A stretch of 64,000 nt of DNA from an uncultured bacterium (lineage in GTDB: Bacteria; Armatimonadota; Abditibacteriia; Abditibacteriales; Abditibacteriaceae). This document shows positions 1-64,000 of this stretch, in pieces (positions within the stretch are counted from its first letter, which is position 1; each line of letters opens with the position of its first letter). The stretch is from NCBI GenBank assembly GCA_963843795.1, contig CAWJLW010000006.1, positions 3,236,375 through 3,300,374 on the forward strand, in the 5' to 3' direction. Position numbers and translations under genes: made by a program. The notes under the pieces were generated by a model that saw only the letters and a program-made list of their open reading frames with translations, was not told the DNA's origin and made no database searches.

Positions 1-1845
1 ACGCGTGACGGGCTTTTGGTCGTTGGCTTCAGCGACGAAACGCGCCAACGTAGCATCGGCAAAGCTCATCGGCATTTGGCCACGCGAACGCAGCCAGATT
101 CCAACAAACGGCGCTTTCTTCGCCTGACGCACGACGGTTAAATCGAGCATCTTCTTGAAATCTTCAAAGGTATCGGGATCGGTCAAATCGGCGTTGGACG
201 CTTCGATCCATTCGATATGGGTATAAGCATCGTCGCGCGTTAAGGGTTTGGCGCGCCGCTCGTTGCCCAAACCTTTGTAGCCTTTGCTGCCCGAATATTC
301 GTAATACGGCAGCACACCAAAACCTTCTTGTCCCATCAATTCGACGATTTGGCCCCACAAATCTTTGGTATCGCCATCGAAGAACGCCCAATCGTTGCCA
401 CCCAACGCTGAAGTATCCCAATGTTGCACAGCACCGAATTCGAGCAAATCTTTGGCGTAAGTATTCATGCCCAGAAAGTGCATCTGCCGTGCTTTGTAGC
501 GGTACCAATCGAGCCGATTATCCACACCGCGCTCTGTGGCTTTGCTACTTTGGATCACCCCATCGGACATTTCTTCGCGCCAGAACAAATGGCGCTGCGG
601 CAAACCTTGCGGCAAATTCACCGGCGCGTTCAAATCTTGCGGTTCCAACACTTCAAACAAACGAATGCGCGCGACCGCTGCGCCCTGTGAAGCGGGAATG
701 TTATCGGCAGAGAACTGCGCGATAGTGACAGGAAAGCCATCTTCGGGTGCCAGCGCACGCTCGCCCGCGCCGCGAATGAAAGCGAGCTGTGGAAAACGGT
801 CGTGGAGCGAAAACAGCATCTTCCAGTTTTCGTACTTTCCGCTGAGAGGCAAATTGAGCGACTCATTGAAATTATCGACATATTTGGGATGCAGCGCATC
901 GCCCAGAGCGCGACCAGTCGCGAAGCCGCGCGAGGTTTCATTCCCACCATTCATCACGATCACGCTGCGCGAAGCGTCTTCGGGATATTCGATGTTCAGC
1001 ACATATTGTGCGCCCGGCTTAAGCAGTTTGTATTGTCCCAAACGCACCGTAAAATACGCGCTTTCTCCTTCAGTTTTGTTCAATACGCGCGCTTTGCGAC
1101 CCAGAATGGTTTCAACGCGGCTCGCGTTTTCCGGGCTTTGTGCGAATTTATGTCCGGGATTGTCCGCGCCCAGATCAACTTCATCGACAAGGGATAATTT
1201 GCCAAACGGTGCCATTTCGATAACGGGTCGCTGCGCCACTTCATCCTGCGCCCGTTTCAATTGTGCGGCGCGCTCGACTACTTCGCGCGCCGCAAGTACT
1301 TGCTGCGCCTGATAAGCGTTCCAACTCGCATCCGAAAACGCATCGAGCGCTAATTCGCCCGCATTGGCTCCGGCAGTTTTCAATTCGACGCGCAGATAGC
1401 GCGTTTTGGTGTTCAAGGGAATTTGCGCCCAACTGTTGTAGGCTTTGCCATCATAAGTGGCGATTTGTTTCCAATCGCCCGCTTTGCCCGCGTAAAAAAC
1501 CGTGTCGCCTTCGGCGTTGGTGTCATAGAGCCAGGCCGTTGCCAACGGCATTTCGCGCCCCAGATCAATGATGACCGCCGCCGGAAATTCTTTCTGAGTT
1601 TGCCAATCGGCTTTCCAACCATTTTGCGGCTGAGCTTTGGGCGATGTGCCAGATGGCTCGACGATTAAATTTTGCTCATCCGCCAGCCCCGAAAAATCGA
1701 CTTTCGCGTTTTCGCTTTGCAGCATCGCGGGCGTCAACGGAATGCGCACAGTTTGCGGTGCGGCAGTTTGCGCATGGCTGAGATTTGTTGACAGGATACT
1801 GGCCGCGCTCAGAAATAAAGTGCACAGAAACGATGATGGGTTCAT
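1..1845 (-). CDS. Large secreted protein, 3'-truncated by the window edge (>=615 aa); possible carbohydrate-active enzyme
   Basis: Absent from the ORF track because there is no stop in the window. Manual translation from ATG at 1845 is open to base 1: MNPSSFLCTLFLSAASILSTNLSHAQTAAP... It has a signal-peptide-like N-terminus and an aromatic-rich C-terminal region (FLGMNTYAKDLLEFG...LPYYEY). Function is inferred. Confidence 0.75.
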   Translation of the reverse strand, partial: MNPSSFLCTLFLSAASILSTNLSHAQTAAPQTVRIPLTPAMLQSENAKVDFSGLADEQNLIVEPSGTSPKAQPQNGWKADWQTQKEFPAAVIIDLGREMPLATAWLYDTNAEGDTVFYAGKAGDWKQIATYDGKAYNSWAQIPLNTKTRYLRVELKTAGANAGELALDAFSDASWNAYQAQQVLAAREVVERAAQLKRAQDEVAQRPVIEMAPFGKLSLVDEVDLGADNPGHKFAQSPENASRVETILGRKARVLNKTEGESAYFTVRLGQYKLLKPGAQYVLNIEYPEDASRSVIVMNGGNETSRGFATGRALGDALHPKYVDNFNESLNLPLSGKYENWKMLFSLHDRFPQLAFIRGAGERALAPEDGFPVTIAQFSADNIPASQGAAVARIRLFEVLEPQDLNAPVNLPQGLPQRHLFWREEMSDGVIQSSKATERGVDNRLDWYRYKARQMHFLGMNTYAKDLLEFGAVQHWDTSALGGNDWAFFDGDTKDLWGQIVELMGQEGFGVLPYYEYSGSKGYKGLGNERRAKPLTRDDAYTHIEWIEASNADLTDPDTFEDFKKMLDLTVVRQAKKAPFVGIWLRSRGQMPMSFADATLARFVAEANDQKPVTR

Positions 1846-2012
1846 AGAAATTTTTCGATTTTCAGCAGGTTTTGACGCTGCAAGTACTTGCAGAAGAATT
1901 TAGGAAGTGGCAATGAAGACAATTGTATAGAAATGATGTTGCGTGTCGCGGCAAGTACTTGGCCACAACCAAAAACCGGAACATCTGCGTTCAATCAGAG
2001 GTCTGGCTGTTC

Positions 2013-2525
2013 ATGTCTCTAATCCGCACACCACGCACGAAGTCGGTCTTTATTCTCGGCGCATTCCTCATGGCAACTGCGACAATAGCCATCGCGGGCC
2101 AAAAAACTGCACCCGAAGTGGCAGGGCAAAAAGCAATTTTGGGACAGCCTTTTCAGATTGCCGCCCACAAGAGTGTCCTGATTTCCTCAGAAAAGTTGAA
2201 GATTACGTTCGAGCGCGTGGTCGAAGATTCGCGGTGTCCTCAAGGCGTCGATTGCATATGGGCCGGACAGGCGACAGTGACACTTCGCGTGGAAAAAACT
2301 GGCGGCAAAGTCGGAAAAGCTGAATCCGTGAACCTCACAATCCAGGGCAGCCGTTATCCCACGGAAAATTCGGTTCGCAAGGTCGGGAAATATTGGATCA
2401 AACTGGTCGAGGTCGCACCCGAAAAAGGGCCGCCGCAGTCGCCGGGCACTATCGAACGCATCACACTGCAGGTGCAAAAGAAGCCGATTGCAACACCCAA
2501 AAATACAAAACCAGCAGAAAAGTAG
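2013..2525 (+). CDS. Secreted hypothetical protein with DSRCPxGVxCIWAG motif
   Basis: Hydrophobic signal after MSLIRTPR; the Cys-pair motif EDSRCPQGVDCIWAG is typical of a family of small exported proteins. Start moved from 1923 to the ATG at 2013. Confidence 0.7.
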   Translation: MSLIRTPRTKSVFILGAFLMATATIAIAGQKTAPEVAGQKAILGQPFQIAAHKSVLISSEKLKITFERVVEDSRCPQGVDCIWAGQATVTLRVEKTGGKVGKAESVNLTIQGSRYPTENSVRKVGKYWIKLVEVAPEKGPPQSPGTIERITLQVQKKPIATPKNTKPAEK

Positions 2526-2566
2526 AACAGCAACGTGGCATTATCAGGGTTTGATCGACACCCTTG

Positions 2567-3286
2567 TCAGCGACATCGTTTTTCCAAAACATCGGGTTGG
2601 CAAATCGTGATGTGACGTTCGCTATCTAAAGCGATGATTTTTCTACGGCGGAAGTCGTTGAGAATTTGATTGACGCGCACGCGCGAAGCACCGACGAGAT
2701 CGGACAGGTCGCTCTGCTTCAACCGCAAAGGCAGGAAAATCGGTGCGTTGGTTTGATCTTCGCTTTTATCGCGTTCGACCACGCCATACTCCGCGGCGAA
2801 CGAAAGCAATTGCGCGGCAACGCGGCCCGTGACATCGAGATGCGATAACAGTTGGACGTGCGAAGACAAAGTGCGCAAACGGCGCATCGTGCAGCGCACC
2901 AGATTGAGCGACATTTCGGGCATGGTGCGCAAACAACCCAAAAAAGCATCGCGCTCCATCACCCACAGCAGCGAATTTTCCAACGTAGCGACATTAGCCG
3001 AAATGGGCTCGCCATCGACAGCGCTAATCTCGCCCAGCAGTTCACCCGCACCGCAAACCGCTAAAATCGTATCCGAGCGATCACGGTTGGTGCAAAACAC
3101 TTTGACCGTGCCGCGCAGCACAATGGAAACCGCCGTTGCGGCCTTGCCCTGCCACAAAATCGTCGTGTTGATGGGAACATGGCGCACATGGCTTTGCAGC
3201 AAAATTTGCTGCCATTGCGAGGGCGTGAGATTTTGCAGCAACTTGTTATCGCGCAACAAAGCCGCGACCTGCGCTTTGTCCAACAA
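2567..3286 (-). CDS. Crp/Fnr family transcriptional regulator
   Basis: cNMP-binding fold (GELLGEISAVDG) and C-terminal HTH (LKQSDLSDLVGASRVRVNQIL). Confidence 0.92.
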   Translation of the reverse strand: MLDKAQVAALLRDNKLLQNLTPSQWQQILLQSHVRHVPINTTILWQGKAATAVSIVLRGTVKVFCTNRDRSDTILAVCGAGELLGEISAVDGEPISANVATLENSLLWVMERDAFLGCLRTMPEMSLNLVRCTMRRLRTLSSHVQLLSHLDVTGRVAAQLLSFAAEYGVVERDKSEDQTNAPIFLPLRLKQSDLSDLVGASRVRVNQILNDFRRRKIIALDSERHITICQPDVLEKRCR

Positions 3287-3397
3287 TTATCGAATGATTT
3301 GGTGCGACTTTTGGCTGACATGACAAGCACCTACCATGTGATATTTTCACGATCTCAAGCTGATCGTTATTTTAACACGCCGCAAGTACTTGCATTG

Positions 3398-5531
3398 TCA
3401 TTTTGGAAGCGGGGTGTTGGGAACGACGGGATTGGTGACAGTCGGATTAGGAGCGACTTGCAAACGACGTTTATCGTTACGGAATTTTTGTAAATCTTCT
3501 TGCAGGGCAGGCGATTGAATGCCATCGCGAACGATATCGGCCTCATCGCGCAGGACGCGCGGGGTGATGATGATGACGGTTTCGGTTTTAGTGTGGCGCG
3601 TGTTGGTTCCACGAAACAGCTTGCCGACCAAAGGCAAATCGCCCAAAACGGGAATTTTGCTCTGAGTTGTGGTATCGAAATCGTTCAACAAACCGCCGAT
3701 CACGATGCTTTCGCCATTTTTCACGCGCACATTGGTCGCGGCGCGGCGAAAAGTAATTTCGGGCAAGCCATTGACGCCGCGCCCCGTGACATCGCGCACT
3801 TCGGGTTCGACCAGAGCCACAACTTCATTACCATCATCTAAAATGCGCGGTGTGATGCGCAGCGAAATGCCGGAGCGAATCACTTCGAGCGTATTGTAAG
3901 CGAAGTTGGCCGAGCCGGTGACGATAGTGAAATAATTTTCGCGTCCGACTTCCATTTCTGCCGTTTGTCCATCGCCAGTCGCGATGCGCGGATTGGCGCG
4001 CAAACGTGCCGCGCCTTTTTGCACCAGCGCCGAAATTTGCACCAGTTCATCGTTGGCAATCGAAGAATAGGCGAAATTGCCGGTCGAACCGGTTGTCGTG
4101 CTGAACTGCAAAAAGCGCGTGGCGAAATTAAAGCCAATATCTTTCAAATCGTCTTGCGAAATCTCCAAAATCATCGCTTCGAGCATCACTTGTTCGCGCT
4201 GCTGATCCAAGATGCTCGATGTCGGCTTTGATGCGTTCGATGAGCGCGGGCGGCGCGGTGATAGCGATTTTATAAGTGGGCGCGGGCAAGCCAACATCCG
4301 CACTTGTCCCACTGTTGCGCGAGGCGGAACTGAGTGAGCCTCCCAAGCCGCCGCTGATACTACGTCGGCTGTTGAGATTGCTGGCCGAGCCACCGATTAC
4401 TGTGGGCACCGGTGTCGTTCCCTCGAATGATAAGTAGCGTCCATAAGGAAGGGACAACAATGACAGCACGACTTCGGGACGGACATTCTTAAGTTGCACG
4501 ATTTCAGTCCGCGAAAGTAGATAAAAGTTGGGGTTATTAGGGTCTGGCATACCCACCAAATAATAGCCGTCCATCTTTACAAAGGCAAAACCACCAGTCT
4601 GACTTACTATTGCCAGAGCACGCTCTAAAGGGACATCTTTGAGATCCAAACTCACGGTGCCTTGCACCGTGTTATCAGCAACAATAGTTACTCCAGTTTG
4701 ATCTGCGATATCAGACAGCGCTTGTTTGATGTCCGTCTCGGCAAAGATGTTAGTCACTAAAGGCTCTCCCTGCGCATTTTTGGAAATGCCAGGAGCAACA
4801 GGAGACTGAGCAGGAAGCGTAGGAGCAACAGCCGGAAGCGCAGGAACAACAGTGGGAGCCTGAGCAAGGAGCGCAGGAGCAACAGAGGGAGCCTGAGCCG
4901 GAAGCGCAGGAGCAATAGGAGCCTCGGCTATTTCTACTGGTGGAGATGGAACCGCTTGGGTGCTGCCTTCCAACTGCGATTGCTTAACCGCAACCTTTTC
5001 TCGCTCGGGCCTTTCTCCAAAGAGCTTGCGGTTGCCTAAAGCCCAGCGTGACTCCTGAGGCAACGACACCAACCGCATATACGAGTCCACTGGTTTAGTA
5101 GACAGCCTAGGCGCACTTACGCTGGGATGAAATTCGACACGCTGGACACTGGCGAGAGAAGCCTTCCGATTGCTGCGGCGGGGGGCTATAGGGGCAGCTA
5201 TTCTGGAAGTAACACCGAACCGTTGGTCCATAATACCAGACTTACCCGACACAACATCTGCAGGTGGCGTGCAAATAATACTACCATTCAAGATTCTATA
5301 GGTAAATCGAGTCAGTAGTTGTCCGGTTTCACTCTCAATGGTAATGGGAGACAGATGAGATGCATTCTTTCTTATTGTTGTTTTGGAAGCTGGCAACTTC
5401 GCGTTCGCCTTTAGATCATGATGGGTGCCCGTCACGGATTGGCGAGGCGTGATTTTATCTACTCCACTGAAAGCATGTGTGGGCAACAGTGGCGTAAATA
5501 ACCCAAAACAGATTAGGCTGGACAAAAACAT
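3398..5531 (-). CDS. Secretin (GspD/PilQ-like outer-membrane channel), split by one frameshift near 4205-4215
   Basis: ORF 4128-5732 holds STN/N0-like domains (FAETDIKQALSDIADQTGVTIVADNTVQGTVSL). ORF 3398-4393 holds the secretin domain (QVMLEAMILE, ANPRI, GESIVIGGL, KIPVLGDLPLVGKLF). The start at 5531 was chosen for its signal-like segment and is uncertain. Confidence 0.85.
4790..4925 (-). repeat. Imperfect tandem repeat encoding a Pro/Ala-rich linker in the secretin
   Basis: Translates as APALPAQAPSVAPALLAQAPTVVPALPAVAPTLPAQSPVAP, with ~33-bp units such as ggagcctgagc..gagcgcaggagcaacag. Confidence 0.75.
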
Positions 5532-5779
5532 CGGCGTGGGGGAAGTTAGGCAAACAAAATGGAAAGGGCCTTCTGATGATGCAGCATCGAATTGCATTGA
5601 TTCTCGCTCCTGCGAATATTGAGAGTTAAACGTGCGAAGTATCATACCACTTCTATTTGTAGCCTTGCTTTTACGACACATCCATACAACAGCATTGACA
5701 TTCCTAACTCTTTTTGCGACCGACATGAACACTATGCGAAGACAGCGCTGTCTTTCACTTTTACAAGAGGGAGCAGGAA

Positions 5780-7435
5780 TTAGGGCTTTGCTTTCTGAGA
5801 TGTCTTATCTGCTGGCTGCGTGACTTTAGGCATGGGGGCTGTGGGTTGGTCGGACTTCACCTTGGATTCATCTGTTTTAGATTCATCTACTTTGATCGGC
5901 ACCCGTAATTTTGCGTAAAGGTCTTCGCCATATTGATAGCTGATCTCTACTATATATTCGCCCGGCTCCAAGTCGGGTGGCAGCATTGTCAGGTTCTGCA
6001 ATTCCACACCGGGCAGGATGCCGCCACTTCCCTCAACGGGAACGGTAAGGCGAGACACCAGTTTGATACCGTCCTCAAGCACTGCGGCGCTGGGCACGAG
6101 TTGCAACGCTTGATTACCAGAATTACGAACAACAAAGCGGACACCTAACGGGCGTCCTCCGACAATATCAACGGTTCCGTTCACGACTTCAAGCATAGGC
6201 TTTGCAGTACCCGCCACGGATACGCTGCCGTTGATGGTTTCGGGGAGAGCGTTGGGGTTGCCGCGCTCAGTGACAGCCAAACCAAACCACAAATCGCCCT
6301 GCGCCTCTCGGTCGGCCTTGAGGGAAACACGAGCACTGCCGGTAGATTTAGGCCGTATCGTTAATGAGGCAGGTGTCACTGTCACGCTCAGTCCAGAAGG
6401 CAAGGTTTCACTTCCCAAACCCAAAACTCCTGAACTTGTCTGCTCCAACGATCTGGCAGCGAGGTCAACCGTAATGTCTCGATCGGAGAGATTACTGATG
6501 CGCAGCGACTGCGAGCGCAGGCTACCCGCAGGAATGATGAGCGAAATGCTGGAAGGCTCGAAGGTTAACGGAGGCAGTTCCAAAATCGTGGCAGCAGTTT
6601 CGGGTTTAGGTTCGCCTTTCACGATCACATAACGCGATACGACCGCAGGCAATAAGCGACTTCCAACCTGCGCTCGGAATTCAAGCGCGTAGTTGCCGTC
6701 CGGAATGGGCGGCATTCTGAACTGGAGGTAGCGCTTCGTTTCAGGAAACAAATTCGTTTTATCCAATTCAATAGTTTTGACTACAGTTCCGCTCACCACA
6801 TTCCTCAACTTGCTGCTAACTCCAAATATGGCATAACCGGCGCCATCGTTTTGAACGGGAAATTTGAGCAGGAAAGGCGAATCGGCCCCTTTGCCCTGCT
6901 TTTCCATCACAGGCGAAGAGATTTTGAGGAGAGGGCGCGCAGCACGACCGATAGTAAAGAGCACAGGAACATCAATGATGACGTTAGCAGTGGATCGGGA
7001 ACCAACGGGCTTGGCGTTGCATTGGATGATGCACCAGTAGCTGCCAGAGGTTCGCGGTGGCACAGAAAACTTCAGGCTCTGCATTTTCTTAGTGCCGGGC
7101 GCAAGAGTGATGCTCAAATCGCGCTCCGTGAACCAGGCAGAAGCATCACGAGGATGCTGCACATCATACTGAGGCCGGTAAGTCCAATCCTCAGGTAGAG
7201 ATGAGCGTACAGTCAAGCGCGTACTGGAAGCAACCAGAGAGGGATTCGCCACGGTGAGGCTGAGTGTTCCCTTCCGGCCTGCCGCCGATTGGAGATGGTA
7301 GTTAGTCGGCGAAATCAGCACTCCTCCTACGCCATTGTTTTCTGGCTGTGCCCATCCGCTTTGACAAAGGAGAAGGGCGAGATGCATACAAAAGAAAAAG
7401 AGGTAACGCGTTTTAACGTGCCGAAAAGCCATCAT
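5780..7435 (-). CDS. Secreted multi-Ig-fold protein resembling fimbrial chaperone (PapD-like) / WxL-partner proteins
   Basis: Signal peptide (ALLLCQSGWA). Two repeated halves, each with ISP/FEP..I.L...G....L.(V/I)xN, then a W(F/L)/L.VTP..(I/L)T(L/I).P element, and a VxNxG...(L/I).P...L Ig domain. Family assignment is by motif resemblance only. Confidence 0.55.
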   Translation of the reverse strand: MMAFRHVKTRYLFFFCMHLALLLCQSGWAQPENNGVGGVLISPTNYHLQSAAGRKGTLSLTVANPSLVASSTRLTVRSSLPEDWTYRPQYDVQHPRDASAWFTERDLSITLAPGTKKMQSLKFSVPPRTSGSYWCIIQCNAKPVGSRSTANVIIDVPVLFTIGRAARPLLKISSPVMEKQGKGADSPFLLKFPVQNDGAGYAIFGVSSKLRNVVSGTVVKTIELDKTNLFPETKRYLQFRMPPIPDGNYALEFRAQVGSRLLPAVVSRYVIVKGEPKPETAATILELPPLTFEPSSISLIIPAGSLRSQSLRISNLSDRDITVDLAARSLEQTSSGVLGLGSETLPSGLSVTVTPASLTIRPKSTGSARVSLKADREAQGDLWFGLAVTERGNPNALPETINGSVSVAGTAKPMLEVVNGTVDIVGGRPLGVRFVVRNSGNQALQLVPSAAVLEDGIKLVSRLTVPVEGSGGILPGVELQNLTMLPPDLEPGEYIVEISYQYGEDLYAKLRVPIKVDESKTDESKVKSDQPTAPMPKVTQPADKTSQKAKP

Positions 7436-7472
7436 GAACATTCAATCCTATCCTGTAAAGGGCTTGACGACA

Positions 7473-7504
7473 AAACGAACCCGGCATTTCTACCGGGTTC
7501 GTTT
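7473..7504 (-). terminator. Stem-loop between the pilin-like gene and the chaperone-like gene
   Basis: aaacgaacccgg-8 nt-ccgggttcgttt, with a short U-run on the minus strand. Confidence 0.65.
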
Positions 7505-7544
7505 CATCTACCCACTGTTTATCCTATTTAGGACGCAAGTTGTC

Positions 7545-8162
7545 TTAGTTCGAGGTGAAGGTAATTGTGGGACTAACGGTGTAGGTGCCTGCCGGAGAGC
7601 TGGTGGGAGCCGTCAACGTCTGTGCAAGCGTGTACTTCACATAGCCCTTCGTGGCCGACTGTGGATTTGAATCGTTAGCGAACGTCGTGTTCAAGTCCGA
7701 CGCGAGCATCTTGGATTGGCTGCCGCTCCCGACGCCGCCAGGAGCTGTTTCATAACTTTCCGTAACCTGCATCACCAACTCGTCGCCAGCACCGTTCGTG
7801 GGATTGCCAAAACCGCTCCAATGCCCAGTGAAATCAGCGTTGTGGTAAATTTCGAGTTCCGAAATTTTATCTGTGCTCTCGTTAGCGTCCCAGCCGTTGA
7901 GGGTCCAGGAGCCGCCCAGGCTGCCCTGGACGTAGAAGTAAGGCTGCACATCAACCGTGGTGGTCTGGCCGATAGTGATCGAGTCGCCACTCACAAAGTT
8001 GGTGCTTTCATGGGCGGCGTCGGGGCCATCAATGGCATCGGGGGTGAAGGCAAAGGTGCGCTGGCCATTGGGTCCAGGGGACGGATTGGTGGGGGCTGCG
8101 TGGGCGGCGCCAGCAATGGCAATTACCGAGGCGGCGGCGAGCAGAGTTTGAAAGTTCTTCAT
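7545..8162 (-). CDS. Small secreted pilin/fimbrial-subunit-like protein
   Basis: Signal peptide ending AHA; 205 aa, Ser/Thr/Gly-rich; the C-terminal PAGTYTVSPTITFTSN resembles the AGxY...(I/V)T(F/L) ending of Csu/CS1/WxL-type subunits. Confidence 0.55.
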   Translation of the reverse strand: MKNFQTLLAAASVIAIAGAAHAAPTNPSPGPNGQRTFAFTPDAIDGPDAAHESTNFVSGDSITIGQTTTVDVQPYFYVQGSLGGSWTLNGWDANESTDKISELEIYHNADFTGHWSGFGNPTNGAGDELVMQVTESYETAPGGVGSGSQSKMLASDLNTTFANDSNPQSATKGYVKYTLAQTLTAPTSSPAGTYTVSPTITFTSN

Positions 8163-8669
8163 AACGTTTTCCTATCAGCAAAAATAATTAAGGCCGGCTG
8201 ATTCGGCTTATTGGTTGGCGGTAACGCTGGTAAATTTTGCTCATCCCGCTCTTTCGAGCTTGGTTTTTGGAAGAGCGGGTTGCGTCGCCGATGGTTCTAA
8301 ATTCTCCTGTGTCCGTTAGGGACAAAAATAAATAGTTGCCGGGAGCACACTGGAATTTTTATTTTTTGGTTGGCGGCTCGTTCGGCACTTGCAATAGAAA
8401 TTATGCAACACGCCAAAATTTCGCTCTTCGTTGAATTCGCCCAATTTTTCGCGCACAATCCGACAGGTTTTTCGAATGCGCAAACTGTTAAAAACGACAC
8501 CCCCCAGCTCGACAATTAGGCCATACCTTTGAAATTGACATTTAACAACTCATTGGGCCTTATGACGCTTTTTTCTGGTCGAATTCAGTCCTGCAAGTAC
8601 TTGCAGGGCACAAAAACACAAACCGCCGAATCCATTTGGATTCGGCGGTTAAAACAGTGGGCAGAAAAT

Positions 8670-9056
8670 TTAAGCGTTTGAAGACAAAGTGCCTTTTTTC
8701 TGTGCCACGACGCTTTCGATAGTATCGAATAACTGTTGCGGCTCGTCGCCTTTAATGACCACGCCATCGGCGCCGTGTTCACGGGCCAGACGATGAGTTT
8801 CGGCGTCTTCGGCACCGGTCAACACGACGATGCTGCCCTCAAAGGCGGCTCTTAGATGCGGCAAACATTCGATAACGCTGCCATCGGACAACATCAAATC
8901 GAGCAGCAAAACATCGGGATGCTCGCTCTGGGTCAGCCGCAGGGCTTCGACACAATTGTCGGCTTCACCCACCACACACCATTGCTCCTGGCGCTCGCAG
9001 AGCAAACGCAAACCCTCCCGTAACATTTGATGATCTTCGACAATTAATATGCGCAT
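8670..9056 (-). CDS. Stand-alone response regulator receiver protein (NarL-type REC)
   Basis: ILIVEDH...PDVLLLDLML...VVLT...GADGVVIK; no output domain. Confidence 0.85.
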   Translation of the reverse strand: MRILIVEDHQMLREGLRLLCERQEQWCVVGEADNCVEALRLTQSEHPDVLLLDLMLSDGSVIECLPHLRAAFEGSIVVLTGAEDAETHRLAREHGADGVVIKGDEPQQLFDTIESVVAQKKGTLSSNA

Positions 9057-9225
9057 TTCCCTCACCTGCGCCAATAAAAGACGCTTTGCATATGAGATTA
9101 ACCGGTGACGTTAGACCTGTCATAGGAGCAAGCGCCAATTTTCTCAGCGATTTTCGCGGATAAAGCGCCTATCAAGACCGGCTCAATTGAGCCATCGCCT
9201 TGCGCCAGAAAGCCTCATGCCTTTG

Positions 9226-9981
9226 TCAATCTAACATGCAAATTTTGTGGCGAAAAGCGTAGATAACCAATTCCAAGCGGTCGGTAACTTCCAATTTATT
9301 AAAAATTGAGGTTAAATGGTGGCGCACGGTGGTTTCGCTGATGAAAAGTCGGTCGGCAATCTGCTTATTTTTCATACCGCACCCGATAAGTTCGATAACT
9401 TCGCGTTCGCGCGGCGACAAAGTGGCGATTTTAGCGATCTCGGGGTCGGGCTTGTGGCGCGAGGTATTCATATCTGCGATCACATCAGCCATTAAATTGC
9501 GATCGATCCACATTTCACCCTGATGAACACGCTCAATGGCTTTGAACAGCACATCGAAAGCCTGATCTTTCAATACCAACCCTTGTGCGCCCAGCGAAAT
9601 GGCGCGGCGATGCATCAAAACGTCGTGCCAGCCCGTTAAAATGATGATGCGTGCCTGAGGCGCGGCCTGTTGTAAAAGTGGCAGCAAATCGATACCAGTT
9701 TCATTTTTCAACAACAAATCGAGCAGAATAATATCCGCAGTTTCTTTTTGCAACCATTGCAATGCTTCCTGCCCGGTCGACGCTTCGCCAGCCACACGCA
9801 TATGAGGATATCGTTCTAACAGCCCACATAAGCTCCGGCGTACCATCGCGTGATCGTCCACCATTAGAAGGCGAATCGGTGCTGCACTCGCCCCCTCCTC
9901 GCCCAATGCCACGACGCTTGCGGCAGTCGCACCCACGAATTTTTTGTCCATAGTCGAACCGTATGATCGCATAATGCTCAC
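9226..9981 (-). CDS. NarL/LuxR-family DNA-binding response regulator
   Basis: REC domain plus LuxR HTH (LSPREREVIELIGCGMKNKQIADRLFISETTVRHHL). True start uncertain. Confidence 0.93.
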   Translation of the reverse strand: MSIMRSYGSTMDKKFVGATAASVVALGEEGASAAPIRLLMVDDHAMVRRSLCGLLERYPHMRVAGEASTGQEALQWLQKETADIILLDLLLKNETGIDLLPLLQQAAPQARIIILTGWHDVLMHRRAISLGAQGLVLKDQAFDVLFKAIERVHQGEMWIDRNLMADVIADMNTSRHKPDPEIAKIATLSPREREVIELIGCGMKNKQIADRLFISETTVRHHLTSIFNKLEVTDRLELVIYAFRHKICMLD

Positions 9982-10119
9982 ACTTATTCCTCGATGCCGA
10001 TCTTAACTACTCATTTTTGTAGTCAATCCAAACCTCTTCCCTATTATAAGGCCATCTCCACTTTTTAAATGTAAAGGATTTTACAAGCCTGTTTTTAACA
10101 AGAGTGGTTTTCACCATGC

Positions 10120-10155
10120 AAAAAGCCTTCTGCAAGTACTTGCAGAAGGCTTTTT
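10120..10155. terminator. 36-bp perfect palindrome centred on GCAAGTACTTGC; terminator-like after uvrA
   Basis: aaaaagccttctgcaagt|acttgcagaaggcttttt, 14 bp past the uvrA stop. Confidence 0.75.
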
Positions 10156-10169
10156 AGGGTCTGGCTCGT

Positions 10170-13100
10170 TTATTTGGCGAAATGACGCGCAAAGTGCGTC
10201 TTCAAAAATTGGCCGGTGTAGCTTTTCTTCACTCGCATCAACTGTTCCGGCGTGCCCTGCCCGATCAGCTTGCCGCCGCCCGCACCACCTTCGGGGCCAA
10301 GATCAATCAGGTAATCGGCGCAGGCAATCACATCTAAATTGTGTTCGATAATCAGAATGGTGTTGCCCTGATCGGTCAAGCGTTGCAGCACTTGAATCAA
10401 AACTTTCACGTCGGCCATGTGCAAGCCCACGCTCGGCTCGTCCAGAATATATAAGGTGTGCCCCGTCCCGCGTTTGGCCAGTTCGGTCGCCAATTTCACG
10501 CGCTGCGCTTCGCCGCCTGAAAGCGTCGTCGCCGGTTGGCCCAAGCGAATATAACCCAAGCCGACATCGACAATCGTCTGCAATTTGCGCGCAATTGAAG
10601 GAATCGCCTCAAAAGTCGCCAGACCTTCTTCAACCGTCATATTGAGCACATCGGAAATCGAGTGGCCTTTATACAAGACTTCCAGCGTTTCGCGGTTATA
10701 GCGCTTGCCCTCGCACACTTCGCAAGGCACATAAACATCGGGCAGAAAGTGCATTTCGATTTTGATAATGCCATCGCCCTGACAATTTTCGCAGCGCCCG
10801 CCCTTGACGTTGAAGCTGAAACGGCCCGGCCCATAACCGCGCGCCTTGCTTTCGCGCGTCAAAGCGAACAAATCGCGCAACGGCGTGAACGCGCCGGTGT
10901 AAGTCGCCGGATTCGAGCGCGGCGTGCGGCCAATCGGCGATTGGTCGATGTTGATAATCTTGTCGATTTGGCCCATGCCGTTAATTTCATCGTGCGCGCC
11001 CCAAACCGTGGGCTGATGATTAATTTCGTGCGCCAAACGCTGATGCAAAATATCTTCGACTAAAGTACTTTTGCCGCTGCCAGAAACCCCAGTCACGCAC
11101 ACCATGCAACCCAGCGGAATCTTGACATCAATACCGGTCAGGTTATGCTCGCGCGCGTTTTTCACTTCGATCCAGCCGCGTCGGTTCGCGCCGCTTATCG
11201 GGCATCGGAATGCCATCGCGCCCCGACAAAAATTGTCCGGTAATCGATTCCGGCGTCGCCATGATTTCATCGACTGCTACCCTGCGCCACAACCTGCCCG
11301 CCGTGCTCGCCGGCGCGCGGGCCAATATCCACGACATGATCTGCCGCGCGCATGGTTTCTTCGTCGTGTTCGACGACAATCACCGTGTTGCCCAGATTGC
11401 GCAAACGTTCTAACGTTTTGAGCAATTTCTCGTTATCGCGCTGATGCAAGCCGATAGACGGCTCGTCCAGAACGTACAACACGCCGACCAAGCCCGAACC
11501 AATTTGCGTCGCCAATCGAATGCGCTGCGCTTCGCCGCCCGAAAGCGTGTTGGCAGTGCGATCTAAATTCAAATAATCCAGGCCAACATCGACTAAAAAC
11601 TGCAAACGCTCATCAATTTCTTTCACGATGGGCCGCGCAATCGTTTGTTCGCGCTGCGACAACGTGCTATCTGCCGCGCGCAACTGATTGAAAAAACGCG
11701 ACGCTTCGCCAACACTCAAATGCGTCACCTGCGCGATATTGCGTCCATCGACCGTGACCGCGAGCGGAAACGGTTTCAGGCGCGCGCCCTTGCAGGTGCG
11801 GCACGGTTTATCGGAGCGATACTTCTGCAATTCTTCGCGCCACTTGTCGCCGTATTCGGTGTATTCGTTGTTCAAGCTCACTAACACGCCTTCAAACGGC
11901 GTGTCGTAAGCGCGCCGACGCCCGTGCATATTGACATAAGACACGTGAATTTTTTTGGTGCCCGTGCCATATAAAACCACATTTTTCTGGTCTTGATTTA
12001 ATTCGCTCCACGGCGCGTTGATATCGAAGCCATAGGTTTGCGCAATCGAGCGCAGCATTTGTTTTTTGTAGTTGGAATTGGTCTTTTTCCACGGCGCGAC
12101 GGCTCCATTTTCCAAACTCAAACGATCATCGGGCACGACCAAAGCCGGGTCGAATTCCTGATGAAATCCCAAACCCGCGCACTCCGGGCACGCGCCATAA
12201 GGCGAGTTGAAGCTAAAAGTGCGCGGCTCGATTTCTTCAAAACTGAGGTCGCAATGCGCGCACGCGAAATGTTCCGAGAATGTTAATAAAGCGGAATCAT
12301 CGCCATCATCGGGCGCATCGGGCCGCGCGGCGACTTCAACCTGCACAATGCCTTCGCCCAGTTGCAGCGCAGTCTGAATCGAATCGGCCAAGCGCGAACG
12401 TCCATCACTTTTCACCACGACACGATCGACCACGATTTCAATATCGTGTTTTTCGTAGCGTTCCAATTTGATGTCGTCGCTGTCGTCGAGATTATAAATC
12501 GTGCCATTGACACGCACACGCGCGAAGCCTTTTTTACGCACATCGTCGAACACTTTGCGATATTCGCCTTTGCGCCCGCGCACCAAAGGCGCCAGAATAT
12601 GGAGCCGCGTACCTTCGCCCAACTTCATGATCTGCTCGACGATCTGATCAACCGACTGCCGCGCGATTTCGCGTCCACAATTCGGACAATGCGGCGTGCC
12701 CGCGCGCGCGAACATCAAACGCAAATAATCATAAACCTCGGTCACAGTCGCAACTGTCGAACGCGGATTGCGGCTGGCAGTTTTCTGGTCGATGGAAACT
12801 GCGGGCGAAAGTCCTTCGATGAAATCCACATCCGGCTTGTCCATCTGTCCCAAAAACTGGCGCGCATACGCTGACAAACTTTCGACATAACGGCGTTGTC
12901 CTTCGGCGTAAATCGTGTCGAAAGCCAAACTCGATTTACCCGAACCGGACAAACCGGTAATTACAATGAGTTTGTGACGCGGTAGAACAAGATCAATATC
13001 TTTGAGATTATGCTGGCGCGCGCCTTTGATGATGATGAAATTATCGGGCGTGATCGGCAATTCATCGCCCAAACGCCCTGCAAGTACTTGCAGCCGCGCT

Positions 13101-13312
13101 TCTTCTTCCTTCATTTCATCAACCGGCGGCGCAAGTACTTGCGAGGCTGGTTTCGGAGTTTTTAGGGGAGATTTGGTAGCAGAATTTTTCGCCGCGCCAT
13201 TCTTGGCGGCGACAGTTTTCGTGGGAGTTTTGAGAATTTTATTTGTGGTCGTTTTGGCTTTAGAAGTGGATTTGGGCTTGGTTTCAGAAGTGGGCACAGC
13301 GGCTCCTTGCAA
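10170..13312 (-). CDS. uvrA: Excinuclease ABC subunit A, with two apparent frameshifts (~11278 and ~11180)
   Basis: Two Walker A motifs ([18 protein letters not shown]), two LSGGEAQR signatures and zinc fingers. The linker [17 protein letters not shown] lies in a third frame (ORF 11143-11379). Start codon uncertain. Confidence 0.95.
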
Positions 13313-13431
13313 TTGGAAAGCAGTGAGAATAGTTTGACAAACTGACGCGCGACACCCGCCGCGCGTTGCGAAACGCGGGCCGATACAGTTATTCGTGAGC
13401 GTGTTTAATCTTTACGACAATCTAAAAACAC

Positions 13432-13467
13432 AAAACGTGCGCTGCAAGTACTTGCAGCGCACGTTTT
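13432..13467. terminator. 36-bp perfect palindrome centred on GCAAGTACTTGC after the aldo/keto reductase gene
   Basis: aaaacgtgcgctgcaagt|acttgcagcgcacgtttt. Confidence 0.72.
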
Positions 13468-13483
13468 CATCATTATAAAAGCT

Positions 13484-14329
13484 TTATTTAAACGCCGCAG
13501 TTTCGGGGTCGGCGCCGATGCGTTCGTTTTTGTCCAAACTGGCAATTTGCGCCATATCATCATCGGACAATTCAAAGCCGAAAACATCGAAGTTTTCGCG
13601 GATGCGGCTGGGCGTGACGGATTTGGGAATCACGATGAAATCGTTTTGAATGTGCCAGCGCAACACGATTTGCGCGGCGCTTTTGTTGTGCGCTCGCGCG
13701 AGCTTTTGCAAAGTCTCGTTTTCGAGAGAATCGCCGCCGCGCATCAGCGGGCTATACGATTCGATTTTGATATTGTGGGCTTCGCAATACTCGCGCGTTT
13801 CGTGCGATTGCAGTAAGGGATGCAATTCGATTTGGTTGACGGCGGGCACAACTTTCTGGGTTTCGGCCAATTTTTCCAGATGGTGCGGCAAGAAGTTGGA
13901 AACGCCAATCGCGCGCACGCGGCCATCATCCAGCAATTTTTCCATCGCGCGCCACGCTTCGGGAAACAGACCGTCCATCGGCAGCGGCCAGTGAATCAGA
14001 TACAAGTCGAAATAATCGCAATCGAGCCGTTTCATGCTTTCATCGAAAGCTTTCAAAGCGGCGTCGTATTCGTGATGCGCGTTCCACAATTTGGTTGTGA
14101 TGAAAAGTTCTTCGCGCGCGACGCCGCTATTTTTGATGGCTTTTCCCACGCCGGCTTCGTTACCGTAAATCGCTGCGGTGTCGATGAGACGATAGCCCGT
14201 TTCAATCGCGGTTTCGACGGCATTTTCGACTTCGCTGCCTTCTTCGGCCTGCCAGACGCCGAGTCCGATTTGCGGAATTTGCACGCCGTTGTTCAATTCA
14301 ATCGTTGGAATTTGTGTGTTGGTAGACAT
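13484..14329 (-). CDS. Aldo/keto reductase (2,5-diketo-D-gluconate reductase-like)
   Basis: IPQIGLGVWQ, GYRLIDTAAIYGNE, LYLIHWP, AIGVSNF and IPKS motifs. Confidence 0.95.
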   Translation of the reverse strand: MSTNTQIPTIELNNGVQIPQIGLGVWQAEEGSEVENAVETAIETGYRLIDTAAIYGNEAGVGKAIKNSGVAREELFITTKLWNAHHEYDAALKAFDESMKRLDCDYFDLYLIHWPLPMDGLFPEAWRAMEKLLDDGRVRAIGVSNFLPHHLEKLAETQKVVPAVNQIELHPLLQSHETREYCEAHNIKIESYSPLMRGGDSLENETLQKLARAHNKSAAQIVLRWHIQNDFIVIPKSVTPSRIRENFDVFGFELSDDDMAQIASLDKNERIGADPETAAFK

Positions 14330-14368
14330 AATTTTATTTTCTCCCGCGCTTGTTTTAGCAAGTGTCAG

Positions 14369-14412
14369 ACCGAAAAAGCGCGCGGCAAGTACTTGCCGCG
14401 CGCTTTTTCGGT
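14369..14412. terminator. 44-bp perfect palindrome centred on GCAAGTACTTGC after the diguanylate cyclase gene
   Basis: accgaaaaagcgcgcggcaagt|acttgccgcgcgctttttcggt. Confidence 0.75.
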
Positions 14413-14419
14413 GATTGAA

Positions 14420-16141
14420 TTAAACGGTTTCGGAAACGCAGTCGCTGGCGTGGACGACGCGGTTGCGCCCATTGACTTTGGCTTGATACAAAGCGGCATC
14501 GGCGGCTTCAACTAAGATGGTGGCAGTAGCCGTGGAAGTCGCAAAAGTAGCGATGCCACAGCTGGCGGTGATATTGCGTTCTTCCCACGGGGCGCTTTCA
14601 ATGGCTCGACGGCAGCGATGGGCCAGAGCAATCGCGCCGTCGTGTTCGGTGTCGGGTGAAATCACCACAAATTCTTCGCCGCCATAACGCGCCACGATAT
14701 CGGTGGCGCGCGAAGCTGCAGTCAGCAGTTCGGCCACACAGCGCAGCACCGCATCGCCAGCGAGGTGGCCGAAGGTGTCGTTGTAGCTTTTGAAGTTATC
14801 CACGTCAAGTAACAGCACTGAGAGCGCGGTGCCGTGACGTTGCGCCCGCGCAAATTCATGGTGCAGATAATCTTCAAAAGCGCGGCGATTTTTCAAACCA
14901 GTCAATCCATCGGTCGTGGCCAAAACCTCCAGCCGCGCGTTGGCTTCAGCCAATTTCTGCTGTTGGGCGGCGATTTTGTTTTCGTCTTCGCGGCGGCGCG
15001 TGATGTCGTGAAAAATTGAGCGCGTGGAAATGGGGTGGCCATCTTTAAACTGGCAACTGCTGCTGCCTTCGACAATAATTTTACGACCATCTTTGGTGAC
15101 GAAAACGGCTTCGATAGCGCCCAATTTTTCACCGGCACATACACGCCCAAACATTTCTAAGCAGTGCTGGCGACTATCGGGATGAATGATTTGCAACAAC
15201 GATAAATGAGAAATTTCTGCGTCGCTATAACCCAAAGTTTCCTTCCACGCGCGATTGACAAAGAGCAGTTTGCCGTCAGGGGCAACACTTTGAATCAAAT
15301 CAGTGGCGTTATCGAACAAATCCCGATAACGCGCTTCGCTCTCGCTCAACGATTGTTCCATCGCCAAGCGTTCGGTGACATCATGCATGGCTGATACGCG
15401 CGCCGGAAGTCCACGATATAGAATGCGTTTACCACGCGCCTCGCCAGTGAACGTGCTGCCATCTTTGCGCAGTCCTTGAAAAAAGAACGGTCTTTCGTCG
15501 CAGGCCAGAACCAGTTTCAAGACGCGCTCGCGGTCTTTGGGCGTGATCACATCCAAAGGCCCTTTTCCGATTAGTTCGGATAAATCGTAGCCATACAAAT
15601 CCATGAAGTTCTGATTGGCATCGACGATTTTGCCGTCTTGCGTAATCACAATCGCTTCGAAAGTCGCTTCGGCCAAAGACTGAAAATGCTCCTCACTTTC
15701 CTGCAAAGCAGTTTCGGCTGCGCGCTGCGCGGTGATATCTTTGCCAATGCCTAAAAAACCTTTGATTTCGCCGTTCGTATCCCGCAACGCCGTCACCGAT
15801 AAACGCACCCAGAAACGCGTGCCGTCTTTACGGATATAGCTCCAATCGTTTTCATCAACCAAACCACGACGCGCTTTGGCTACAAACACCTCGAAACCTG
15901 GCTCGACTTCGGTTTCCAATTCGCGCGAAAGCTGGGTAGCGCGTTGAAGGATTTCTGCCGAATCGTGGATGAAAGCGGGTGTGCGACCGGCCAGAAATTC
16001 CTGCTCGCTGTAACCCAATTGACGCATCGCACCGGCGTTACAACTCAGAATAATGCCGTTGATATCAGTCGCAATAATCGTTAGATCAGCGCTATCGAGA
16101 ACCACTTTCTGCCACGCGTCTTGAAGCTGCAATCTTTCCAT
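14420..16141 (-). CDS. PAS-domain (x3) diguanylate cyclase
   Basis: Three PAS/PAC units (RKDG...DIT), followed by TDGLTGLKNRR and RYGGEEF; RATD I-site present. Confidence 0.93.
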   Translation of the reverse strand: MERLQLQDAWQKVVLDSADLTIIATDINGIILSCNAGAMRQLGYSEQEFLAGRTPAFIHDSAEILQRATQLSRELETEVEPGFEVFVAKARRGLVDENDWSYIRKDGTRFWVRLSVTALRDTNGEIKGFLGIGKDITAQRAAETALQESEEHFQSLAEATFEAIVITQDGKIVDANQNFMDLYGYDLSELIGKGPLDVITPKDRERVLKLVLACDERPFFFQGLRKDGSTFTGEARGKRILYRGLPARVSAMHDVTERLAMEQSLSESEARYRDLFDNATDLIQSVAPDGKLLFVNRAWKETLGYSDAEISHLSLLQIIHPDSRQHCLEMFGRVCAGEKLGAIEAVFVTKDGRKIIVEGSSSCQFKDGHPISTRSIFHDITRRREDENKIAAQQQKLAEANARLEVLATTDGLTGLKNRRAFEDYLHHEFARAQRHGTALSVLLLDVDNFKSYNDTFGHLAGDAVLRCVAELLTAASRATDIVARYGGEEFVVISPDTEHDGAIALAHRCRRAIESAPWEERNITASCGIATFATSTATATILVEAADAALYQAKVNGRNRVVHASDCVSETV

Positions 16142-16196
16142 CGGATTTCACCGTTTCTGAGCTTTTCTGAGCTAAGTTCAGTATGGCACCAACGCA

Positions 16197-16230
16197 AAAA
16201 GCGCGCCGCAAGTACTTGCGGCGCGCTTTT
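16197..16230. terminator. 34-bp perfect palindrome centred on GCAAGTACTTGC after nadA
   Basis: aaaagcgcgccgcaagt|acttgcggcgcgctttt. Confidence 0.72.
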
Positions 16231-16246
16231 CTTATTCAGTCTCGGT

Positions 16247-17463
16247 TCACGCAATATCCAACATTCGTTGCAGCGCCAATTTCGCTTCGCTCGCCGTCGG
16301 TTCGGGCACGACAATTTGATTCACTACGCGGCCTTCAAGCAAATTGTCCATCACCCACAACATGTGCGGGCCATCGACACGATACATCGTCGAGCATACG
16401 CACACGTTTGGATTCAAGCTCAAAACCGTGCGGTCGGGATATTCTTGCGCCAAACGCGAAACCAGATTGATTTCGGTTCCGACTGCGAACACATCGCCCG
16501 GCTGTCCCGCCGCAATAATCTGACGAATTTTTTCGGTCGAGCCGTAGCTATCGGCTTTAACCACAACTTCGTGCGTGCATTCGGGATGCACCACAATATG
16601 CACGCCGGGATGGGCTTTGCGCATATTGTCGATGTGAATCGGCATGAAAGTGCCGTGAACGCTGCAATGGCCTTTCCACAACAAAATTGGCGCGGCTCGC
16701 AACGCTTCGTCAGTCTGCCCGCCGTTGTCTTTGAACGGATCCCACACGATGCAATCTTCGAGCGCGAAACCCATTTCCAGAACCGCCGTGTTGCGACCCA
16801 GATGTTGATCGGGGAAGAACAACAATTTCTCGCCACCCGCGCCGCCGTCTTCGACCGGCGTCAAAGCCCAATCCATGATTTTCTGGGCGTTGCTGCTGAA
16901 GTGCAAACCGCGCCGCCGTTGCGCCCGACAAACGCCTTCAAATTGGCCGCCGAGTTCATGTACGTAATCGGAATAATCTTCTGTCCCGCGCACGCTTGCA
17001 TCAGCGTTTCCCACGCTTCTTCGACCTGATCGATGTCGGCCATATCGGCCATCGAGCAACCGGCGTGCAAGTCGGGCAGAATCACTTTCTGGTGCGGCGC
17101 GCTCAGAATATCGGCGCTCTCGGCCATGAAATGCACGCCGCAGAAAATAATCCATTCCGCATCGGGACGCGCCGCGGCATCTTTGCACAATTTGAAGCTA
17201 TCGCCGCGAAAATCGGCCCAGCGAATCACTTCTTCGCGCTGGTAATGATGGCCCAGAATCACCAGCTTCGACCCCAAACGTTCCTTTGCACGCGCGATTT
17301 CAATGACGATTTCGTCCGCGCTCATTTCGGTATATTTGGGCGGCAGCGGCACCTGCAACTGCGCGCCGCTCTGCATCGTGATGTGGCCAATCCAACCGCC
17401 ATCGCGCTGCACAATTTTTTCCTGCGCCGTCTTTAACGCGCCCTGCAATTCCAATGTCGCCAT
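16247..17463 (-). CDS. nadA: Quinolinate synthase, with one apparent frameshift near 16895
   Basis: ILGHHYQR, FCGVHFMAE, AGCSMADMA, YMNS and VCTS lie in one frame. SNA, FFPDQHLGRN, GHCSVH, VHPEC, GST and GTE continue in another. Confidence 0.93.
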
Positions 17464-17597
17464 GATATTTTTCTCCGTTCGTTGGCTAAAACCCAAACTT
17501 AACCGGTAATCTTACTCGCTTGTGAAATGTTTCACAAGGTCTTAAACGTTGAATTTGTGTTGAGGTTCAATGGGTTTTAGTGGGCTAAAATGAAAAT

Positions 17598-18161
17598 ATG
17601 TTCGAATTCAAAGTTGATCAAGAGATTTCGCTGCGTTTATTGGAAGCGCGCGGGGATGCAGCGCTGTTTGCGCTGGTTGATGCCAATCGCAAGTACTTGC
17701 GGCGCTGGATGGCGTGGTTGGATGGTACAAAAGCCGTCGCTGACATCGCTGAATTTACACGTACGACGCGGCAGCAATTCGCGGATAATGGTGGTTTCGT
17801 GGCGGGAATTTGGTTTCGCGGCGAATTGTGCGGTGTGGTGGGTCATAATCACGTCAGTTGGGTCAATCGCGCTGGCACGCTGGGTTATTGGCTGAGCGCG
17901 GATTTGCAAGGGCGCGGCATTATGACACGCGCGTGTCGTGCGATTGTGGATTATTCGTTCGACGAACTGAATTTGAATCGTGTCGAGATTCGTTGTGCGA
18001 GTGAAAATGCGCCAAGCCGCGCGATTCCCCAGCGTTTGGGTTTTACTCATGAAGGCACGATTCGGAACGCGGAATGGTTGTATGATAAGTTTGTAGACCA
18101 CGAAATTTACGGAATTTTGAAGAATGATTTCCTGCCATTTCCAGTTGTCACAACCGAATAA
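17598..18161 (+). CDS. RimJ/RimL-family GNAT N-acetyltransferase
   Basis: LGYWL...QGRGIMT...LNRVEIRC..N..SRAIPQRLGF..EG. Confidence 0.92.
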   Translation: MFEFKVDQEISLRLLEARGDAALFALVDANRKYLRRWMAWLDGTKAVADIAEFTRTTRQQFADNGGFVAGIWFRGELCGVVGHNHVSWVNRAGTLGYWLSADLQGRGIMTRACRAIVDYSFDELNLNRVEIRCASENAPSRAIPQRLGFTHEGTIRNAEWLYDKFVDHEIYGILKNDFLPFPVVTTE

Positions 18162-18180
18162 GAATAACCATAGAGAGCAC

Positions 18181-18219
18181 AAAAGGCACAGAGATTTCAA
18201 TGAAATCTCTGTGCCTTTT
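18181..18219. terminator. Bidirectional hairpin between the convergent GNAT and msrB genes
   Basis: aaaaggcacagagatttca-a-tgaaatctctgtgcctttt. Confidence 0.75.
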
Positions 18220-18246
18220 TAGGAGCTTCGCAGGTACTCGTGAGAC

Positions 18247-18663
18247 TTACGACTTGTCGTTTTCTTTTTCAAAATCCAACGACACGGAATTGATGCAGTA
18301 GCGCAAACCGGTGGGCGCGGGGCCATCCTCGAAAACGTGGCCCAGATGAGCGCCGCAAGTCGCGCACATCACTTCGGTGCGGTTCATGCCATACGACGTA
18401 TCGGTTTCCAGTTCGATATTATTGGGATCGACCGGCGAGGTGAAACTGGGCCAGCCGCTACCGCTATCGAATTTGGTATCGGAATTAAACAGCGGCGTTT
18501 CGCAGCAGATGCAGCGATAAATGCCGTCGTCTTTGTTGTAAGTCAGCGCGCCGCTGCCCGCCCGTTCGGTGCCTTTTTTGCGCGCGACTTGAAATTGATC
18601 TTGCGTCAAAAGCTCGCGCCATTCTTCGTCAGTCTTTTGAACTTTATATTTGGATTCGCTCAT
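18247..18663 (-). CDS. msrB: Peptide-methionine (R)-S-oxide reductase
   Basis: [42 protein letters not shown]. Start taken at MSESK after an AAGGAG ribosome-binding site. Confidence 0.96.
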
Positions 18664-18890
18664 TGTTTCTCCTTGAATTGATGTGACTGCGTTCCGACGA
18701 TGCAATCGCAAAAACGTTGCCCTGCAAGTACTTGCAGGGCGTTTTCAGCTTTAGCGTCGAGGGGTGGAATAGTGGAAGTTCGCGGAAGTTTACGAAATTA
18801 AGCTCTGGAATGGAGTCAGTAATTACTTGCGCTTGATACTGGGGCATGGTTTGTGGTAAATTATTTCCGTCGTGACGGATTCGCCGTCTG

Positions 18891-18964
18891 CGGGATATGG
18901 CTCAGCTTGGTAGAGCGCTTGACTGGGGGTCAAGAGGTCGTCGGTTCAAATCCGGCTATCCCGA
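18891..18964 (+). tRNA. tRNA-Pro(GGG)
   Basis: Acceptor stem cgggata/tatcccg, D arm gctcagcttggtagagc, anticodon arm cttga-ctGGGgg-tcaag, T loop ggttcaaatcc. CCA is not encoded. Confidence 0.95.
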
Positions 18965-19002
18965 TTTTTGTTGTTCGATCTTCGCTGTTCGATTTCATCA
19001 TC

Positions 19003-19044
19003 CCAAAAAAGCCATCTGCAAGTACTTGCAGATGGCTTTTTTGG
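19003..19044. terminator. 42-bp perfect palindrome centred on GCAAGTACTTGC after tRNA-Pro
   Basis: ccaaaaaagccatctgcaagt|acttgcagatggcttttttgg. Confidence 0.78.
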
Positions 19045-19075
19045 TTTTGGCGATGCAATTGCTAAATTTTAAATT

Positions 19076-19834
19076 GTGCCTACGCCCTCTTCACCGTTTC
19101 AGTCGTCGCCGCTTCAATTTCGCCGCCATCCGCTGCGATGGCTTTTGCAGCGTGTGCGCCATCCGTGGCGTTTAGCGTTTTTACTCGCCGGAATTTTAGC
19201 GCCGTTGGGCGTGATAGCGAGTCTGGCCGAAGATATTTGGAAACAGGAAACACTGCACTTTGATGTGCCGTTTTTACTTTATTTGCACGCACATTCCACG
19301 CCCGCTCTCGACCGTTTTTTTCTAATCTGGACTTATGCCGGTGGCTTTGGAGGCACCTCAATCATCGTGGCGCTGGGCAGCGTTTGGCTGTGGCGCATGG
19401 GGCGGAGGCGCGCGTTTGGATTTTGGCTCCTGACGATGCTGGGCGCCGGCATTTTGAATATCATTATCAAGCTGTTTTTTCATCGCCATCGCCCAACCTT
19501 ATGGGAGCCAATTACGCCGCTGCACGACTACTCATTTCCCAGTGGCCACGCGATGTTGTCGATGAGTCTGGGTGCGGCGATTTTACTTTTGCTGTGGCCT
19601 ACAAATGGAAAACCGGGATTTTTCGCGCGGTGGGCAGCGGCGATTTTCGCTCTTATCTGGCCGCTCGGCGTGGGTTTGAGCCGTTTGTATCTGGGCGTGC
19701 ATTTTCCAAGCGATGTGCTGGCCGGTTGGTGCGCAGGTTTGGCGTGGACAGTAGGCGTTTATTTGCTTTGGCGTGGTGAGCGCGACGTTTATTTTCAACG
19801 CGTTAATGTGGACAGCGATGAACCAGAAATTTAA
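19076..19834 (+). CDS. PAP2-family membrane phosphatase
   Basis: K......RP, YSFPSGHA and SRLYLGVHFPSDV motifs. Confidence 0.93.
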   Translation: MPTPSSPFQSSPLQFRRHPLRWLLQRVRHPWRLAFLLAGILAPLGVIASLAEDIWKQETLHFDVPFLLYLHAHSTPALDRFFLIWTYAGGFGGTSIIVALGSVWLWRMGRRRAFGFWLLTMLGAGILNIIIKLFFHRHRPTLWEPITPLHDYSFPSGHAMLSMSLGAAILLLLWPTNGKPGFFARWAAAIFALIWPLGVGLSRLYLGVHFPSDVLAGWCAGLAWTVGVYLLWRGERDVYFQRVNVDSDEPEI

Positions 19835-19889
19835 AAGCGTGCTGCAGGTACTTGCAGCGTGTCACGGGCGTTACAATTTATGAAAAGCG

Positions 19890-20609
19890 ATGATGAAAGC
19901 AATTTTACTGGCTGGGGCAATTTTACTGGCAATAATGTTCATCGTTCCGGTCGCGATCTATTACAGCAGCGATGCGGGACAAAAGAAAGTTGTGCCCGCT
20001 TTGCCTGACGCACAAACGCCGGTTACCGCCCGCGTGCCGTTGCCATTGGCACAAGTGCGCACGCGTCTGCTGAAAAAATTGGGCGCAGAATTTTCGGGGC
20101 CAAACAGCTACGCCGAACTGTCACATCCCGAATATGGGCCACAATTTCAGAAATTCAGCGTGCTGCCCAACGAAAATGGCAACATCGACGGTCAGTTTCG
20201 CTTCACCGACACCGGCATGAGCAGTGACGCGCCTATCAGCACCCATAAACTCGATCTGGAAACTCAAGACCCCGGTTTGCCCGCTTATCTACAATTGCCA
20301 GTTCCCGAACGACAGCACGATTTGCAAATCGAAGCACGTTTGCATTGGACAGCGGAAGATATACAAAAAAATGGCGCTGCGCTGCCTTACAACAGCGATT
20401 ACCTTGTTCACTTGAAAAGTCTCAAGCCCAATGAAACTGAAGTCACGATTTTGGGTTTGAATGCGACCGTGATCGATGGTCAGCGCTGGAGCGTGATTGG
20501 CGATATATTTTTCACCACACCGCGTCGTGTCGATAACGTTCTGGCAACGCCGCCATCGCCTGCGGATAAACGCGCGATGCTGGAGAATGTGTTGAAAATG
20601 TTGAAGTGA
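19890..20609 (+). CDS. Hypothetical membrane-anchored protein
   Basis: N-terminal hydrophobic helix; host-like codon usage. Confidence 0.65.
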   Translation: MMKAILLAGAILLAIMFIVPVAIYYSSDAGQKKVVPALPDAQTPVTARVPLPLAQVRTRLLKKLGAEFSGPNSYAELSHPEYGPQFQKFSVLPNENGNIDGQFRFTDTGMSSDAPISTHKLDLETQDPGLPAYLQLPVPERQHDLQIEARLHWTAEDIQKNGAALPYNSDYLVHLKSLKPNETEVTILGLNATVIDGQRWSVIGDIFFTTPRRVDNVLATPPSPADKRAMLENVLKMLK

Positions 20610-20744
20610 AAAGCCCAGATGCAACTCCTTGTAGCGCACTTTCTGTAGGAAAGGCAACATCGGTCGGCCAGAATGGTGCAAAAGTGCGCTGCAAGTACTT
20701 GCGGGGGCGATTTTACTCTGCGCTGAGAAAAAACGGATGAAACG

Positions 20745-22010
20745 ATGAACAATTTTTTAATCGTGGGCGCGCTGGTTTACGCGCTGGCGTTCTGGCTGGT
20801 TTGCTTTCGCTATCCTGCCGTTGCTTTGATGATGATTTTCGCGACGGCACCATTTCAAAACGATTTATCGGGCGGCGGCGGAGCCAAGTTTTCCTTTGCT
20901 GAAATTAACCTGATTCTCGCGCTGCCCATCTTCATTTTGCAGCATAAACGTTTGTCGATTGGCCCTATTGTTTGGCCGGTTGTCGCCTATTTATCTGTGG
21001 GCGCGGTCAGCTCGTTTCTGAACTGGCACGGCAACGATGCGCTGATTTCGTTCATCCAGATGTTTTTGTTCATGGTCGTCATCGTAATTCTGTTCGCTTC
21101 AATGACGCCCAAACCCGAAGATATTCGGTTGGCTTTGTATGGCGTGTTGCCGATTGCGATTTTCATGGCAGCACTCATCATTATCACGCGCCAGCAGTAT
21201 GTTCTGGGCATTCATAAAAACGGTATCGGAGGTTCGCTTTCGGTGTCGCTTTTGGTGGCACTCGAATTGTGGTTCAATCTGCGCTCGGGCTGGCGCAAGT
21301 GGGCGATGGTGGCGGCCATGATTGTCATCGCGGCGGGCCTCACACTCACGCTTTCGCGTGGCGCGTGGTTGGGTGCGATTTCAGGAGCGCTTGTACTCAC
21401 GGCGATGCGTCGTCAGTGGCTTTTGATGGGACGCGCCGTGCTCTTGATGCTACCAGTTTTGTGGATGGCGTGGAGTGCGCTACCGCAGGAACAGCGCGAA
21501 TATGCGACCGGCTTTACGTCCAAACGGCGTAATATCGAAGCGCGTTATGAAAGCGTCGAAGTCGCGGCGCGCTACTGGCGCAAAAATTATCTCCTCGGCG
21601 ATGGCGTGGGCCTGCGCAAGCAATACGACGCCACGAATTTAATCTGGATGGTGCTGGCCGAAACCGGCATTTTAGGTTTGCTGGCGTGGATTGCTGTTCA
21701 TGTCGCGTTTTATCGCATGGTGTGGCAAACGCAGGCCAAAATCGCGCGCGATGATCCTTTGTATTCTCTGGTCGCGATTGGCGGCGCGCTGATAACCGCG
21801 CGCTTGATGCACGGCATGGTCGATCATTACTGGGCGCGTGGGCCAACAATGATGGCGTGGGCCGCAGCGGGCATGGCGCTGGGCGCATATTTCGCGGTGC
21901 GACATCAACGCGCCATCGGCCTTCATTCGCCGCGCTTCAAAATTTTGCTCGCACTCGATGCCATCGAGAAACATCGCGTCCAGCGGCATAATGCCGGCGA
22001 AATCCGTTAA
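20745..22010 (+). CDS. O-antigen ligase/polymerase (Wzy_C-like) membrane protein
   Basis: Many TM helices; HKN, TLSRGAWL, G.GVG and LAETGILG motifs; glycosyltransferase context. Confidence 0.8.
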   Translation: MNNFLIVGALVYALAFWLVCFRYPAVALMMIFATAPFQNDLSGGGGAKFSFAEINLILALPIFILQHKRLSIGPIVWPVVAYLSVGAVSSFLNWHGNDALISFIQMFLFMVVIVILFASMTPKPEDIRLALYGVLPIAIFMAALIIITRQQYVLGIHKNGIGGSLSVSLLVALELWFNLRSGWRKWAMVAAMIVIAAGLTLTLSRGAWLGAISGALVLTAMRRQWLLMGRAVLLMLPVLWMAWSALPQEQREYATGFTSKRRNIEARYESVEVAARYWRKNYLLGDGVGLRKQYDATNLIWMVLAETGILGLLAWIAVHVAFYRMVWQTQAKIARDDPLYSLVAIGGALITARLMHGMVDHYWARGPTMMAWAAAGMALGAYFAVRHQRAIGLHSPRFKILLALDAIEKHRVQRHNAGEIR

Positions 22011-22062
22011 AAACGTTCTGCAAGTACTTGCAGGAAAAATTTCCTCCTCAAAATCCGAATTC

Positions 22063-23208
22063 ATGAATCATAACAGCCAGAAAGCGCCTCGTGTGGCGTT
22101 GTTAATGGACACGCCCAACTGGGCGGGAACCGAAGCGCACATCCGCGATTTGGCGCTGGGATTAAGCGCCGAAAAAGTCGACGTGCGCGTAGCGTGTCCG
22201 CATAGCTCGCTGCTCGCGCAGAAAGTGCGCGCGGCGGGTGGACGCGTGTTGCCAGTCGCACGACGTGGCGGCTACGATCCCGCGACAATAGCGCGTTTGC
22301 GGCGTGCTTTGGTGCGCGGCGAAATCGACATTATTCACGCGCACAACGGTCGCACCGCGCTGATGGGCGTTTTGGCTGTGCTCAGCGCGCGGCGCGGGCG
22401 CTGCATTTTGACACAGCATTTTTTGCGTCCGGCTCACGTCGATAACAGTGGCCCTAAAGCGCGTGTATTCAACGCGATGCACGCTTTTGTCGCGCGCAAT
22501 TTGGCACACACAATTGCAATTTCGCAAGCTGTAAAGCAAGCCGCCCTCGCGCGTGGCGAAGTTGCAGCCGACCAAATCAGCGTGGTTTTGAACGGTTTGC
22601 AAGCGCCGATATCATGCGAAAATTTGACGCGTAGAGAAAAGCGCGCGGCATGGCAGACAAATGAGAATGCGCCTCTGATTGTTTGTGTCGCGCGCTTGCA
22701 GAAAGAAAAAGATTTGGACGTTTTGATTTCGGCCATGACGCAAGTGCGCGAAAAATTTCCTGATGCGCGCTGCATCATTGCTGGTGAAGGTGACGAGCGC
22801 GCGATGTTGGCCGAACTCGTCGAAAAATTGAATTTGAATAACACCGTTGAACTCGCGGGCTTTGTCGATTCCATCGCCGATTTGATGAGCGCGGCGGATG
22901 TTTTCGTGCTGCCCAGCGCCGCCGAACCGTTTGGTTTGGTCTTGCTCGAAGCGATGGCTTTGGGCGCGCCAATTATCGCGGTCAATGATGGCGGCCCACC
23001 TGAAATCGTGGTCGATGGCGAAACCGGATTATTAGTTCCGCCGCGCGATAGTGACTCGATGGCCAAAGCGATCATCGAAATCGTAAGCGACCAGTCGCGC
23101 GCGCAAACGATGGGCGAAGCCGGACGCACGCGATACGAACAATTGTTTACGCGCGAGCGCATGGCGCGAGAAACGCGCACGGTTTACGAAAAAGTGTTGA
23201 ATTTATAG
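22063..23208 (+). CDS. Glycosyltransferase family 4
   Basis: GTE, DIIHAH, VARLQKEK and EPFGLVLLEAMA. Start moved to the ATG at 22063. Confidence 0.92.
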   Translation: MNHNSQKAPRVALLMDTPNWAGTEAHIRDLALGLSAEKVDVRVACPHSSLLAQKVRAAGGRVLPVARRGGYDPATIARLRRALVRGEIDIIHAHNGRTALMGVLAVLSARRGRCILTQHFLRPAHVDNSGPKARVFNAMHAFVARNLAHTIAISQAVKQAALARGEVAADQISVVLNGLQAPISCENLTRREKRAAWQTNENAPLIVCVARLQKEKDLDVLISAMTQVREKFPDARCIIAGEGDERAMLAELVEKLNLNNTVELAGFVDSIADLMSAADVFVLPSAAEPFGLVLLEAMALGAPIIAVNDGGPPEIVVDGETGLLVPPRDSDSMAKAIIEIVSDQSRAQTMGEAGRTRYEQLFTRERMARETRTVYEKVLNL

Positions 23209-23254
23209 AAAAGCGCGCCCCGCAAGTACTTGCAAGGCGCACTGGGAATAGAAA

Positions 23255-23806
23255 ATGACTTTGTGGCAATTAATAGCCGAAGATATACGCGGCATGGTGC
23301 CTGACCGAGGGCACGGTAAAGCGCTTTATAGGCTTTCTGTAGTATTGAAATTGTTATTGTATCCACGTATTCAAGCGGTTTTGCTATTCCGCCTTTCGCA
23401 CTTTTTCTATCGTTGGAAACTCACGCCCTTGGCGTTCTGGCTGCAAAGTTTGGAACTGTTGTTGGCAGGCGCAGAAATTCATCCTGCCGCGCGCATCGGG
23501 CCGGGTTTTTGTTTGGTGCATTCCAACGGCGTCGTTATTGGCGACCGCGCGCGCATCGGCGCGCATTTCATCTGCTTTCAGGGCGTCACCGTCGGTGATT
23601 CGGGCAAAGGCGATGGCCAGCCGGCTCTCGGCGATTGGGTCACAGCCAGCGCAGGCGCGAAACTTCTCGGCGCCATCACGGTCGGCGACCACGCGGTTAT
23701 TGGAGCCAACGCCGTGCTTTTGAAAGACGTACCCGCTTACGGCGTCGCCGTCGGCATTCCGGCTCGCGTAGTCAAAGTCAACGCACCCGAAACCACAATT
23801 GTTTGA
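23255..23806 (+). CDS. Hexapeptide-repeat O-acetyltransferase (CysE/WcaB-like)
   Basis: EIHPAARIGPG, HSNGVVIG, IGANAVLLKDVP and VGIPARVV. Confidence 0.88.
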   Translation: MTLWQLIAEDIRGMVPDRGHGKALYRLSVVLKLLLYPRIQAVLLFRLSHFFYRWKLTPLAFWLQSLELLLAGAEIHPAARIGPGFCLVHSNGVVIGDRARIGAHFICFQGVTVGDSGKGDGQPALGDWVTASAGAKLLGAITVGDHAVIGANAVLLKDVPAYGVAVGIPARVVKVNAPETTIV

Positions 23807-23812
23807 CACTTC

Positions 23813-24943
23813 ATGAAAATTCTTTTGATTTCGCACACTTGCCAATCGCGCAGCGAAGGCCAACCGCGCCCGCAAGCGCTGGGCGCGCTGCCAGATATCG
23901 ACTTAACGCTCGTCACGCCCGACCGGTGGAAACATTACGGGCGCTGGCGGCGCGCACAAAAACCTTTTAACCCGACATTCGACACCATCATCGCGCGTGT
24001 GGCGCTGCCTTGGCTTGGCCCGGCGCAAAACTATTTGCATTTTTATCCGGCTCTGGGCCGCGTGCTACGCCGTTTTGCGCCCGACCTTATCGACGTTTGG
24101 GAAGAGCCGTGGTCGGCAGTGGCCGCTCAAACCTGCTGGCTGCGCGACCGTATTTTGCCCGACGCCAAAATTCTCATCGAAACCGAACAAAATCTCAATA
24201 AAATGCTGCCACCGCCCTTTGAAAATCTGCGTGCTTACACGCTGAAAAAAGCTGATGCCGTGGTGTGTCGCAACGAAGAAGCAACTGGCGTAGTGCGCGA
24301 TAAGGGTTACAAGGGCCCGTTGCACGTCGTGCCCAATTGCGTCGATGCCGATTTATTTCGTCCGCTCGACCGCGAAAAGTGCCGTGCGGAATTGGGTTTA
24401 AACGGCTTCGTCGCCGGTTACGTCGGGCGCATGATTGAAGATAAAGGCGTAATGGATTTAATCGAAGCGCTGCCATTTTGTTCGGATGAGGTGCAAGTAC
24501 TTGCAGTGGGTTCTGGCGACGCACAGGCCAAGTTTGAAGCGCGCGCGAGGGAATTGAAAGTGCAAAATCGCGTGCGTTTTCTCGAAGCGCAACCACTGGA
24601 GAAGCTGCCCGAAATCATGAACGCGATTGATGTTTTAGCGCTGCCTTCGCGCACTACGCCCAGCTGGAAAGAACAATTTGGTCGCGTGATTATCGAAGCC
24701 CACGCCTGCGCAACACCCGTCATTGGTTCCAATTCGGGCGCGATTCCCGATGTCGTCGGCGAAGCTGGAATCGTCGTGCCCGAACGCAATCCGCAAGCGT
24801 TAGCCCAAGCGCTGCAAACTTTGGCCGATGATTCTAACAAAGCGCGCCAGATGGGCGAAATCGGGCGGCGCGTGGTCGAAGAAAATTATACGTGGGCGCG
24901 CGTAGCGCAGCAGATGCGCGAAATTTATCGTGAAATGCTTTAA
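23813..24943 (+). CDS. Glycosyltransferase family 4
   Basis: YVGRMIEDKG, EQFGRVIIEAHAC and SNSGAIPDVVG. Confidence 0.92.
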   Translation: MKILLISHTCQSRSEGQPRPQALGALPDIDLTLVTPDRWKHYGRWRRAQKPFNPTFDTIIARVALPWLGPAQNYLHFYPALGRVLRRFAPDLIDVWEEPWSAVAAQTCWLRDRILPDAKILIETEQNLNKMLPPPFENLRAYTLKKADAVVCRNEEATGVVRDKGYKGPLHVVPNCVDADLFRPLDREKCRAELGLNGFVAGYVGRMIEDKGVMDLIEALPFCSDEVQVLAVGSGDAQAKFEARARELKVQNRVRFLEAQPLEKLPEIMNAIDVLALPSRTTPSWKEQFGRVIIEAHACATPVIGSNSGAIPDVVGEAGIVVPERNPQALAQALQTLADDSNKARQMGEIGRRVVEENYTWARVAQQMREIYREML

Positions 24944-24986
24944 CTTCGTGCACAAAATTTTCTATTCTGTGTACGAAGTTGAAGTA

Positions 24987-26258
24987 TTATTTCGGCGTTG
25001 GCGCTGGTCGAAATTTCAATCCGCCGGACGGTTTTTGCACCGGCGCGTTTTCGACGGGCACATTTTGCACCGGCGGACGCTGGGGCTGGGGATTTTCGAT
25101 AACGGGCGCGGCTTTTAAAACGATTTCTGCGGGCACGATTTGAATGGGTGGCCGTTGCGCTTGGTTGTTGTCTTTGGCTACTTGCGGCACGATATCGATG
25201 TAGCGCGCTTTTTGAATGTCCTGATTGTAAACCTGCGCTTGCGCGGGCACACGGTCGAGCGTGTAATTGCCATCATTGACCTGGCTTTTGTTCCAGTTGA
25301 ACCACGAAATCGCTTTCACGCGCGGATAATTGGTTTCCAGCGATTGAAAGAAATTGGCCACCCATTTGTCGTCGCCCGGATAGCCTTGATAATAGCGACT
25401 TTTTTCGGGCGCGGTCGCCCATTCTGTCACAAAAATTGGTTTGCGCCGCGCGTAAGTCGCGTAAATTTCGCGCAAATTCGACAGAGGATTACCTGAATAA
25501 AACGAGACGCCAACCCAATCGACGTAATTATCGCCCGGATAATAAGCGCTCGCGGGCACTTTACCTACATCCGGCACATTAGGCGCCCAAACCCACGCCA
25601 CATTATTTGCACCGCGCGCACGAAAAATATCTACAATATGTCGCCACGCCGCCACAAATTGCGCGGCAGTCGCATCGGTTTTGGCGTAATCTTGCGAATA
25701 CGGGTACCAGTTACCGTTCATTTCGTGGTCAATCGAGATGAAAATCGGGCTGTCGAAAGTTTTGATGGTATCGGCAAACTCCTCAAAATAAGCATCGTAA
25801 ACGCCGCGCGCGATGTCGCCGGTTTCGGCGATCTGATGATTGGCTTCATAGGCTGCATCCTGCGTCGAGAATTTCACCAGCGATAGCGCGCCACTGTTTT
25901 CAACGCGCCGCAAAACCGGCGCGTAATTTTGCTGCCACGAAGTCAAACGCCCATTTTCGTACGCCGATGCGAACCACGTCACGACCGACAAACGTTTGCC
26001 CGCCAATTTTTGATACTGCGCCAACTGTTTTTTTAGCCCGCTTTCGTTCCACGTATCGGGCAAGCTCGCACCATGAAAAACGCCGTCGCCTGCGGGTTCG
26101 AATTTGGCGCGCGGCACGGTCGTCGCCGTGTCGCCAGTCGGCGCTGTGCTCTCTGGCAACTCCTGCGGCGCGCTGAACGCGCCGCCGCTCTGCGCGCGAG
26201 CAACAATCGGTGTCGCAAGAAAAATGGCCGAGATCAAAATTTTTTGAAAGTTTGGCAT
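24987..26258 (-). CDS. Secreted glycoside hydrolase family 26-like protein
   Basis: Signal peptide; G.YDAY, HEMNGNWYPY, NVAWVWAPN, YYPGDNYVDWVG..FY and KPIFVTEW motifs. Confidence 0.85.
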   Translation of the reverse strand: MPNFQKILISAIFLATPIVARAQSGGAFSAPQELPESTAPTGDTATTVPRAKFEPAGDGVFHGASLPDTWNESGLKKQLAQYQKLAGKRLSVVTWFASAYENGRLTSWQQNYAPVLRRVENSGALSLVKFSTQDAAYEANHQIAETGDIARGVYDAYFEEFADTIKTFDSPIFISIDHEMNGNWYPYSQDYAKTDATAAQFVAAWRHIVDIFRARGANNVAWVWAPNVPDVGKVPASAYYPGDNYVDWVGVSFYSGNPLSNLREIYATYARRKPIFVTEWATAPEKSRYYQGYPGDDKWVANFFQSLETNYPRVKAISWFNWNKSQVNDGNYTLDRVPAQAQVYNQDIQKARYIDIVPQVAKDNNQAQRPPIQIVPAEIVLKAAPVIENPQPQRPPVQNVPVENAPVQKPSGGLKFRPAPTPK

Positions 26259-26375
26259 AACATTCTGGGTTTGCCACAAAATGACGCGAGAATGTTGTCG
26301 TGAGTTGAAAGTTGCATCCCCGCAATGGTGCTATTGCTTCCATTTCCATCACGAAGGCGCAAACATTGAAAATCA

Positions 26376-26411
26376 AAAATGCCCTCTGCAAGTACTTGCA
26401 GAGGGCATTTT
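26376..26411. terminator. 36-bp perfect palindrome centred on GCAAGTACTTGC after the sigma factor gene
   Basis: aaaatgccctctgcaagt|acttgcagagggcatttt; a second motif copy lies at 26428. Confidence 0.7.
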
Positions 26412-26449
26412 GTGGTCTAGTCATGTTGCAAGTACTTGCAACGCGAAAT

Positions 26450-27349
26450 TTACGGATTGTTAGTCATGACTTCGCTTAGCGAACCTTTGCGCAATTTGCG
26501 CAGCGCTTGACCTTCGATTTGGCGCACGCGTTCTCGGCTCACTTTGAAGTGCGCGCCCAATTCCTGCAAGGTGTGCGCTTTGCCGCCGGGTTGCAAGCCA
26601 TAACGCAGCTGCACGACTTCGCGTTCGCGCTCGGTCAGTTCATCCAAAGCGTCGCGCACTTCTTCGCGCAAAATTGCGGTTTCAGCGGCTTCTTCGGGCA
26701 CAATGGCATCGCCGTCTTTAAGCATATCGACGAAATCTTCGCCGTCGCCGGTTTCGCCAATTTCGTCGTCCAGCGAAAAAGTTTCCGCCATGTTCAACAA
26801 CACCAAAGCCGCAGTGTCTTTGGTCACATTCAGCTTGGTTGCAAGTTCATCGACCGTAGGCTGTCGTCCCAATGCTTGCACCAAAAGGGCAATTGTGCGG
26901 TAAGCGGTTTTGGTCAGTTCGGCGATGTGGGCGGGCACACGCACCATTTTGGCTTGGTCGGCGATAGCGCGGCTCATGGCCTGACGAATCCAGAACGAAG
27001 CATACGTCGAGAAACGATAACCCAAAGCCGGATCGAATTTGCGCGCGGCGCGCATCAGACCAAAGTTGCCTTCCTGAATCAAATCGGCCAGCGTTAACGA
27101 GTGATTGTGACCTTGATGCAACTGCTTCAAAGCCATCGTAATTACTAGGCGCAGGTTGGCTTCGACCATTTTCTTGTAAGCTTCTTCATCGCCTTTGGCG
27201 ATGCGTCGGCCCAATTGTTTTTCTTCAACAGCGGTGAGCAGAGGCGTTTTCTGCGCCATCTTGACCCACGCCGCTACGGCATCGGGCAGCGCGGCGGAAG
27301 TCGCTTCCACGCCACGCGAATTTTGATTGTTTTGGTAGTTTTTGCTCAT
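26450..27349 (-). CDS. Sigma-70 family RNA polymerase sigma factor, RpoD-like without region 1.1 (group 2-like)
   Basis: ANLRLV, DLIQEGNFGLMRAARKFD, RFSTYASFWIRQAMSRAIADQ and VSRERVRQIE; 299 aa. Confidence 0.92.
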   Translation of the reverse strand: MSKNYQNNQNSRGVEATSAALPDAVAAWVKMAQKTPLLTAVEEKQLGRRIAKGDEEAYKKMVEANLRLVITMALKQLHQGHNHSLTLADLIQEGNFGLMRAARKFDPALGYRFSTYASFWIRQAMSRAIADQAKMVRVPAHIAELTKTAYRTIALLVQALGRQPTVDELATKLNVTKDTAALVLLNMAETFSLDDEIGETGDGEDFVDMLKDGDAIVPEEAAETAILREEVRDALDELTEREREVVQLRYGLQPGGKAHTLQELGAHFKVSRERVRQIEGQALRKLRKGSLSEVMTNNP

Positions 27350-27986
27350 GCAATATGGCTCCTTGCCGATCTCGACGCGCTTTTTCGGTGTTAGTGGCTG
27401 TTTTCAGTTACTGTAGTGAAGTGATAATCTGCAATGTATATTGCCATTGTATGTTGCCATTTCAAAAATAGTTTGAAACGCCTTTGAAAGCTCGCGATTG
27501 GCGCTGCATTTTTTTCGCACTCAAAAAGACGCGCGAACGCGTTACGCGCTGCACCGGAAATGTTCAAAGACTGCTTATGACAAAGCGCAACACAACAAGG
27601 TTTCTTAGAATTCTCAGAATTCCAAACTCGGCTGAGAAACCTGCCGCGACCGGCTCAGTAGCTTTTCAGTAACTTTGATTTCCCCATATCTCTCGTCAAA
27701 AGTTCGAGCTAATCCGCAAGCTACGCCGCAAGCGGTTTAGCCAACCCATCTAAACACATTTTTCAGGCTTTGTCAAGTTTGCTCCTGTCAGGGAATGCCT
27801 TGAAACGTCGAAATTTCGGTTTGAATACAGGCTTGAACTCCGGTTTGAATTTCTTGGTTCGCTTGGTTTATGCCACATCGCGCGCCAAGTCAGTGCCAGT
27901 TCGGTCAAAATCAGTGAAAACATATTGCTGCAAGTACTTGCAACAGTATTTCGCGTTGTGCGGCTTCTTTCACTAAACTATGGCCA

Positions 27987-30737
27987 ATGACTCAAACACT
28001 TTTCACCGATAACCATTCCAATCCCGAAATGGCGACCGCTTTCGATCCACATCCCGTAGAAGCCCATTGGTCCCAAATCTGGCGCGATAACAATTGGTTT
28101 CATCCCACTACTCCCGAAAAATCTGATAAATCGCCGTTTTGCATCACAATTCCACCTCCCAACGTGACTGGTGTTTTGCATCTGGGCCACGCGCTGCAAC
28201 ATTCGATTCACGATTGTTTATTGCGCTTTCATCGCATGAACGGACGCCCGACATTGTGTGTGCCGGGCACCGATCACGCTTCAATTGCCACTGAAGTCAA
28301 AGTCGATGCCCTGATTCGCGAAACCGAAAACAAGACGCGCTGGGAAATTGGGCGCGAAGAATTTTTGGTGCGCGCCCACGACTGGAAAGACAAATATGGC
28401 GCAACCATCATCGAGCAATTGAAAGCCTTAGGTTGCTCCTATGATTGGCAACGCGAACGCTTCACCATGGACGAAGCCTACAGCCGCGCTGTGCTCACGG
28501 TTTTCGCGCGCTGGTATGAAGAAGGCAAAATCTATCGGGGTTTGCGTTTGGTCAACTGGTCGCCGGGCGCACAAACCACGGTTTCTGATTTGGAAATCGA
28601 TTACCGCGAAACTGTGGGCTCGCTGTGGCATTTCCGCTATCCGATTCAAAATTCGGAAGAATGGATCGTCGTAGCGACAACGCGCCCGGAAACCATGTTG
28701 GGAGACACCGCAGTGGCCGTGCATCCCGATGATCCGCGTTATCAGAAGCTCATCGGCCAAAATGTAATGTTGCCTTTGATGAATCGTCCGATTCCAATTG
28801 TCGGCGACAGCTACGTTGACCGTGAATTTGGTTCGGGCGCAGTGAAAATCACGCCCGCGCACGATCCCAATGACTATGAAATCGGCGTGCGTCACAATCT
28901 GGAAATGCCGACCGTTATCGGCTTCGATGCCCGCATGACCGAACTTGCTGGCGCTTATCAAGGCTTAACGCGCGAGGAAGCGCGCGTGCGTGTCGTGGAC
29001 GATTTGCAGAAATTGGGCTTGATCGAACGCATCGAACCCTACACGCATTCGGTCGGCCATTGTTCGCGGACAGGCAGCGTAATCGAGCCACTGTTGAGCG
29101 AACAATGGTTTGTGGCGATGAAGGAATTGGCGCGACCGGTGGTTGATGCCATTAAGATGAACCGCATCAATTATGTACCAGGTCGTTATGCGCAGAGCAG
29201 TTTGGAGTGGCTGGAAAATATCCGCGATTGGTGCATTTCGCGCCAATTGTGGTGGGGCCATCGTATTCCCGTCTGGTATGGACCGCACGGCGAAATCAAA
29301 ATTTCCACTGAACCGATTACCGAAGACGGCTGGCGTCAGGACGAAGATGTTTTGGATACGTGGTTTTCCAGCGCGTTGTGGCCATTTGCAGTTTTGGGCT
29401 GGCCGGACGATTTGGAGCGCGAATGGTATCCGACTTCAGTGCTGATTACCGGGCGCGATATCTTGAATTTGTGGGTTTCACGCATGATTTTGACTTCATT
29501 GCATTTCGTCGATAACGAAATTCCATTTCGCGATGTTTTCGTGCACCCCACAATTCAAGATTGCTTTGGTTTGCGCATGAGCAAAAGCTTGGGAACCGGC
29601 ATTGATCCCATGCAATTGATCGAAATTTACGGTGCCGATGCGACGCGCTTTGGCTTGTTGCAATTGACGACCGGCACTCAAGATGTGCGCTTTATCGACA
29701 ACGCCGAAAGCGCGCTGGGCGAGCAATTCGTGCGCGATTGGATCGGCAAATATAAGGGCAGCCGCCCGCTGCCGCTGCAATGGGACGGCAAGCCCGGCGA
29801 GCGTTTTCCGCAGATGCAGCAGGCGCGCAATTTCGCCAACAAAATCTGGAACGCCGCGCGTTTCGTCTTGACGCAAGACATCGAAGCCGAAGCATTTGAT
29901 GAAGCCGATTTCGATTTGCCCGCGCGCTGGATTGTGTCGCGCTTAAACGCGACGATTGCGCAAGTAACGCAAGATATCGAAAGCTATCAATTTGAAGCCG
30001 CAGCGAGCACTTTGTATGGCTTTGTGTGGGGTGACTTCTGCGATTGGTTCGTCGAACTTTCAAAGCCGAAATTGCGCCAGGGCGATGGGCAGCGGTTCGG
30101 CTTGTTGCTGCACATTTTGGAAGTGTCGCTGCGTTTGTTGCATCCGTTCATGCCGTATCTCAGCGAAGAAATCTGGCATCGCTTGCCGATTAAACGTGAC
30201 GCGCAAGCGTTGTGTGTGGCCGCGTGGCCCGCTGCAAGTACTTGCGACGAAGAAGCCGAGCGCGAATTCAAGCTATTGCAGGACGCGATTGGTGCCGCGC
30301 GCCGTCTGCGCTCCGAAGCGAAACTGCCACCGGGCCAGAAAGTGCCCCTGCACATTTTCAGTAGCTCTCACGATGCGGTCGCGGTCGCAACGGAAAACGA
30401 AAACTTATTCGCACTGGCTAATATCAGCGAATTGAGCGTGTTTTTAGATGACGGTGACGATGACGCATCACGCCCGCAAAATGCGATATCGGCGGCTTTG
30501 GGCGAATTGGAAATTTTTCTGCCTTTAGAGGGTTTAATTGATGTCGAGAAGGAGCGCGCGCGCTTGCAGAAAGAAATTGAAGGCAAGCAGCAGGAAATAG
30601 TGCGCGTCGAGAGCAAATTGAGCAACGAAAAATTCGTGGCGAATGCGCCCGCAGAAATTGTGGAGAAAGAGCGCGCCAAGCGCGATGAAATTGTGCAAGC
30701 GCTGGCGCAATTGCAAGCGCGAGCAGCGGCGTTGTAA
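27987..30737 (+). CDS. valS: Valine--tRNA ligase
   Basis: PPPNVTGVLHLGHA, GTDHA, ATTRPET, DWCISRQLWWGHRIP, DVLDTWFSS, RMSKS and a C-terminal coiled coil. Confidence 0.97.
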   Translation: MTQTLFTDNHSNPEMATAFDPHPVEAHWSQIWRDNNWFHPTTPEKSDKSPFCITIPPPNVTGVLHLGHALQHSIHDCLLRFHRMNGRPTLCVPGTDHASIATEVKVDALIRETENKTRWEIGREEFLVRAHDWKDKYGATIIEQLKALGCSYDWQRERFTMDEAYSRAVLTVFARWYEEGKIYRGLRLVNWSPGAQTTVSDLEIDYRETVGSLWHFRYPIQNSEEWIVVATTRPETMLGDTAVAVHPDDPRYQKLIGQNVMLPLMNRPIPIVGDSYVDREFGSGAVKITPAHDPNDYEIGVRHNLEMPTVIGFDARMTELAGAYQGLTREEARVRVVDDLQKLGLIERIEPYTHSVGHCSRTGSVIEPLLSEQWFVAMKELARPVVDAIKMNRINYVPGRYAQSSLEWLENIRDWCISRQLWWGHRIPVWYGPHGEIKISTEPITEDGWRQDEDVLDTWFSSALWPFAVLGWPDDLEREWYPTSVLITGRDILNLWVSRMILTSLHFVDNEIPFRDVFVHPTIQDCFGLRMSKSLGTGIDPMQLIEIYGADATRFGLLQLTTGTQDVRFIDNAESALGEQFVRDWIGKYKGSRPLPLQWDGKPGERFPQMQQARNFANKIWNAARFVLTQDIEAEAFDEADFDLPARWIVSRLNATIAQVTQDIESYQFEAAASTLYGFVWGDFCDWFVELSKPKLRQGDGQRFGLLLHILEVSLRLLHPFMPYLSEEIWHRLPIKRDAQALCVAAWPAASTCDEEAEREFKLLQDAIGAARRLRSEAKLPPGQKVPLHIFSSSHDAVAVATENENLFALANISELSVFLDDGDDDASRPQNAISAALGELEIFLPLEGLIDVEKERARLQKEIEGKQQEIVRVESKLSNEKFVANAPAEIVEKERAKRDEIVQALAQLQARAAAL

Positions 30738-30787
30738 GACGGTGCAAGTACTTGCATCTGCAGGTACTTGCACAAAAAAATAAATCT

Positions 30788-31618
30788 ATGGCATCCTGGT
30801 TTTCCAAATGGACGAAATCGCCGCCTGCGCCCGAACAAATCAGCGCAGAATTCCTCGCTTTTGCGCGCCGCGAATTGCCCGATGCAACGTTTGTCGAGAA
30901 AGCGGAGAACGAGATCGAAATTAGCGGACCAAACCTTTCCACTCAAACTTTAGCTCTCGATAAATTGTATCGCCAATGCGCGAAACTTCCCGGCAAAAAA
31001 AGCGCTGAGCGCGAGGAAATTTATCGGCGATGGCTGGGAGTTTTAAACAGCGAAAGCGTGGTTGAAGTTTTTAAAGACGCGCAGTTTGCCAACATCGCCA
31101 GTCGCGTTTATCCCAAAATGGTGGGCGATAGTTTTTTTGAAGGTTTGCGCGCGCACAGCACCGATGGCATCGCGGAAACTCGCGATTCGGTGCCCGGACA
31201 TCTCATCGAAAACACACCGTTTCATCTGGTTTTCGTAATTGATTTTCCCGACCGCGTCGCTTATATTTTGGGGGCGCAGTTGCAACTGTATAAAATCGAT
31301 GCGCAACAATTATTCGCAGCCGCTTTCGATAATGCGCGCCGCTTATTGCCGCGTGAGGAAGGTCGCGATTTGTTGGAAAGCGACGAAGTGAAAATGCTGC
31401 CGTGCGAAGACGGCCATCCCACAGCGCGCTTGTTAATTTTGCCGGAATATCTCGACGACAGCGAAGAATTTGCCGTCGTAATCCCCAGTCAAGACTTGCT
31501 GATGTTGACCGATGTGCCGGGCGACAACAATTGGAATCCGCTGCGTCAATTCGCGCGCCAGAGCGAAGGTTTGCCACAACCATTTCGCGTTAATAAAAAT
31601 GGTTTGACAGCCATGTAA
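30788..31618 (+). CDS. Hypothetical protein (weak resemblance to DUF1444/YtpQ-like proteins)
   Basis: Clean ORF; L..LY, FVID.P...AY and AVVIPSQD.L patterns. Family is tentative. Confidence 0.55.
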   Translation: MASWFSKWTKSPPAPEQISAEFLAFARRELPDATFVEKAENEIEISGPNLSTQTLALDKLYRQCAKLPGKKSAEREEIYRRWLGVLNSESVVEVFKDAQFANIASRVYPKMVGDSFFEGLRAHSTDGIAETRDSVPGHLIENTPFHLVFVIDFPDRVAYILGAQLQLYKIDAQQLFAAAFDNARRLLPREEGRDLLESDEVKMLPCEDGHPTARLLILPEYLDDSEEFAVVIPSQDLLMLTDVPGDNNWNPLRQFARQSEGLPQPFRVNKNGLTAM

Positions 31619-31627
31619 GCTGCGAAA

Positions 31628-32119
31628 GTGCCATCTTTCCCAATTCCGATCCCCGCTGCGATTATGATTATTTTTCTGCCGATTCGCGTGGTCGCATTTG
31701 AAACCGATTTCGCGGGCGTAGTTTCCAACACGCGCTATCTCGAATATATCGAGCGCGGGCGTTATGCCTTGTTGGGTGCAGCGAATTTGAAAGTGACGGA
31801 AATGGCCGCGCAATTTGGCGTGCAACCGGTCGTGCGGCGCGTGGAAATTGATTATCTGGGTTTTGCGCGCCACGAAGACGACTTGGTTTTGCGAATTGAA
31901 AACAGCGAAATGGGACGTGCGTCGAGTGTTCTGGAATATGAACTGACGCGCGCAGAAGATGACGCGGTTTTGATGCGGGCGCGGCAAACGCTGGTTTTCG
32001 TGAACGAGCGTTGGAAAGCGGCACGCGTGCCAGATTGGTTTCGACTGGCACTCGGTACAAACGCGGCGCAAGTACTTGCAGAAGGCGAAACAGATAATTC
32101 GCAGAGTGAAAATCAATGA
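31628..32119 (+). CDS. Acyl-CoA thioesterase (YbgC/FadM hotdog fold)
   Basis: ETDFAGVVSNTRYLEYIERGR, EIDY...AR..D.L; start uncertain. Confidence 0.85.
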   Translation: MPSFPIPIPAAIMIIFLPIRVVAFETDFAGVVSNTRYLEYIERGRYALLGAANLKVTEMAAQFGVQPVVRRVEIDYLGFARHEDDLVLRIENSEMGRASSVLEYELTRAEDDAVLMRARQTLVFVNERWKAARVPDWFRLALGTNAAQVLAEGETDNSQSENQ

Positions 32120-33162
32120 AACGACGTGAATTTTTGGGCGCGCTGGGCGCGGTCGCCACAATTGGAACAACTGGCTGCCGACGCGACAATTCAAGCGCTA
32201 CGGTTAACAAGCCAAACGCAGACAACAGAGTTTCTGACCCTAAAAACCGCACAGGTGCGAGCGGGCGCGTGGTGGTTTATTGTTCGGTCGATGATGTTTA
32301 TGCGCGTCCGATTCTGGCTTCAATTGAAAAGCGCACGGGTTTGAAAATCGACGTGCTTTACGATACAGAAGCCGCGAAAACGGCGGGTTTGGCGAACAAG
32401 CTGCGAGCGGAAAAGGCGCGACCGCGCGGCGATGTGTTTTGGAGTTCGGCACTTTTGCAAACTTTGCTGCTGGGCAGCGAAGGCTTGTTGCAACAATATC
32501 AATCGCATTCGACCATCAATTTGTCGAACAGTTTACAGGCGGGCAATAATTTATGGACGGCGGTTGGCGTGCGCCGCCGCGTAATTGTCGCGCACTCGAG
32601 CGTAAAAAATCCGCCGCGCGAATTGAAAGCATTGTTGGAGCCGCGTTGGCGCACGATGGTTGGCATTTCCAATCCGCAATTTGGCACGGCGTCCGATTGG
32701 GTGGCGGCGCTGGGCACGCGCTGGGGCATTGACAAAACGTGGCGCTTTTTCGATTTACTCAAGCGCAACGACGTTCGCGTTTTGGCGGGCAATTCAGTTG
32801 TAGCGCAACAGGTGGCGCGCGGCGAATTGCTGGTGGGCGTCACCGATAGCGACGATTATTTTGCCACGCACAAAGAAAATCCGGACTTGAAGTTGGTGAG
32901 CGCTTTGCCGCCTGCGGAAATCAATTCGATTATTGTGCCCGGTAGCGCTGCGATTCTCAGTGGCGCGCCGCATCCTAAAGCCGCGCGCCAATTTTTGGAT
33001 TCGCTGCTTGATGCGAGCATCGAACTTCAACTTTCTCAAGCCATGCCCGGCGTCATCGCACCGCGCGCGCAGAAGAATTTCACTATGCCCAACGACAGCG
33101 CGCACTGGGTCGCGGCGTGGAACAAGTTGCGCGATCCGCTGGCGGAAATTTTGTTGTCGTGA
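32116..33162 (+). CDS. ABC transporter substrate-binding lipoprotein (Fe3+/FbpA-like)
   Basis: Twin-arginine lipoprotein signal MKRREFL...TTGC; VVVYCSVD, DTEAAKT.GL, AEKARP.GDVFW, NPQFGT and TDSDD. Confidence 0.85.
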   Translation: MKRREFLGALGAVATIGTTGCRRDNSSATVNKPNADNRVSDPKNRTGASGRVVVYCSVDDVYARPILASIEKRTGLKIDVLYDTEAAKTAGLANKLRAEKARPRGDVFWSSALLQTLLLGSEGLLQQYQSHSTINLSNSLQAGNNLWTAVGVRRRVIVAHSSVKNPPRELKALLEPRWRTMVGISNPQFGTASDWVAALGTRWGIDKTWRFFDLLKRNDVRVLAGNSVVAQQVARGELLVGVTDSDDYFATHKENPDLKLVSALPPAEINSIIVPGSAAILSGAPHPKAARQFLDSLLDASIELQLSQAMPGVIAPRAQKNFTMPNDSAHWVAAWNKLRDPLAEILLS

Positions 33163-33186
33163 GGACGCTGCAAGTACTTGCTTTCT

Positions 33187-34857
33187 ATGAAATCGCTGTC
33201 GCGCGCCCTTTCCATTTGCTGTGTCGCCGTTTTTCTGTTCTGGTTGTGGACACCATTTTTGGAACTGGGACGCGCCTGCCTGCAAGTACTTGCAGTTGCA
33301 CCACAACGCATTGTCGAAGCCACACCGTTGCATGGCGTGGCGCGGGCGATGTTTTGGGATACGCTGCATTTATCGTTTCTCACCACCATTTTCGCCCTTG
33401 TTTTCGGCGTCATCTGCGCGCTCGCTATCGCGCGCGGTCCGCGACAATTCCAATTCGCCGCGCTGATTTTATCGGCACTTCCGCTCGCGTTACCACCGGC
33501 TTTGGGCGCGACGGCTTGGCTGGAATGGACGCGCACGCCACCCCTGCGCGCGCTGGCTTCTCTGGGAGGCGCGCGCACCAATTTCGCGCCTGCATGGTCG
33601 CAAATGTGGGTCACTGCGCTGGTTTTGGGATGCTGCTTTTTTCCACTTGTCGCGCTGCCCATTGGCGCTGTTTTGCGCGCTCTGCCACGCCAGTGGGAAG
33701 AATCGGCGCGCAATTTAGGCGGCAATTGGCTGCAATGGCGTTTGGCGTTGTGGCCGTTGTTGTGGCCAGCTCTGGCGGCTTCGTGCGGCGCGGTCGCGTG
33801 CCTCGCTATGTGGGAGATGGGCGCGCCCGATTTGCTCGACATCAAAACCTATTCGGTGCAGATTTACCGCGATTTATCCGCGCCCGATGCGCTCGATCCC
33901 GATGGCAAAGCCATTAAAGCCGCGTTGGCTGCTCTGCCCGCGTGCGTTCTGGCGTGGCTGGCGTTGTGGCCCGCGCGCCATTTCACACGCAAAAATCAGA
34001 ATTTTGCGAGCAACTCATCCAGCGATGAAACGCGAAACTCGACGCCGCGCGATGGGAAATTGGCCACTTTTGGCGCGCTGGGAATTTGGGGCGTGGCGAT
34101 TGTCGCGCCGGTTGGCGTTTTTCTATCGCAAATCGGACTGAGCGGTGGGGAAGTGTGGGCGCGCGTGTGGGAAAGCAACGAACGGGAAATTATCAATTCG
34201 GTTTTGCTGGCCGCGTTGGGCACGTTTTTCATTGTAGTCTTCAGCGCGCTTTTGGTGGGCGCGTGGAACCATTGGCCGCGCGCGTGGGCCAATCGCGCGC
34301 GCGATATCGCGATTGCGCCGCTTCTTATCGCGCCGATTCTGGTCGGCGTGGCTTTGATTGGGTGTTACAATCGGCCCGGTTGGGATTGGCTTTACGCTGG
34401 CCCACCGCCAACCGGAAATGCAACACTCGATGAAATTGGTGCATGGATCGCGCGTTACGGATTGATGATTATCGGCTATATCACGCGCTTTTTGCCGATT
34501 GGCGTGTGGCTTTTGGATGCCTTTGCGCGCGGAGATGATACAAATTTGGAAGAAGCGGCGCAGAACTTGGGCGCGAACGGTTGGCAGGTCGCGCGCGATA
34601 TTCGTTGGAAATTGTGGCGTCCGGCGTTGGTCGGAATCGCGGCATTAGTGTGGGCGCTGTGTGCAGGCGAACTTTCGACATCGGTGTTAATTAATGCGCC
34701 GGGCGGTCAAACTCTGCCGGTTCCGGTTTTCAATTTGATGCACATCGGCTCGACGCGCGAAGTCGCCGCGCTCTCGCTGACTTTGCTCGCGTTGTGTGCC
34801 AGTTCGATCATCGTAACGGCCATTATTTGGCGTTGGAAATTGAGGAGAAACCAATGA
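33187..34857 (+). CDS. ABC transporter permease (FbpB-like, two TM domains)
   Basis: Two EAA loops (WEESARNLGG, LEEAAQNLGA). Confidence 0.87.
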   Translation: MKSLSRALSICCVAVFLFWLWTPFLELGRACLQVLAVAPQRIVEATPLHGVARAMFWDTLHLSFLTTIFALVFGVICALAIARGPRQFQFAALILSALPLALPPALGATAWLEWTRTPPLRALASLGGARTNFAPAWSQMWVTALVLGCCFFPLVALPIGAVLRALPRQWEESARNLGGNWLQWRLALWPLLWPALAASCGAVACLAMWEMGAPDLLDIKTYSVQIYRDLSAPDALDPDGKAIKAALAALPACVLAWLALWPARHFTRKNQNFASNSSSDETRNSTPRDGKLATFGALGIWGVAIVAPVGVFLSQIGLSGGEVWARVWESNEREIINSVLLAALGTFFIVVFSALLVGAWNHWPRAWANRARDIAIAPLLIAPILVGVALIGCYNRPGWDWLYAGPPPTGNATLDEIGAWIARYGLMIIGYITRFLPIGVWLLDAFARGDDTNLEEAAQNLGANGWQVARDIRWKLWRPALVGIAALVWALCAGELSTSVLINAPGGQTLPVPVFNLMHIGSTREVAALSLTLLALCASSIIVTAIIWRWKLRRNQ

Positions 34858-35561
34858 GCGCGGATGAAAAATGGGCATCTGTCGATGAATTGTGGCGACA
34901 ACGCGGCGAGAGTTCGGCGTTGCAAACTTACGGCGACACACTGACGCAATGGGAATCGGAAGCCAACAGCAACGACGATTTCGAACTCTTGTGGCGTGTG
35001 GCGCGCTGGGAGCATTTTCGCGCCCTGCAAGTACTTGCCGATGAAACTCGCGACAACGTCAGCGCCCGACCTTATCTCGAAAACGGGGCCAAGTGTGCTG
35101 CGCGCGCGCAGGAATTGGAGCGCCATCGCGTCGAGGGTTGGTTTTGGAACGGCGTTTGTGCCTTAGAAGCCGCGCGTTTGGCTGGCACGTTCGCATCTGC
35201 GCGCGCGTTGCCCAAAGCTACACGCCACATCGAACGCGCGATGGCGATAGATGAAAGCTATCATTGGGCCGGGCCGTTACGTGTCTTTGGCCGCATCACG
35301 CATTTCAAGCCGCTGATGCTGGGCGGCAGCCTCGACCGCGCTTTAGACCTTTATCGTCGCGCCCTGCAAATCGCGCCCGATAATTCGACCAATTTGATCT
35401 ATTATTCCGAAGCGCTTTTGGCCGATCAGCAAAATGCCCTGGCGCGCCAAACTTTAAATCAAATCATCAGCACACCCGACGATCCTGAATGGCTGTGGGA
35501 ACAAACGCGCGACCGTCGTTTGGCTGCGAAAATGATCGAAAATATGAATCGCGCGTTATGA
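34854..35561 (+). CDS. TPR-repeat protein (TatT/RMD-like)
   Basis: ELLWRVAR, VEGWFW.G, ERAMAIDESY..AGPLR..GR and ALQIAPDN; start overlaps the permease stop. Confidence 0.65.
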   Translation: MSADEKWASVDELWRQRGESSALQTYGDTLTQWESEANSNDDFELLWRVARWEHFRALQVLADETRDNVSARPYLENGAKCAARAQELERHRVEGWFWNGVCALEAARLAGTFASARALPKATRHIERAMAIDESYHWAGPLRVFGRITHFKPLMLGGSLDRALDLYRRALQIAPDNSTNLIYYSEALLADQQNALARQTLNQIISTPDDPEWLWEQTRDRRLAAKMIENMNRAL

Positions 35562-35624
35562 ATTTGACTGTTAAATTACGGAAATATTCTTTACAATACA
35601 CAAAATTTCCAAAAACGCTGATTT

Positions 35625-36194
35625 ATGAAAAGTAGCAAAACAATGGTTGTCGTTAGCTTGGTTTCGGTGGTGGTGATGCTGACGGTAGTTTGGTTTTTTG
35701 GACGTCGTTCGACAGCCGTTGATGTCGGCAGAGGCTATCAAGTGCCCACGCTGTCGGGCTGGCAAAAGGACGACAGCGCAGTGGGCAACGAAGCAATTTC
35801 CGCTCGGACTTTCCGCCAGAAAGTGGACGGAACATCCATCATGGTGAAATTCGTTTTGATGCCGCCAAGTTCGCGCGCCGACACTGCCGCCGACTTAGCT
35901 AAAAGCGCTCAAGACACGTTTCGTCTCAACGCGAAAATGGGCTTGAACGAACAAGTTTTGCTGTCAAAGGCCACGTCCTATCGCGGCCATCCCGCTTATC
36001 TGACCAAAACGCTGAAGAATAAAAACGGCATTGCAGTGGAAACGCAAATTCTGCGCGTGGCCGACGGCAAAAATCAATTCTGGTTCTGGCAGTCGCTTTC
36101 GGGCCAACCAATTTCTGCCGAAGCTCGCACCGTTGCCGGCCAAGCGTGGCAAACGCTGACCAACGATTTGCAGGGCGTCGCGAAAGCCGGGTAA
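35625..36194 (+). CDS. Hypothetical membrane-anchored protein
   Basis: N-terminal TM segment; 189 aa. Confidence 0.65.
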   Translation: MKSSKTMVVVSLVSVVVMLTVVWFFGRRSTAVDVGRGYQVPTLSGWQKDDSAVGNEAISARTFRQKVDGTSIMVKFVLMPPSSRADTAADLAKSAQDTFRLNAKMGLNEQVLLSKATSYRGHPAYLTKTLKNKNGIAVETQILRVADGKNQFWFWQSLSGQPISAEARTVAGQAWQTLTNDLQGVAKAG

Positions 36195-36223
36195 AACATA
36201 AGTTTCTACTTCTTGGAAGCGTC

Positions 36224-36324
36224 ATAGGGCGTGGATCTCTGGCCCGTGCTGTTACGCGCGGCTTGAGTTCTTTTGATAATCGATTCTTAATTTCGACAGG
36301 GCGGGTCGGAGACCCGCGCCCTAC
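36224..36324. repeat. REPIN-like inverted pair of GTAG-type REP units
   Basis: atagggcgtggatctctggcccgtgc (+, degenerate) and gtagggcgcgggtctccgacccgccc (-, 36299-36324); same family as 58804-58906. Confidence 0.7.
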
Positions 36325-36474
36325 GAAAGCTATCCCACGATTAAGTTGTTTGTCGGGGTGTCGATTTTCCCTCTGCAAGTACTTGCAGCGCGTTTTGTGC
36401 TGTTTTGGGGCAACCGCAGCGGTACGAGCGTTGTCCATAATCCATTCTACAACGCGTTTTAAAGGAGAAATTTT

Positions 36475-37674
36475 ATGATACAATGCCCCAAGATTTGGAG
36501 CGGCGCGGCAATTTTAACCCTTGCGCTGGGTTTGTCGCTGTGGTCAGCGCAAAATGGCTGCGCGCAGATTCAAGAAGGGCCTGCCGCGCCCGTGATGAAA
36601 TTGGATGAAAGAAGCCCGGTGATGGACAAAGCTGCGCAGGGCAAAATGTTCAGCAATCCATTGATTAAAAGTGGGGCGGCGGCGGCTGACCCGTATATGA
36701 CGCTGCACAATGGCTGGTATTATCTCAGCTTCACGACCGGTGGCAGCGTCGATGTGTGGGCTTCGCGTAGCATGGTCGATTGGAGCAATGCGCGCAAAAA
36801 AACGCTGTGGCGCAAACCCGAAACCGGCGCGATGTCGCGCGACATCTGGGCACCGGAAATTCATTTTCTCGATGGCAAATGGTACGCGTACTTCACCGCG
36901 ACCGATGACGCACCCAACAACGATCCGCGCCGCCGCACTTATGTTCTGGAAAGCGACGGCGATGATATTTTCGGCAGCTACACGGTGCGGGGACAAATCA
37001 AAGCCACCGATGCCGATGAATATGCCATCGACGGCAGCATTTTTAATTACAAAGACAAGCGTTATTTCATCTGGTCGGGCCGCGAAGATTCCGCGCGCGG
37101 GCCGCAGCGCATTTACATCGCGCCAATGAGCAATCCGTGGACGATTTCCGGCCCGCGCGTCGAGCTTTCCAAGCCCGATTACGATTGGGAAAAGCACGGT
37201 TGGGAAGTCAATGAAGGCCCGACAATTCTTTCCTACGGCGGTCGCAACTGGTTGATTTATTCGGCTTCAGGCGCGGCCACACCGTTTTACGCGCTGGGCC
37301 AACTCGAACTCAAAGGCGACGACCCCCTCATTGCCGCGAACTGGGAAAAATCGAAAGAGCCAGTTTTCAAGATGAACGACGACCCGCAAGGCGGCGCTTA
37401 CACGGTCGGTCACGGCAGTTTCGTTTCTTCGCCTGATGGCACGGAAATTTGGAACATTTATCATGGCAAAGATATTCGCGAAAACAACTGGAACGAGCGC
37501 ACCATGCGCGCCGATCCAGTACGCTGGCGCTTGAACGGCGAGCCATATTTCGGCACGCCCACGCCGCGCGACATTCTGATACCGGTGCCTTCGGGAACTC
37601 TGCCGTTACCGCCCGCCATGCAGCCCGTCGTCAAATCGCAAACCACCAGAAGTCGCGCAAAAGCACAACGCTAA
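36475..37674 (+). CDS. Secreted glycoside hydrolase family 43 (arabinofuranosidase/xylosidase-like)
   Basis: ADP, WAPEIH..DGKWY, AID, WSG, VNEGP, YSAS and GH.SF motifs. Confidence 0.92.
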   Translation: MIQCPKIWSGAAILTLALGLSLWSAQNGCAQIQEGPAAPVMKLDERSPVMDKAAQGKMFSNPLIKSGAAAADPYMTLHNGWYYLSFTTGGSVDVWASRSMVDWSNARKKTLWRKPETGAMSRDIWAPEIHFLDGKWYAYFTATDDAPNNDPRRRTYVLESDGDDIFGSYTVRGQIKATDADEYAIDGSIFNYKDKRYFIWSGREDSARGPQRIYIAPMSNPWTISGPRVELSKPDYDWEKHGWEVNEGPTILSYGGRNWLIYSASGAATPFYALGQLELKGDDPLIAANWEKSKEPVFKMNDDPQGGAYTVGHGSFVSSPDGTEIWNIYHGKDIRENNWNERTMRADPVRWRLNGEPYFGTPTPRDILIPVPSGTLPLPPAMQPVVKSQTTRSRAKAQR

Positions 37675-37682
37675 AAGCTTAT

Positions 37683-37743
37683 TTTCTCTTAGTTGAACGC
37701 CCGCAAATACTGGCAGTATTTGCGGGCGTTCAACTAAGAGAAA
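37683..37743. repeat. 61-bp inverted repeat (30-bp perfect arms, 1-nt centre)
   Basis: tttctcttagttgaacgcccgcaaatactg-g-cagtatttgcgggcgttcaactaagagaaa. Confidence 0.9.
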
Positions 37744-37760
37744 CTCTGCGTCACAAGATT

Positions 37761-38435
37761 ATGAATTTTTCTCGCCAAAGCGCTCGATTGGGTGCCAAAC
37801 GCATTTATGAGCGCCTGTTCGGATTGTGGATGAATCAACATCCGCGCGCCATGCGGCGCGCGATGCGTGGTTGCGATTCGCTGCTCGATGTGGGCTGTGG
37901 CGACGATTCGCCGCTGCAAGTTTTCACGCCGCAAATCGCGCACAGTGTTGGCGTCGATGCATGGCAACCGTCGATTGTAAAAAGCCGCGCGCGCGGCATT
38001 CACGACGAATATGTATGCTGCGATGTCGGCGCGTTAAGCCAAAACTTCGCGCCCAATTCGTTCGATTGCGTGGCCGCGAGCGATTTAATCGAGCATCTCG
38101 AACCCGCTGCTGGTTTGCGTTTATTGGACGATATGGAAGCCATCGCCCGTAAGCGCGTGATGATTTTTACGCCCAACGGCTTTCTGCCGCAAGAACCTTA
38201 CGACGGCAACGAATTTCAACGCCACTTATCCGGCTGGACGCCAGAAATTATGCGCGCGCGCGGCTACGAAGTCCTCGGCATCAATGGCTGGCGACCGTTG
38301 CGCGGCGAACGCACCGCCATTCGCTTTCAACCGCGTGCGCTGTGGGAACCGATTTCGCTCGTTTCTCAGCCCTTCGTGCATCATCGCCCGCATTTGGCGT
38401 ATCAGATTTTGTGCGTAAAATATTTACGGCGTTAA
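37761..38435 (+). CDS. Class I SAM-dependent methyltransferase
   Basis: LLDVGCG, SFDCV...DLIEHL and IFTPNGF. Start moved to the ATG at 37761. Confidence 0.88.
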   Translation: MNFSRQSARLGAKRIYERLFGLWMNQHPRAMRRAMRGCDSLLDVGCGDDSPLQVFTPQIAHSVGVDAWQPSIVKSRARGIHDEYVCCDVGALSQNFAPNSFDCVAASDLIEHLEPAAGLRLLDDMEAIARKRVMIFTPNGFLPQEPYDGNEFQRHLSGWTPEIMRARGYEVLGINGWRPLRGERTAIRFQPRALWEPISLVSQPFVHHRPHLAYQILCVKYLRR

Positions 38436-39184
38436 TTCGAACGCGCGCGTTTTTGCAGCAATTTGACGCGCGCATCTTTTAAAGCGCGCGGCATCAGCAA
38501 TTCCAAGCGGCGCAGCAGCCACGCATCCCAGCCCAAGCGCTGGCGAATCAGGCGCATTTTGTCGCGCTCGAACGCTTCATCGCGCACGGTTTTCGATAAG
38601 CCGCGACCTTCGTAATCGCACAGAATCTCGGGCAGATAAATTTTCTCGATTTCAGCATCACCCCAGCATTTGAGTTGAAACGCATAATCGGCGGAAACCG
38701 GGTATCCGATTTCGTAGCCACCAAGTTTCTGAAAGACGCGGCGATTGTAAAAAATCGCTTGATGGCTCGGCACCCAGCTGCGCAATTTGCGCCGCGAAAA
38801 TGCGCCGCCGTAGCGAAATTCTTCCTCGCATAACCACGCATCGCCGTAAATCAGCGCCAATTTGCCGCGTTTCTCTGCTGCAAGTACTTGCAACGCCGAT
38901 AATGCACCACTACGCAGAATATCGCCCGCGCCGAAGAACGCCAGCCAATCGCCGCGCGAGTTTTCGATGCCGCGATTCATCGCATCGTAAATTCCATTAT
39001 CCGGCGCGCTTTGCCACCGCAAATCGCTTTGGGTTTGAAGAAATGGCAGCGTTTCATCAGTCGAAGCGCCGTCTTGCACCACGATTTCCACATCCGCGAA
39101 ATTCTGCGCGCGAATTGAATCGAGCGTTAAACGCAGTTTGTCGCTGGCGTTGAAAGTCGGAATGATGATCGAGAAAAGTGGCAT
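38432..39184 (-). CDS. Glycosyltransferase family 2 (WcaE-like)
   Basis: FSIIIPTFN, DGASTD, PDNGIYDAMNRG and HQAIFY. Confidence 0.92.
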   Translation of the reverse strand: MPLFSIIIPTFNASDKLRLTLDSIRAQNFADVEIVVQDGASTDETLPFLQTQSDLRWQSAPDNGIYDAMNRGIENSRGDWLAFFGAGDILRSGALSALQVLAAEKRGKLALIYGDAWLCEEEFRYGGAFSRRKLRSWVPSHQAIFYNRRVFQKLGGYEIGYPVSADYAFQLKCWGDAEIEKIYLPEILCDYEGRGLSKTVRDEAFERDKMRLIRQRLGWDAWLLRRLELLMPRALKDARVKLLQKRARSN

Positions 39185-39196
39185 GGCGAAGATTGA

Positions 39197-40135
39197 TTAA
39201 AACGGGCGCGCGTCGCGTTTCAACAAGCGCAGCACGATGTAAAGCCATTGCGCGGTGAAAATCGAAAACGGGAAACGCAGCGCGGCGATAGCAATTTGAC
39301 GCCGCACTTCGCGCCAATCGCTTTGGCCGATGGCGCGCCGCGCCTTTTGATAAGGCCGCACGCTTTTCAAGAAATACGCCTGTCCGACCACATTCCACAG
39401 CACGCGCGGGCGTTTCCACAACGCGGGCCAATGTTTAATCAAAGCGCGCTGTGATGCGCGCCACATCAGTTCTTCATCATTGGATTGGTTATCGTCGTGC
39501 CACGCGTAATCGAGCAACGTTTCGTTCAAAAACACGAACGGATAGCGGCGCGCCAAACGCAGCCAGCAATCCCAATCGTCCGAAGGTTGAGTGTGCGCAT
39601 CGAAACCACCAATAGCGCGCAATTTTTCGGTGCGGATCAGCGGCACGCTGGCCGAAAGCAAGACGTTTGTGGGAACGAAATCATCGAAAACCATTCCGCT
39701 GCGACCGCGCCAGAACGTTTGATCGAACAAGCGTTTACCAACCGCGCGCTCACTGCCATCGGCCTCGATTTCGCGCCACAAGCACCAGCACAAAGCCGCT
39801 TGCGGCGCGCTTTGCAGCGCGGCCAACTGGCGTTCCAATTTGGGCGGGTGCCAGATGTCATCGTGGTCTAAAAACGCCACGAATTCCCCATGCACTTCCT
39901 GCAAACCTCGATTGCGCGCACCCGCCACACCCGCGTTTTGCTGTCGAATCACGCGCAAATTTTCGCGGCGCGCATAGTGATTTTCTATCCAGCTCGCCGT
40001 GTCATCGGTCGAGCCATCATCGACGACGAGAATTTCCAGCGGCGCGTGGGTTTGTGCCAGCACGCTATCCAACGTGGGTGCAATGAGGCTATGACGATTG
40101 AAAGTCGTGACCACAACAGAAACGGAAGCGTTCAT
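39197..40135 (-). CDS. Glycosyltransferase family 2
   Basis: VVDDGSTD, NAGVAGARNRG, FLDHDD and DDWDCWLRLA. Confidence 0.93.
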   Translation of the reverse strand: MNASVSVVVTTFNRHSLIAPTLDSVLAQTHAPLEILVVDDGSTDDTASWIENHYARRENLRVIRQQNAGVAGARNRGLQEVHGEFVAFLDHDDIWHPPKLERQLAALQSAPQAALCWCLWREIEADGSERAVGKRLFDQTFWRGRSGMVFDDFVPTNVLLSASVPLIRTEKLRAIGGFDAHTQPSDDWDCWLRLARRYPFVFLNETLLDYAWHDDNQSNDEELMWRASQRALIKHWPALWKRPRVLWNVVGQAYFLKSVRPYQKARRAIGQSDWREVRRQIAIAALRFPFSIFTAQWLYIVLRLLKRDARPF

Positions 40136-40138
40136 AAA

Positions 40139-41248
40139 TCAAACTTCTTTCGCCGCAGCGCGATAAACACTCAGCGTTTGCTGTGCATGGCGTTCAACGG
40201 TGAATTCTGCGGCGCGTTCGCGGCCCAGATGCACCAAATTTTCGCGCCATGGTTCGTCGCACAGCACGTTTTCTAATCCGCGCGCGATAGATTCAATGCT
40301 TGAAGGCGCGACGTGTTGGGCCGCGCCGCCCGCGACTTCACTCATCGCGCCATATTCGCTGGTCAAAACCGCGCAACTGCACGCCATCGCTTCCAAAATT
40401 GGCAAACCGAAACCTTCATAGAAGCTTGGATAAGCAAACAGTTGTGCTTCGCTGTAAAGCGCGGGCAAATCTTCATCGGCGACGTAACCAGCCAAAACCA
40501 GATGCGACGCCGAGCCGGTATCGCGCGGCGTATCGCCCCAACCCTTTTTGCCGCAGATGACCAGTTTGTGCGGCATTTCGGGATATTTGGCTTTCCATTG
40601 CGCGAAGGCTCGCACCAAGTTTTCGACGTTTTTACGTGGCTGCTGCACGCCAACACTCAGCACAAACGGCCCATCAAGATAGTAACGCGCGCGCACTTTG
40701 GCGCGCTGTTCGGACGTTACCGGCTCGAAATACAGCGGGTCAATCGAATAATCGGTCACGGCAATTTTGGTTTCGGGCACCTGCAAGTACTTGCTCAAAT
40801 CATCGCGCGCCGACTGCGTGCCGCAAATCACCCGACGTGCGCGCCGCAATGTGCCCGGCATAAACAGGTTCATAATGGCGCGATGCAAACGCGGAAACGT
40901 ACTGGGCAAAGCGCGCCACACCACATCGTGAACCGTAGTCACGAACGGACGCGCTAAACGCGGCGCGAGATATTGTACATGTACCAAATCAGGCTGCGTT
41001 TGTTTCACGTAACGCGGCAGTTCCAACAGCGTCCAAGCGCGCGAATTGGGAGCGGGCAAAATCACCGGATGCAGATACTCGCACTGTGGCAAAACTTCGC
41101 GCTCGTCGGTGTTATCAAGCAATAAATCGAACTGCCATTGTTCGGGATCGAGATTGAGAGCATACAAACCGCGCAGCAAATTGAGAATATAAGTGCGGTC
41201 GCCGGTTTTGGGCGCGAGCGCGGTGCGGCAGTCGATGGCAATTCTCAT
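40139..41248 (-). CDS. Glycosyltransferase family 4
   Basis: MRIAID, TTVHDV, VG..QPRKN and YPSFYEGFGLPILEAMAC. Confidence 0.93.
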   Translation of the reverse strand: MRIAIDCRTALAPKTGDRTYILNLLRGLYALNLDPEQWQFDLLLDNTDEREVLPQCEYLHPVILPAPNSRAWTLLELPRYVKQTQPDLVHVQYLAPRLARPFVTTVHDVVWRALPSTFPRLHRAIMNLFMPGTLRRARRVICGTQSARDDLSKYLQVPETKIAVTDYSIDPLYFEPVTSEQRAKVRARYYLDGPFVLSVGVQQPRKNVENLVRAFAQWKAKYPEMPHKLVICGKKGWGDTPRDTGSASHLVLAGYVADEDLPALYSEAQLFAYPSFYEGFGLPILEAMACSCAVLTSEYGAMSEVAGGAAQHVAPSSIESIARGLENVLCDEPWRENLVHLGRERAAEFTVERHAQQTLSVYRAAAKEV

Positions 41249-41286
41249 AGAATATGCGCGGCAAGTACTTGCACAGCAAGCGAAAG

Positions 41287-42411
41287 CTACGCGCTGGCGA
41301 CGGCGCGTTTTTGACTTGCGCTTTTGCGTTGCGCGCGCTGTTTAGTTTCTTCAATCAGTTCAGGCGTCACCGATTTTTCAAAAGCGCGGAAGCCCGACAA
41401 ACCGAAGCCATGTTTGCGCGCCAACGCGCCGATATTTTCGACTTGCTCGACGCTCAGTTCGCGCCCCAACGTATAAGGTTGATAACTGCCTTCGAGCGCC
41501 ATGAGAATGGTTTCACTCATGCAAGCATACGCGGTGCGCGGAGGAAAACCGAAATCGAAGCCAAAGTCAACTGCGCCCGGCACGTCAATCACGCCGCCTT
41601 CGATAACAAGAACATCGTCGCGCTTTTCGATGACGCTTTTGGAAACGTCGCGCGGGCGCGCGACATCGCATACTACAGCGCCGATTTTCAAATCTTCGGG
41701 AAACACCAGTTCTTTGCCCGCCGCCGAAACGGCTAAGACTAAATCGGCATCGCGCAGGGCACGATTAATATCGGTCGCGACATCGACCAAAGCGCCTTTG
41801 GAAATCAGGTTCAATTCATCGCGCAGAGCGTTCAATTTCTCCGCATCGCGCCCGATGAGCGTAATCGCACCGACTTGAGGCGACAGAATTTTCGCGCAGA
41901 CGGCTCCGATTGAACCGGTCGCGCCGATAATCGCCACGCGCGCCTGCGAAACATCGACTTCCATCATTTGCGCAGCGCGTAGCAAACCTTCAACGGCAGT
42001 GTAAACCGTGTAAGAATTGCCGCTCGTCACGTTGATGATGCCTTCCAAACGTTTGGCGACCGAAATTCCGGCATCACCTGCGACAGATGTGAACGCGCCC
42101 AAACCAACGATTTTCGCTCCTAAATCGGCACCCAAGCGTCCGGTTTTGGCGATCACATCGTAGATAAATTCCAATGGTAAGCCGGTTTCACCGGTCAGTT
42201 GGCGCGGGCCGAGCGGACAGCCCAAAAGCCAGCCTTCGCACTGCGCGCCGGTTTTTGAAGTGATGCCCTTAATTTCGCCCATGACTTGCGGGCTAATTTT
42301 GGTCATCAGCCATTCGACAAAGCCTTGCGAGGTGTATTTGAGGACAGGAAACTTGCGCGCCGCATCGCGCTTCACGTCCATCGGATGAATGATAAATGCA
42401 AACTTTTCCAT
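41287..42411 (-). CDS. Acyl-ACP reductase-like NAD(P)-binding oxidoreductase (COG5322-like)
   Basis: KFAFIIHP, I.S.TG...EG, IVGLGAFTSV, TSGNSYT, GATGSIG.VC, DVARPRD and YACMSETILMALEG; same motif order as cyanobacterial acyl-ACP reductase. Confidence 0.75.
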   Translation of the reverse strand: MEKFAFIIHPMDVKRDAARKFPVLKYTSQGFVEWLMTKISPQVMGEIKGITSKTGAQCEGWLLGCPLGPRQLTGETGLPLEFIYDVIAKTGRLGADLGAKIVGLGAFTSVAGDAGISVAKRLEGIINVTSGNSYTVYTAVEGLLRAAQMMEVDVSQARVAIIGATGSIGAVCAKILSPQVGAITLIGRDAEKLNALRDELNLISKGALVDVATDINRALRDADLVLAVSAAGKELVFPEDLKIGAVVCDVARPRDVSKSVIEKRDDVLVIEGGVIDVPGAVDFGFDFGFPPRTAYACMSETILMALEGSYQPYTLGRELSVEQVENIGALARKHGFGLSGFRAFEKSVTPELIEETKQRAQRKSASQKRAVASA

Positions 42412-42480
42412 AGTTTTCGGCACACCGTTTCTAAACGCACCGCAAGTACTTGCAGCAAGTACTTGCCGACAGTTATTCAC

Positions 42481-43449
42481 TTATTTAGTACTGAATTCAA
42501 TGATGCGCGGCTTCCAGTTTAATTGCTGCAACAAAGTTTGATACTCAGACGGCGTGCGCGCTCCTAGGGCTGCAAAAATTCCTTCCATCACATTAGTGCC
42601 GAAACTACGATTCTCGAACTCGGGCGTTGTCGTAATCAAGCGTCCCGCGCCACGTTCGCGCAACAATTCGACATCTTCTTTGGTGACCGTATTGGTCAGA
42701 ATGGTTTGGCCATTCAAACGGTCGGGCAAATACTGGCGAATCATCAGAAAGTCGCCTGCAATAATTTGGGCTTCGTCGTAGAATTTTTGATATTTGGGCG
42801 CGCTTTTAATTTGCTTTTGTTTTTCTCCGGTCGGATACAACATGGTGAAAGGCAGGCGACAGGCAAGCGGCAAAATGACGCGCGCCAACTTGCTGACCGC
42901 GCTCAGCTTGCGCAGCCGAATTGGGATTCCCAATACAAAAAGTAGATCGCCGAAAACTGTTTTCGCGCCCAGCCGCGCAATTTCTTCAGACAAACCAAAA
43001 CGATCAACCGCGCAGGTCACGAGAACGCGCGAAGTTTTGAAATCGACCAGGTTTTCGCGTTGCAAGTACTTCACGGTTTCGCGTTCAAGCGTGTCTTTTA
43101 AGCCGCTGCCATCAACCACGGGCGTAATTTTCGCGGCGCGTGCCAGCTTCAAAGCATCGCGCAAAACGTAACGCTGCGCGCCCGCAATGAGAAACAAATC
43201 AATGCCGCCCAAGCCAATCGCTGCGACGTGCCCGTCGAGTTCGGAAATGAGCTTTTGCGCGCGTCCCATATCGCCATCGACGCCACGTCGTTCGATAGAA
43301 AACTCCCGGCCCAGCAAATTGGCGCGCGCGCTGTGATCGCGCCCAGCCGAACCCAGAGAAACCGATACCACGCGTAGAATTGGGGAAGATTCAGCGCTTG
43401 ACTCGGGGGGCGAAGTTGTGGCAAACGGGGCGTTAAATGTTGCGAGCAT
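42481..43449 (-). CDS. Conserved protein commonly found next to COG5322 reductases (often auto-annotated quinate 5-dehydrogenase)
   Basis: VVSVSLGS..RD, IERRG.DGD, GLGGIDL, TPVVDGSGLK.TLE, AVDRFG, LYPTG, AGDF and RSFGTNVME. Confidence 0.65.
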   Translation of the reverse strand: MLATFNAPFATTSPPESSAESSPILRVVSVSLGSAGRDHSARANLLGREFSIERRGVDGDMGRAQKLISELDGHVAAIGLGGIDLFLIAGAQRYVLRDALKLARAAKITPVVDGSGLKDTLERETVKYLQRENLVDFKTSRVLVTCAVDRFGLSEEIARLGAKTVFGDLLFVLGIPIRLRKLSAVSKLARVILPLACRLPFTMLYPTGEKQKQIKSAPKYQKFYDEAQIIAGDFLMIRQYLPDRLNGQTILTNTVTKEDVELLRERGAGRLITTTPEFENRSFGTNVMEGIFAALGARTPSEYQTLLQQLNWKPRIIEFSTK

Positions 43450-43623
43450 GAGAGCAATTATAGCTTTATAGCGGCACTTGCAAGGAATTTTTCACGAAAA
43501 TCATGCTGCAAGTACTTGTAGCGGCGCGCAGGTTGCGTGACGCTGGCAACTGCATTTGGAGGTGCTTGTGCGCAGCACAGTTATTAAGGCAGTCGCTATA
43601 ATATTAGATAGGTTTTTTATTTT

Positions 43624-45231
43624 ATGAGCAAATCGCCTCACCTTTCTCCACCGCCCGTAGGCGCATCGTCGGCAGGTGCGCCACCTGCTTTACGCGCGGT
43701 CGCGTCGCGCGGGGATACGCCACGGGGAGGCGCGCGCATCACGGCACAGGGGCGTTTGAACGCGTGGCGCGATGCGGTGGCGATGCGGTGGATCGCGGCT
43801 CAACAATACGAAAGCAAAAACGAAATTGCGGAATCGCGCGATGCTTTGGAAACGCGCGAAGCCGAACTGGTTGTCGCGATTTTTCGCACGCTGGTTTTAG
43901 TCGCGGTTCTCATCGGGCCACACGTTCTGGGTTTGCCGGTATCGTACGAACGCGGCGAAATCTGGCTGGCCGCCATCGCGGGTATTTACAACATCGTGAC
44001 CGCGTTGGGCTGTTTGCTGCCATCGCGCTACGGCTTGCGCCGCCCGTTCATTACCGCGATGGATTTGCTGCTGGTCACGCTGTGGATTCAGCTTTCGGGC
44101 CAGTGGGAACTGCGCACGTTTTATTATGTGATTGTTGTCGTCGCAGCGATGTGGTTTCGCGTGCTGGGCGGTATTGTCACGGCGACGTTTTGCAACTTTT
44201 TCTTCTTGTATTTGTGGTTCCGCATGGCTGGCGACCCGCAAATCGCCAATCCACCCACCTTCAATACGCCGCTCATTCTCAACACGGCGATGCTGTTTTT
44301 AGTCGGGGCTTTGGTCGGTTACATTGCCGAAGCGCAGGAACGCGAACGCGAACGCCGCCTGGAAGACCAGTTGTTAATTGCCAATTATCAGCGCGAAATT
44401 GATTTGTCGTCGCAATTGCAACCTTCGCTGGTCGCGCCGCAATTATTGAATCAAAACGAGCTGGGCACATCGGAAAACGATGCGTATCTCGATATTGGCG
44501 CCGCGATGCAAAGCGCACGCACCTTAGGCGGCGGCGATTTCTGCGACGTAATTCCGCTTGGCAACGGCCTAACCGGCATTTGCATCGCCGATGTTTCGGG
44601 AAAAAGCGTGCGGGCTCAGGCGCGGTTGCCTTTGTTGAAATACTCGTTGCGCGCCTTGGCTCCGCTGTATTCGCAGCCCGAAAAATTAGTGGCGCGCTTA
44701 AACCAAACTCTCGCGCCCGATTTACAGCCCGAACTTTATATTGCGTTTTGCTACATCGTTCTCGACCCGAAAAAGCGCACGCTGAGTTGGTGCAACGCGG
44801 GTCACATCGCGCCGCTGTTGCTATCTGCCAGAGATGAAAACAAAACCACGTTGCTAAAAACGCACGGCCCGGCGCTGGGCATGTTTGGCGAGGCCGAATA
44901 CGCGCACGGCACGCACGAATGGCAGCCCACTGATTGTCTGCTACTCTACACCGATGGACTGACCGATGCTTTTTCGTATCGTGGCAGCGAAGACGGCGAA
45001 GCGCAACTCAAGAAATTGGCGCGCGCCATCGTGCAAAGTGGCCAGTGCGCGCACCAAGACGCCGGAAATTTGCTGGCGCTGGCAACCGCCATTTTGGACG
45101 ATAACGGCCCCCTAGAGCGCGCCCATTCGGTTCTCAATCGTACCGGCTTCAAATACGACGAAAGTGAAGAATCCAAAATTCACCGCGACGACATTACAGT
45201 CGTCGTTGCACGATGTATGGGCGCATCATGA
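43624..45231 (+). CDS. Membrane-bound PP2C/SpoIIE (RsbU-like) serine phosphatase
   Basis: N-terminal TM bundle; GGDFCD, IADVSGK, NAGH, LLYTDGL and DDIT. Confidence 0.92.
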   Translation: MSKSPHLSPPPVGASSAGAPPALRAVASRGDTPRGGARITAQGRLNAWRDAVAMRWIAAQQYESKNEIAESRDALETREAELVVAIFRTLVLVAVLIGPHVLGLPVSYERGEIWLAAIAGIYNIVTALGCLLPSRYGLRRPFITAMDLLLVTLWIQLSGQWELRTFYYVIVVVAAMWFRVLGGIVTATFCNFFFLYLWFRMAGDPQIANPPTFNTPLILNTAMLFLVGALVGYIAEAQERERERRLEDQLLIANYQREIDLSSQLQPSLVAPQLLNQNELGTSENDAYLDIGAAMQSARTLGGGDFCDVIPLGNGLTGICIADVSGKSVRAQARLPLLKYSLRALAPLYSQPEKLVARLNQTLAPDLQPELYIAFCYIVLDPKKRTLSWCNAGHIAPLLLSARDENKTTLLKTHGPALGMFGEAEYAHGTHEWQPTDCLLLYTDGLTDAFSYRGSEDGEAQLKKLARAIVQSGQCAHQDAGNLLALATAILDDNGPLERAHSVLNRTGFKYDESEESKIHRDDITVVVARCMGAS

Positions 45232-45247
45232 GCCATTAATGGCTCAT
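45228..45247. terminator. 20-bp perfect palindrome between convergent genes
   Basis: atgagccatt|aatggctcat; no U-tract, so terminator role is uncertain. Confidence 0.35.
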
Positions 45248-45263
45248 CAAAATCGCCACTGCA

Positions 45264-46421
45264 TTAATCCATCTCTTCGTAGTGCGTGACGCGGTTGCGA
45301 CCGGCGCGCTTGGAGTGATAAAGCGCCTGGTCGGCAGCTTTAATTAAATTTGCGTCCGCATCGTTTTGGTGAGCCGAGTTCTCAAAGGTAGCCGCGCCAA
45401 AGCTGGCTGTGATGGGGCGATGCGACCACGCCGCGTTTTCGATAGCACTACGCAATCGCTCGGCCATTTGAATCGCCCATTTTTTATCGGTATTGGGCAG
45501 CAAAATGGCGAACTCTTCGCCACCATAGCGCGCGGTGAAGTCAGCGGTGCGCGAGTTTTCCTTCAGCAAAAAAGCCAAGCGAATCAAAACGTCATCGCCC
45601 GCGGGATGACCGAAGCTATCATTGAACTGCTTGAAAGAATCGACATCCATCAACAGCAGTGAAAGCGGCTGACCGTAGCGCGTGGTGCGTTCCATTTCTT
45701 CATTGAGTTTTTCCTTGAACGCGCGATAATTTTTCAACATGGTCAGGCCATCGTGAGTAGCCAGAGAATGCAATTGACGATTGGCTTCCTCCAGTTTTTG
45801 CTGTTGCTCGATAATCTGCTGCGATTGTTCGCGAAGTTGATCGTTGAGCGCCCGCAATTCGCGTTGCACTTGCAGCAACACGCGATTTTGTTCGACCGCA
45901 TTGCCGTAAGTCGAAAGCAGCAAACTCAGCATTTGCTGGCGACTGGCTGTAATCTCGTGGCGCGCACCATTGATGCTCACTTCCAGCGGTTGCAGCGTTT
46001 GAGCGTCGGGCGGCAAAACCGGCTGTTGCAAAACTTCTTTGATTGTATCGAGCAGATAATCGGGGCTGTAAGGTTTGGTCAGATAATAATCGGCACGCGC
46101 CATTAATCCCAGAACGATATCCGACGTATCAGATAACGAAGTGAGCAAAATCACCGGAACTTCGCGCAGCGCTTCGTCTTGCTTAAGCGCCAGACACATA
46201 TCGTAGCCGTTCATGATCGGCATCACGACATCGCTGATAATTAAAGTAGGCTTTTTCTCGCGCGCCATATCGAGCGCCTCGCGTCCGTCAGCCGCCGCGC
46301 GCACCAGATAACCTCGATTTTGCAAAAGGTCTTTGAGCAGTTTCGATTGCACACGGCTATCATCCACGATGAGAATTTCAATTTCAGAACGCAATGACAG
46401 AGGAAGTGGAAGTGGAACCAT
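45264..46421 (-). CDS. Response-regulator diguanylate cyclase (WspR-like)
   Basis: REC domain (ILIVDDS, ISDVVMP, YLTKP), coiled coil, then RTAD I-site and RYGGEEF. Confidence 0.92.
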   Translation of the reverse strand: MVPLPLPLSLRSEIEILIVDDSRVQSKLLKDLLQNRGYLVRAAADGREALDMAREKKPTLIISDVVMPIMNGYDMCLALKQDEALREVPVILLTSLSDTSDIVLGLMARADYYLTKPYSPDYLLDTIKEVLQQPVLPPDAQTLQPLEVSINGARHEITASRQQMLSLLLSTYGNAVEQNRVLLQVQRELRALNDQLREQSQQIIEQQQKLEEANRQLHSLATHDGLTMLKNYRAFKEKLNEEMERTTRYGQPLSLLLMDVDSFKQFNDSFGHPAGDDVLIRLAFLLKENSRTADFTARYGGEEFAILLPNTDKKWAIQMAERLRSAIENAAWSHRPITASFGAATFENSAHQNDADANLIKAADQALYHSKRAGRNRVTHYEEMD

Positions 46422-46536
46422 AATAGGTTGTTTTCGATTAATTTCGAGCGTTGAAATGACCGGCAAGTACTTGCCGCAAGTACTTGCTGGAACAGTTTGA
46501 CCATCCGGTTAAATTCGCAGCGCATCGGCAGATGCA

Positions 46537-47655
46537 TCAGCCAGATGCATTGGTCAGACGCACCAGCGAGCGCACGATTTCAGCGGGCGACAACACCATT
46601 TGAGCCGCGCCGAGGGCAATTGCTTGTTTAGGCATACCAAAAACGACACACGAAGCCTCGTCTTGGGCCAATGTTGTTCCGCCCGCGCGTTGGATGGCTT
46701 GCAAACCCGCAGCCCCATCGCTGCCCATGCCAGTGAGCAAAACCCCCATCGCCGAATGTCCGTAGCAGTGCGCCACCGATTCAAAAGTCGCAGTGATCGA
46801 AGGCCGATGCCCGCCGAGGTGCGGCGCGTGGCTGCAAAGCAAGCGTTTTTGATTGTCGATTTCGAGATGAGTCTCCTCTTTTGGAAAATAAACCGTTCCC
46901 GGCAAGGCCGTTTCGCCGTGCGAGGCGATTTTTATGTGCAGGCGACATTGCGAATCCAGCCACTCGACCAAACCATCGAGAAAACCCACACTGATATGCT
47001 GAACGCATAAAATGGGACACGGAAAATTTTCTGGCAAACCGCCGAAAATCGTTTGAAGTACTTGTGGCCCGCCCGTCGAAGCACCAATGGCGACCAAACG
47101 AATCAGCTTCGATTTCTCAGATAATAAAGCCGGATTGCCAACAGATTCGACTGCTGCCTCACGCGCCAGCGGCGCATCGCGGAGCGAAGTTCGAGTGACA
47201 GCGCGCCGCCGAATCACTCGCACGCCGCTGAGAATGCGAATTTTTTGCACCAGTTCGGCGGCGGTTTTCTCGAATGGCGCGTTCGCCGTTGGCTTGGGAA
47301 AAACATCGACCGCGCCCGCTTGTAGCAACGGAAACGCGCGGTGGCTTTCTCCGGGTTCAATTGTCGAACTAATAACCAAAATCGGGCGCGGAAACACCTC
47401 CATCGTTTGTTCAATGAGCGCCAAACCGTCCATGTTGGGCATGAGATAATCGGTGCAAATCACATCCGGCTGCGCGCTTGCGAACGCGGTCAGTGCCTGA
47501 CGACCATCGCATGCAGTGCCCACGACTTCTATATCGGGTTCGGTAGCGAGGAAACGTTTCAGCATCACCAGCGCAACCGGAGAATCATCGACTAAAAACA
47601 CGCGAATCGATTTCTTGGTGCGGCTTGTGGTTGGATTTGGGTTGGGCCACTCCAT
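46537..47655 (-). CDS. cheB: Chemotaxis methylesterase CheB (WspF-like)
   Basis: REC domain plus IGASTGGP, VQH, HRPS, LLTGMGSDGA and FGMP. Confidence 0.95.
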   Translation of the reverse strand: MEWPNPNPTTSRTKKSIRVFLVDDSPVALVMLKRFLATEPDIEVVGTACDGRQALTAFASAQPDVICTDYLMPNMDGLALIEQTMEVFPRPILVISSTIEPGESHRAFPLLQAGAVDVFPKPTANAPFEKTAAELVQKIRILSGVRVIRRRAVTRTSLRDAPLAREAAVESVGNPALLSEKSKLIRLVAIGASTGGPQVLQTIFGGLPENFPCPILCVQHISVGFLDGLVEWLDSQCRLHIKIASHGETALPGTVYFPKEETHLEIDNQKRLLCSHAPHLGGHRPSITATFESVAHCYGHSAMGVLLTGMGSDGAAGLQAIQRAGGTTLAQDEASCVVFGMPKQAIALGAAQMVLSPAEIVRSLVRLTNASG

Positions 47656-50067
47656 TTAAACCAACCTCCGTAGAGTATCAATTAATACTTTTTGCTCGAA
47701 AGTCCCTTTGGTGATATAAGCATTGGCGCCCACCTCAATGCCGCGCCGCTTATCGTCGTCGCTGGCCAGCGAAGTTACGAGGATAATTGGCAGTTCTTTG
47801 TAACGAGGGTTTTCGCGAATCTTCGCGGTCAAATCCAGTCCGGTCAGGTTGGGCATTTCGATATCGGAAACCACAGCATCGAAGTCACGCGAAGGAAGTT
47901 TGCGAAACGCATCGGCGCCATCAACTGCAGTCACGACTTCGTAACCCGCACCTTCCAAGATGCGCTTTTCCTGTGTGCGCGTGGTAATCGAATCTTCGGC
48001 TAGCAAAATTAATTTGCGCACTTCGTTCTCGGCGTTGGAGACTTCGGCTTCGTCCATAGTCAGCGAGACGGAAAGCTGTGCGGGACGAGACGCGTGATGC
48101 AGAGCAGTTTTCGCGAGATCATGAGCATTGAGCACCATGCAGATTTCACCCGCGCCCAAAATTGTGACGCCCGACACGTTACGCACGCGCTTCAAAAGCG
48201 CGCCCAACGGCTTGAGCATTATCTCCTGTTCATCGACCAATCCATCGACTTGCACGCCGAATCGCTCGTCGCCGACTTCCAGCACGACATAAATCTCATC
48301 GTCACGCGCTGTTGCGGCTGGCAGTTCCAGCAACGATGCCAAACCAACCAGCGGCAACGCGCGATTATCCAGAACTACAGTCTGGCGCCCTTCGACCGTG
48401 AAGGTTTGAGCGCGATTAATGCGCACGATGGTTTGCACCCACTCGACTGGAATCGCATACGAACGCTCTCCAACTTTCACCAGCAGCACGCGTGTAGTGA
48501 CTAAAGTAGACGGCAAACGAATCGTGAAAGTCGTACCCCTATCGGGTTCGGAATGAACGCGAATGCTGCCTTTGAGCCGTTCGATGTTGATGCGCACTAC
48601 GTCCATTCCCACGCCCCGCCCCGACACATCGGTCACCAGCGCGCTGGTCGAAAAGCCGGGCGCAAAAATCAGCAATTGCAACTGCTCGGTCGTCATCGCA
48701 GCCAGTTCGTCTTCACTGTACAAACGGCGTTTGAGCGCAGTAGCTTTGATGGCCGCGAGGTTCAAACCGCGCCCATCGTCTTGCAGCTCAACGATGACAT
48801 TGTTGGCGGTTTGATACGCGCGCAGGCGAATCGCGGCCACGCGCGGCTTGCCTTTTTGTTCGCGCTCGCGCGGCAGCTCGATGCCATGATCAATGGCGTT
48901 GCGCAGCATATGCATCAAAGGGTCTTTGAGGTCTTCAAGAATGCGTTTATCGGCAGCAGTTTCGCCGCCTTCAATGGTGAAATGAATTTCCTTATTTAAC
49001 TCGCGCGCCAGATCGCGTACCAGACGCGGGAAGAGGTTGAACATCTGCGCAAGCGGCAGCAAACGCACGTTGCGGATGCCGCCTTCGAGTTCGTCGGCCA
49101 CCAGATTCAAGCGCATAACGTCTTGATATGTGGTTTGTTTGAACTGCTCCAGAAGCACTTTCAAGCGGTTCAAACGCACTTGTTCGCGATCTTGAAAAGC
49201 CGACAATTGTTTATCATCACGCGTAGGCACAGTTGAAACTGCCACGCGGCGCTGGTCGGCCATATCTTTGTTCCATTCTTCCCACAATGCGCCCACTTCT
49301 TCAAAAGCTGTCATGCCACGCATGACGCGAGTGGTGGTGACGGTGAGTTCGCTGGCCAGGGTCATCAGGGCGTCCAACCGGGCGGGCGGCACGCGCATGG
49401 TTTGAATTTTGAATTCATCGCGCTGCCCATCTGTCATTTCGCCCTGTATTCCGACGTTTTGAGTTTCGGCCACTTCAATGGCGCTTTCTCTGGTGCTTTC
49501 TGCAGCGTTTGCGTCCGTTTGTAATTCGCTGACCGCTACCGACTCCACCGGCTTTTCTTCGATGGGCGTTTCGGATGGTGGCGGCTCGATTGGCGGTTCG
49601 ATATCAAGCGAGGCCGAAAATATGGTCGGCGAAGAAGCCAGCACGGGTGAAACAGCGCTTACTTCTGGGGTAACTGGTGTTGATGCGCCGGTTGCTTTGC
49701 CACTTAGCTGTGCCAATACCGCTTCGACATCGACATTCGCGGGAGTGCCACTTGTCGCTTCTTTGACCAGTTGACGCATCGCAGTTAAGCCGATTGAATA
49801 GCGGTCGATGTGGGTTGCAGTGAGGGCGCTACGCCCGCGTCGCACGCCGCCCAACTCATCTTCCATATGGTGCGCGATAAGTTCCACGCCGGTCACGCCA
49901 ATCATGCGCGCTGTACCCTTGAGACTGTGCGCCGCGCGAAAAACTTCTTCGAGCGTAGCCTTGTCGTCGGGAGCAGCTTCGAGACGCAACAAACCATCAT
50001 CTAGCGTTTGCAGATGTTCTTCGCTTTCGGCTTGAAAAAGTTCGCGTAATTCTTCGTCTTCAATCAT
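47656..50067 (-). CDS. cheA: Hybrid CheA-REC histidine kinase (WspE-like)
   Basis: Hpt (FRAAHSLKG), HMLRNAIDHG, DDGRG, PGFST..VTDVSGRGVGMD, CheW domain and a C-terminal REC. Confidence 0.95.
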   Translation of the reverse strand: MIEDEELRELFQAESEEHLQTLDDGLLRLEAAPDDKATLEEVFRAAHSLKGTARMIGVTGVELIAHHMEDELGGVRRGRSALTATHIDRYSIGLTAMRQLVKEATSGTPANVDVEAVLAQLSGKATGASTPVTPEVSAVSPVLASSPTIFSASLDIEPPIEPPPSETPIEEKPVESVAVSELQTDANAAESTRESAIEVAETQNVGIQGEMTDGQRDEFKIQTMRVPPARLDALMTLASELTVTTTRVMRGMTAFEEVGALWEEWNKDMADQRRVAVSTVPTRDDKQLSAFQDREQVRLNRLKVLLEQFKQTTYQDVMRLNLVADELEGGIRNVRLLPLAQMFNLFPRLVRDLARELNKEIHFTIEGGETAADKRILEDLKDPLMHMLRNAIDHGIELPREREQKGKPRVAAIRLRAYQTANNVIVELQDDGRGLNLAAIKATALKRRLYSEDELAAMTTEQLQLLIFAPGFSTSALVTDVSGRGVGMDVVRINIERLKGSIRVHSEPDRGTTFTIRLPSTLVTTRVLLVKVGERSYAIPVEWVQTIVRINRAQTFTVEGRQTVVLDNRALPLVGLASLLELPAATARDDEIYVVLEVGDERFGVQVDGLVDEQEIMLKPLGALLKRVRNVSGVTILGAGEICMVLNAHDLAKTALHHASRPAQLSVSLTMDEAEVSNAENEVRKLILLAEDSITTRTQEKRILEGAGYEVVTAVDGADAFRKLPSRDFDAVVSDIEMPNLTGLDLTAKIRENPRYKELPIILVTSLASDDDKRRGIEVGANAYITKGTFEQKVLIDTLRRLV

Positions 50068-50119
50068 GGAAAATGCACTGCAAGTACTTGCAGCGCCTTA
50101 TCGCGGGCCGAGTGCGATC

Positions 50120-51646
50120 TTAAACCATTTCTTTCAATTTGAGAGCCGTAACGCGCAAGTTTTCGACGCCGATTTTGGTTTGACCAATGCCATCGGCAGT
50201 TTCACGAGCGCCGGTGCTGAGCGCGTCCATCGCAATGAGAACCTGCTTGACGGCGGTCACTTGTTGCGGCACGCTAAGCAAAGTTTGCTGGGCAGCATCG
50301 CTGGCGTGCTGGCATTCGGCGCGCACGTTGTCGAACGCTTGCACCGTTTCTTCGGCGTAACGAATGCTTTGATCAACCGTCTTGGTACCTTCTTCGGTCG
50401 CCATCACTGTTGAATTAGTGGCTTTCTGAATATTCTCCACCAGAGCATTGATGCGCTCGGCAGATTTTTTCGATTCATCGGCCAGTTTGCGAATCTCGCT
50501 CGCTACGACCGTGAAACCTTTGCCATGTTCGCCGGCCCGCGCGGCTTCGACCGCAGCATTAAGAGCCAGCATATTGGTTTGATTGGCCAGGTCGCTGACG
50601 AGACTGGTAATGTTGCCGATCTGGCTGGTCTGTTCGCTCAAGCCCAAAATTTGCTCGGCGATGATACCGACTTTTTCTTTCAAGCTCATCATGCCATCGC
50701 GCGTTTGTTGCACGGTGAGAATGCCATTTTGCGCCATCTGAGCCGCCTGGCGCGTGGTATCGGCAGCAGTCGTTACGTATTCAGCGGTCTGATTGAATGA
50801 AGCATCGAGTTCGTCCATCGTGGCCGTGGTTTCGTGCACGGCCGAGCTTTGATGCATCGCCGTGCGTTCGTGCTGTTCAATAGTCGTTGCGATTTCCGAA
50901 GAAGTGCTGGAAAGTGCGCCTGTGGTTTCACGCAACGCGTTTGTAATAGAACGGTTGAGAAAAACACCGATGCCGATTACCACCATCGCAATGAGCGTCA
51001 AACCCAGGCCAAGAAGCCACAAATGACGGCGCCGAACAGTCTCGGCGACTTCGCTTTCCACACGCGCGTCGCGCGCATTGGCCATTTTAACCACATCGTC
51101 AATCGCCGCGCGATGCAGGTTGTAATCTCTGTTCAGCGGGCCATTAACAAGAACTTTGGCCGTCGCATAGTCGCCCTTTTGAGCCGCTGGAATCAAGCGC
51201 TCTTGTAACGTGTTCAAGAAGCTAATCGCGGGAGCGTAAGACTTTTCGAGCATGGCGGTGCGCAAAATTTTGGATTCCTCAGTATCACTGGGTAATTCAT
51301 TGGCCCAAAACTCGTGCCGAGTCGCGTATTCGCTTTGCAGTTGCCGACTTTTGCCGATGAGCGTGTTGAGATCGCCACGGTGATAAGGATCGGCGATCTG
51401 ACGGGCGACAAGATACGATTCGATGATATGTTCGGGCGGCGGCAGAACATCGGCAATAAGGTCTTTACCGTCTACAATCTGATTGTAATACGGCCCGCCC
51501 ACTTTAACGGCTTCGTTCGTGAAATGGGACACGGCCCAGAATACGCCAAATGCCACCGTAAAAAGCACCACTAACAGCATCAGTTTTGTTTTGATTTTCA
51601 TTGCTGCCAAACCGCGCATAGTCGTTTCCTTTTGTCCTCTTTTCAA
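50120..51646 (-). CDS. Methyl-accepting chemotaxis protein
   Basis: Two TM helices around a sensor domain ([10 protein letters not shown]); [23 protein letters not shown]. Confidence 0.95.
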
Positions 51647-52920
51647 ACAATTTCGTCCACTTCTAAGTGCCCTTCTGCAAAAAGCCGTGCGATATCAAGC
51701 AGCGGCAACAAACGTCCGTCGTGCAATGTGCCGCCACTAAAAAATTTTCCTTTTGTTCCGCTGCTTTGAAGGCTGATGTCCAAAGCCAAACGCTCATCCT
51801 CCCGCAGATAAAGCACATCGCGCACGCCGTCAATCACAATGCCGATGGGTGCGTCCTCGTGTTGCACCACGACAACCGACACCCCCACCTGCGAACCGCC
51901 CTCTGCAAGTACTTGCAGGGAAGCGTTTTGATGCGAAATCGCACTTTCTGGAAAATAGGGATGGGAAGTGCTGGAAACACCCAGTATCGAGCGCACATCC
52001 ACTAAGGTTACAATGTCGCCGCGCAAATTGATTTGCCCCAAAATATGCGCCGGACAACACGGCACGGTCGCAACACTTTTGACGGAAACGAATTCGCGCA
52101 CCGCGCTCAGTTCCACACCGAATTCTTCGCCGCCCAACGCCACCAGAGCCACTGGCGCGCTCGCTTCTTTGCTGCTGGCATTATCTTCGGTTTCAACGCG
52201 CAAACGCTCGGCGCGCTTTTCTAAAATGGCGCGCTCAGCAGAAGTCCAGGCTTGCGCATCGAAACGCGTTTCCGAATCAAAACGCATTGGCGTCTCGAAA
52301 GGCCGGGTCGCAACGTTGGTTGGCGACGTGGCATCCGTAGTGTTATGGGATGCGGGCCAGTTCAGTAAATGCGGCAGGTGCAGCAGCATCACGATTCCAC
52401 TTTCGATTTGCGTCACACCGGCCACAAAGGGTGCTGGCAAATCGCGCTGGCGACTGTGAAGCGGTGGCGCTTCGACTTGCGTGGCCGCAATACGCTGCAC
52501 CACGCTCACTTCATTGACCAGAATCGCCACATCGGCGCCGTCCCAACTCAAAACAATTACGCTGTCATCCAGGCGATAAGGTTCGGGAGCGCGACCAAAA
52601 CGGGCGTTTAAATCCATCACAGGGACAAAATTTCCGCGCAAATTCAACACGCCCACGATAAATGGCGCGGTTTCTTGCAAAAGCGAAAGCATGGGCAGCG
52701 CATGAATTTCGCGCACCATCAGCGCTGGCACGCCAAACCAAGAACGCTCCAGCCGAAAAATCAAAAACGAAGCTTCGACAAATTCTCCCTCCAGGGCTTG
52801 AGAAAACACCGCAGTTGCATCGTGCGCAATCGTATCATGCGCAGTCGCAGCGTGATTGGCCGTTGTCTGTGAAAAATTATCGGACGCGGGTTCGCCCGCA
52901 GCAGCGCCGGAAGTGTCCAT
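51643..52920 (-). CDS. cheW: Tandem double-CheW protein
   Basis: Two CheW domains ([30 protein letters not shown]) joined by a linker with ILEKRAERL. Confidence 0.88.
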
Positions 52921-53017
52921 AAAATGCCTAAAAAGTGCCGCGCAGTCTAATGCGTAGAAGTTGACGGACGAAATTTAACAACTGGCAAATTCAAAAAATA
53001 TAAATGCTCAAAAATCG

Positions 53018-54592
53018 TTAATGAGCTGCCTCGCTTTGCAATTGGCGCTTAAGTTCGCCCACTGTCAAAGCGCTTTCCAGCGCGTATTCGTCAGTAAGCA
53101 GCAAAGCTTCATCACTCAAAGTGTTCAGCACGTCGTGGGCGGCGCGTTGCATCTGTGAAGCGCGCGTCGCATCGCCTTCGCGCTCGTAAATCGCGCTCAG
53201 TTCCAAATAGCCCATCACCGATTCAGGATTGAGATACGTCACCTTTTTCAGCAGTGTTTTAGCAGTTTCGTTGTCGCCGCGTTCAGCCGCGATGCGAGCC
53301 AGCAGTTGATAAGGCAAGGGCGCGAATGCCGCCACTTCAATCGCGCGCTGACAAAACATTTCAGCTTCTTCCAAACGGCCCCTGTTGGCGTTGACCTGAG
53401 CCAGTAAGCACAGCGCCGCCAAATTGCGCGGTTGAGACTCTAAAAGAAGTTGCAACATCTTCACCGCCTCATTTGGGTTGCCCGCGCGAATCAAAGCTAT
53501 CGCCTGCTTTGTTACCTCCTCTGGAGTAGAAACAAGCGATTCGGGAACCACAGGTCTGGGAACCACAGGTCTGGGAACCACAGGCCGCGAAGTTATCGGT
53601 CGCGTTTCCGTTGTGCTTTTTGACTCGGGCTGCGTTAAGCCAGCGGTAGGTTTTCGGGTTGCAGACCCGACGTGAGGCCGAGTAGCATTCTGCAACGCAC
53701 TTAAATTGGTGGCGCTTGCGCTGCGGCGCGGCGTGTTAGCAGAGTTTTCAGCAGGGCGTTGATAAACTACCGATTGCGGAAAAGCCTGCACCTGAAAATC
53801 GCCAATCGCTGCGCCATGTAATTCGGAATGACCGGTGACGAGATAACCTTCAGGACGCAAAGTGGCGTTGAATTTACGCAGCACTTGGGATATTGCCTCG
53901 CGCGCAAAGTAAATGAAAACATTGCGACAAACAATTAAATCTATCTCGTGCATTTCGGTCGCGCGCGAAGGAAATTCATCGAGCAGTAGATTGCCCAAGG
54001 CGAAAATCACGTTCTGCCGTAGCTGCGGCTTAACTTCCCATTGGTTGCCGCGCGCAACAAAGTAGCGGTTTTGCTTGTCCGCGTCCATCATGCGAAAAGA
54101 CCAATCGCCGTAAATACCAGCGCGTGCTTTCCCCAACGCCTTCGCGCTCAAATCAGTACCTAAAAGCACAACTTTCCAGTCGTCGCGCATCGGCAACAGT
54201 TCATCCAACATCATCGCCAGAGAATAAACTTCTTCGCCTGTAGAACAGCCCGCACTCCAGATGCGCAGGGTGCGGTTCTGGCGATTCCGTGCGATTAAGG
54301 CGGGCAAAATGCGTTCTCGAATCACGTTTAATTGCCCCGCATCGCGAAAAAAATAGGTCTCCTGATTGGTCAATAGAACAAACAAACCGTCCCATTCACT
54401 TTGAGCTTCGGCGCTTTTCGACGCCAAAAAATCGAGATACTGTTCCGGTGCGCCAAAACGTAACGCTTGCGTCCGTTGAGCCAACGTTTTCTGCAACAAA
54501 GGAGCTTCCTGCTCGCGCATACTCAGCCCCGAACGCGCGCGAATTAAGTTTTCAAAGCGCTGCAGCGCCGAACCTTCCATCATGTTTCTCAT
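53018..54592 (-). CDS. cheR: CheR methyltransferase with C-terminal TPRs (WspC-like)
   Basis: ETYFFRD, RIWSAGCSTGEE.YS, DLIVCRNVFIYF and GHSE, followed by TPR helices. Confidence 0.93.
   Translation of the reverse strand: MRNMMEGSALQRFENLIRARSGLSMREQEAPLLQKTLAQRTQALRFGAPEQYLDFLASKSAEAQSEWDGLFVLLTNQETYFFRDAGQLNVIRERILPALIARNRQNRTLRIWSAGCSTGEEVYSLAMMLDELLPMRDDWKVVLLGTDLSAKALGKARAGIYGDWSFRMMDADKQNRYFVARGNQWEVKPQLRQNVIFALGNLLLDEFPSRATEMHEIDLIVCRNVFIYFAREAISQVLRKFNATLRPEGYLVTGHSELHGAAIGDFQVQAFPQSVVYQRPAENSANTPRRSASATNLSALQNATRPHVGSATRKPTAGLTQPESKSTTETRPITSRPVVPRPVVPRPVVPESLVSTPEEVTKQAIALIRAGNPNEAVKMLQLLLESQPRNLAALCLLAQVNANRGRLEEAEMFCQRAIEVAAFAPLPYQLLARIAAERGDNETAKTLLKKVTYLNPESVMGYLELSAIYEREGDATRASQMQRAAHDVLNTLSDEALLLTDEYALESALTVGELKRQLQSEAAH
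53543..53584 (-). repeat. 15-bp tandem repeat (x2.8) encoding RPVVP in the CheR linker
   Basis: gggaaccacaggtct gggaaccacaggtct gggaaccacagg. Confidence 0.9.
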
Positions 54593-54805
54593 TTTGCCAC
54601 ACACGAGTTGATTTTGTGTTCCTTATGAATGCTTAATCCTATAAAACCAAAACCCGCATCAAATCTCACACCGCACAAGCTCGACGCCCCGAATCAATTT
54701 TGTGAGCAACAAGTACTTGCAGCACCCCTTCGCAACTCTCGATATTCATAGCTCTCTGATTTTAAATCATCTCGCTTCCAAATTGAGGATTCACAGGAAA
54801 TTTTT

Positions 54806-57331
54806 ATGCACCAAGTCAAAAACCAAGCTCGCGCGCTTTCGCGCCAAACTCAAATTTTCGGCTTCATTGCTGGCGTCGCTGCGTTGATGAGCGCTGCGGC
54901 GCACGCGCAATCCGCGTCGAATCTGGCAACGAAAGAAGCGCCGATTGCGGTTTTCAGCCAATCGCAATTTCCTTACATTGGCGGTTATGGCGTGCTGCCG
55001 CCGCGCAAAATTGCCGAGCAGTTTCAAAGCAGCGGACTGGCGGCCACGACGTTATCGCTGGAGCAGTTGCAAGAAGCCGGAGTTTTGACGCCCGCGCATT
55101 ATGCGGCGCTGGTGCTACCGTATGGCAATGCGTTTCCGGCTGAAGCGTTTCCGGCTTTGCGCGCTTATCAAAAAGCGGGTGGAATTCTCGTTCTCAATGG
55201 CGTGCCGTTCACGCATCCGATTGTGCGCAAGGCCGACGCGTGGAGCGATTTGGGGCATTCGGGAAAGTATCTCGCGCACAGCGCTGAAGGAATTGGCAGC
55301 GGCAATTTCACCGATCCGTACAATGGCGTTTTGAAAGTGGCGACGCCGGCTTTCGCGCCCAATCCGCTCGGCTTGCGCGCCGAGGATTTGCCGCGCGAAA
55401 AAACCTCGCTGCAAGTACTTGCAGCGTCCAGTTTGCCGCCCGAAGACGAAGTCGTGCCCTTAATCGAAATCATTGACGACCGCACGCAGCAAAGCCACGC
55501 GGTTTCTGCGCTAATTCGTCATCACTGCGCGCAATTCGATGGCGCTTTGACGCTGTGGCTCGGCCCGATTGCCAACGGCACCAGCGGCGACGACGCGTTT
55601 CTGGCGACGCAGCTTTTACTGCGCTCGACGGCGTGGGCGTTGCGCGAAAACAAGCGCATTTCGCCCGCGCAGATGCAAGCGGTTTTTCAAGCGGCGTCCA
55701 AGCTCGCTAAACCCACGCCGCTGCCGTCCGACCTCAAATTTCGCGCGCTACCGCGTCCGTGGGGCGACACGTATTTGCCCAAATCGAAACGGCCCGCGCG
55801 CCGTCTGACGGTCGTGAATTTGAAGAATCTGCCCAAAGAACAAGCGATTGCGCTGACGTGTTTGCAAGCCTTATCGAGCCGTCGTCAGCCGAGCTTATAT
55901 TTGCTGACCGATGAAGCCTCGCAGTTCTTTTTGGATTGGCACGTCGAGCAAAAATATCTCGATGGCTACAATGTCGCTGCCGATTGGAAAGCGCCGTTCG
56001 CCAAATTTAAGCGCGATTACAAAGGTGCGGTTGTCGCCGATGAAAAATTGTATCACGGCCAGTTGCTGGCGTTAAACGTGGCGACGATGGAAGATTTGAT
56101 CGTGCTAACGCCCGAAATGGCGCGCGAATTGAAAATTCCGGTCAAGATTGATTTGCGCGGTCGTTTCAAAACTTACGCGCAGGGTTTGCAGTGGGTCATC
56201 GACAAATACGGCGACCAAATCAGTCGCCATCTCGCGCACTACGCCGCGCCCACGCGCCTCGACTTTCCTTCTTACGCTTATGCGATGCAGTGGCACGGCT
56301 TGCTGCTGTGGCCTTCTGGCCCGGCTGAAATCGAGAAGCCCGGCGTCGATGCCTTGCAGGAAAAAATCGTTGCCGCGCGTGCCTTTGCGCGCATGGCTTC
56401 TGATGGCGTCGTGCTGGGTTTTCCCTACGCGGGAACGGGAATCGGTTTGGGCGAAGGCGATGGCGTCGAACTGACGAGCGCTTACGGTTTGGGCCACATC
56501 GCATCCGATTACGCGGCGAATTTAACCATCTTGAGCGGATTTCCCGCGCCGGATTTGAAGCAACAGAAACAAGCCGCCGGGCCAAAGTTGGAGCGCGACA
56601 AAATTTATATCGCGCTCAACGTGTCCGATGGCGATAACATGAGCGTGTGGAACGGCTGGAAGAATAACTATTTCACGTCACCGCGCGTCGGTGAATTTCC
56701 CATCGCTTTTGGCAGCGCGCCCGCGATGCTCGATACCGAACCCGGCGTGCTGCAATGGTATTACAAAAAAGGCGGCGCGACGACCGAATTTTTCCCCGAC
56801 GTTTCCGGCATCGCCTACACGCAGCCCGATAATTTCGCCAAAGCTTTCGCGCCCGCCGAACGCGACAAAGTATGGCAGCGCTACATCGACTGGACAAAAC
56901 GCTACATGGCGCGCCTCGACATGCACACGCTGCGCACCGTCGGCGGCAGCGATGAAAACCTGATTCGCTACGCCAAGCAGATTCCGCTGCACTCGATTTT
57001 CGGCGATATGGGCCGCTATTCGGGTCGCGAAGGTATCGCCAATCTCACCTACACCTTGCCACCAAGCGCGGTGGGCGGAACGGGCATGCCGGTTTTCCGC
57101 GCCGTCACCAGTTGGCGCTATGGCGCCGACGGATTCTTGCCCGAAGTGCGCACTCAAGTCGGCACGCAACGACCGGCATTCGTTAACGGTTTCGTCCACG
57201 CGTGGACATGGAACAACACGCGCGACATCGCCAAAATTTATGATGCACGCGACAAAGATATGGTTTTCGTCACGCCCACACAATTGGCCGCGCTGTATCG
57301 TGAAGCGGTGGCGCAGGGAATGACGAAGTGA
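54806..57331 (+). CDS. Secreted GxGYxYP-family-like putative glycoside hydrolase with an N-terminal GATase-like domain
   Basis: Signal peptide ending AHA; LQAL..R.QP.LY, E..GVEL.S.YG, SD...NLT.LSG, KIYIAL.VSDGDN, P.MLD..P..LQWYY and SGIAYTQP (variant of SGxGYxYP). Confidence 0.72.
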   Translation: MHQVKNQARALSRQTQIFGFIAGVAALMSAAAHAQSASNLATKEAPIAVFSQSQFPYIGGYGVLPPRKIAEQFQSSGLAATTLSLEQLQEAGVLTPAHYAALVLPYGNAFPAEAFPALRAYQKAGGILVLNGVPFTHPIVRKADAWSDLGHSGKYLAHSAEGIGSGNFTDPYNGVLKVATPAFAPNPLGLRAEDLPREKTSLQVLAASSLPPEDEVVPLIEIIDDRTQQSHAVSALIRHHCAQFDGALTLWLGPIANGTSGDDAFLATQLLLRSTAWALRENKRISPAQMQAVFQAASKLAKPTPLPSDLKFRALPRPWGDTYLPKSKRPARRLTVVNLKNLPKEQAIALTCLQALSSRRQPSLYLLTDEASQFFLDWHVEQKYLDGYNVAADWKAPFAKFKRDYKGAVVADEKLYHGQLLALNVATMEDLIVLTPEMARELKIPVKIDLRGRFKTYAQGLQWVIDKYGDQISRHLAHYAAPTRLDFPSYAYAMQWHGLLLWPSGPAEIEKPGVDALQEKIVAARAFARMASDGVVLGFPYAGTGIGLGEGDGVELTSAYGLGHIASDYAANLTILSGFPAPDLKQQKQAAGPKLERDKIYIALNVSDGDNMSVWNGWKNNYFTSPRVGEFPIAFGSAPAMLDTEPGVLQWYYKKGGATTEFFPDVSGIAYTQPDNFAKAFAPAERDKVWQRYIDWTKRYMARLDMHTLRTVGGSDENLIRYAKQIPLHSIFGDMGRYSGREGIANLTYTLPPSAVGGTGMPVFRAVTSWRYGADGFLPEVRTQVGTQRPAFVNGFVHAWTWNNTRDIAKIYDARDKDMVFVTPTQLAALYREAVAQGMTK

Positions 57332-57360
57332 AAATGTGTGCTGCAAGTACTTGCAGCACG

Positions 57361-57400
57361 CAAAAACGCCCGATCAATAAGAATTGATCGGGCGTTTTTG
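57361..57400. terminator. Bidirectional intrinsic terminator between convergent genes
   Basis: caaaaacgcccgatcaat-aaga-attgatcgggcgtttttg, immediately after a motif copy at 57343. Confidence 0.8.
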
Positions 57401-57418
57401 ATTATTGGATTGCAATTT

Positions 57419-58629
57419 TTATTTGCCCAGCGCTTCGAGCAGCGTGTTTTGTTCACCGCTTTGTCGATAGTGCACGTCGTAGATTTTCCATTTCTTATCT
57501 GCGCCTTGATGGAATTGATACGAAACCATGCGTTGTTGGCCGGAATCTTTGAAAGTAGTTTGCACGACGGCTTCGTTGGCAGGGCCGAATTTTTTGTCGC
57601 CGCCCCAGCCAGTCTCCATGATGAGGAAATTGGAAATTTGCGGGTCTTGCGAACCGTAAAGCGGGTCGAAATCTAACGCGCCCGCTTCGCCTTTGGAACG
57701 CACGGCGTCGCTCCAAATTAAATTCGACAAATCATTGCTGAAATAGGTATTGAGCAACGCGCGATTTTTGGTTTGAAAAACGGGCTGTGACCAGCTTTTT
57801 GCGCCGCATACAAATTTCTCACGATGCGGTCGGGCGCGATGTTTTGGACCGGCGCAGCTTTGGCCTGACTGCTGGCGTAAGTGAAAATCTGGCTATCGGC
57901 GTTTTGCTGGTCGGGCGCGATTCCATACCAGAAACGAAACTGGCCATCGGCCTGCCAATCGGTCCATTTGAACGTGTACATGTATTTGTTGCGCTTCGAG
58001 GCGAGCGGCTTCGGGCCAAAAAATGCGCGCACCGGCTGATTGGCGTTCGTATACAGCGCGACGGTCAAGATGCTTTCTTCGACTTTGCCGAACCAGTTTC
58101 TGCCCGTAAAATCGTAAGCCGCGAACTGTCCGACGCCCGCCAACATGCCCGGCGTCGAGCGATATTTCACTTGAATCGCTTTGCGCTCGTTGGCTTTGAA
58201 AGCCACGCTTTTAATCCACAGCGCCTGATATTGAACGCCCGAAGGCAATTCGCGCCGCGTCAAAACGCGCTTGACTTTTACGGATTTGCCATCGACAGAC
58301 GTGCGAAAATCGCGAAAACCCGCAGTTGTGGGCCGCTCGTCCGGATCGCCGGAGGTGCTGCTGCTTTCGGGAAACGCCATGTTCACATTAACGGCGGGGC
58401 CGCGATTGAGGAAGACGAAATCGACCGTCGTATCGTAATAACGATACGAATTTTTGCCTTCAAAGATGTTGATGCGCACGTGCTCGCTGACCATTTGCAC
58501 GTTGCGATTTTCGCCGCTCATCGGCCGCCAACTGCCGCCAATTCCATCGACCTCGAAATCATTTGCTCGTGCCGTCGAACCCGTTGTCGAAATTAGCATT
58601 GAAGCTGCAAATGTCAGCGTTAAGACCAA
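57419..58629 (-). CDS. Secreted protein, DUF4424-like N-terminus fused to a DUF3828-like C-terminus; frameshift in the homopolymer at 57776-57780
   Basis: AND...GG, VQMVSE.V.I, F.N....V.MAFP and F...VDGK, then IVRNLY...SPFF. Adding one base gives QTKNRALLNTYF...LDFDPLYGSQD...WKIYDV.Y. Confidence 0.65.
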
Positions 58630-58803
58630 ATTGCATCCAAATTTATTTATCTTAATCCCCCTATGTGCGCTGATTTATACCACATTTAAAAGCGCGAAAT
58701 AAGCGCGTTCCCAAACGCCGCGCGCAGAATTAGGCTGCAAGTTACTTGCAGCGCATATTGCAGATGTTCCTTGGCGAACAAGTATGGAATTTGAGATCTT
58801 TTC

Positions 58804-58906
58804 GTAGGGTGCGGGTCTCTGACCCGTCCTTTTCCGAATCCACGAACGTTGATTCGATGCAAGTAATGGACATTAAACAAGGGCGGGGCAGAGACCCGCA
58901 CCTTAC
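58804..58906. repeat. REPIN-like inverted pair of GTAG-type REP units
   Basis: gtagggtgcgggtctctgacccgtcc (+, 58804-58829) and gtaaggtgcgggtctctgccccgccc (-, 58881-58906). Confidence 0.75.
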
Positions 58907-58941
58907 ATTCTCATTGTAAGCCGCAAGTTACTTGCAGATGC

Positions 58942-58979
58942 GAAAAAGCCCGACCAATTTTCACTGGTCGGGCTTTTTC
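58942..58979 (-). terminator. Intrinsic terminator after catalase
   Basis: gaaaaagcccgacca-8 nt-tggtcgggctttttc. Confidence 0.8.
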
Positions 58980-58995
58980 TTTTTGCGGGCGAAAT

Positions 58996-60644
58996 TTACT
59001 TCTTCATTTTTTCGCCGTCGTGCATTACAGCGCCATTCGATGAACCGTTCATCGAAGTTCCGTTGCTAGAACTGCCGTTCATTTCGGTTTTCATCTTTTT
59101 CATTTCCGCAATGCCGTCTCTGACGCGGCGACCGTATTCTTCATCGCATTTAGTGAGCATTGCGATCATGCGGTCTTGAATATCTTGCGTGCAAACGCCA
59201 ATTCCGCTGACCAAGTTGCTAATCAGTTCGTCGCGCTCCCAATCTTCAAAAGCGCGATATTGGTCGCCCGCTTGCGCGAAATCGTCTTGACGCGCCACTT
59301 TTTCGCGCACCAGATTGCCTTCGACATAAGGCGTATGATCTGCGCCCGCTGGCGTCGCTTCTTTCAAGCCGCCCAATGCGGACGGTTCGTAGTTGACGTG
59401 CGGATTGGTGCCTTCGGCCTGATCGACATGAAACGTCATCTGGCCGTCACGCTGATTGGTGTGAGCTTTGGTTTTGGGCGCGTTAATCGGCAGTTGCAAA
59501 TAGTTCGGGCCAACGCGGTAACGCTGCGTGTCGGAATACGAAAGCGTGCGGCCTTGCAGCATTTTGTCGTCCGAAAAGTCCAAGCCATCGACCAGAACAC
59601 CGGTGCCGAAAGAGACTTGCTCGACTTCAGCGAAGTAGTTCACCGGATTGCGATTCAACACCATTTTGCCAATCGGCAAGAACGGAAACTGATCTTCGGG
59701 CCAGATATTAGTGTCATCCAATGGATCGAAAGGCAGTTCAGGATGTTCATCATCGCTCATGATTTGCACGCAAAATTCCCATTCCGGAAAATCGCCGCGT
59801 TCGATGGCTTCGTATAAATCTTGCGTCGCGTGATTGAAGTTTTTCGACCTGAATTTTATCGGCCTGATCTTGAGTCAGGTTGTGCAAACCTTGCTTGGGC
59901 ACCCAATGATATTTGACCAAAACGCCTTCGCCCGCTTCGTTATACCATTTGTAAGTATTGACGCCCGCGCCTTCCATCATGCGATAGTTGGCGGGAATTC
60001 CATAGGGCGAAAACAGAAACGTAATCATGTGCATCGCTTCGGGCGTTTGGCTGATGAAGTCGAAGATGCGGCGCGTGTCCTGACGATTGGTGACCGGATC
60101 GGGCTTGAACGAGTGAATCGACATCCGGAAATTTCATCGCATCGCGGATAAAAAACACGCGCAAGTTGTTGCCGACCAAATCCCAGTTGCCATCTTCGGT
60201 GTAGAATTTGGTCGCGAAACCGCGCGGGTCGCGCAGGGTTTCGGGCGAAGTTCCGCCGTGAATCACCGTCGAAAAGCGCACGAAAACCGGCGTTTGTTTA
60301 CCTTTTTCCTGAAACAGTTTGGCGCGCGTATATTTGGAAATCGGCTCGTCGCCGACCGTTCCGTAAGCCTCGAAATAACCGTGCGCGCCAGCACCGCGCG
60401 CGTGCACGACGCGTTCGGGAATGCGCTCACGGTCGAAATGCGTGATTTTTTCGAAAAATTGATAATTTTCCAGTGTCGCCGGTCCGCGATTACCGACCGT
60501 GCGTGTGCTTTGATTATTGGTAATCGGATGGCCCTGACGAGTGGTCAAAGTCGCGTTGCCATCGGTTTTGGCGTCGTTAATGGTGCCGACGTTGTTGCCC
60601 TCGGCCAATTGCTGCACAAATGTGTCGTTAGTTTCTCTGCTCAT
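58996..60644 (-). CDS. katA: Monofunctional heme catalase, with two apparent frameshifts (~60120, ~59848)
   Basis: [57 protein letters not shown] and DKMLQGR..SY.DTQRYR, spread over three consecutive ORFs. Confidence 0.93.
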
Positions 60645-60760
60645 CTTTTCTCCTGTTTTTCTACTTTTTGCTTTCAGTTGTGGCGGCAGATTTCATGCCG
60701 CAAGAAGCGTTGATTATGTTGCAAGTACTTGCAACATAATTATAGACAACAATTTAACGT

Positions 60761-63700
60761 TTATGGCGCGCTTTCAAAGGTTGCGTGCCACAAATACTTT
60801 GTAGAGTTTCGCAAAGGCAAAGGCGGGCGCTGATAACCGTTTTCCAGACTTGCCACGACGGTAGGAATGGCAACTTGCGGATTCGGATTGAAGCCTCCGA
60901 TGCGCCACAAAACTCCCCATCCATTTAAGCGATAACCGCCGATGAAATCGTCGTTGCGCCCCGCGATCAGGGTGATGTGGTCGGGCGCGCCACCGCCGCG
61001 TGGCAAGCCGCGATTTACGACGCTGCTGTGTTGCGCGATGGTGGCAGTTGTTGCGCCCAACAAAATTTCGGCATCACGGCCCACGCTCAAAGGTTCCGCT
61101 GCCTGCGCGACTTCGCCGCTGCCCATCGGCAAGCCCAATTGCGCCAAGCCCGCCGCGCCGATATTTTCGCGCTGCCATTTTCCATTCTCGTCCAGCCACG
61201 CCGCGCCGTAAAACGAAGCCGCGCCGGTCTCCCACCACTGCCCGCCATTTTGCACGTAGTTCCGAATTGCGTCCAGCGTTTGCGACCACGCGCCAGCCGC
61301 ACTTTCGGGAATGGTTTCAGTGTGCGGATTGATGATAGCGAAATACTTTTCGCGCCCGCTTTTCAGTGCGGCAAGTACTTGCTGCGGCGTTGAGAGCGTT
61401 TCGATTTCCAATCCGAATTGTTTTGCCAACCGGGAATTTTGCAACGCTTCGCGCCACATCGCAGGCGTAATTTCAGTCCAGCTCCAGCCGACAGCTTCGC
61501 CGAAATCTATCACGCCGATGCGCCGCTTTTCGCCATTGATAAGCGGCGCATCGCGGGGCGCAACATTTGTCAGAGCAGCGGGAATTTTCACGTTTTGTGC
61601 CTTGTCGTGCGCGGGAGTTTTGAGTTTTATCACGTTATTAGCAACCGTGAAATTTTGCGCGGTCTGGTTATCGAAACGCAGTTTGCCCGCGCCCGCAAAC
61701 GGCGCGGGCAAACTCACGCGCACATCGCTTGATTCGGGCGCGTAAATCCACAGTTCGCCACCTTTAGCATTGCTTTGAGCGATGAAAGCTGCTTCGTCGG
61801 GTTTTCCGCTATCAGCAGCTAACAAGCCGGGCGCACGCGCCGTGAAACTGGTTTGACCCGAGCGCAAATCGGCGTTAATCGTCACATCGCCATAAGCCGC
61901 GCTGATTTTCTGAGCGATGGCGTCGTGGGTAAAATTGTGGATTGGCGCGCCGGTCGAGCGCGCGCAGACCGATTTCTGAATGCGGTCGAGCCACAGCAGC
62001 CACTGGCGCGCGTCTTCGTTTTGTAGCGCGCTGGCGGGAGTGGAGTAGCTCATGTTGTAGCCGAGCGCTAAAGTCCAGGCGAGCGTGGACGGGTCGGTGA
62101 CGAACTGGCCTAGATCGTGGTGCAAAAAAGCGACTTTATCGTGCGCCATAATCTGCGCCAAAGGAAATAATTCCCAACAATTGGCGGGCCAGCGGTCGCT
62201 GAGCAAGCGCCGCCATTCGGGCGCGCCTCCGGTTGGAACCGTGCTGAAACTCATGCCACAAAACTGAGCTTCCCAGTTCATAACGCGATCCCAACCGTTT
62301 TCGGTCGAGAGAGGTCGCGTCTGTGCATCTTCACTCGCTTGTCGCACCATACCATCGATATAAGCGTAAGGCGTGGGCGATGAGGGATTGAGATCGTATT
62401 TCCAACTGCGCGCTCCGACCTGATCTTGAAACAGCACATCGACACCCAAATCCTGCACGAACTGCGCGCGAATTTTCCGATTCACCGCGCGTACGGCGGG
62501 ATGCCAGAAGGTGACCAGCCAACCATCGTTGGCACCGTATTTATCGTAATGCGGATTGCCATCCAACGCCAAAGCCAGCGGCGCTGTACCTTCGCGCAAA
62601 AACGTCGGGCCCCGCGGATGGTCACACCACCACGTCGGGTTGGTATAAGGCACCAGCAAATGTCCACGCGCGTGACCGTCATCGAACAACTGCTTCATTT
62701 GCGCCATCGTGCCGAAATTGGCATTGGGCGGCAGGTGGTCGGGCAATTCTTTATCGAAGCCGCCATGCAAATAATCTGCGAAATGAATTTGGGTGGGAAC
62801 CGGCAAATACTGTAAATTGGCGAGCTTCTGGGCCGCATTGCCGCTGTAATAAACCAACACCGAGCGCTTCCATTTGTCCAATAATTCGGGCGTCATTTTG
62901 TCTTGCAAACGGCGCGTGAAACCGTTGTCCCGCACATACTGACGCGCTTGATTTTCCGCACTATCGCCGACTGTCAAGCGCACAATCGGCGATTGCCAGC
63001 TTTGCCCGCTGGCGACAAAAGTTGCGAAATGACGATCCAGAAAACCTCCCTGCTCGTCGCTGCCGATTTCCCAATGCAAGGGCACAAAAATCGGTTCCGC
63101 AGCGGTTGCGGCTGTTACGAAATTGTGCGGCTGTGGGTTTTGAGGCTGCACACCGTAGAGCGAAGTACTTGCAGAGGCCTCTGCGCCATCGAAATGAAAA
63201 AAATCGGCGAATGAGCCGGGATAATCGGAGCCATAACTGAAATGCAATTCGGGTTTGAGCGCGCTGTAAAACGAGTAGCCGCCGGTTTCAAACCAGTGTC
63301 CGCCACCGCGCACCCAACCCGCGATAGCCTGCGCAGTTGCAATTGTGTCGCTGTTTTCGGGCACCGGTAGCCATTCGCCATACGGATTGACAATCGCCGC
63401 CCAATCGTCTTTTAAAGCCGCTATCATCTGAGCGGTCGAGTTAATTTCGATGAACTGCGCCGTGCCTGAATTGACGACCGGCAATTTCTGCAACCGAGCG
63501 CGCCATTCATCAACCGTCACACCCGCCCAACCACCGCTTTGCGGGCCGTTTTTTAAGGCCAACAAACCGATTTTACGACGTGGAGCGGGCGCTTTCGCTG
63601 CTTCGCTCGCCACATGATTCACCGTCGCGGCCACGAGAGCCGCGATATTTGGAATCGCCACGTTTTCCACGCCACCTCCGACGCGCCACAGCAAACCTGC

Positions 63701-64000
63701 TCCACCCAGCGCACTGCCAGCGAAATACGGCCCGTGCGCCGAATCGACCAGCACGACATCGACCTGCGAACGCAGCGAAGGCCGATTGACAACCAACGCA
63801 GTTTTCCCTAAAGTCGAAGCCAACTCGGCACCAAGCCATTCGCGTCCGGTTGGCGTGACAGTTAGTTCGATGGGCATTTCGTCTGTGGATCGCGAATCCA
63901 AAGCACCGCCCCACACTGCGCTATACGCCGCCGGGCTGCCGCCTGCGTTGCGCCAACTCGCGGGATTTGTGGCCGATTGAGTTCCGAAAAACGGCGTTTT
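60761..64000 (-). CDS. Very large protein (>1079 aa, 5'-truncated by the window edge) with a central glycoside-hydrolase-like domain flanked by duplicated GATase-like modules
   Basis: The frame is open from 64000. Central region GGFDKELPD.LPP...G, PYTNPTWW, GVDVLFQDQVG; duplicated module AIVNPYGE...GGHWFETGGYSFY / AIINPHTE...GGQWWETGAASFY. Confidence 0.7.
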   Translation of the reverse strand, partial: KTPFFGTQSATNPASWRNAGGSPAAYSAVWGGALDSRSTDEMPIELTVTPTGREWLGAELASTLGKTALVVNRPSLRSQVDVVLVDSAHGPYFAGSALGGAGLLWRVGGGVENVAIPNIAALVAATVNHVASEAAKAPAPRRKIGLLALKNGPQSGGWAGVTVDEWRARLQKLPVVNSGTAQFIEINSTAQMIAALKDDWAAIVNPYGEWLPVPENSDTIATAQAIAGWVRGGGHWFETGGYSFYSALKPELHFSYGSDYPGSFADFFHFDGAEASASTSLYGVQPQNPQPHNFVTAATAAEPIFVPLHWEIGSDEQGGFLDRHFATFVASGQSWQSPIVRLTVGDSAENQARQYVRDNGFTRRLQDKMTPELLDKWKRSVLVYYSGNAAQKLANLQYLPVPTQIHFADYLHGGFDKELPDHLPPNANFGTMAQMKQLFDDGHARGHLLVPYTNPTWWCDHPRGPTFLREGTAPLALALDGNPHYDKYGANDGWLVTFWHPAVRAVNRKIRAQFVQDLGVDVLFQDQVGARSWKYDLNPSSPTPYAYIDGMVRQASEDAQTRPLSTENGWDRVMNWEAQFCGMSFSTVPTGGAPEWRRLLSDRWPANCWELFPLAQIMAHDKVAFLHHDLGQFVTDPSTLAWTLALGYNMSYSTPASALQNEDARQWLLWLDRIQKSVCARSTGAPIHNFTHDAIAQKISAAYGDVTINADLRSGQTSFTARAPGLLAADSGKPDEAAFIAQSNAKGGELWIYAPESSDVRVSLPAPFAGAGKLRFDNQTAQNFTVANNVIKLKTPAHDKAQNVKIPAALTNVAPRDAPLINGEKRRIGVIDFGEAVGWSWTEITPAMWREALQNSRLAKQFGLEIETLSTPQQVLAALKSGREKYFAIINPHTETIPESAAGAWSQTLDAIRNYVQNGGQWWETGAASFYGAAWLDENGKWQRENIGAAGLAQLGLPMGSGEVAQAAEPLSVGRDAEILLGATTATIAQHSSVVNRGLPRGGGAPDHITLIAGRNDDFIGGYRLNGWGVLWRIGGFNPNPQVAIPTVVASLENGYQRPPLPLRNSTKYLWHATFESAP

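Follow-up and report, generated by a model that had tools for sequence, protein, structure and literature searches.

The 4.3-Mb genome of an uncultured, soil-type member of the family Abditibacteriaceae (G000; 11 contigs, 92% complete), whose phylum we take to be Armatimonadota (GTDB), is saturated with a 12-bp palindrome, GCAAGTACTTGC, which occurs in 2,567 exact copies, on all 11 contigs and at one per 1.7 kb. Its relatives carry either variant forms of this word or no such word at all, which gives it the look of a self-DNA tag, and our tentative reading, which we put a little short of an even chance, is that of a HIP1/uptake-sequence-like self tag for natural transformation, bound by a dimeric reader that would bend double-stranded DNA; GTAC methylation, the reader and the role in transformation are parts of it that we infer. 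The literature searched yielded no description of the motif.

Abundance and distribution of the palindrome

In the window, by which we mean the whole 64-kb stretch of DNA analysed, there are 40 exact copies from 1292 to 61382, the number given by the first-pass annotation, and none of 100 dinucleotide shuffles of the window contained any. At up to two mismatches there are 51 matches (40 exact, 5 with one mismatch and 6 with two), where 2.84 are expected by chance; the variants that the annotation had put at about nine are thus there, with the two-mismatch class partly chance given that expectation. The extension to CTGCAAGTACTTGCAG that it had called frequent is seen in 15 of the 40 copies. 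Genome-wide, Markov models of order 1-3 predict 0.2-0.7 copies, and the motif-masked genome 0.12, so that, as with HIP1, a palindrome far above chance recurs across the genome about once per kb and is not confined to a single contig. Spacing is even (CV 0.77, compared with 1.115-1.25 in 200 random placements) and the thousands of copies show no origin or terminus bias; the gaps in their coverage fall on IS and type I restriction islands, and foreign islands are depleted of them. One-off variants number 506, far above chance, and affect all positions, 140 of them breaking GTAC. In the window, the one-mismatch variants (1951, 19844, 30760, 43508 and 54709, spanning 1951..54720) may be decayed or nascent copies.

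Coding copies

About 70% of the copies in the genome are intergenic and 757 are coding; by our own gene calls, the window holds 14 coding and 26 intergenic copies (20 in tandem, 4 in divergent and 2 in convergent spacers). Window copies lie in a putative coding sequence (QVLA frame; 1292..1303), within the 5' portion of the uvrA reading frame as two copies 51 bp, or 5 helical turns, apart (13080..13142), and in genes for a GNAT acetyltransferase (KYL frame; 17689..17700), a glycosyltransferase (QVL frame; 24493..24504), a thioesterase (32068..32079), an ABC permease (QVLA frame; 33282..33293), a TPR protein (35027..35038), a family 2 glycosyltransferase (38880..38891), a further glycosyltransferase (KYL frame; 40783..40794), a CheW protein (51905..51916), a GxGYxYP protein (55411..55422) and a DUF6259 protein (61371..61382). 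The copy in valS (30234..30245) encodes ASTC, a peptide kept in all three members of the ValS 90% cluster and different in other genera. Coding copies alter protein sequence, and the cost can be seen in the peptide QVLA, which occurs 566 times in the genome against a mean of 43 for its permutations.

Coding copies fill gaps that have no spacer copy within about 1 kb: among genes of 600-1200 nt, there are 0.384, 0.225 and 0.069 copies/kb when 0, 1 or 2 of the flanking spacers bear the motif (313, 616 and 301 genes, respectively). When aligned with relatives, coding copies are free of gaps in 6 of 6 cases (G001) and 16 of 22 (G009), and the position is a site in both genomes in only 2 of the 6 and none of the 22. 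Most coding copies therefore arose by substitution, as in HIP1-type palindromes, with a possible minority of insertions.

Intergenic copies, hairpins and helical phasing

The flanks had been described as unrelated between copies, and this is wrong. Across the genome they carry the consensus AG-CGC-N-WWWT and AT tracts with a 10.5-bp period, to about 70 bp on each side of the motif, and 488 intergenic copies sit in perfect hairpins with arms of at least 8 bp; of the 293 copies in convergent spacers, 184 have arms this long. A further 1,182 intergenic copies have arms below 5 bp, 267 lie in divergent spacers, and no arms are shared between copies beyond the short consensus. In the window, the copy at 10132-10143, downstream of uvrA, centres a terminator-like perfect hairpin with 12-bp arms and A/T tails (10120..10155); other hairpins surround the copies at 13444-13455 (12-bp arms; 13432..13467), 14385-14396 (16-bp arms; 14369..14412), 16208-16219 (11-bp arms; 16197..16230) and, in a divergent spacer, 19018-19029 (15-bp arms; 19003..19044). 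The copy at 60721-60732 has 8-bp arms (60713..60740), and 5-bp arms are found in a divergent (18724..18735) and a convergent (57343..57354) spacer. Close neighbours include a doublet at 26388 (hairpin, 12-bp arms) and 26428, whose 40-bp separation is the commonest close spacing class (26376..26439), two direct tandems of copies 13 bp apart (42442..42466 and 46463..46487), and an exact copy directly after the valS stop that is followed at 30760 by the one-mismatch variant GCAGGTACTTGC (30744..30771). Additional copies lie in the divergent spacer upstream of valS (27930..27941), in a very short tandem spacer (33170..33181), just downstream of a secretin ORF (3382..3393), in the chemotaxis cluster (50080..50091), and in the intergenic stretches at 1880..1891, 8593..8604, 20691..20702, 22020..22031, 23222..23233, 36375..36386 and 41261..41272.

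Measured 12-60 bp beyond the motif, the AT wave has an amplitude of 0.044 around coding copies and 0.052 in non-hairpin spacers, compared with at most 0.012 in 300 matched draws; with distance from the dyad it decays (0.066, 0.027, 0.015, 0.010 over the first 100 bp or so), and it is also visible around the G009 version of the motif. Neighbouring copies 18-110 bp apart are helically phased (143 pairs, R 0.36, a value reached by none of 20,000 jittered sets). Together, the wave and the phased neighbours imply a dimeric protein that bends double-stranded DNA. Both halves of the motif are required: TGCAAGTAC is followed by TTGC in 3,405 of 3,723 cases, and half-sites alone are not enriched.

Dialects in relatives

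The exact 12-mer is species-specific, with 0-3 copies in each of 40 relatives, and what carriers have in common is an AGTAC core with dialects. The lineage-specific range proposed by the annotation thus applies to a genome-wide signal built on that core, but the 12-mer itself belongs to one species. As in uptake sequences, the dialects surround an invariant core. Six of 26 relatives have other AGTAC-containing forms: CAAAGTACTTTG in G001, TCGAGTACTCGA in G009, G015 and G019, GAGTACTC in G012, and in G006 a 24-bp dyad, AGTACGGTCGA-NN-TCGACCGTACT, with 2,412 half-sites. Further dialects were found in 19 of 80 metagenome loci, and the forms in G006 and in one locus (L197) are 24-bp hairpins. A sister clade (G007, G016 and G018) instead carries 2,676-3,503 copies per genome, a density similar to that of the palindrome, of an unrelated, asymmetric and unoriented word without GTAC, CAGCCACG, which forms inverted-pair hairpins in G016; this is the classical pattern of DUS. 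Many other relatives have purged GTAC, and some sister lineages are without any such word. A few tailed phages repeat a 14-mer form of the motif in their spacers; should this lineage be their host, a bias in uptake would not account for those copies.

Methyltransferase and competence genes

The genome encodes an orphan adenine methyltransferase (C6:2517365-2518135, P0006) that is conserved in Abditibacteriaceae. In 8 of 80 loci an R.PabI-family gene is immediately followed by a homolog with 57-62% identity, and GTAC is found there 7 times where 96 are expected. R.PabI is described as cutting GTAC, and its partner enzyme as making GTm6AC (PMC10273834). Because its homologs adjoin these GTAC-cutting enzymes, the orphan enzyme probably methylates GTAC to GTm6AC, a target assigned by association with the PabI-family neighbours. 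It is present in 7 of 7 AGTAC-type genomes and in 21 of 27 family genomes, most of them motif-free and some with GTAC purged.

Competence genes do not track the motif among the 27 family genomes either. Our genome has comEC, comEA, comM, a DprA-motif protein and a type IV pilus operon; comEC is found in 27 of the 27, comM in 24 and the marker pilin of the pilus operon in 25, and the operon has the same layout in motif-rich and motif-free genomes, with no extra pilin in those of carriers. In our assembly the pilus operon is interrupted by 2-6 frame breaks, at 0.14-0.44/kb where the background rate is 0.085/kb, and the 8 kb examined in motif-rich G006 and G009 include no more of comM than its 3' part, so transformation may be impaired in some carriers. 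A ComP profile matched nothing, its controls included, and no ComP/ComN-type receptor was identified. No reader was found. Since neither the methyltransferase nor the competence genes track the motif, the tracking test suggested by the annotation singles out no mechanism.

A proposed self-DNA tag and its alternatives

As a self tag, the palindrome would be bound by a dimeric sequence-specific protein that bends double-stranded DNA, with GTAC at its centre methylated to GTm6AC by the family's orphan methyltransferase. It would act in uptake and/or recombination of incoming DNA, like DUS and USS, perhaps in a methylation-dependent manner as for HIP1, which when methylated raises transformation >100-fold according to a preprint (bioRxiv 2024.09.10.611283). 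If site-bearing DNA were favoured, site-creating point mutations would spread until each stretch of roughly 1 kb had one, spacers being filled first and genes only where no spacer copy is near; many terminators would be rebuilt around the site, and altered reader specificity would rewrite a genome into a new dialect. In favour of this reading are the dialects, the even spacing, the gap filling, the cost to proteins, the holes at foreign islands, the competence genes and the methyltransferase with its probable GTAC target. There is precedent in DUS, whose described dialects share a CTG core and, in Simonsiella and Kingella, include a dyad form (PMC3630211), and in the helically phased T-tracts described for USS (PMC3458573). 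Against this reading, no gene set tracks the motif and no receptor was found, and the AT wave, at about 70 bp on both sides, is longer than the two USS tracts. DUS and USS proper are, moreover, not palindromes.

The main rival, which we consider rather unlikely, is a chromosome-organising site at which a dimeric nucleoid protein of the cytoplasm, perhaps one that senses hemimethylation, would bind the dyad and wrap about 140 bp, so that each gene-sized interval had its own anchor, barrier to supercoiling or point for loading topoisomerase. The need for both halves, the AT wave that extends to the G009 dialect, the phased neighbours and the one-per-kb coverage would all suit such a site, and an architectural role has been proposed for HIP1 (PMC5861425). 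However, neither SeqA nor a histone fold was found in the genome, where there is a single HU and the ParB proteins are all ordinary ones that have 5 separate parS sites of their own; an essential structural role fits poorly with sister lineages that do without the word or have purged GTAC; and wholesale dialect replacement, with so few of the thousands of sites in common with G001 and G009, is more readily explained by drive than by weak selection on each site. Elhai's model for HIP1, in which mismatch repair is biased around methylated sites and turns near-matches into complete palindromes until the genome saturates at about one per kb, the word itself needing no function, seems to us improbable and is the least supported of the three mechanisms earlier proposed. 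Its set point, as described (PMC4390886), matches the saturation range of about 1 kb here, the motif core is a probable methyltransferase site and a MutL-motif protein is present, but a C5 methyltransferase and a nicking enzyme are prerequisites of the model, and in this 92% complete genome there was no match to the former (PF00145) and MutH was not found. One-off variants of HIP1 are concentrated at the word ends, whereas ours are not, and the model leaves unexplained the AT wave, the 24-bp split dialect, the GTAC-free word of the sister clade and the methyltransferase where GTAC is purged.

It is very doubtful that an HUH transposase spread the motif as a REP- or MITE-like mobile repeat, or that an Ssn-type single-strand nuclease targets it, as the mostly intergenic location, the long hairpins and the 24-bp hairpin dialects might suggest. 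A gap does lie near 6 of the 22 coding sites aligned with G009, compared with 7.6% of all windows (p 0.005), but low-identity alignment windows have gaps 19-46% of the time anyway, and most coding copies align without any. The copies are evenly spread and share no long arms, and the sole Y1 transposase match is weak and partial, with a single motif nearby. We found no conserved element of 20-40 bp that is paired with a copy-flanked HUH transposase, and no small single-domain GIY-YIG nuclease or clustered hairpin repeats; the GIY-YIG matches fall in ORFs of 450 and 672 aa, unlike the small Ssn proteins. An RNA signal, either a terminator loop or a processing hairpin, is hardly credible: the long arms in convergent spacers would fit, but the short-armed, coding and divergent-spacer copies would not. 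There is no downstream U-tract bias (459 vs 485), double changes that compensate each other are few (21 over 18 types), and G.U-compatible variants are just slightly favoured (108 vs 84), in a test with little power given that the hairpin-arm control is equally weak (40 vs 32).

Beyond the self tag itself, one may imagine, with still less confidence than the chromosome-organising site, an undescribed, switchable genome-tagging system in Abditibacteriaceae: a dimeric reader of a GTm6AC-centred dyad would bend or wrap about 140 bp and be needed about once per kb, the methyl mark would derive, by domestication, from a restriction system for GTAC to which other members responded with a purge of GTAC, and reader changes would repeatedly have rewritten genomes into palindromic, split-dyad or asymmetric words. 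If true, words of the HIP1 and DUS types would be linked by a single mechanism.

Comparison with known systems

To our knowledge, the HIP1 reader and the cause of genome saturation by such words have been open questions for three decades, and there are only two bacterial families with established uptake sequences. Abditibacteriaceae offers contrasts largely absent in cyanobacteria (close relatives with other dialects, a split form, an asymmetric word and a purged core) and has a cultured member, in which oligonucleotides specific to a dialect could pull down the reader. Any mechanism has to satisfy the physical constraints set by the helical AT wave and by gap filling over about 1 kb; dialects could serve as binning markers, and probable GTAC methylation matters for genetic tools in the group.

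Like parS, Noc, matS and SeqA/GATC sites, these are palindromic chromosomal sites of putative protein binding, and the helical phasing of neighbours recalls SeqA, but there are thousands of them and they are unbiased with respect to origin and terminus. With REP/BIME (RAYT) and NTS/dRS3 (Ssn) they share an intergenic, palindromic and often hairpin nature, but not conserved arms, a flanked RAYT or small GIY-YIG gene, or clustering, and 30% lie in coding sequence without indels. DUS of Neisseriaceae and USS of Pasteurellaceae also vary in dialects around a constant core, occur at a similar density (600-1,200 per Mb), sit at permissive coding positions, have been co-opted into terminators and come with competence genes; helically phased AT tracts are shared with USS, and a dyad form with Simonsiella/Kingella DUS. 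Those words are asymmetric and often in inverted pairs, as is CAGCCACG, whereas GCAAGTACTTGC is a perfect palindrome with a probable methylation site; its AT wave, unlike that of USS, runs on both sides over 5-6 turns, and no receptor of the ComP/ComN type was identified.

The first-pass annotation's view of a HIP1/DUS-like, lineage-specific, genome-wide signal is supported, given the even, island-depleted distribution, the lack of MITE/REP features and a GTAC core that is the probable target of a conserved orphan methyltransferase. Like GCGATCGC (HIP1 of cyanobacteria) and its alternative palindromes, GCAAGTACTTGC is a perfect, substitution-made palindrome found about once per 1-2 kb; a conserved orphan adenine methyltransferase probably acts on its centre, foreign DNA is depleted of it, and some lineages have alternative words in its place. 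The word and the host phylum differ, however, and the motif spans 12-16 bp around GTAC rather than 8 bp around GATC, in a genome without a C5 methyltransferase, with one-off variants that are not end-concentrated, mostly intergenic copies and rapid dialect turnover that includes a 24-bp split form. The long 10.5-bp AT wave and phased neighbours have no HIP1 counterpart in the portions of the literature searched.

Abundance and distribution of the palindrome

The palindrome GCAAGTACTTGC occurs 40 times exactly in the window and never in 100 shuffles of it, in agreement with the first-pass annotation, which had counted 40 copies and judged them far above chance. Allowing up to two mismatches adds another 11 matches, where chance predicts 2.84. 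The same annotation had proposed a genome-wide signal, and a k-mer count against a Markov background confirms this: the source genome, G000 (4.30 Mb in 11 contigs, 92% complete), holds 2,567 copies where models of order 1-3 predict fewer than one. Homologs of one of its proteins carry the names Abditibacterium utsteinense and Abditibacteriaceae bacterium, so that the genome belongs to the family Abditibacteriaceae. Along its 3.6-Mb contig C6, most 50-kb bins contain 25-43 copies, and copy number shows no link to GC skew. The motif is depleted in foreign DNA: two large holes in C6 (56-82 kb and 518-543 kb) contain transposases of IS elements and genes for type I restriction. The last 33 kb of C6 (beyond 3,590,136) have no motif and a GC content of about 65%, and represent either a recent island or a mis-join. 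The densest motif clusters in G000 yielded no candidate gene. We rejected an assembly artefact because the motif is present on 11 of 11 contigs and related words occur in independently assembled relatives; short-read contigs from run X1 also match the window, with joins that fall on copies of the motif, a weak check as X1 may be the source sample.

Anatomy and helical signatures

Both halves of the motif are needed, as TTGC directly follows TGCAAGTAC in 3,405 of 3,723 cases, and the 506 one-mismatch variants in G000 affect every position. The flanks, previously described as unrelated, in fact share the consensus AG-CGC-N-WWWT, which surrounds coding, divergent and non-hairpin copies alike, together with periodic AT tracts. 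Measured from the dyad, AT dinucleotides peak at about 15, 25, 36, 46 and 56 bp, and the 10.5-bp amplitude measured 12-60 bp beyond the motif is 0.044 for coding copies and 0.052 for non-hairpin spacers, versus at most 0.012 in 300 control draws matched for the first tract. The wave fades out by about 80-100 bp. Around the AGTAC-containing word ("dialect") of the relative G009 it is weaker with the same phase; for the remaining dialects the samples were either too small or without a wave. Neighbouring copies 18-110 bp apart are themselves helically phased (143 pairs, R 0.36), and are so when the 36-46-bp class is left out (110 pairs, R 0.30), neither value being reached in 20,000 jittered sets. 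This phasing may be due in part to common AT tracts.

Perfect hairpins with arms of at least 8 bp additionally surround 488 intergenic copies. U tracts show no strand bias (459 versus 485), G.U-compatible variants are in slight excess in a low-power test, and the flank consensus is common to coding, divergent and non-hairpin copies; we therefore infer that the signal acts as double-stranded DNA and that hairpin terminators are secondary, built around copies.

Placement and origin of copies

According to gene calls made in this analysis (3,499 genes, 86% coding), 757 copies in G000 are coding and 1,789 intergenic, the latter about 14 times denser per base. Convergent spacers hold 293 copies in 444 spacers, divergent ones 267 in 463 and tandem ones 1,229 in 2,180. 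Coding copies are read as QVLA (495), KYL (147) or ASTC (115), and QVLA appears 566 times in the proteome, its permutations 43 times on average; 503 of these QVLA occurrences are spelt with the codons of the motif. Spacing is more even (CV 0.77) than when copies are placed at random in the same proportions of coding and spacer sequence (1.115-1.25). In genes 600-1200 nt long, copy density is 0.384, 0.225 and 0.069 per kb when zero, one and two of their flanking spacers bear the motif, an effect that is absent in genes longer than 2.4 kb and past about 1-1.5 kb. It follows that the advantage conferred by a site levels off over about 1 kb.

When orthologous genes of G000 and its relative G001 were aligned, sites were gap-free in six of six cases and the position was common to two; for G009 the corresponding numbers were 16 and 0 of 22. 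The six gapped G009 sites exceed the 7.6% background (p 0.005), but windows similarly low in identity were gapped in 19-46% of cases. In a small, diverged set of 35 syntenic gene pairs, the spacer carries a copy in both genomes in 7, only in G000 in 5, only in G009 in 9 and in neither in 14. The gene alignments show that most coding copies arose by substitution at tolerant positions followed by turnover, and insertion may have produced some.

Dialects and other words in relatives

Exact GCAAGTACTTGC is present in 0-3 copies in each of 40 relatives. The proposal of a lineage-specific signal is supported: the 12-mer itself is specific to the species, and some relatives have in common with it an AGTAC core set in different words. 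AGTACT is abundant (2,813-4,733 occurrences) in six genomes (G000, G001, G009, G012, G015 and G019), whereas the remaining 21 of the family have 1-285 each. Dialect words of relatives include CAAAGTACTTTG, TCGAGTACTCGA and GAGTACTC; in G006 the word is a 24-bp dyad (2,412 half-sites) whose two GTAC are separated by 18 bp, a layout found with another centre in metagenome locus L197. Among 80 methyltransferase-bearing metagenome loci, several of them short or redundant, 19 are motif-rich, adding the words AAAAGTACTTTT, GGAGTACTCC and CAAGTACTTG and a loose RAGTACTY once per 220-270 bp. An Acidobacteriota genome was rejected as a carrier: it gave the one match to a 22-base pattern among the matches listed, and its 4 copies equal its control.

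One clade (G007, G016 and G018; for example loci L032, L034 and L176) carries the asymmetric, unoriented CAGCCACG, a separate DUS-like candidate. Each of these genomes has 2,676-3,503 copies, while the other 24 have 130-530. In G016, CAGCCACG also forms inverted-pair hairpins. Longer repeats, perhaps REP- or CRISPR-like, resemble ACGACCAAGCTCACCCGAC in G017 (L041) and TTCCACAAAAAATGAAG in G020 (L083/L052).

Thirteen genomes belonging to genera g2 and g5 are nearly devoid of GTAC (for example 0 versus 43 expected and 1 versus 58, in 9-57-kb samples), where AGTACT occurs once in 6.0 Mb (G005) and once in 4.1 Mb (G042); CTAG is likewise near zero in many of them. Genome-wide counts cover only three patterns in the 17 genomes in which no word was detected, the rest being taken from samples. 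In ValS (IQ-TREE) and ComEC trees (FastTree, as for the methyltransferase), carriers are interleaved with motif-free genomes, deep-fork support being modest, which points to repeated gains, losses or switches.

Methyltransferase findings (METHYLTRANSFERASE)

A search by N6/N4 family found one such methyltransferase in G000, a 256-aa DPPY enzyme (C6:2517365-2518135), and a profile search found no C5 methyltransferase; a type I system sits in an island. Of the 27 family genomes, 21 have an ortholog of the DPPY enzyme (broken in one), among them all seven AGTAC-type carriers; four other genomes of the class have none, and no gene next to it is conserved among carriers. With only 7 of the 21 being AGTAC-type, the suggestion that an enzyme's presence might track the motif does not hold, and the methyltransferase accounts for neither the dialects nor the presence of the motif.

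Named relatives gave no specificity. Homologs from outside the family (57-62% identity) lie directly behind an R.PabI-family gene (Pfam E 1e-7; PDB R.PabI E 2e-18) at eight of 80 loci, of which three are nearly identical, and GTAC occurs at these eight loci 7 times versus 96 expected. R.PabI acts on GTAC and M.PabI yields GTm6AC, according to passages of PMC10273834. Across 38 non-enriched loci of at least 7 kb, the median observed/expected ratio of GTAC is 0.37, level with CTAG. G010, G021 and G023 lack the enzyme and have near-normal GTAC, but GTAC is purged in G013 and G016, where the enzyme was likewise not found. Taken together, the R.PabI-family neighbours, the product of M.PabI and the depletion of GTAC make GTm6AC, on sequence grounds, the probable product.

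A 210-240-aa protein adjoins the methyltransferase at L198:12317-13048 and in L087 (G017), L083 (G020), L183, L207, L228, L247, L253 and L259. Leads from the Atlas suggest a restriction fold like that of PvuII, with relatives in viruses; the protein is absent from G000 and is a candidate GTAC-cutting enzyme. In L096 (G005), L098 (G014) and L060 (G041), a HARE-HTH and Mrr-like gene is directly upstream of the methyltransferase.

Candidate readers, competence genes and phages

Profile searches of G000 for a protein that might recognise the motif found no SeqA, MutH or histone fold, and no small GIY-YIG, RAYT or HARE-HTH protein; HARE-HTH occurs in four of the 27 genomes, none of which has the AGTAC word. 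ComP and PabI profiles matched nothing, controls included, and so are uninformative. Five parS-like sites beside parA/parB (C6:3511617-3515040) we take to be distinct from the motif.

Competence genes occur family-wide. The G000 pilus operon (C6:385.8-402.5 kb) has several frame breaks, which may be sequencing errors or decay; in the window, secretin (3398-5732), uvrA (10170-13312) and catalase (58996-60644) are each split in two ORFs, and a background of 0.06-0.085 breaks/kb suggests assembly errors. Of comM, the stretches fetched from two carriers, G006 (L547) and G009 (L548), contain only the 3' part; the gene appears interrupted there, as would be expected if mobile elements insert in it. 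Fragments from the 3' end of comM are multiplied in g2 (up to 21 matches, in G010) and single elsewhere.

Tailed-phage contigs of 37-47% GC (L420-L422, L427, L439, L440, L446-L448, L453, L484 and L486) carry TGCAAGTACTTGCA repeatedly in their spacers, mostly in the form GTGCAAGTACTTGCAC, often just before a ribosome-binding site and five times in one 15-kb contig. Viral scans returned single 16-mer matches in 6 loci and two distant methyltransferase relatives; for the G009 dialect, single matches came from 119 stretches, and no locus inspected had two copies.

Possible mechanisms

Very probably, the anatomy of the motif reflects a DNA-bending dimeric protein that recognises the dyad and whose benefit saturates over about 1 kb. 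That the motif is a transformation tag has somewhat less than an even chance. In DUS/USS, too, dialects surround a core, AT tracts are phased, terminators have been co-opted and a dyad form exists (excerpts of PMC3630211, PMC3458573 and PMC12616744), methylated HIP1 raises transformation (in portions of bioRxiv 2024.09.10.611283 and PMC13756078), and a sister clade has its asymmetric word; against this stand the family-wide occurrence of competence genes, the pilus frame breaks of G000 and the seemingly interrupted comM.

A nucleoid site, the main rival, is less likely, with neither SeqA nor a histone fold detected in G000. We consider a repair ratchet, as outlined in part of PMC4390886, improbable: C5 enzyme and MutH were not found in G000, and one-mismatch variants affect all positions. 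Spread as a mobile repeat, for which sections of PMC11893778 describe the Ssn system, is very improbable with neither RAYT nor small GIY-YIG detected in G000, and an RNA signal, at odds with the unbiased U tracts, is the most improbable of all.

Comparison with known systems

In the main texts searched, we found no description of GCAAGTACTTGC or of Armatimonad iterated palindromes, nor, among the papers listed on Abditibacteri genomes, any that deals with repeats, and GTAC is absent from the portion of the main text of PMC4752239 consulted. Our analysis adds a methyltransferase that probably acts on GTAC, the helical AT wave and the phasing of copies, gap filling over 1 kb, split-dyad and asymmetric words, and the purging of GTAC in sister lineages. 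The motif appears to work like HIP1 and DUS/USS, but it differs from HIP1 in sequence, phylum and C5-enzyme features and, being palindromic, does not have the asymmetry of DUS; it is therefore a variant of this kind of signal and a member of neither family.
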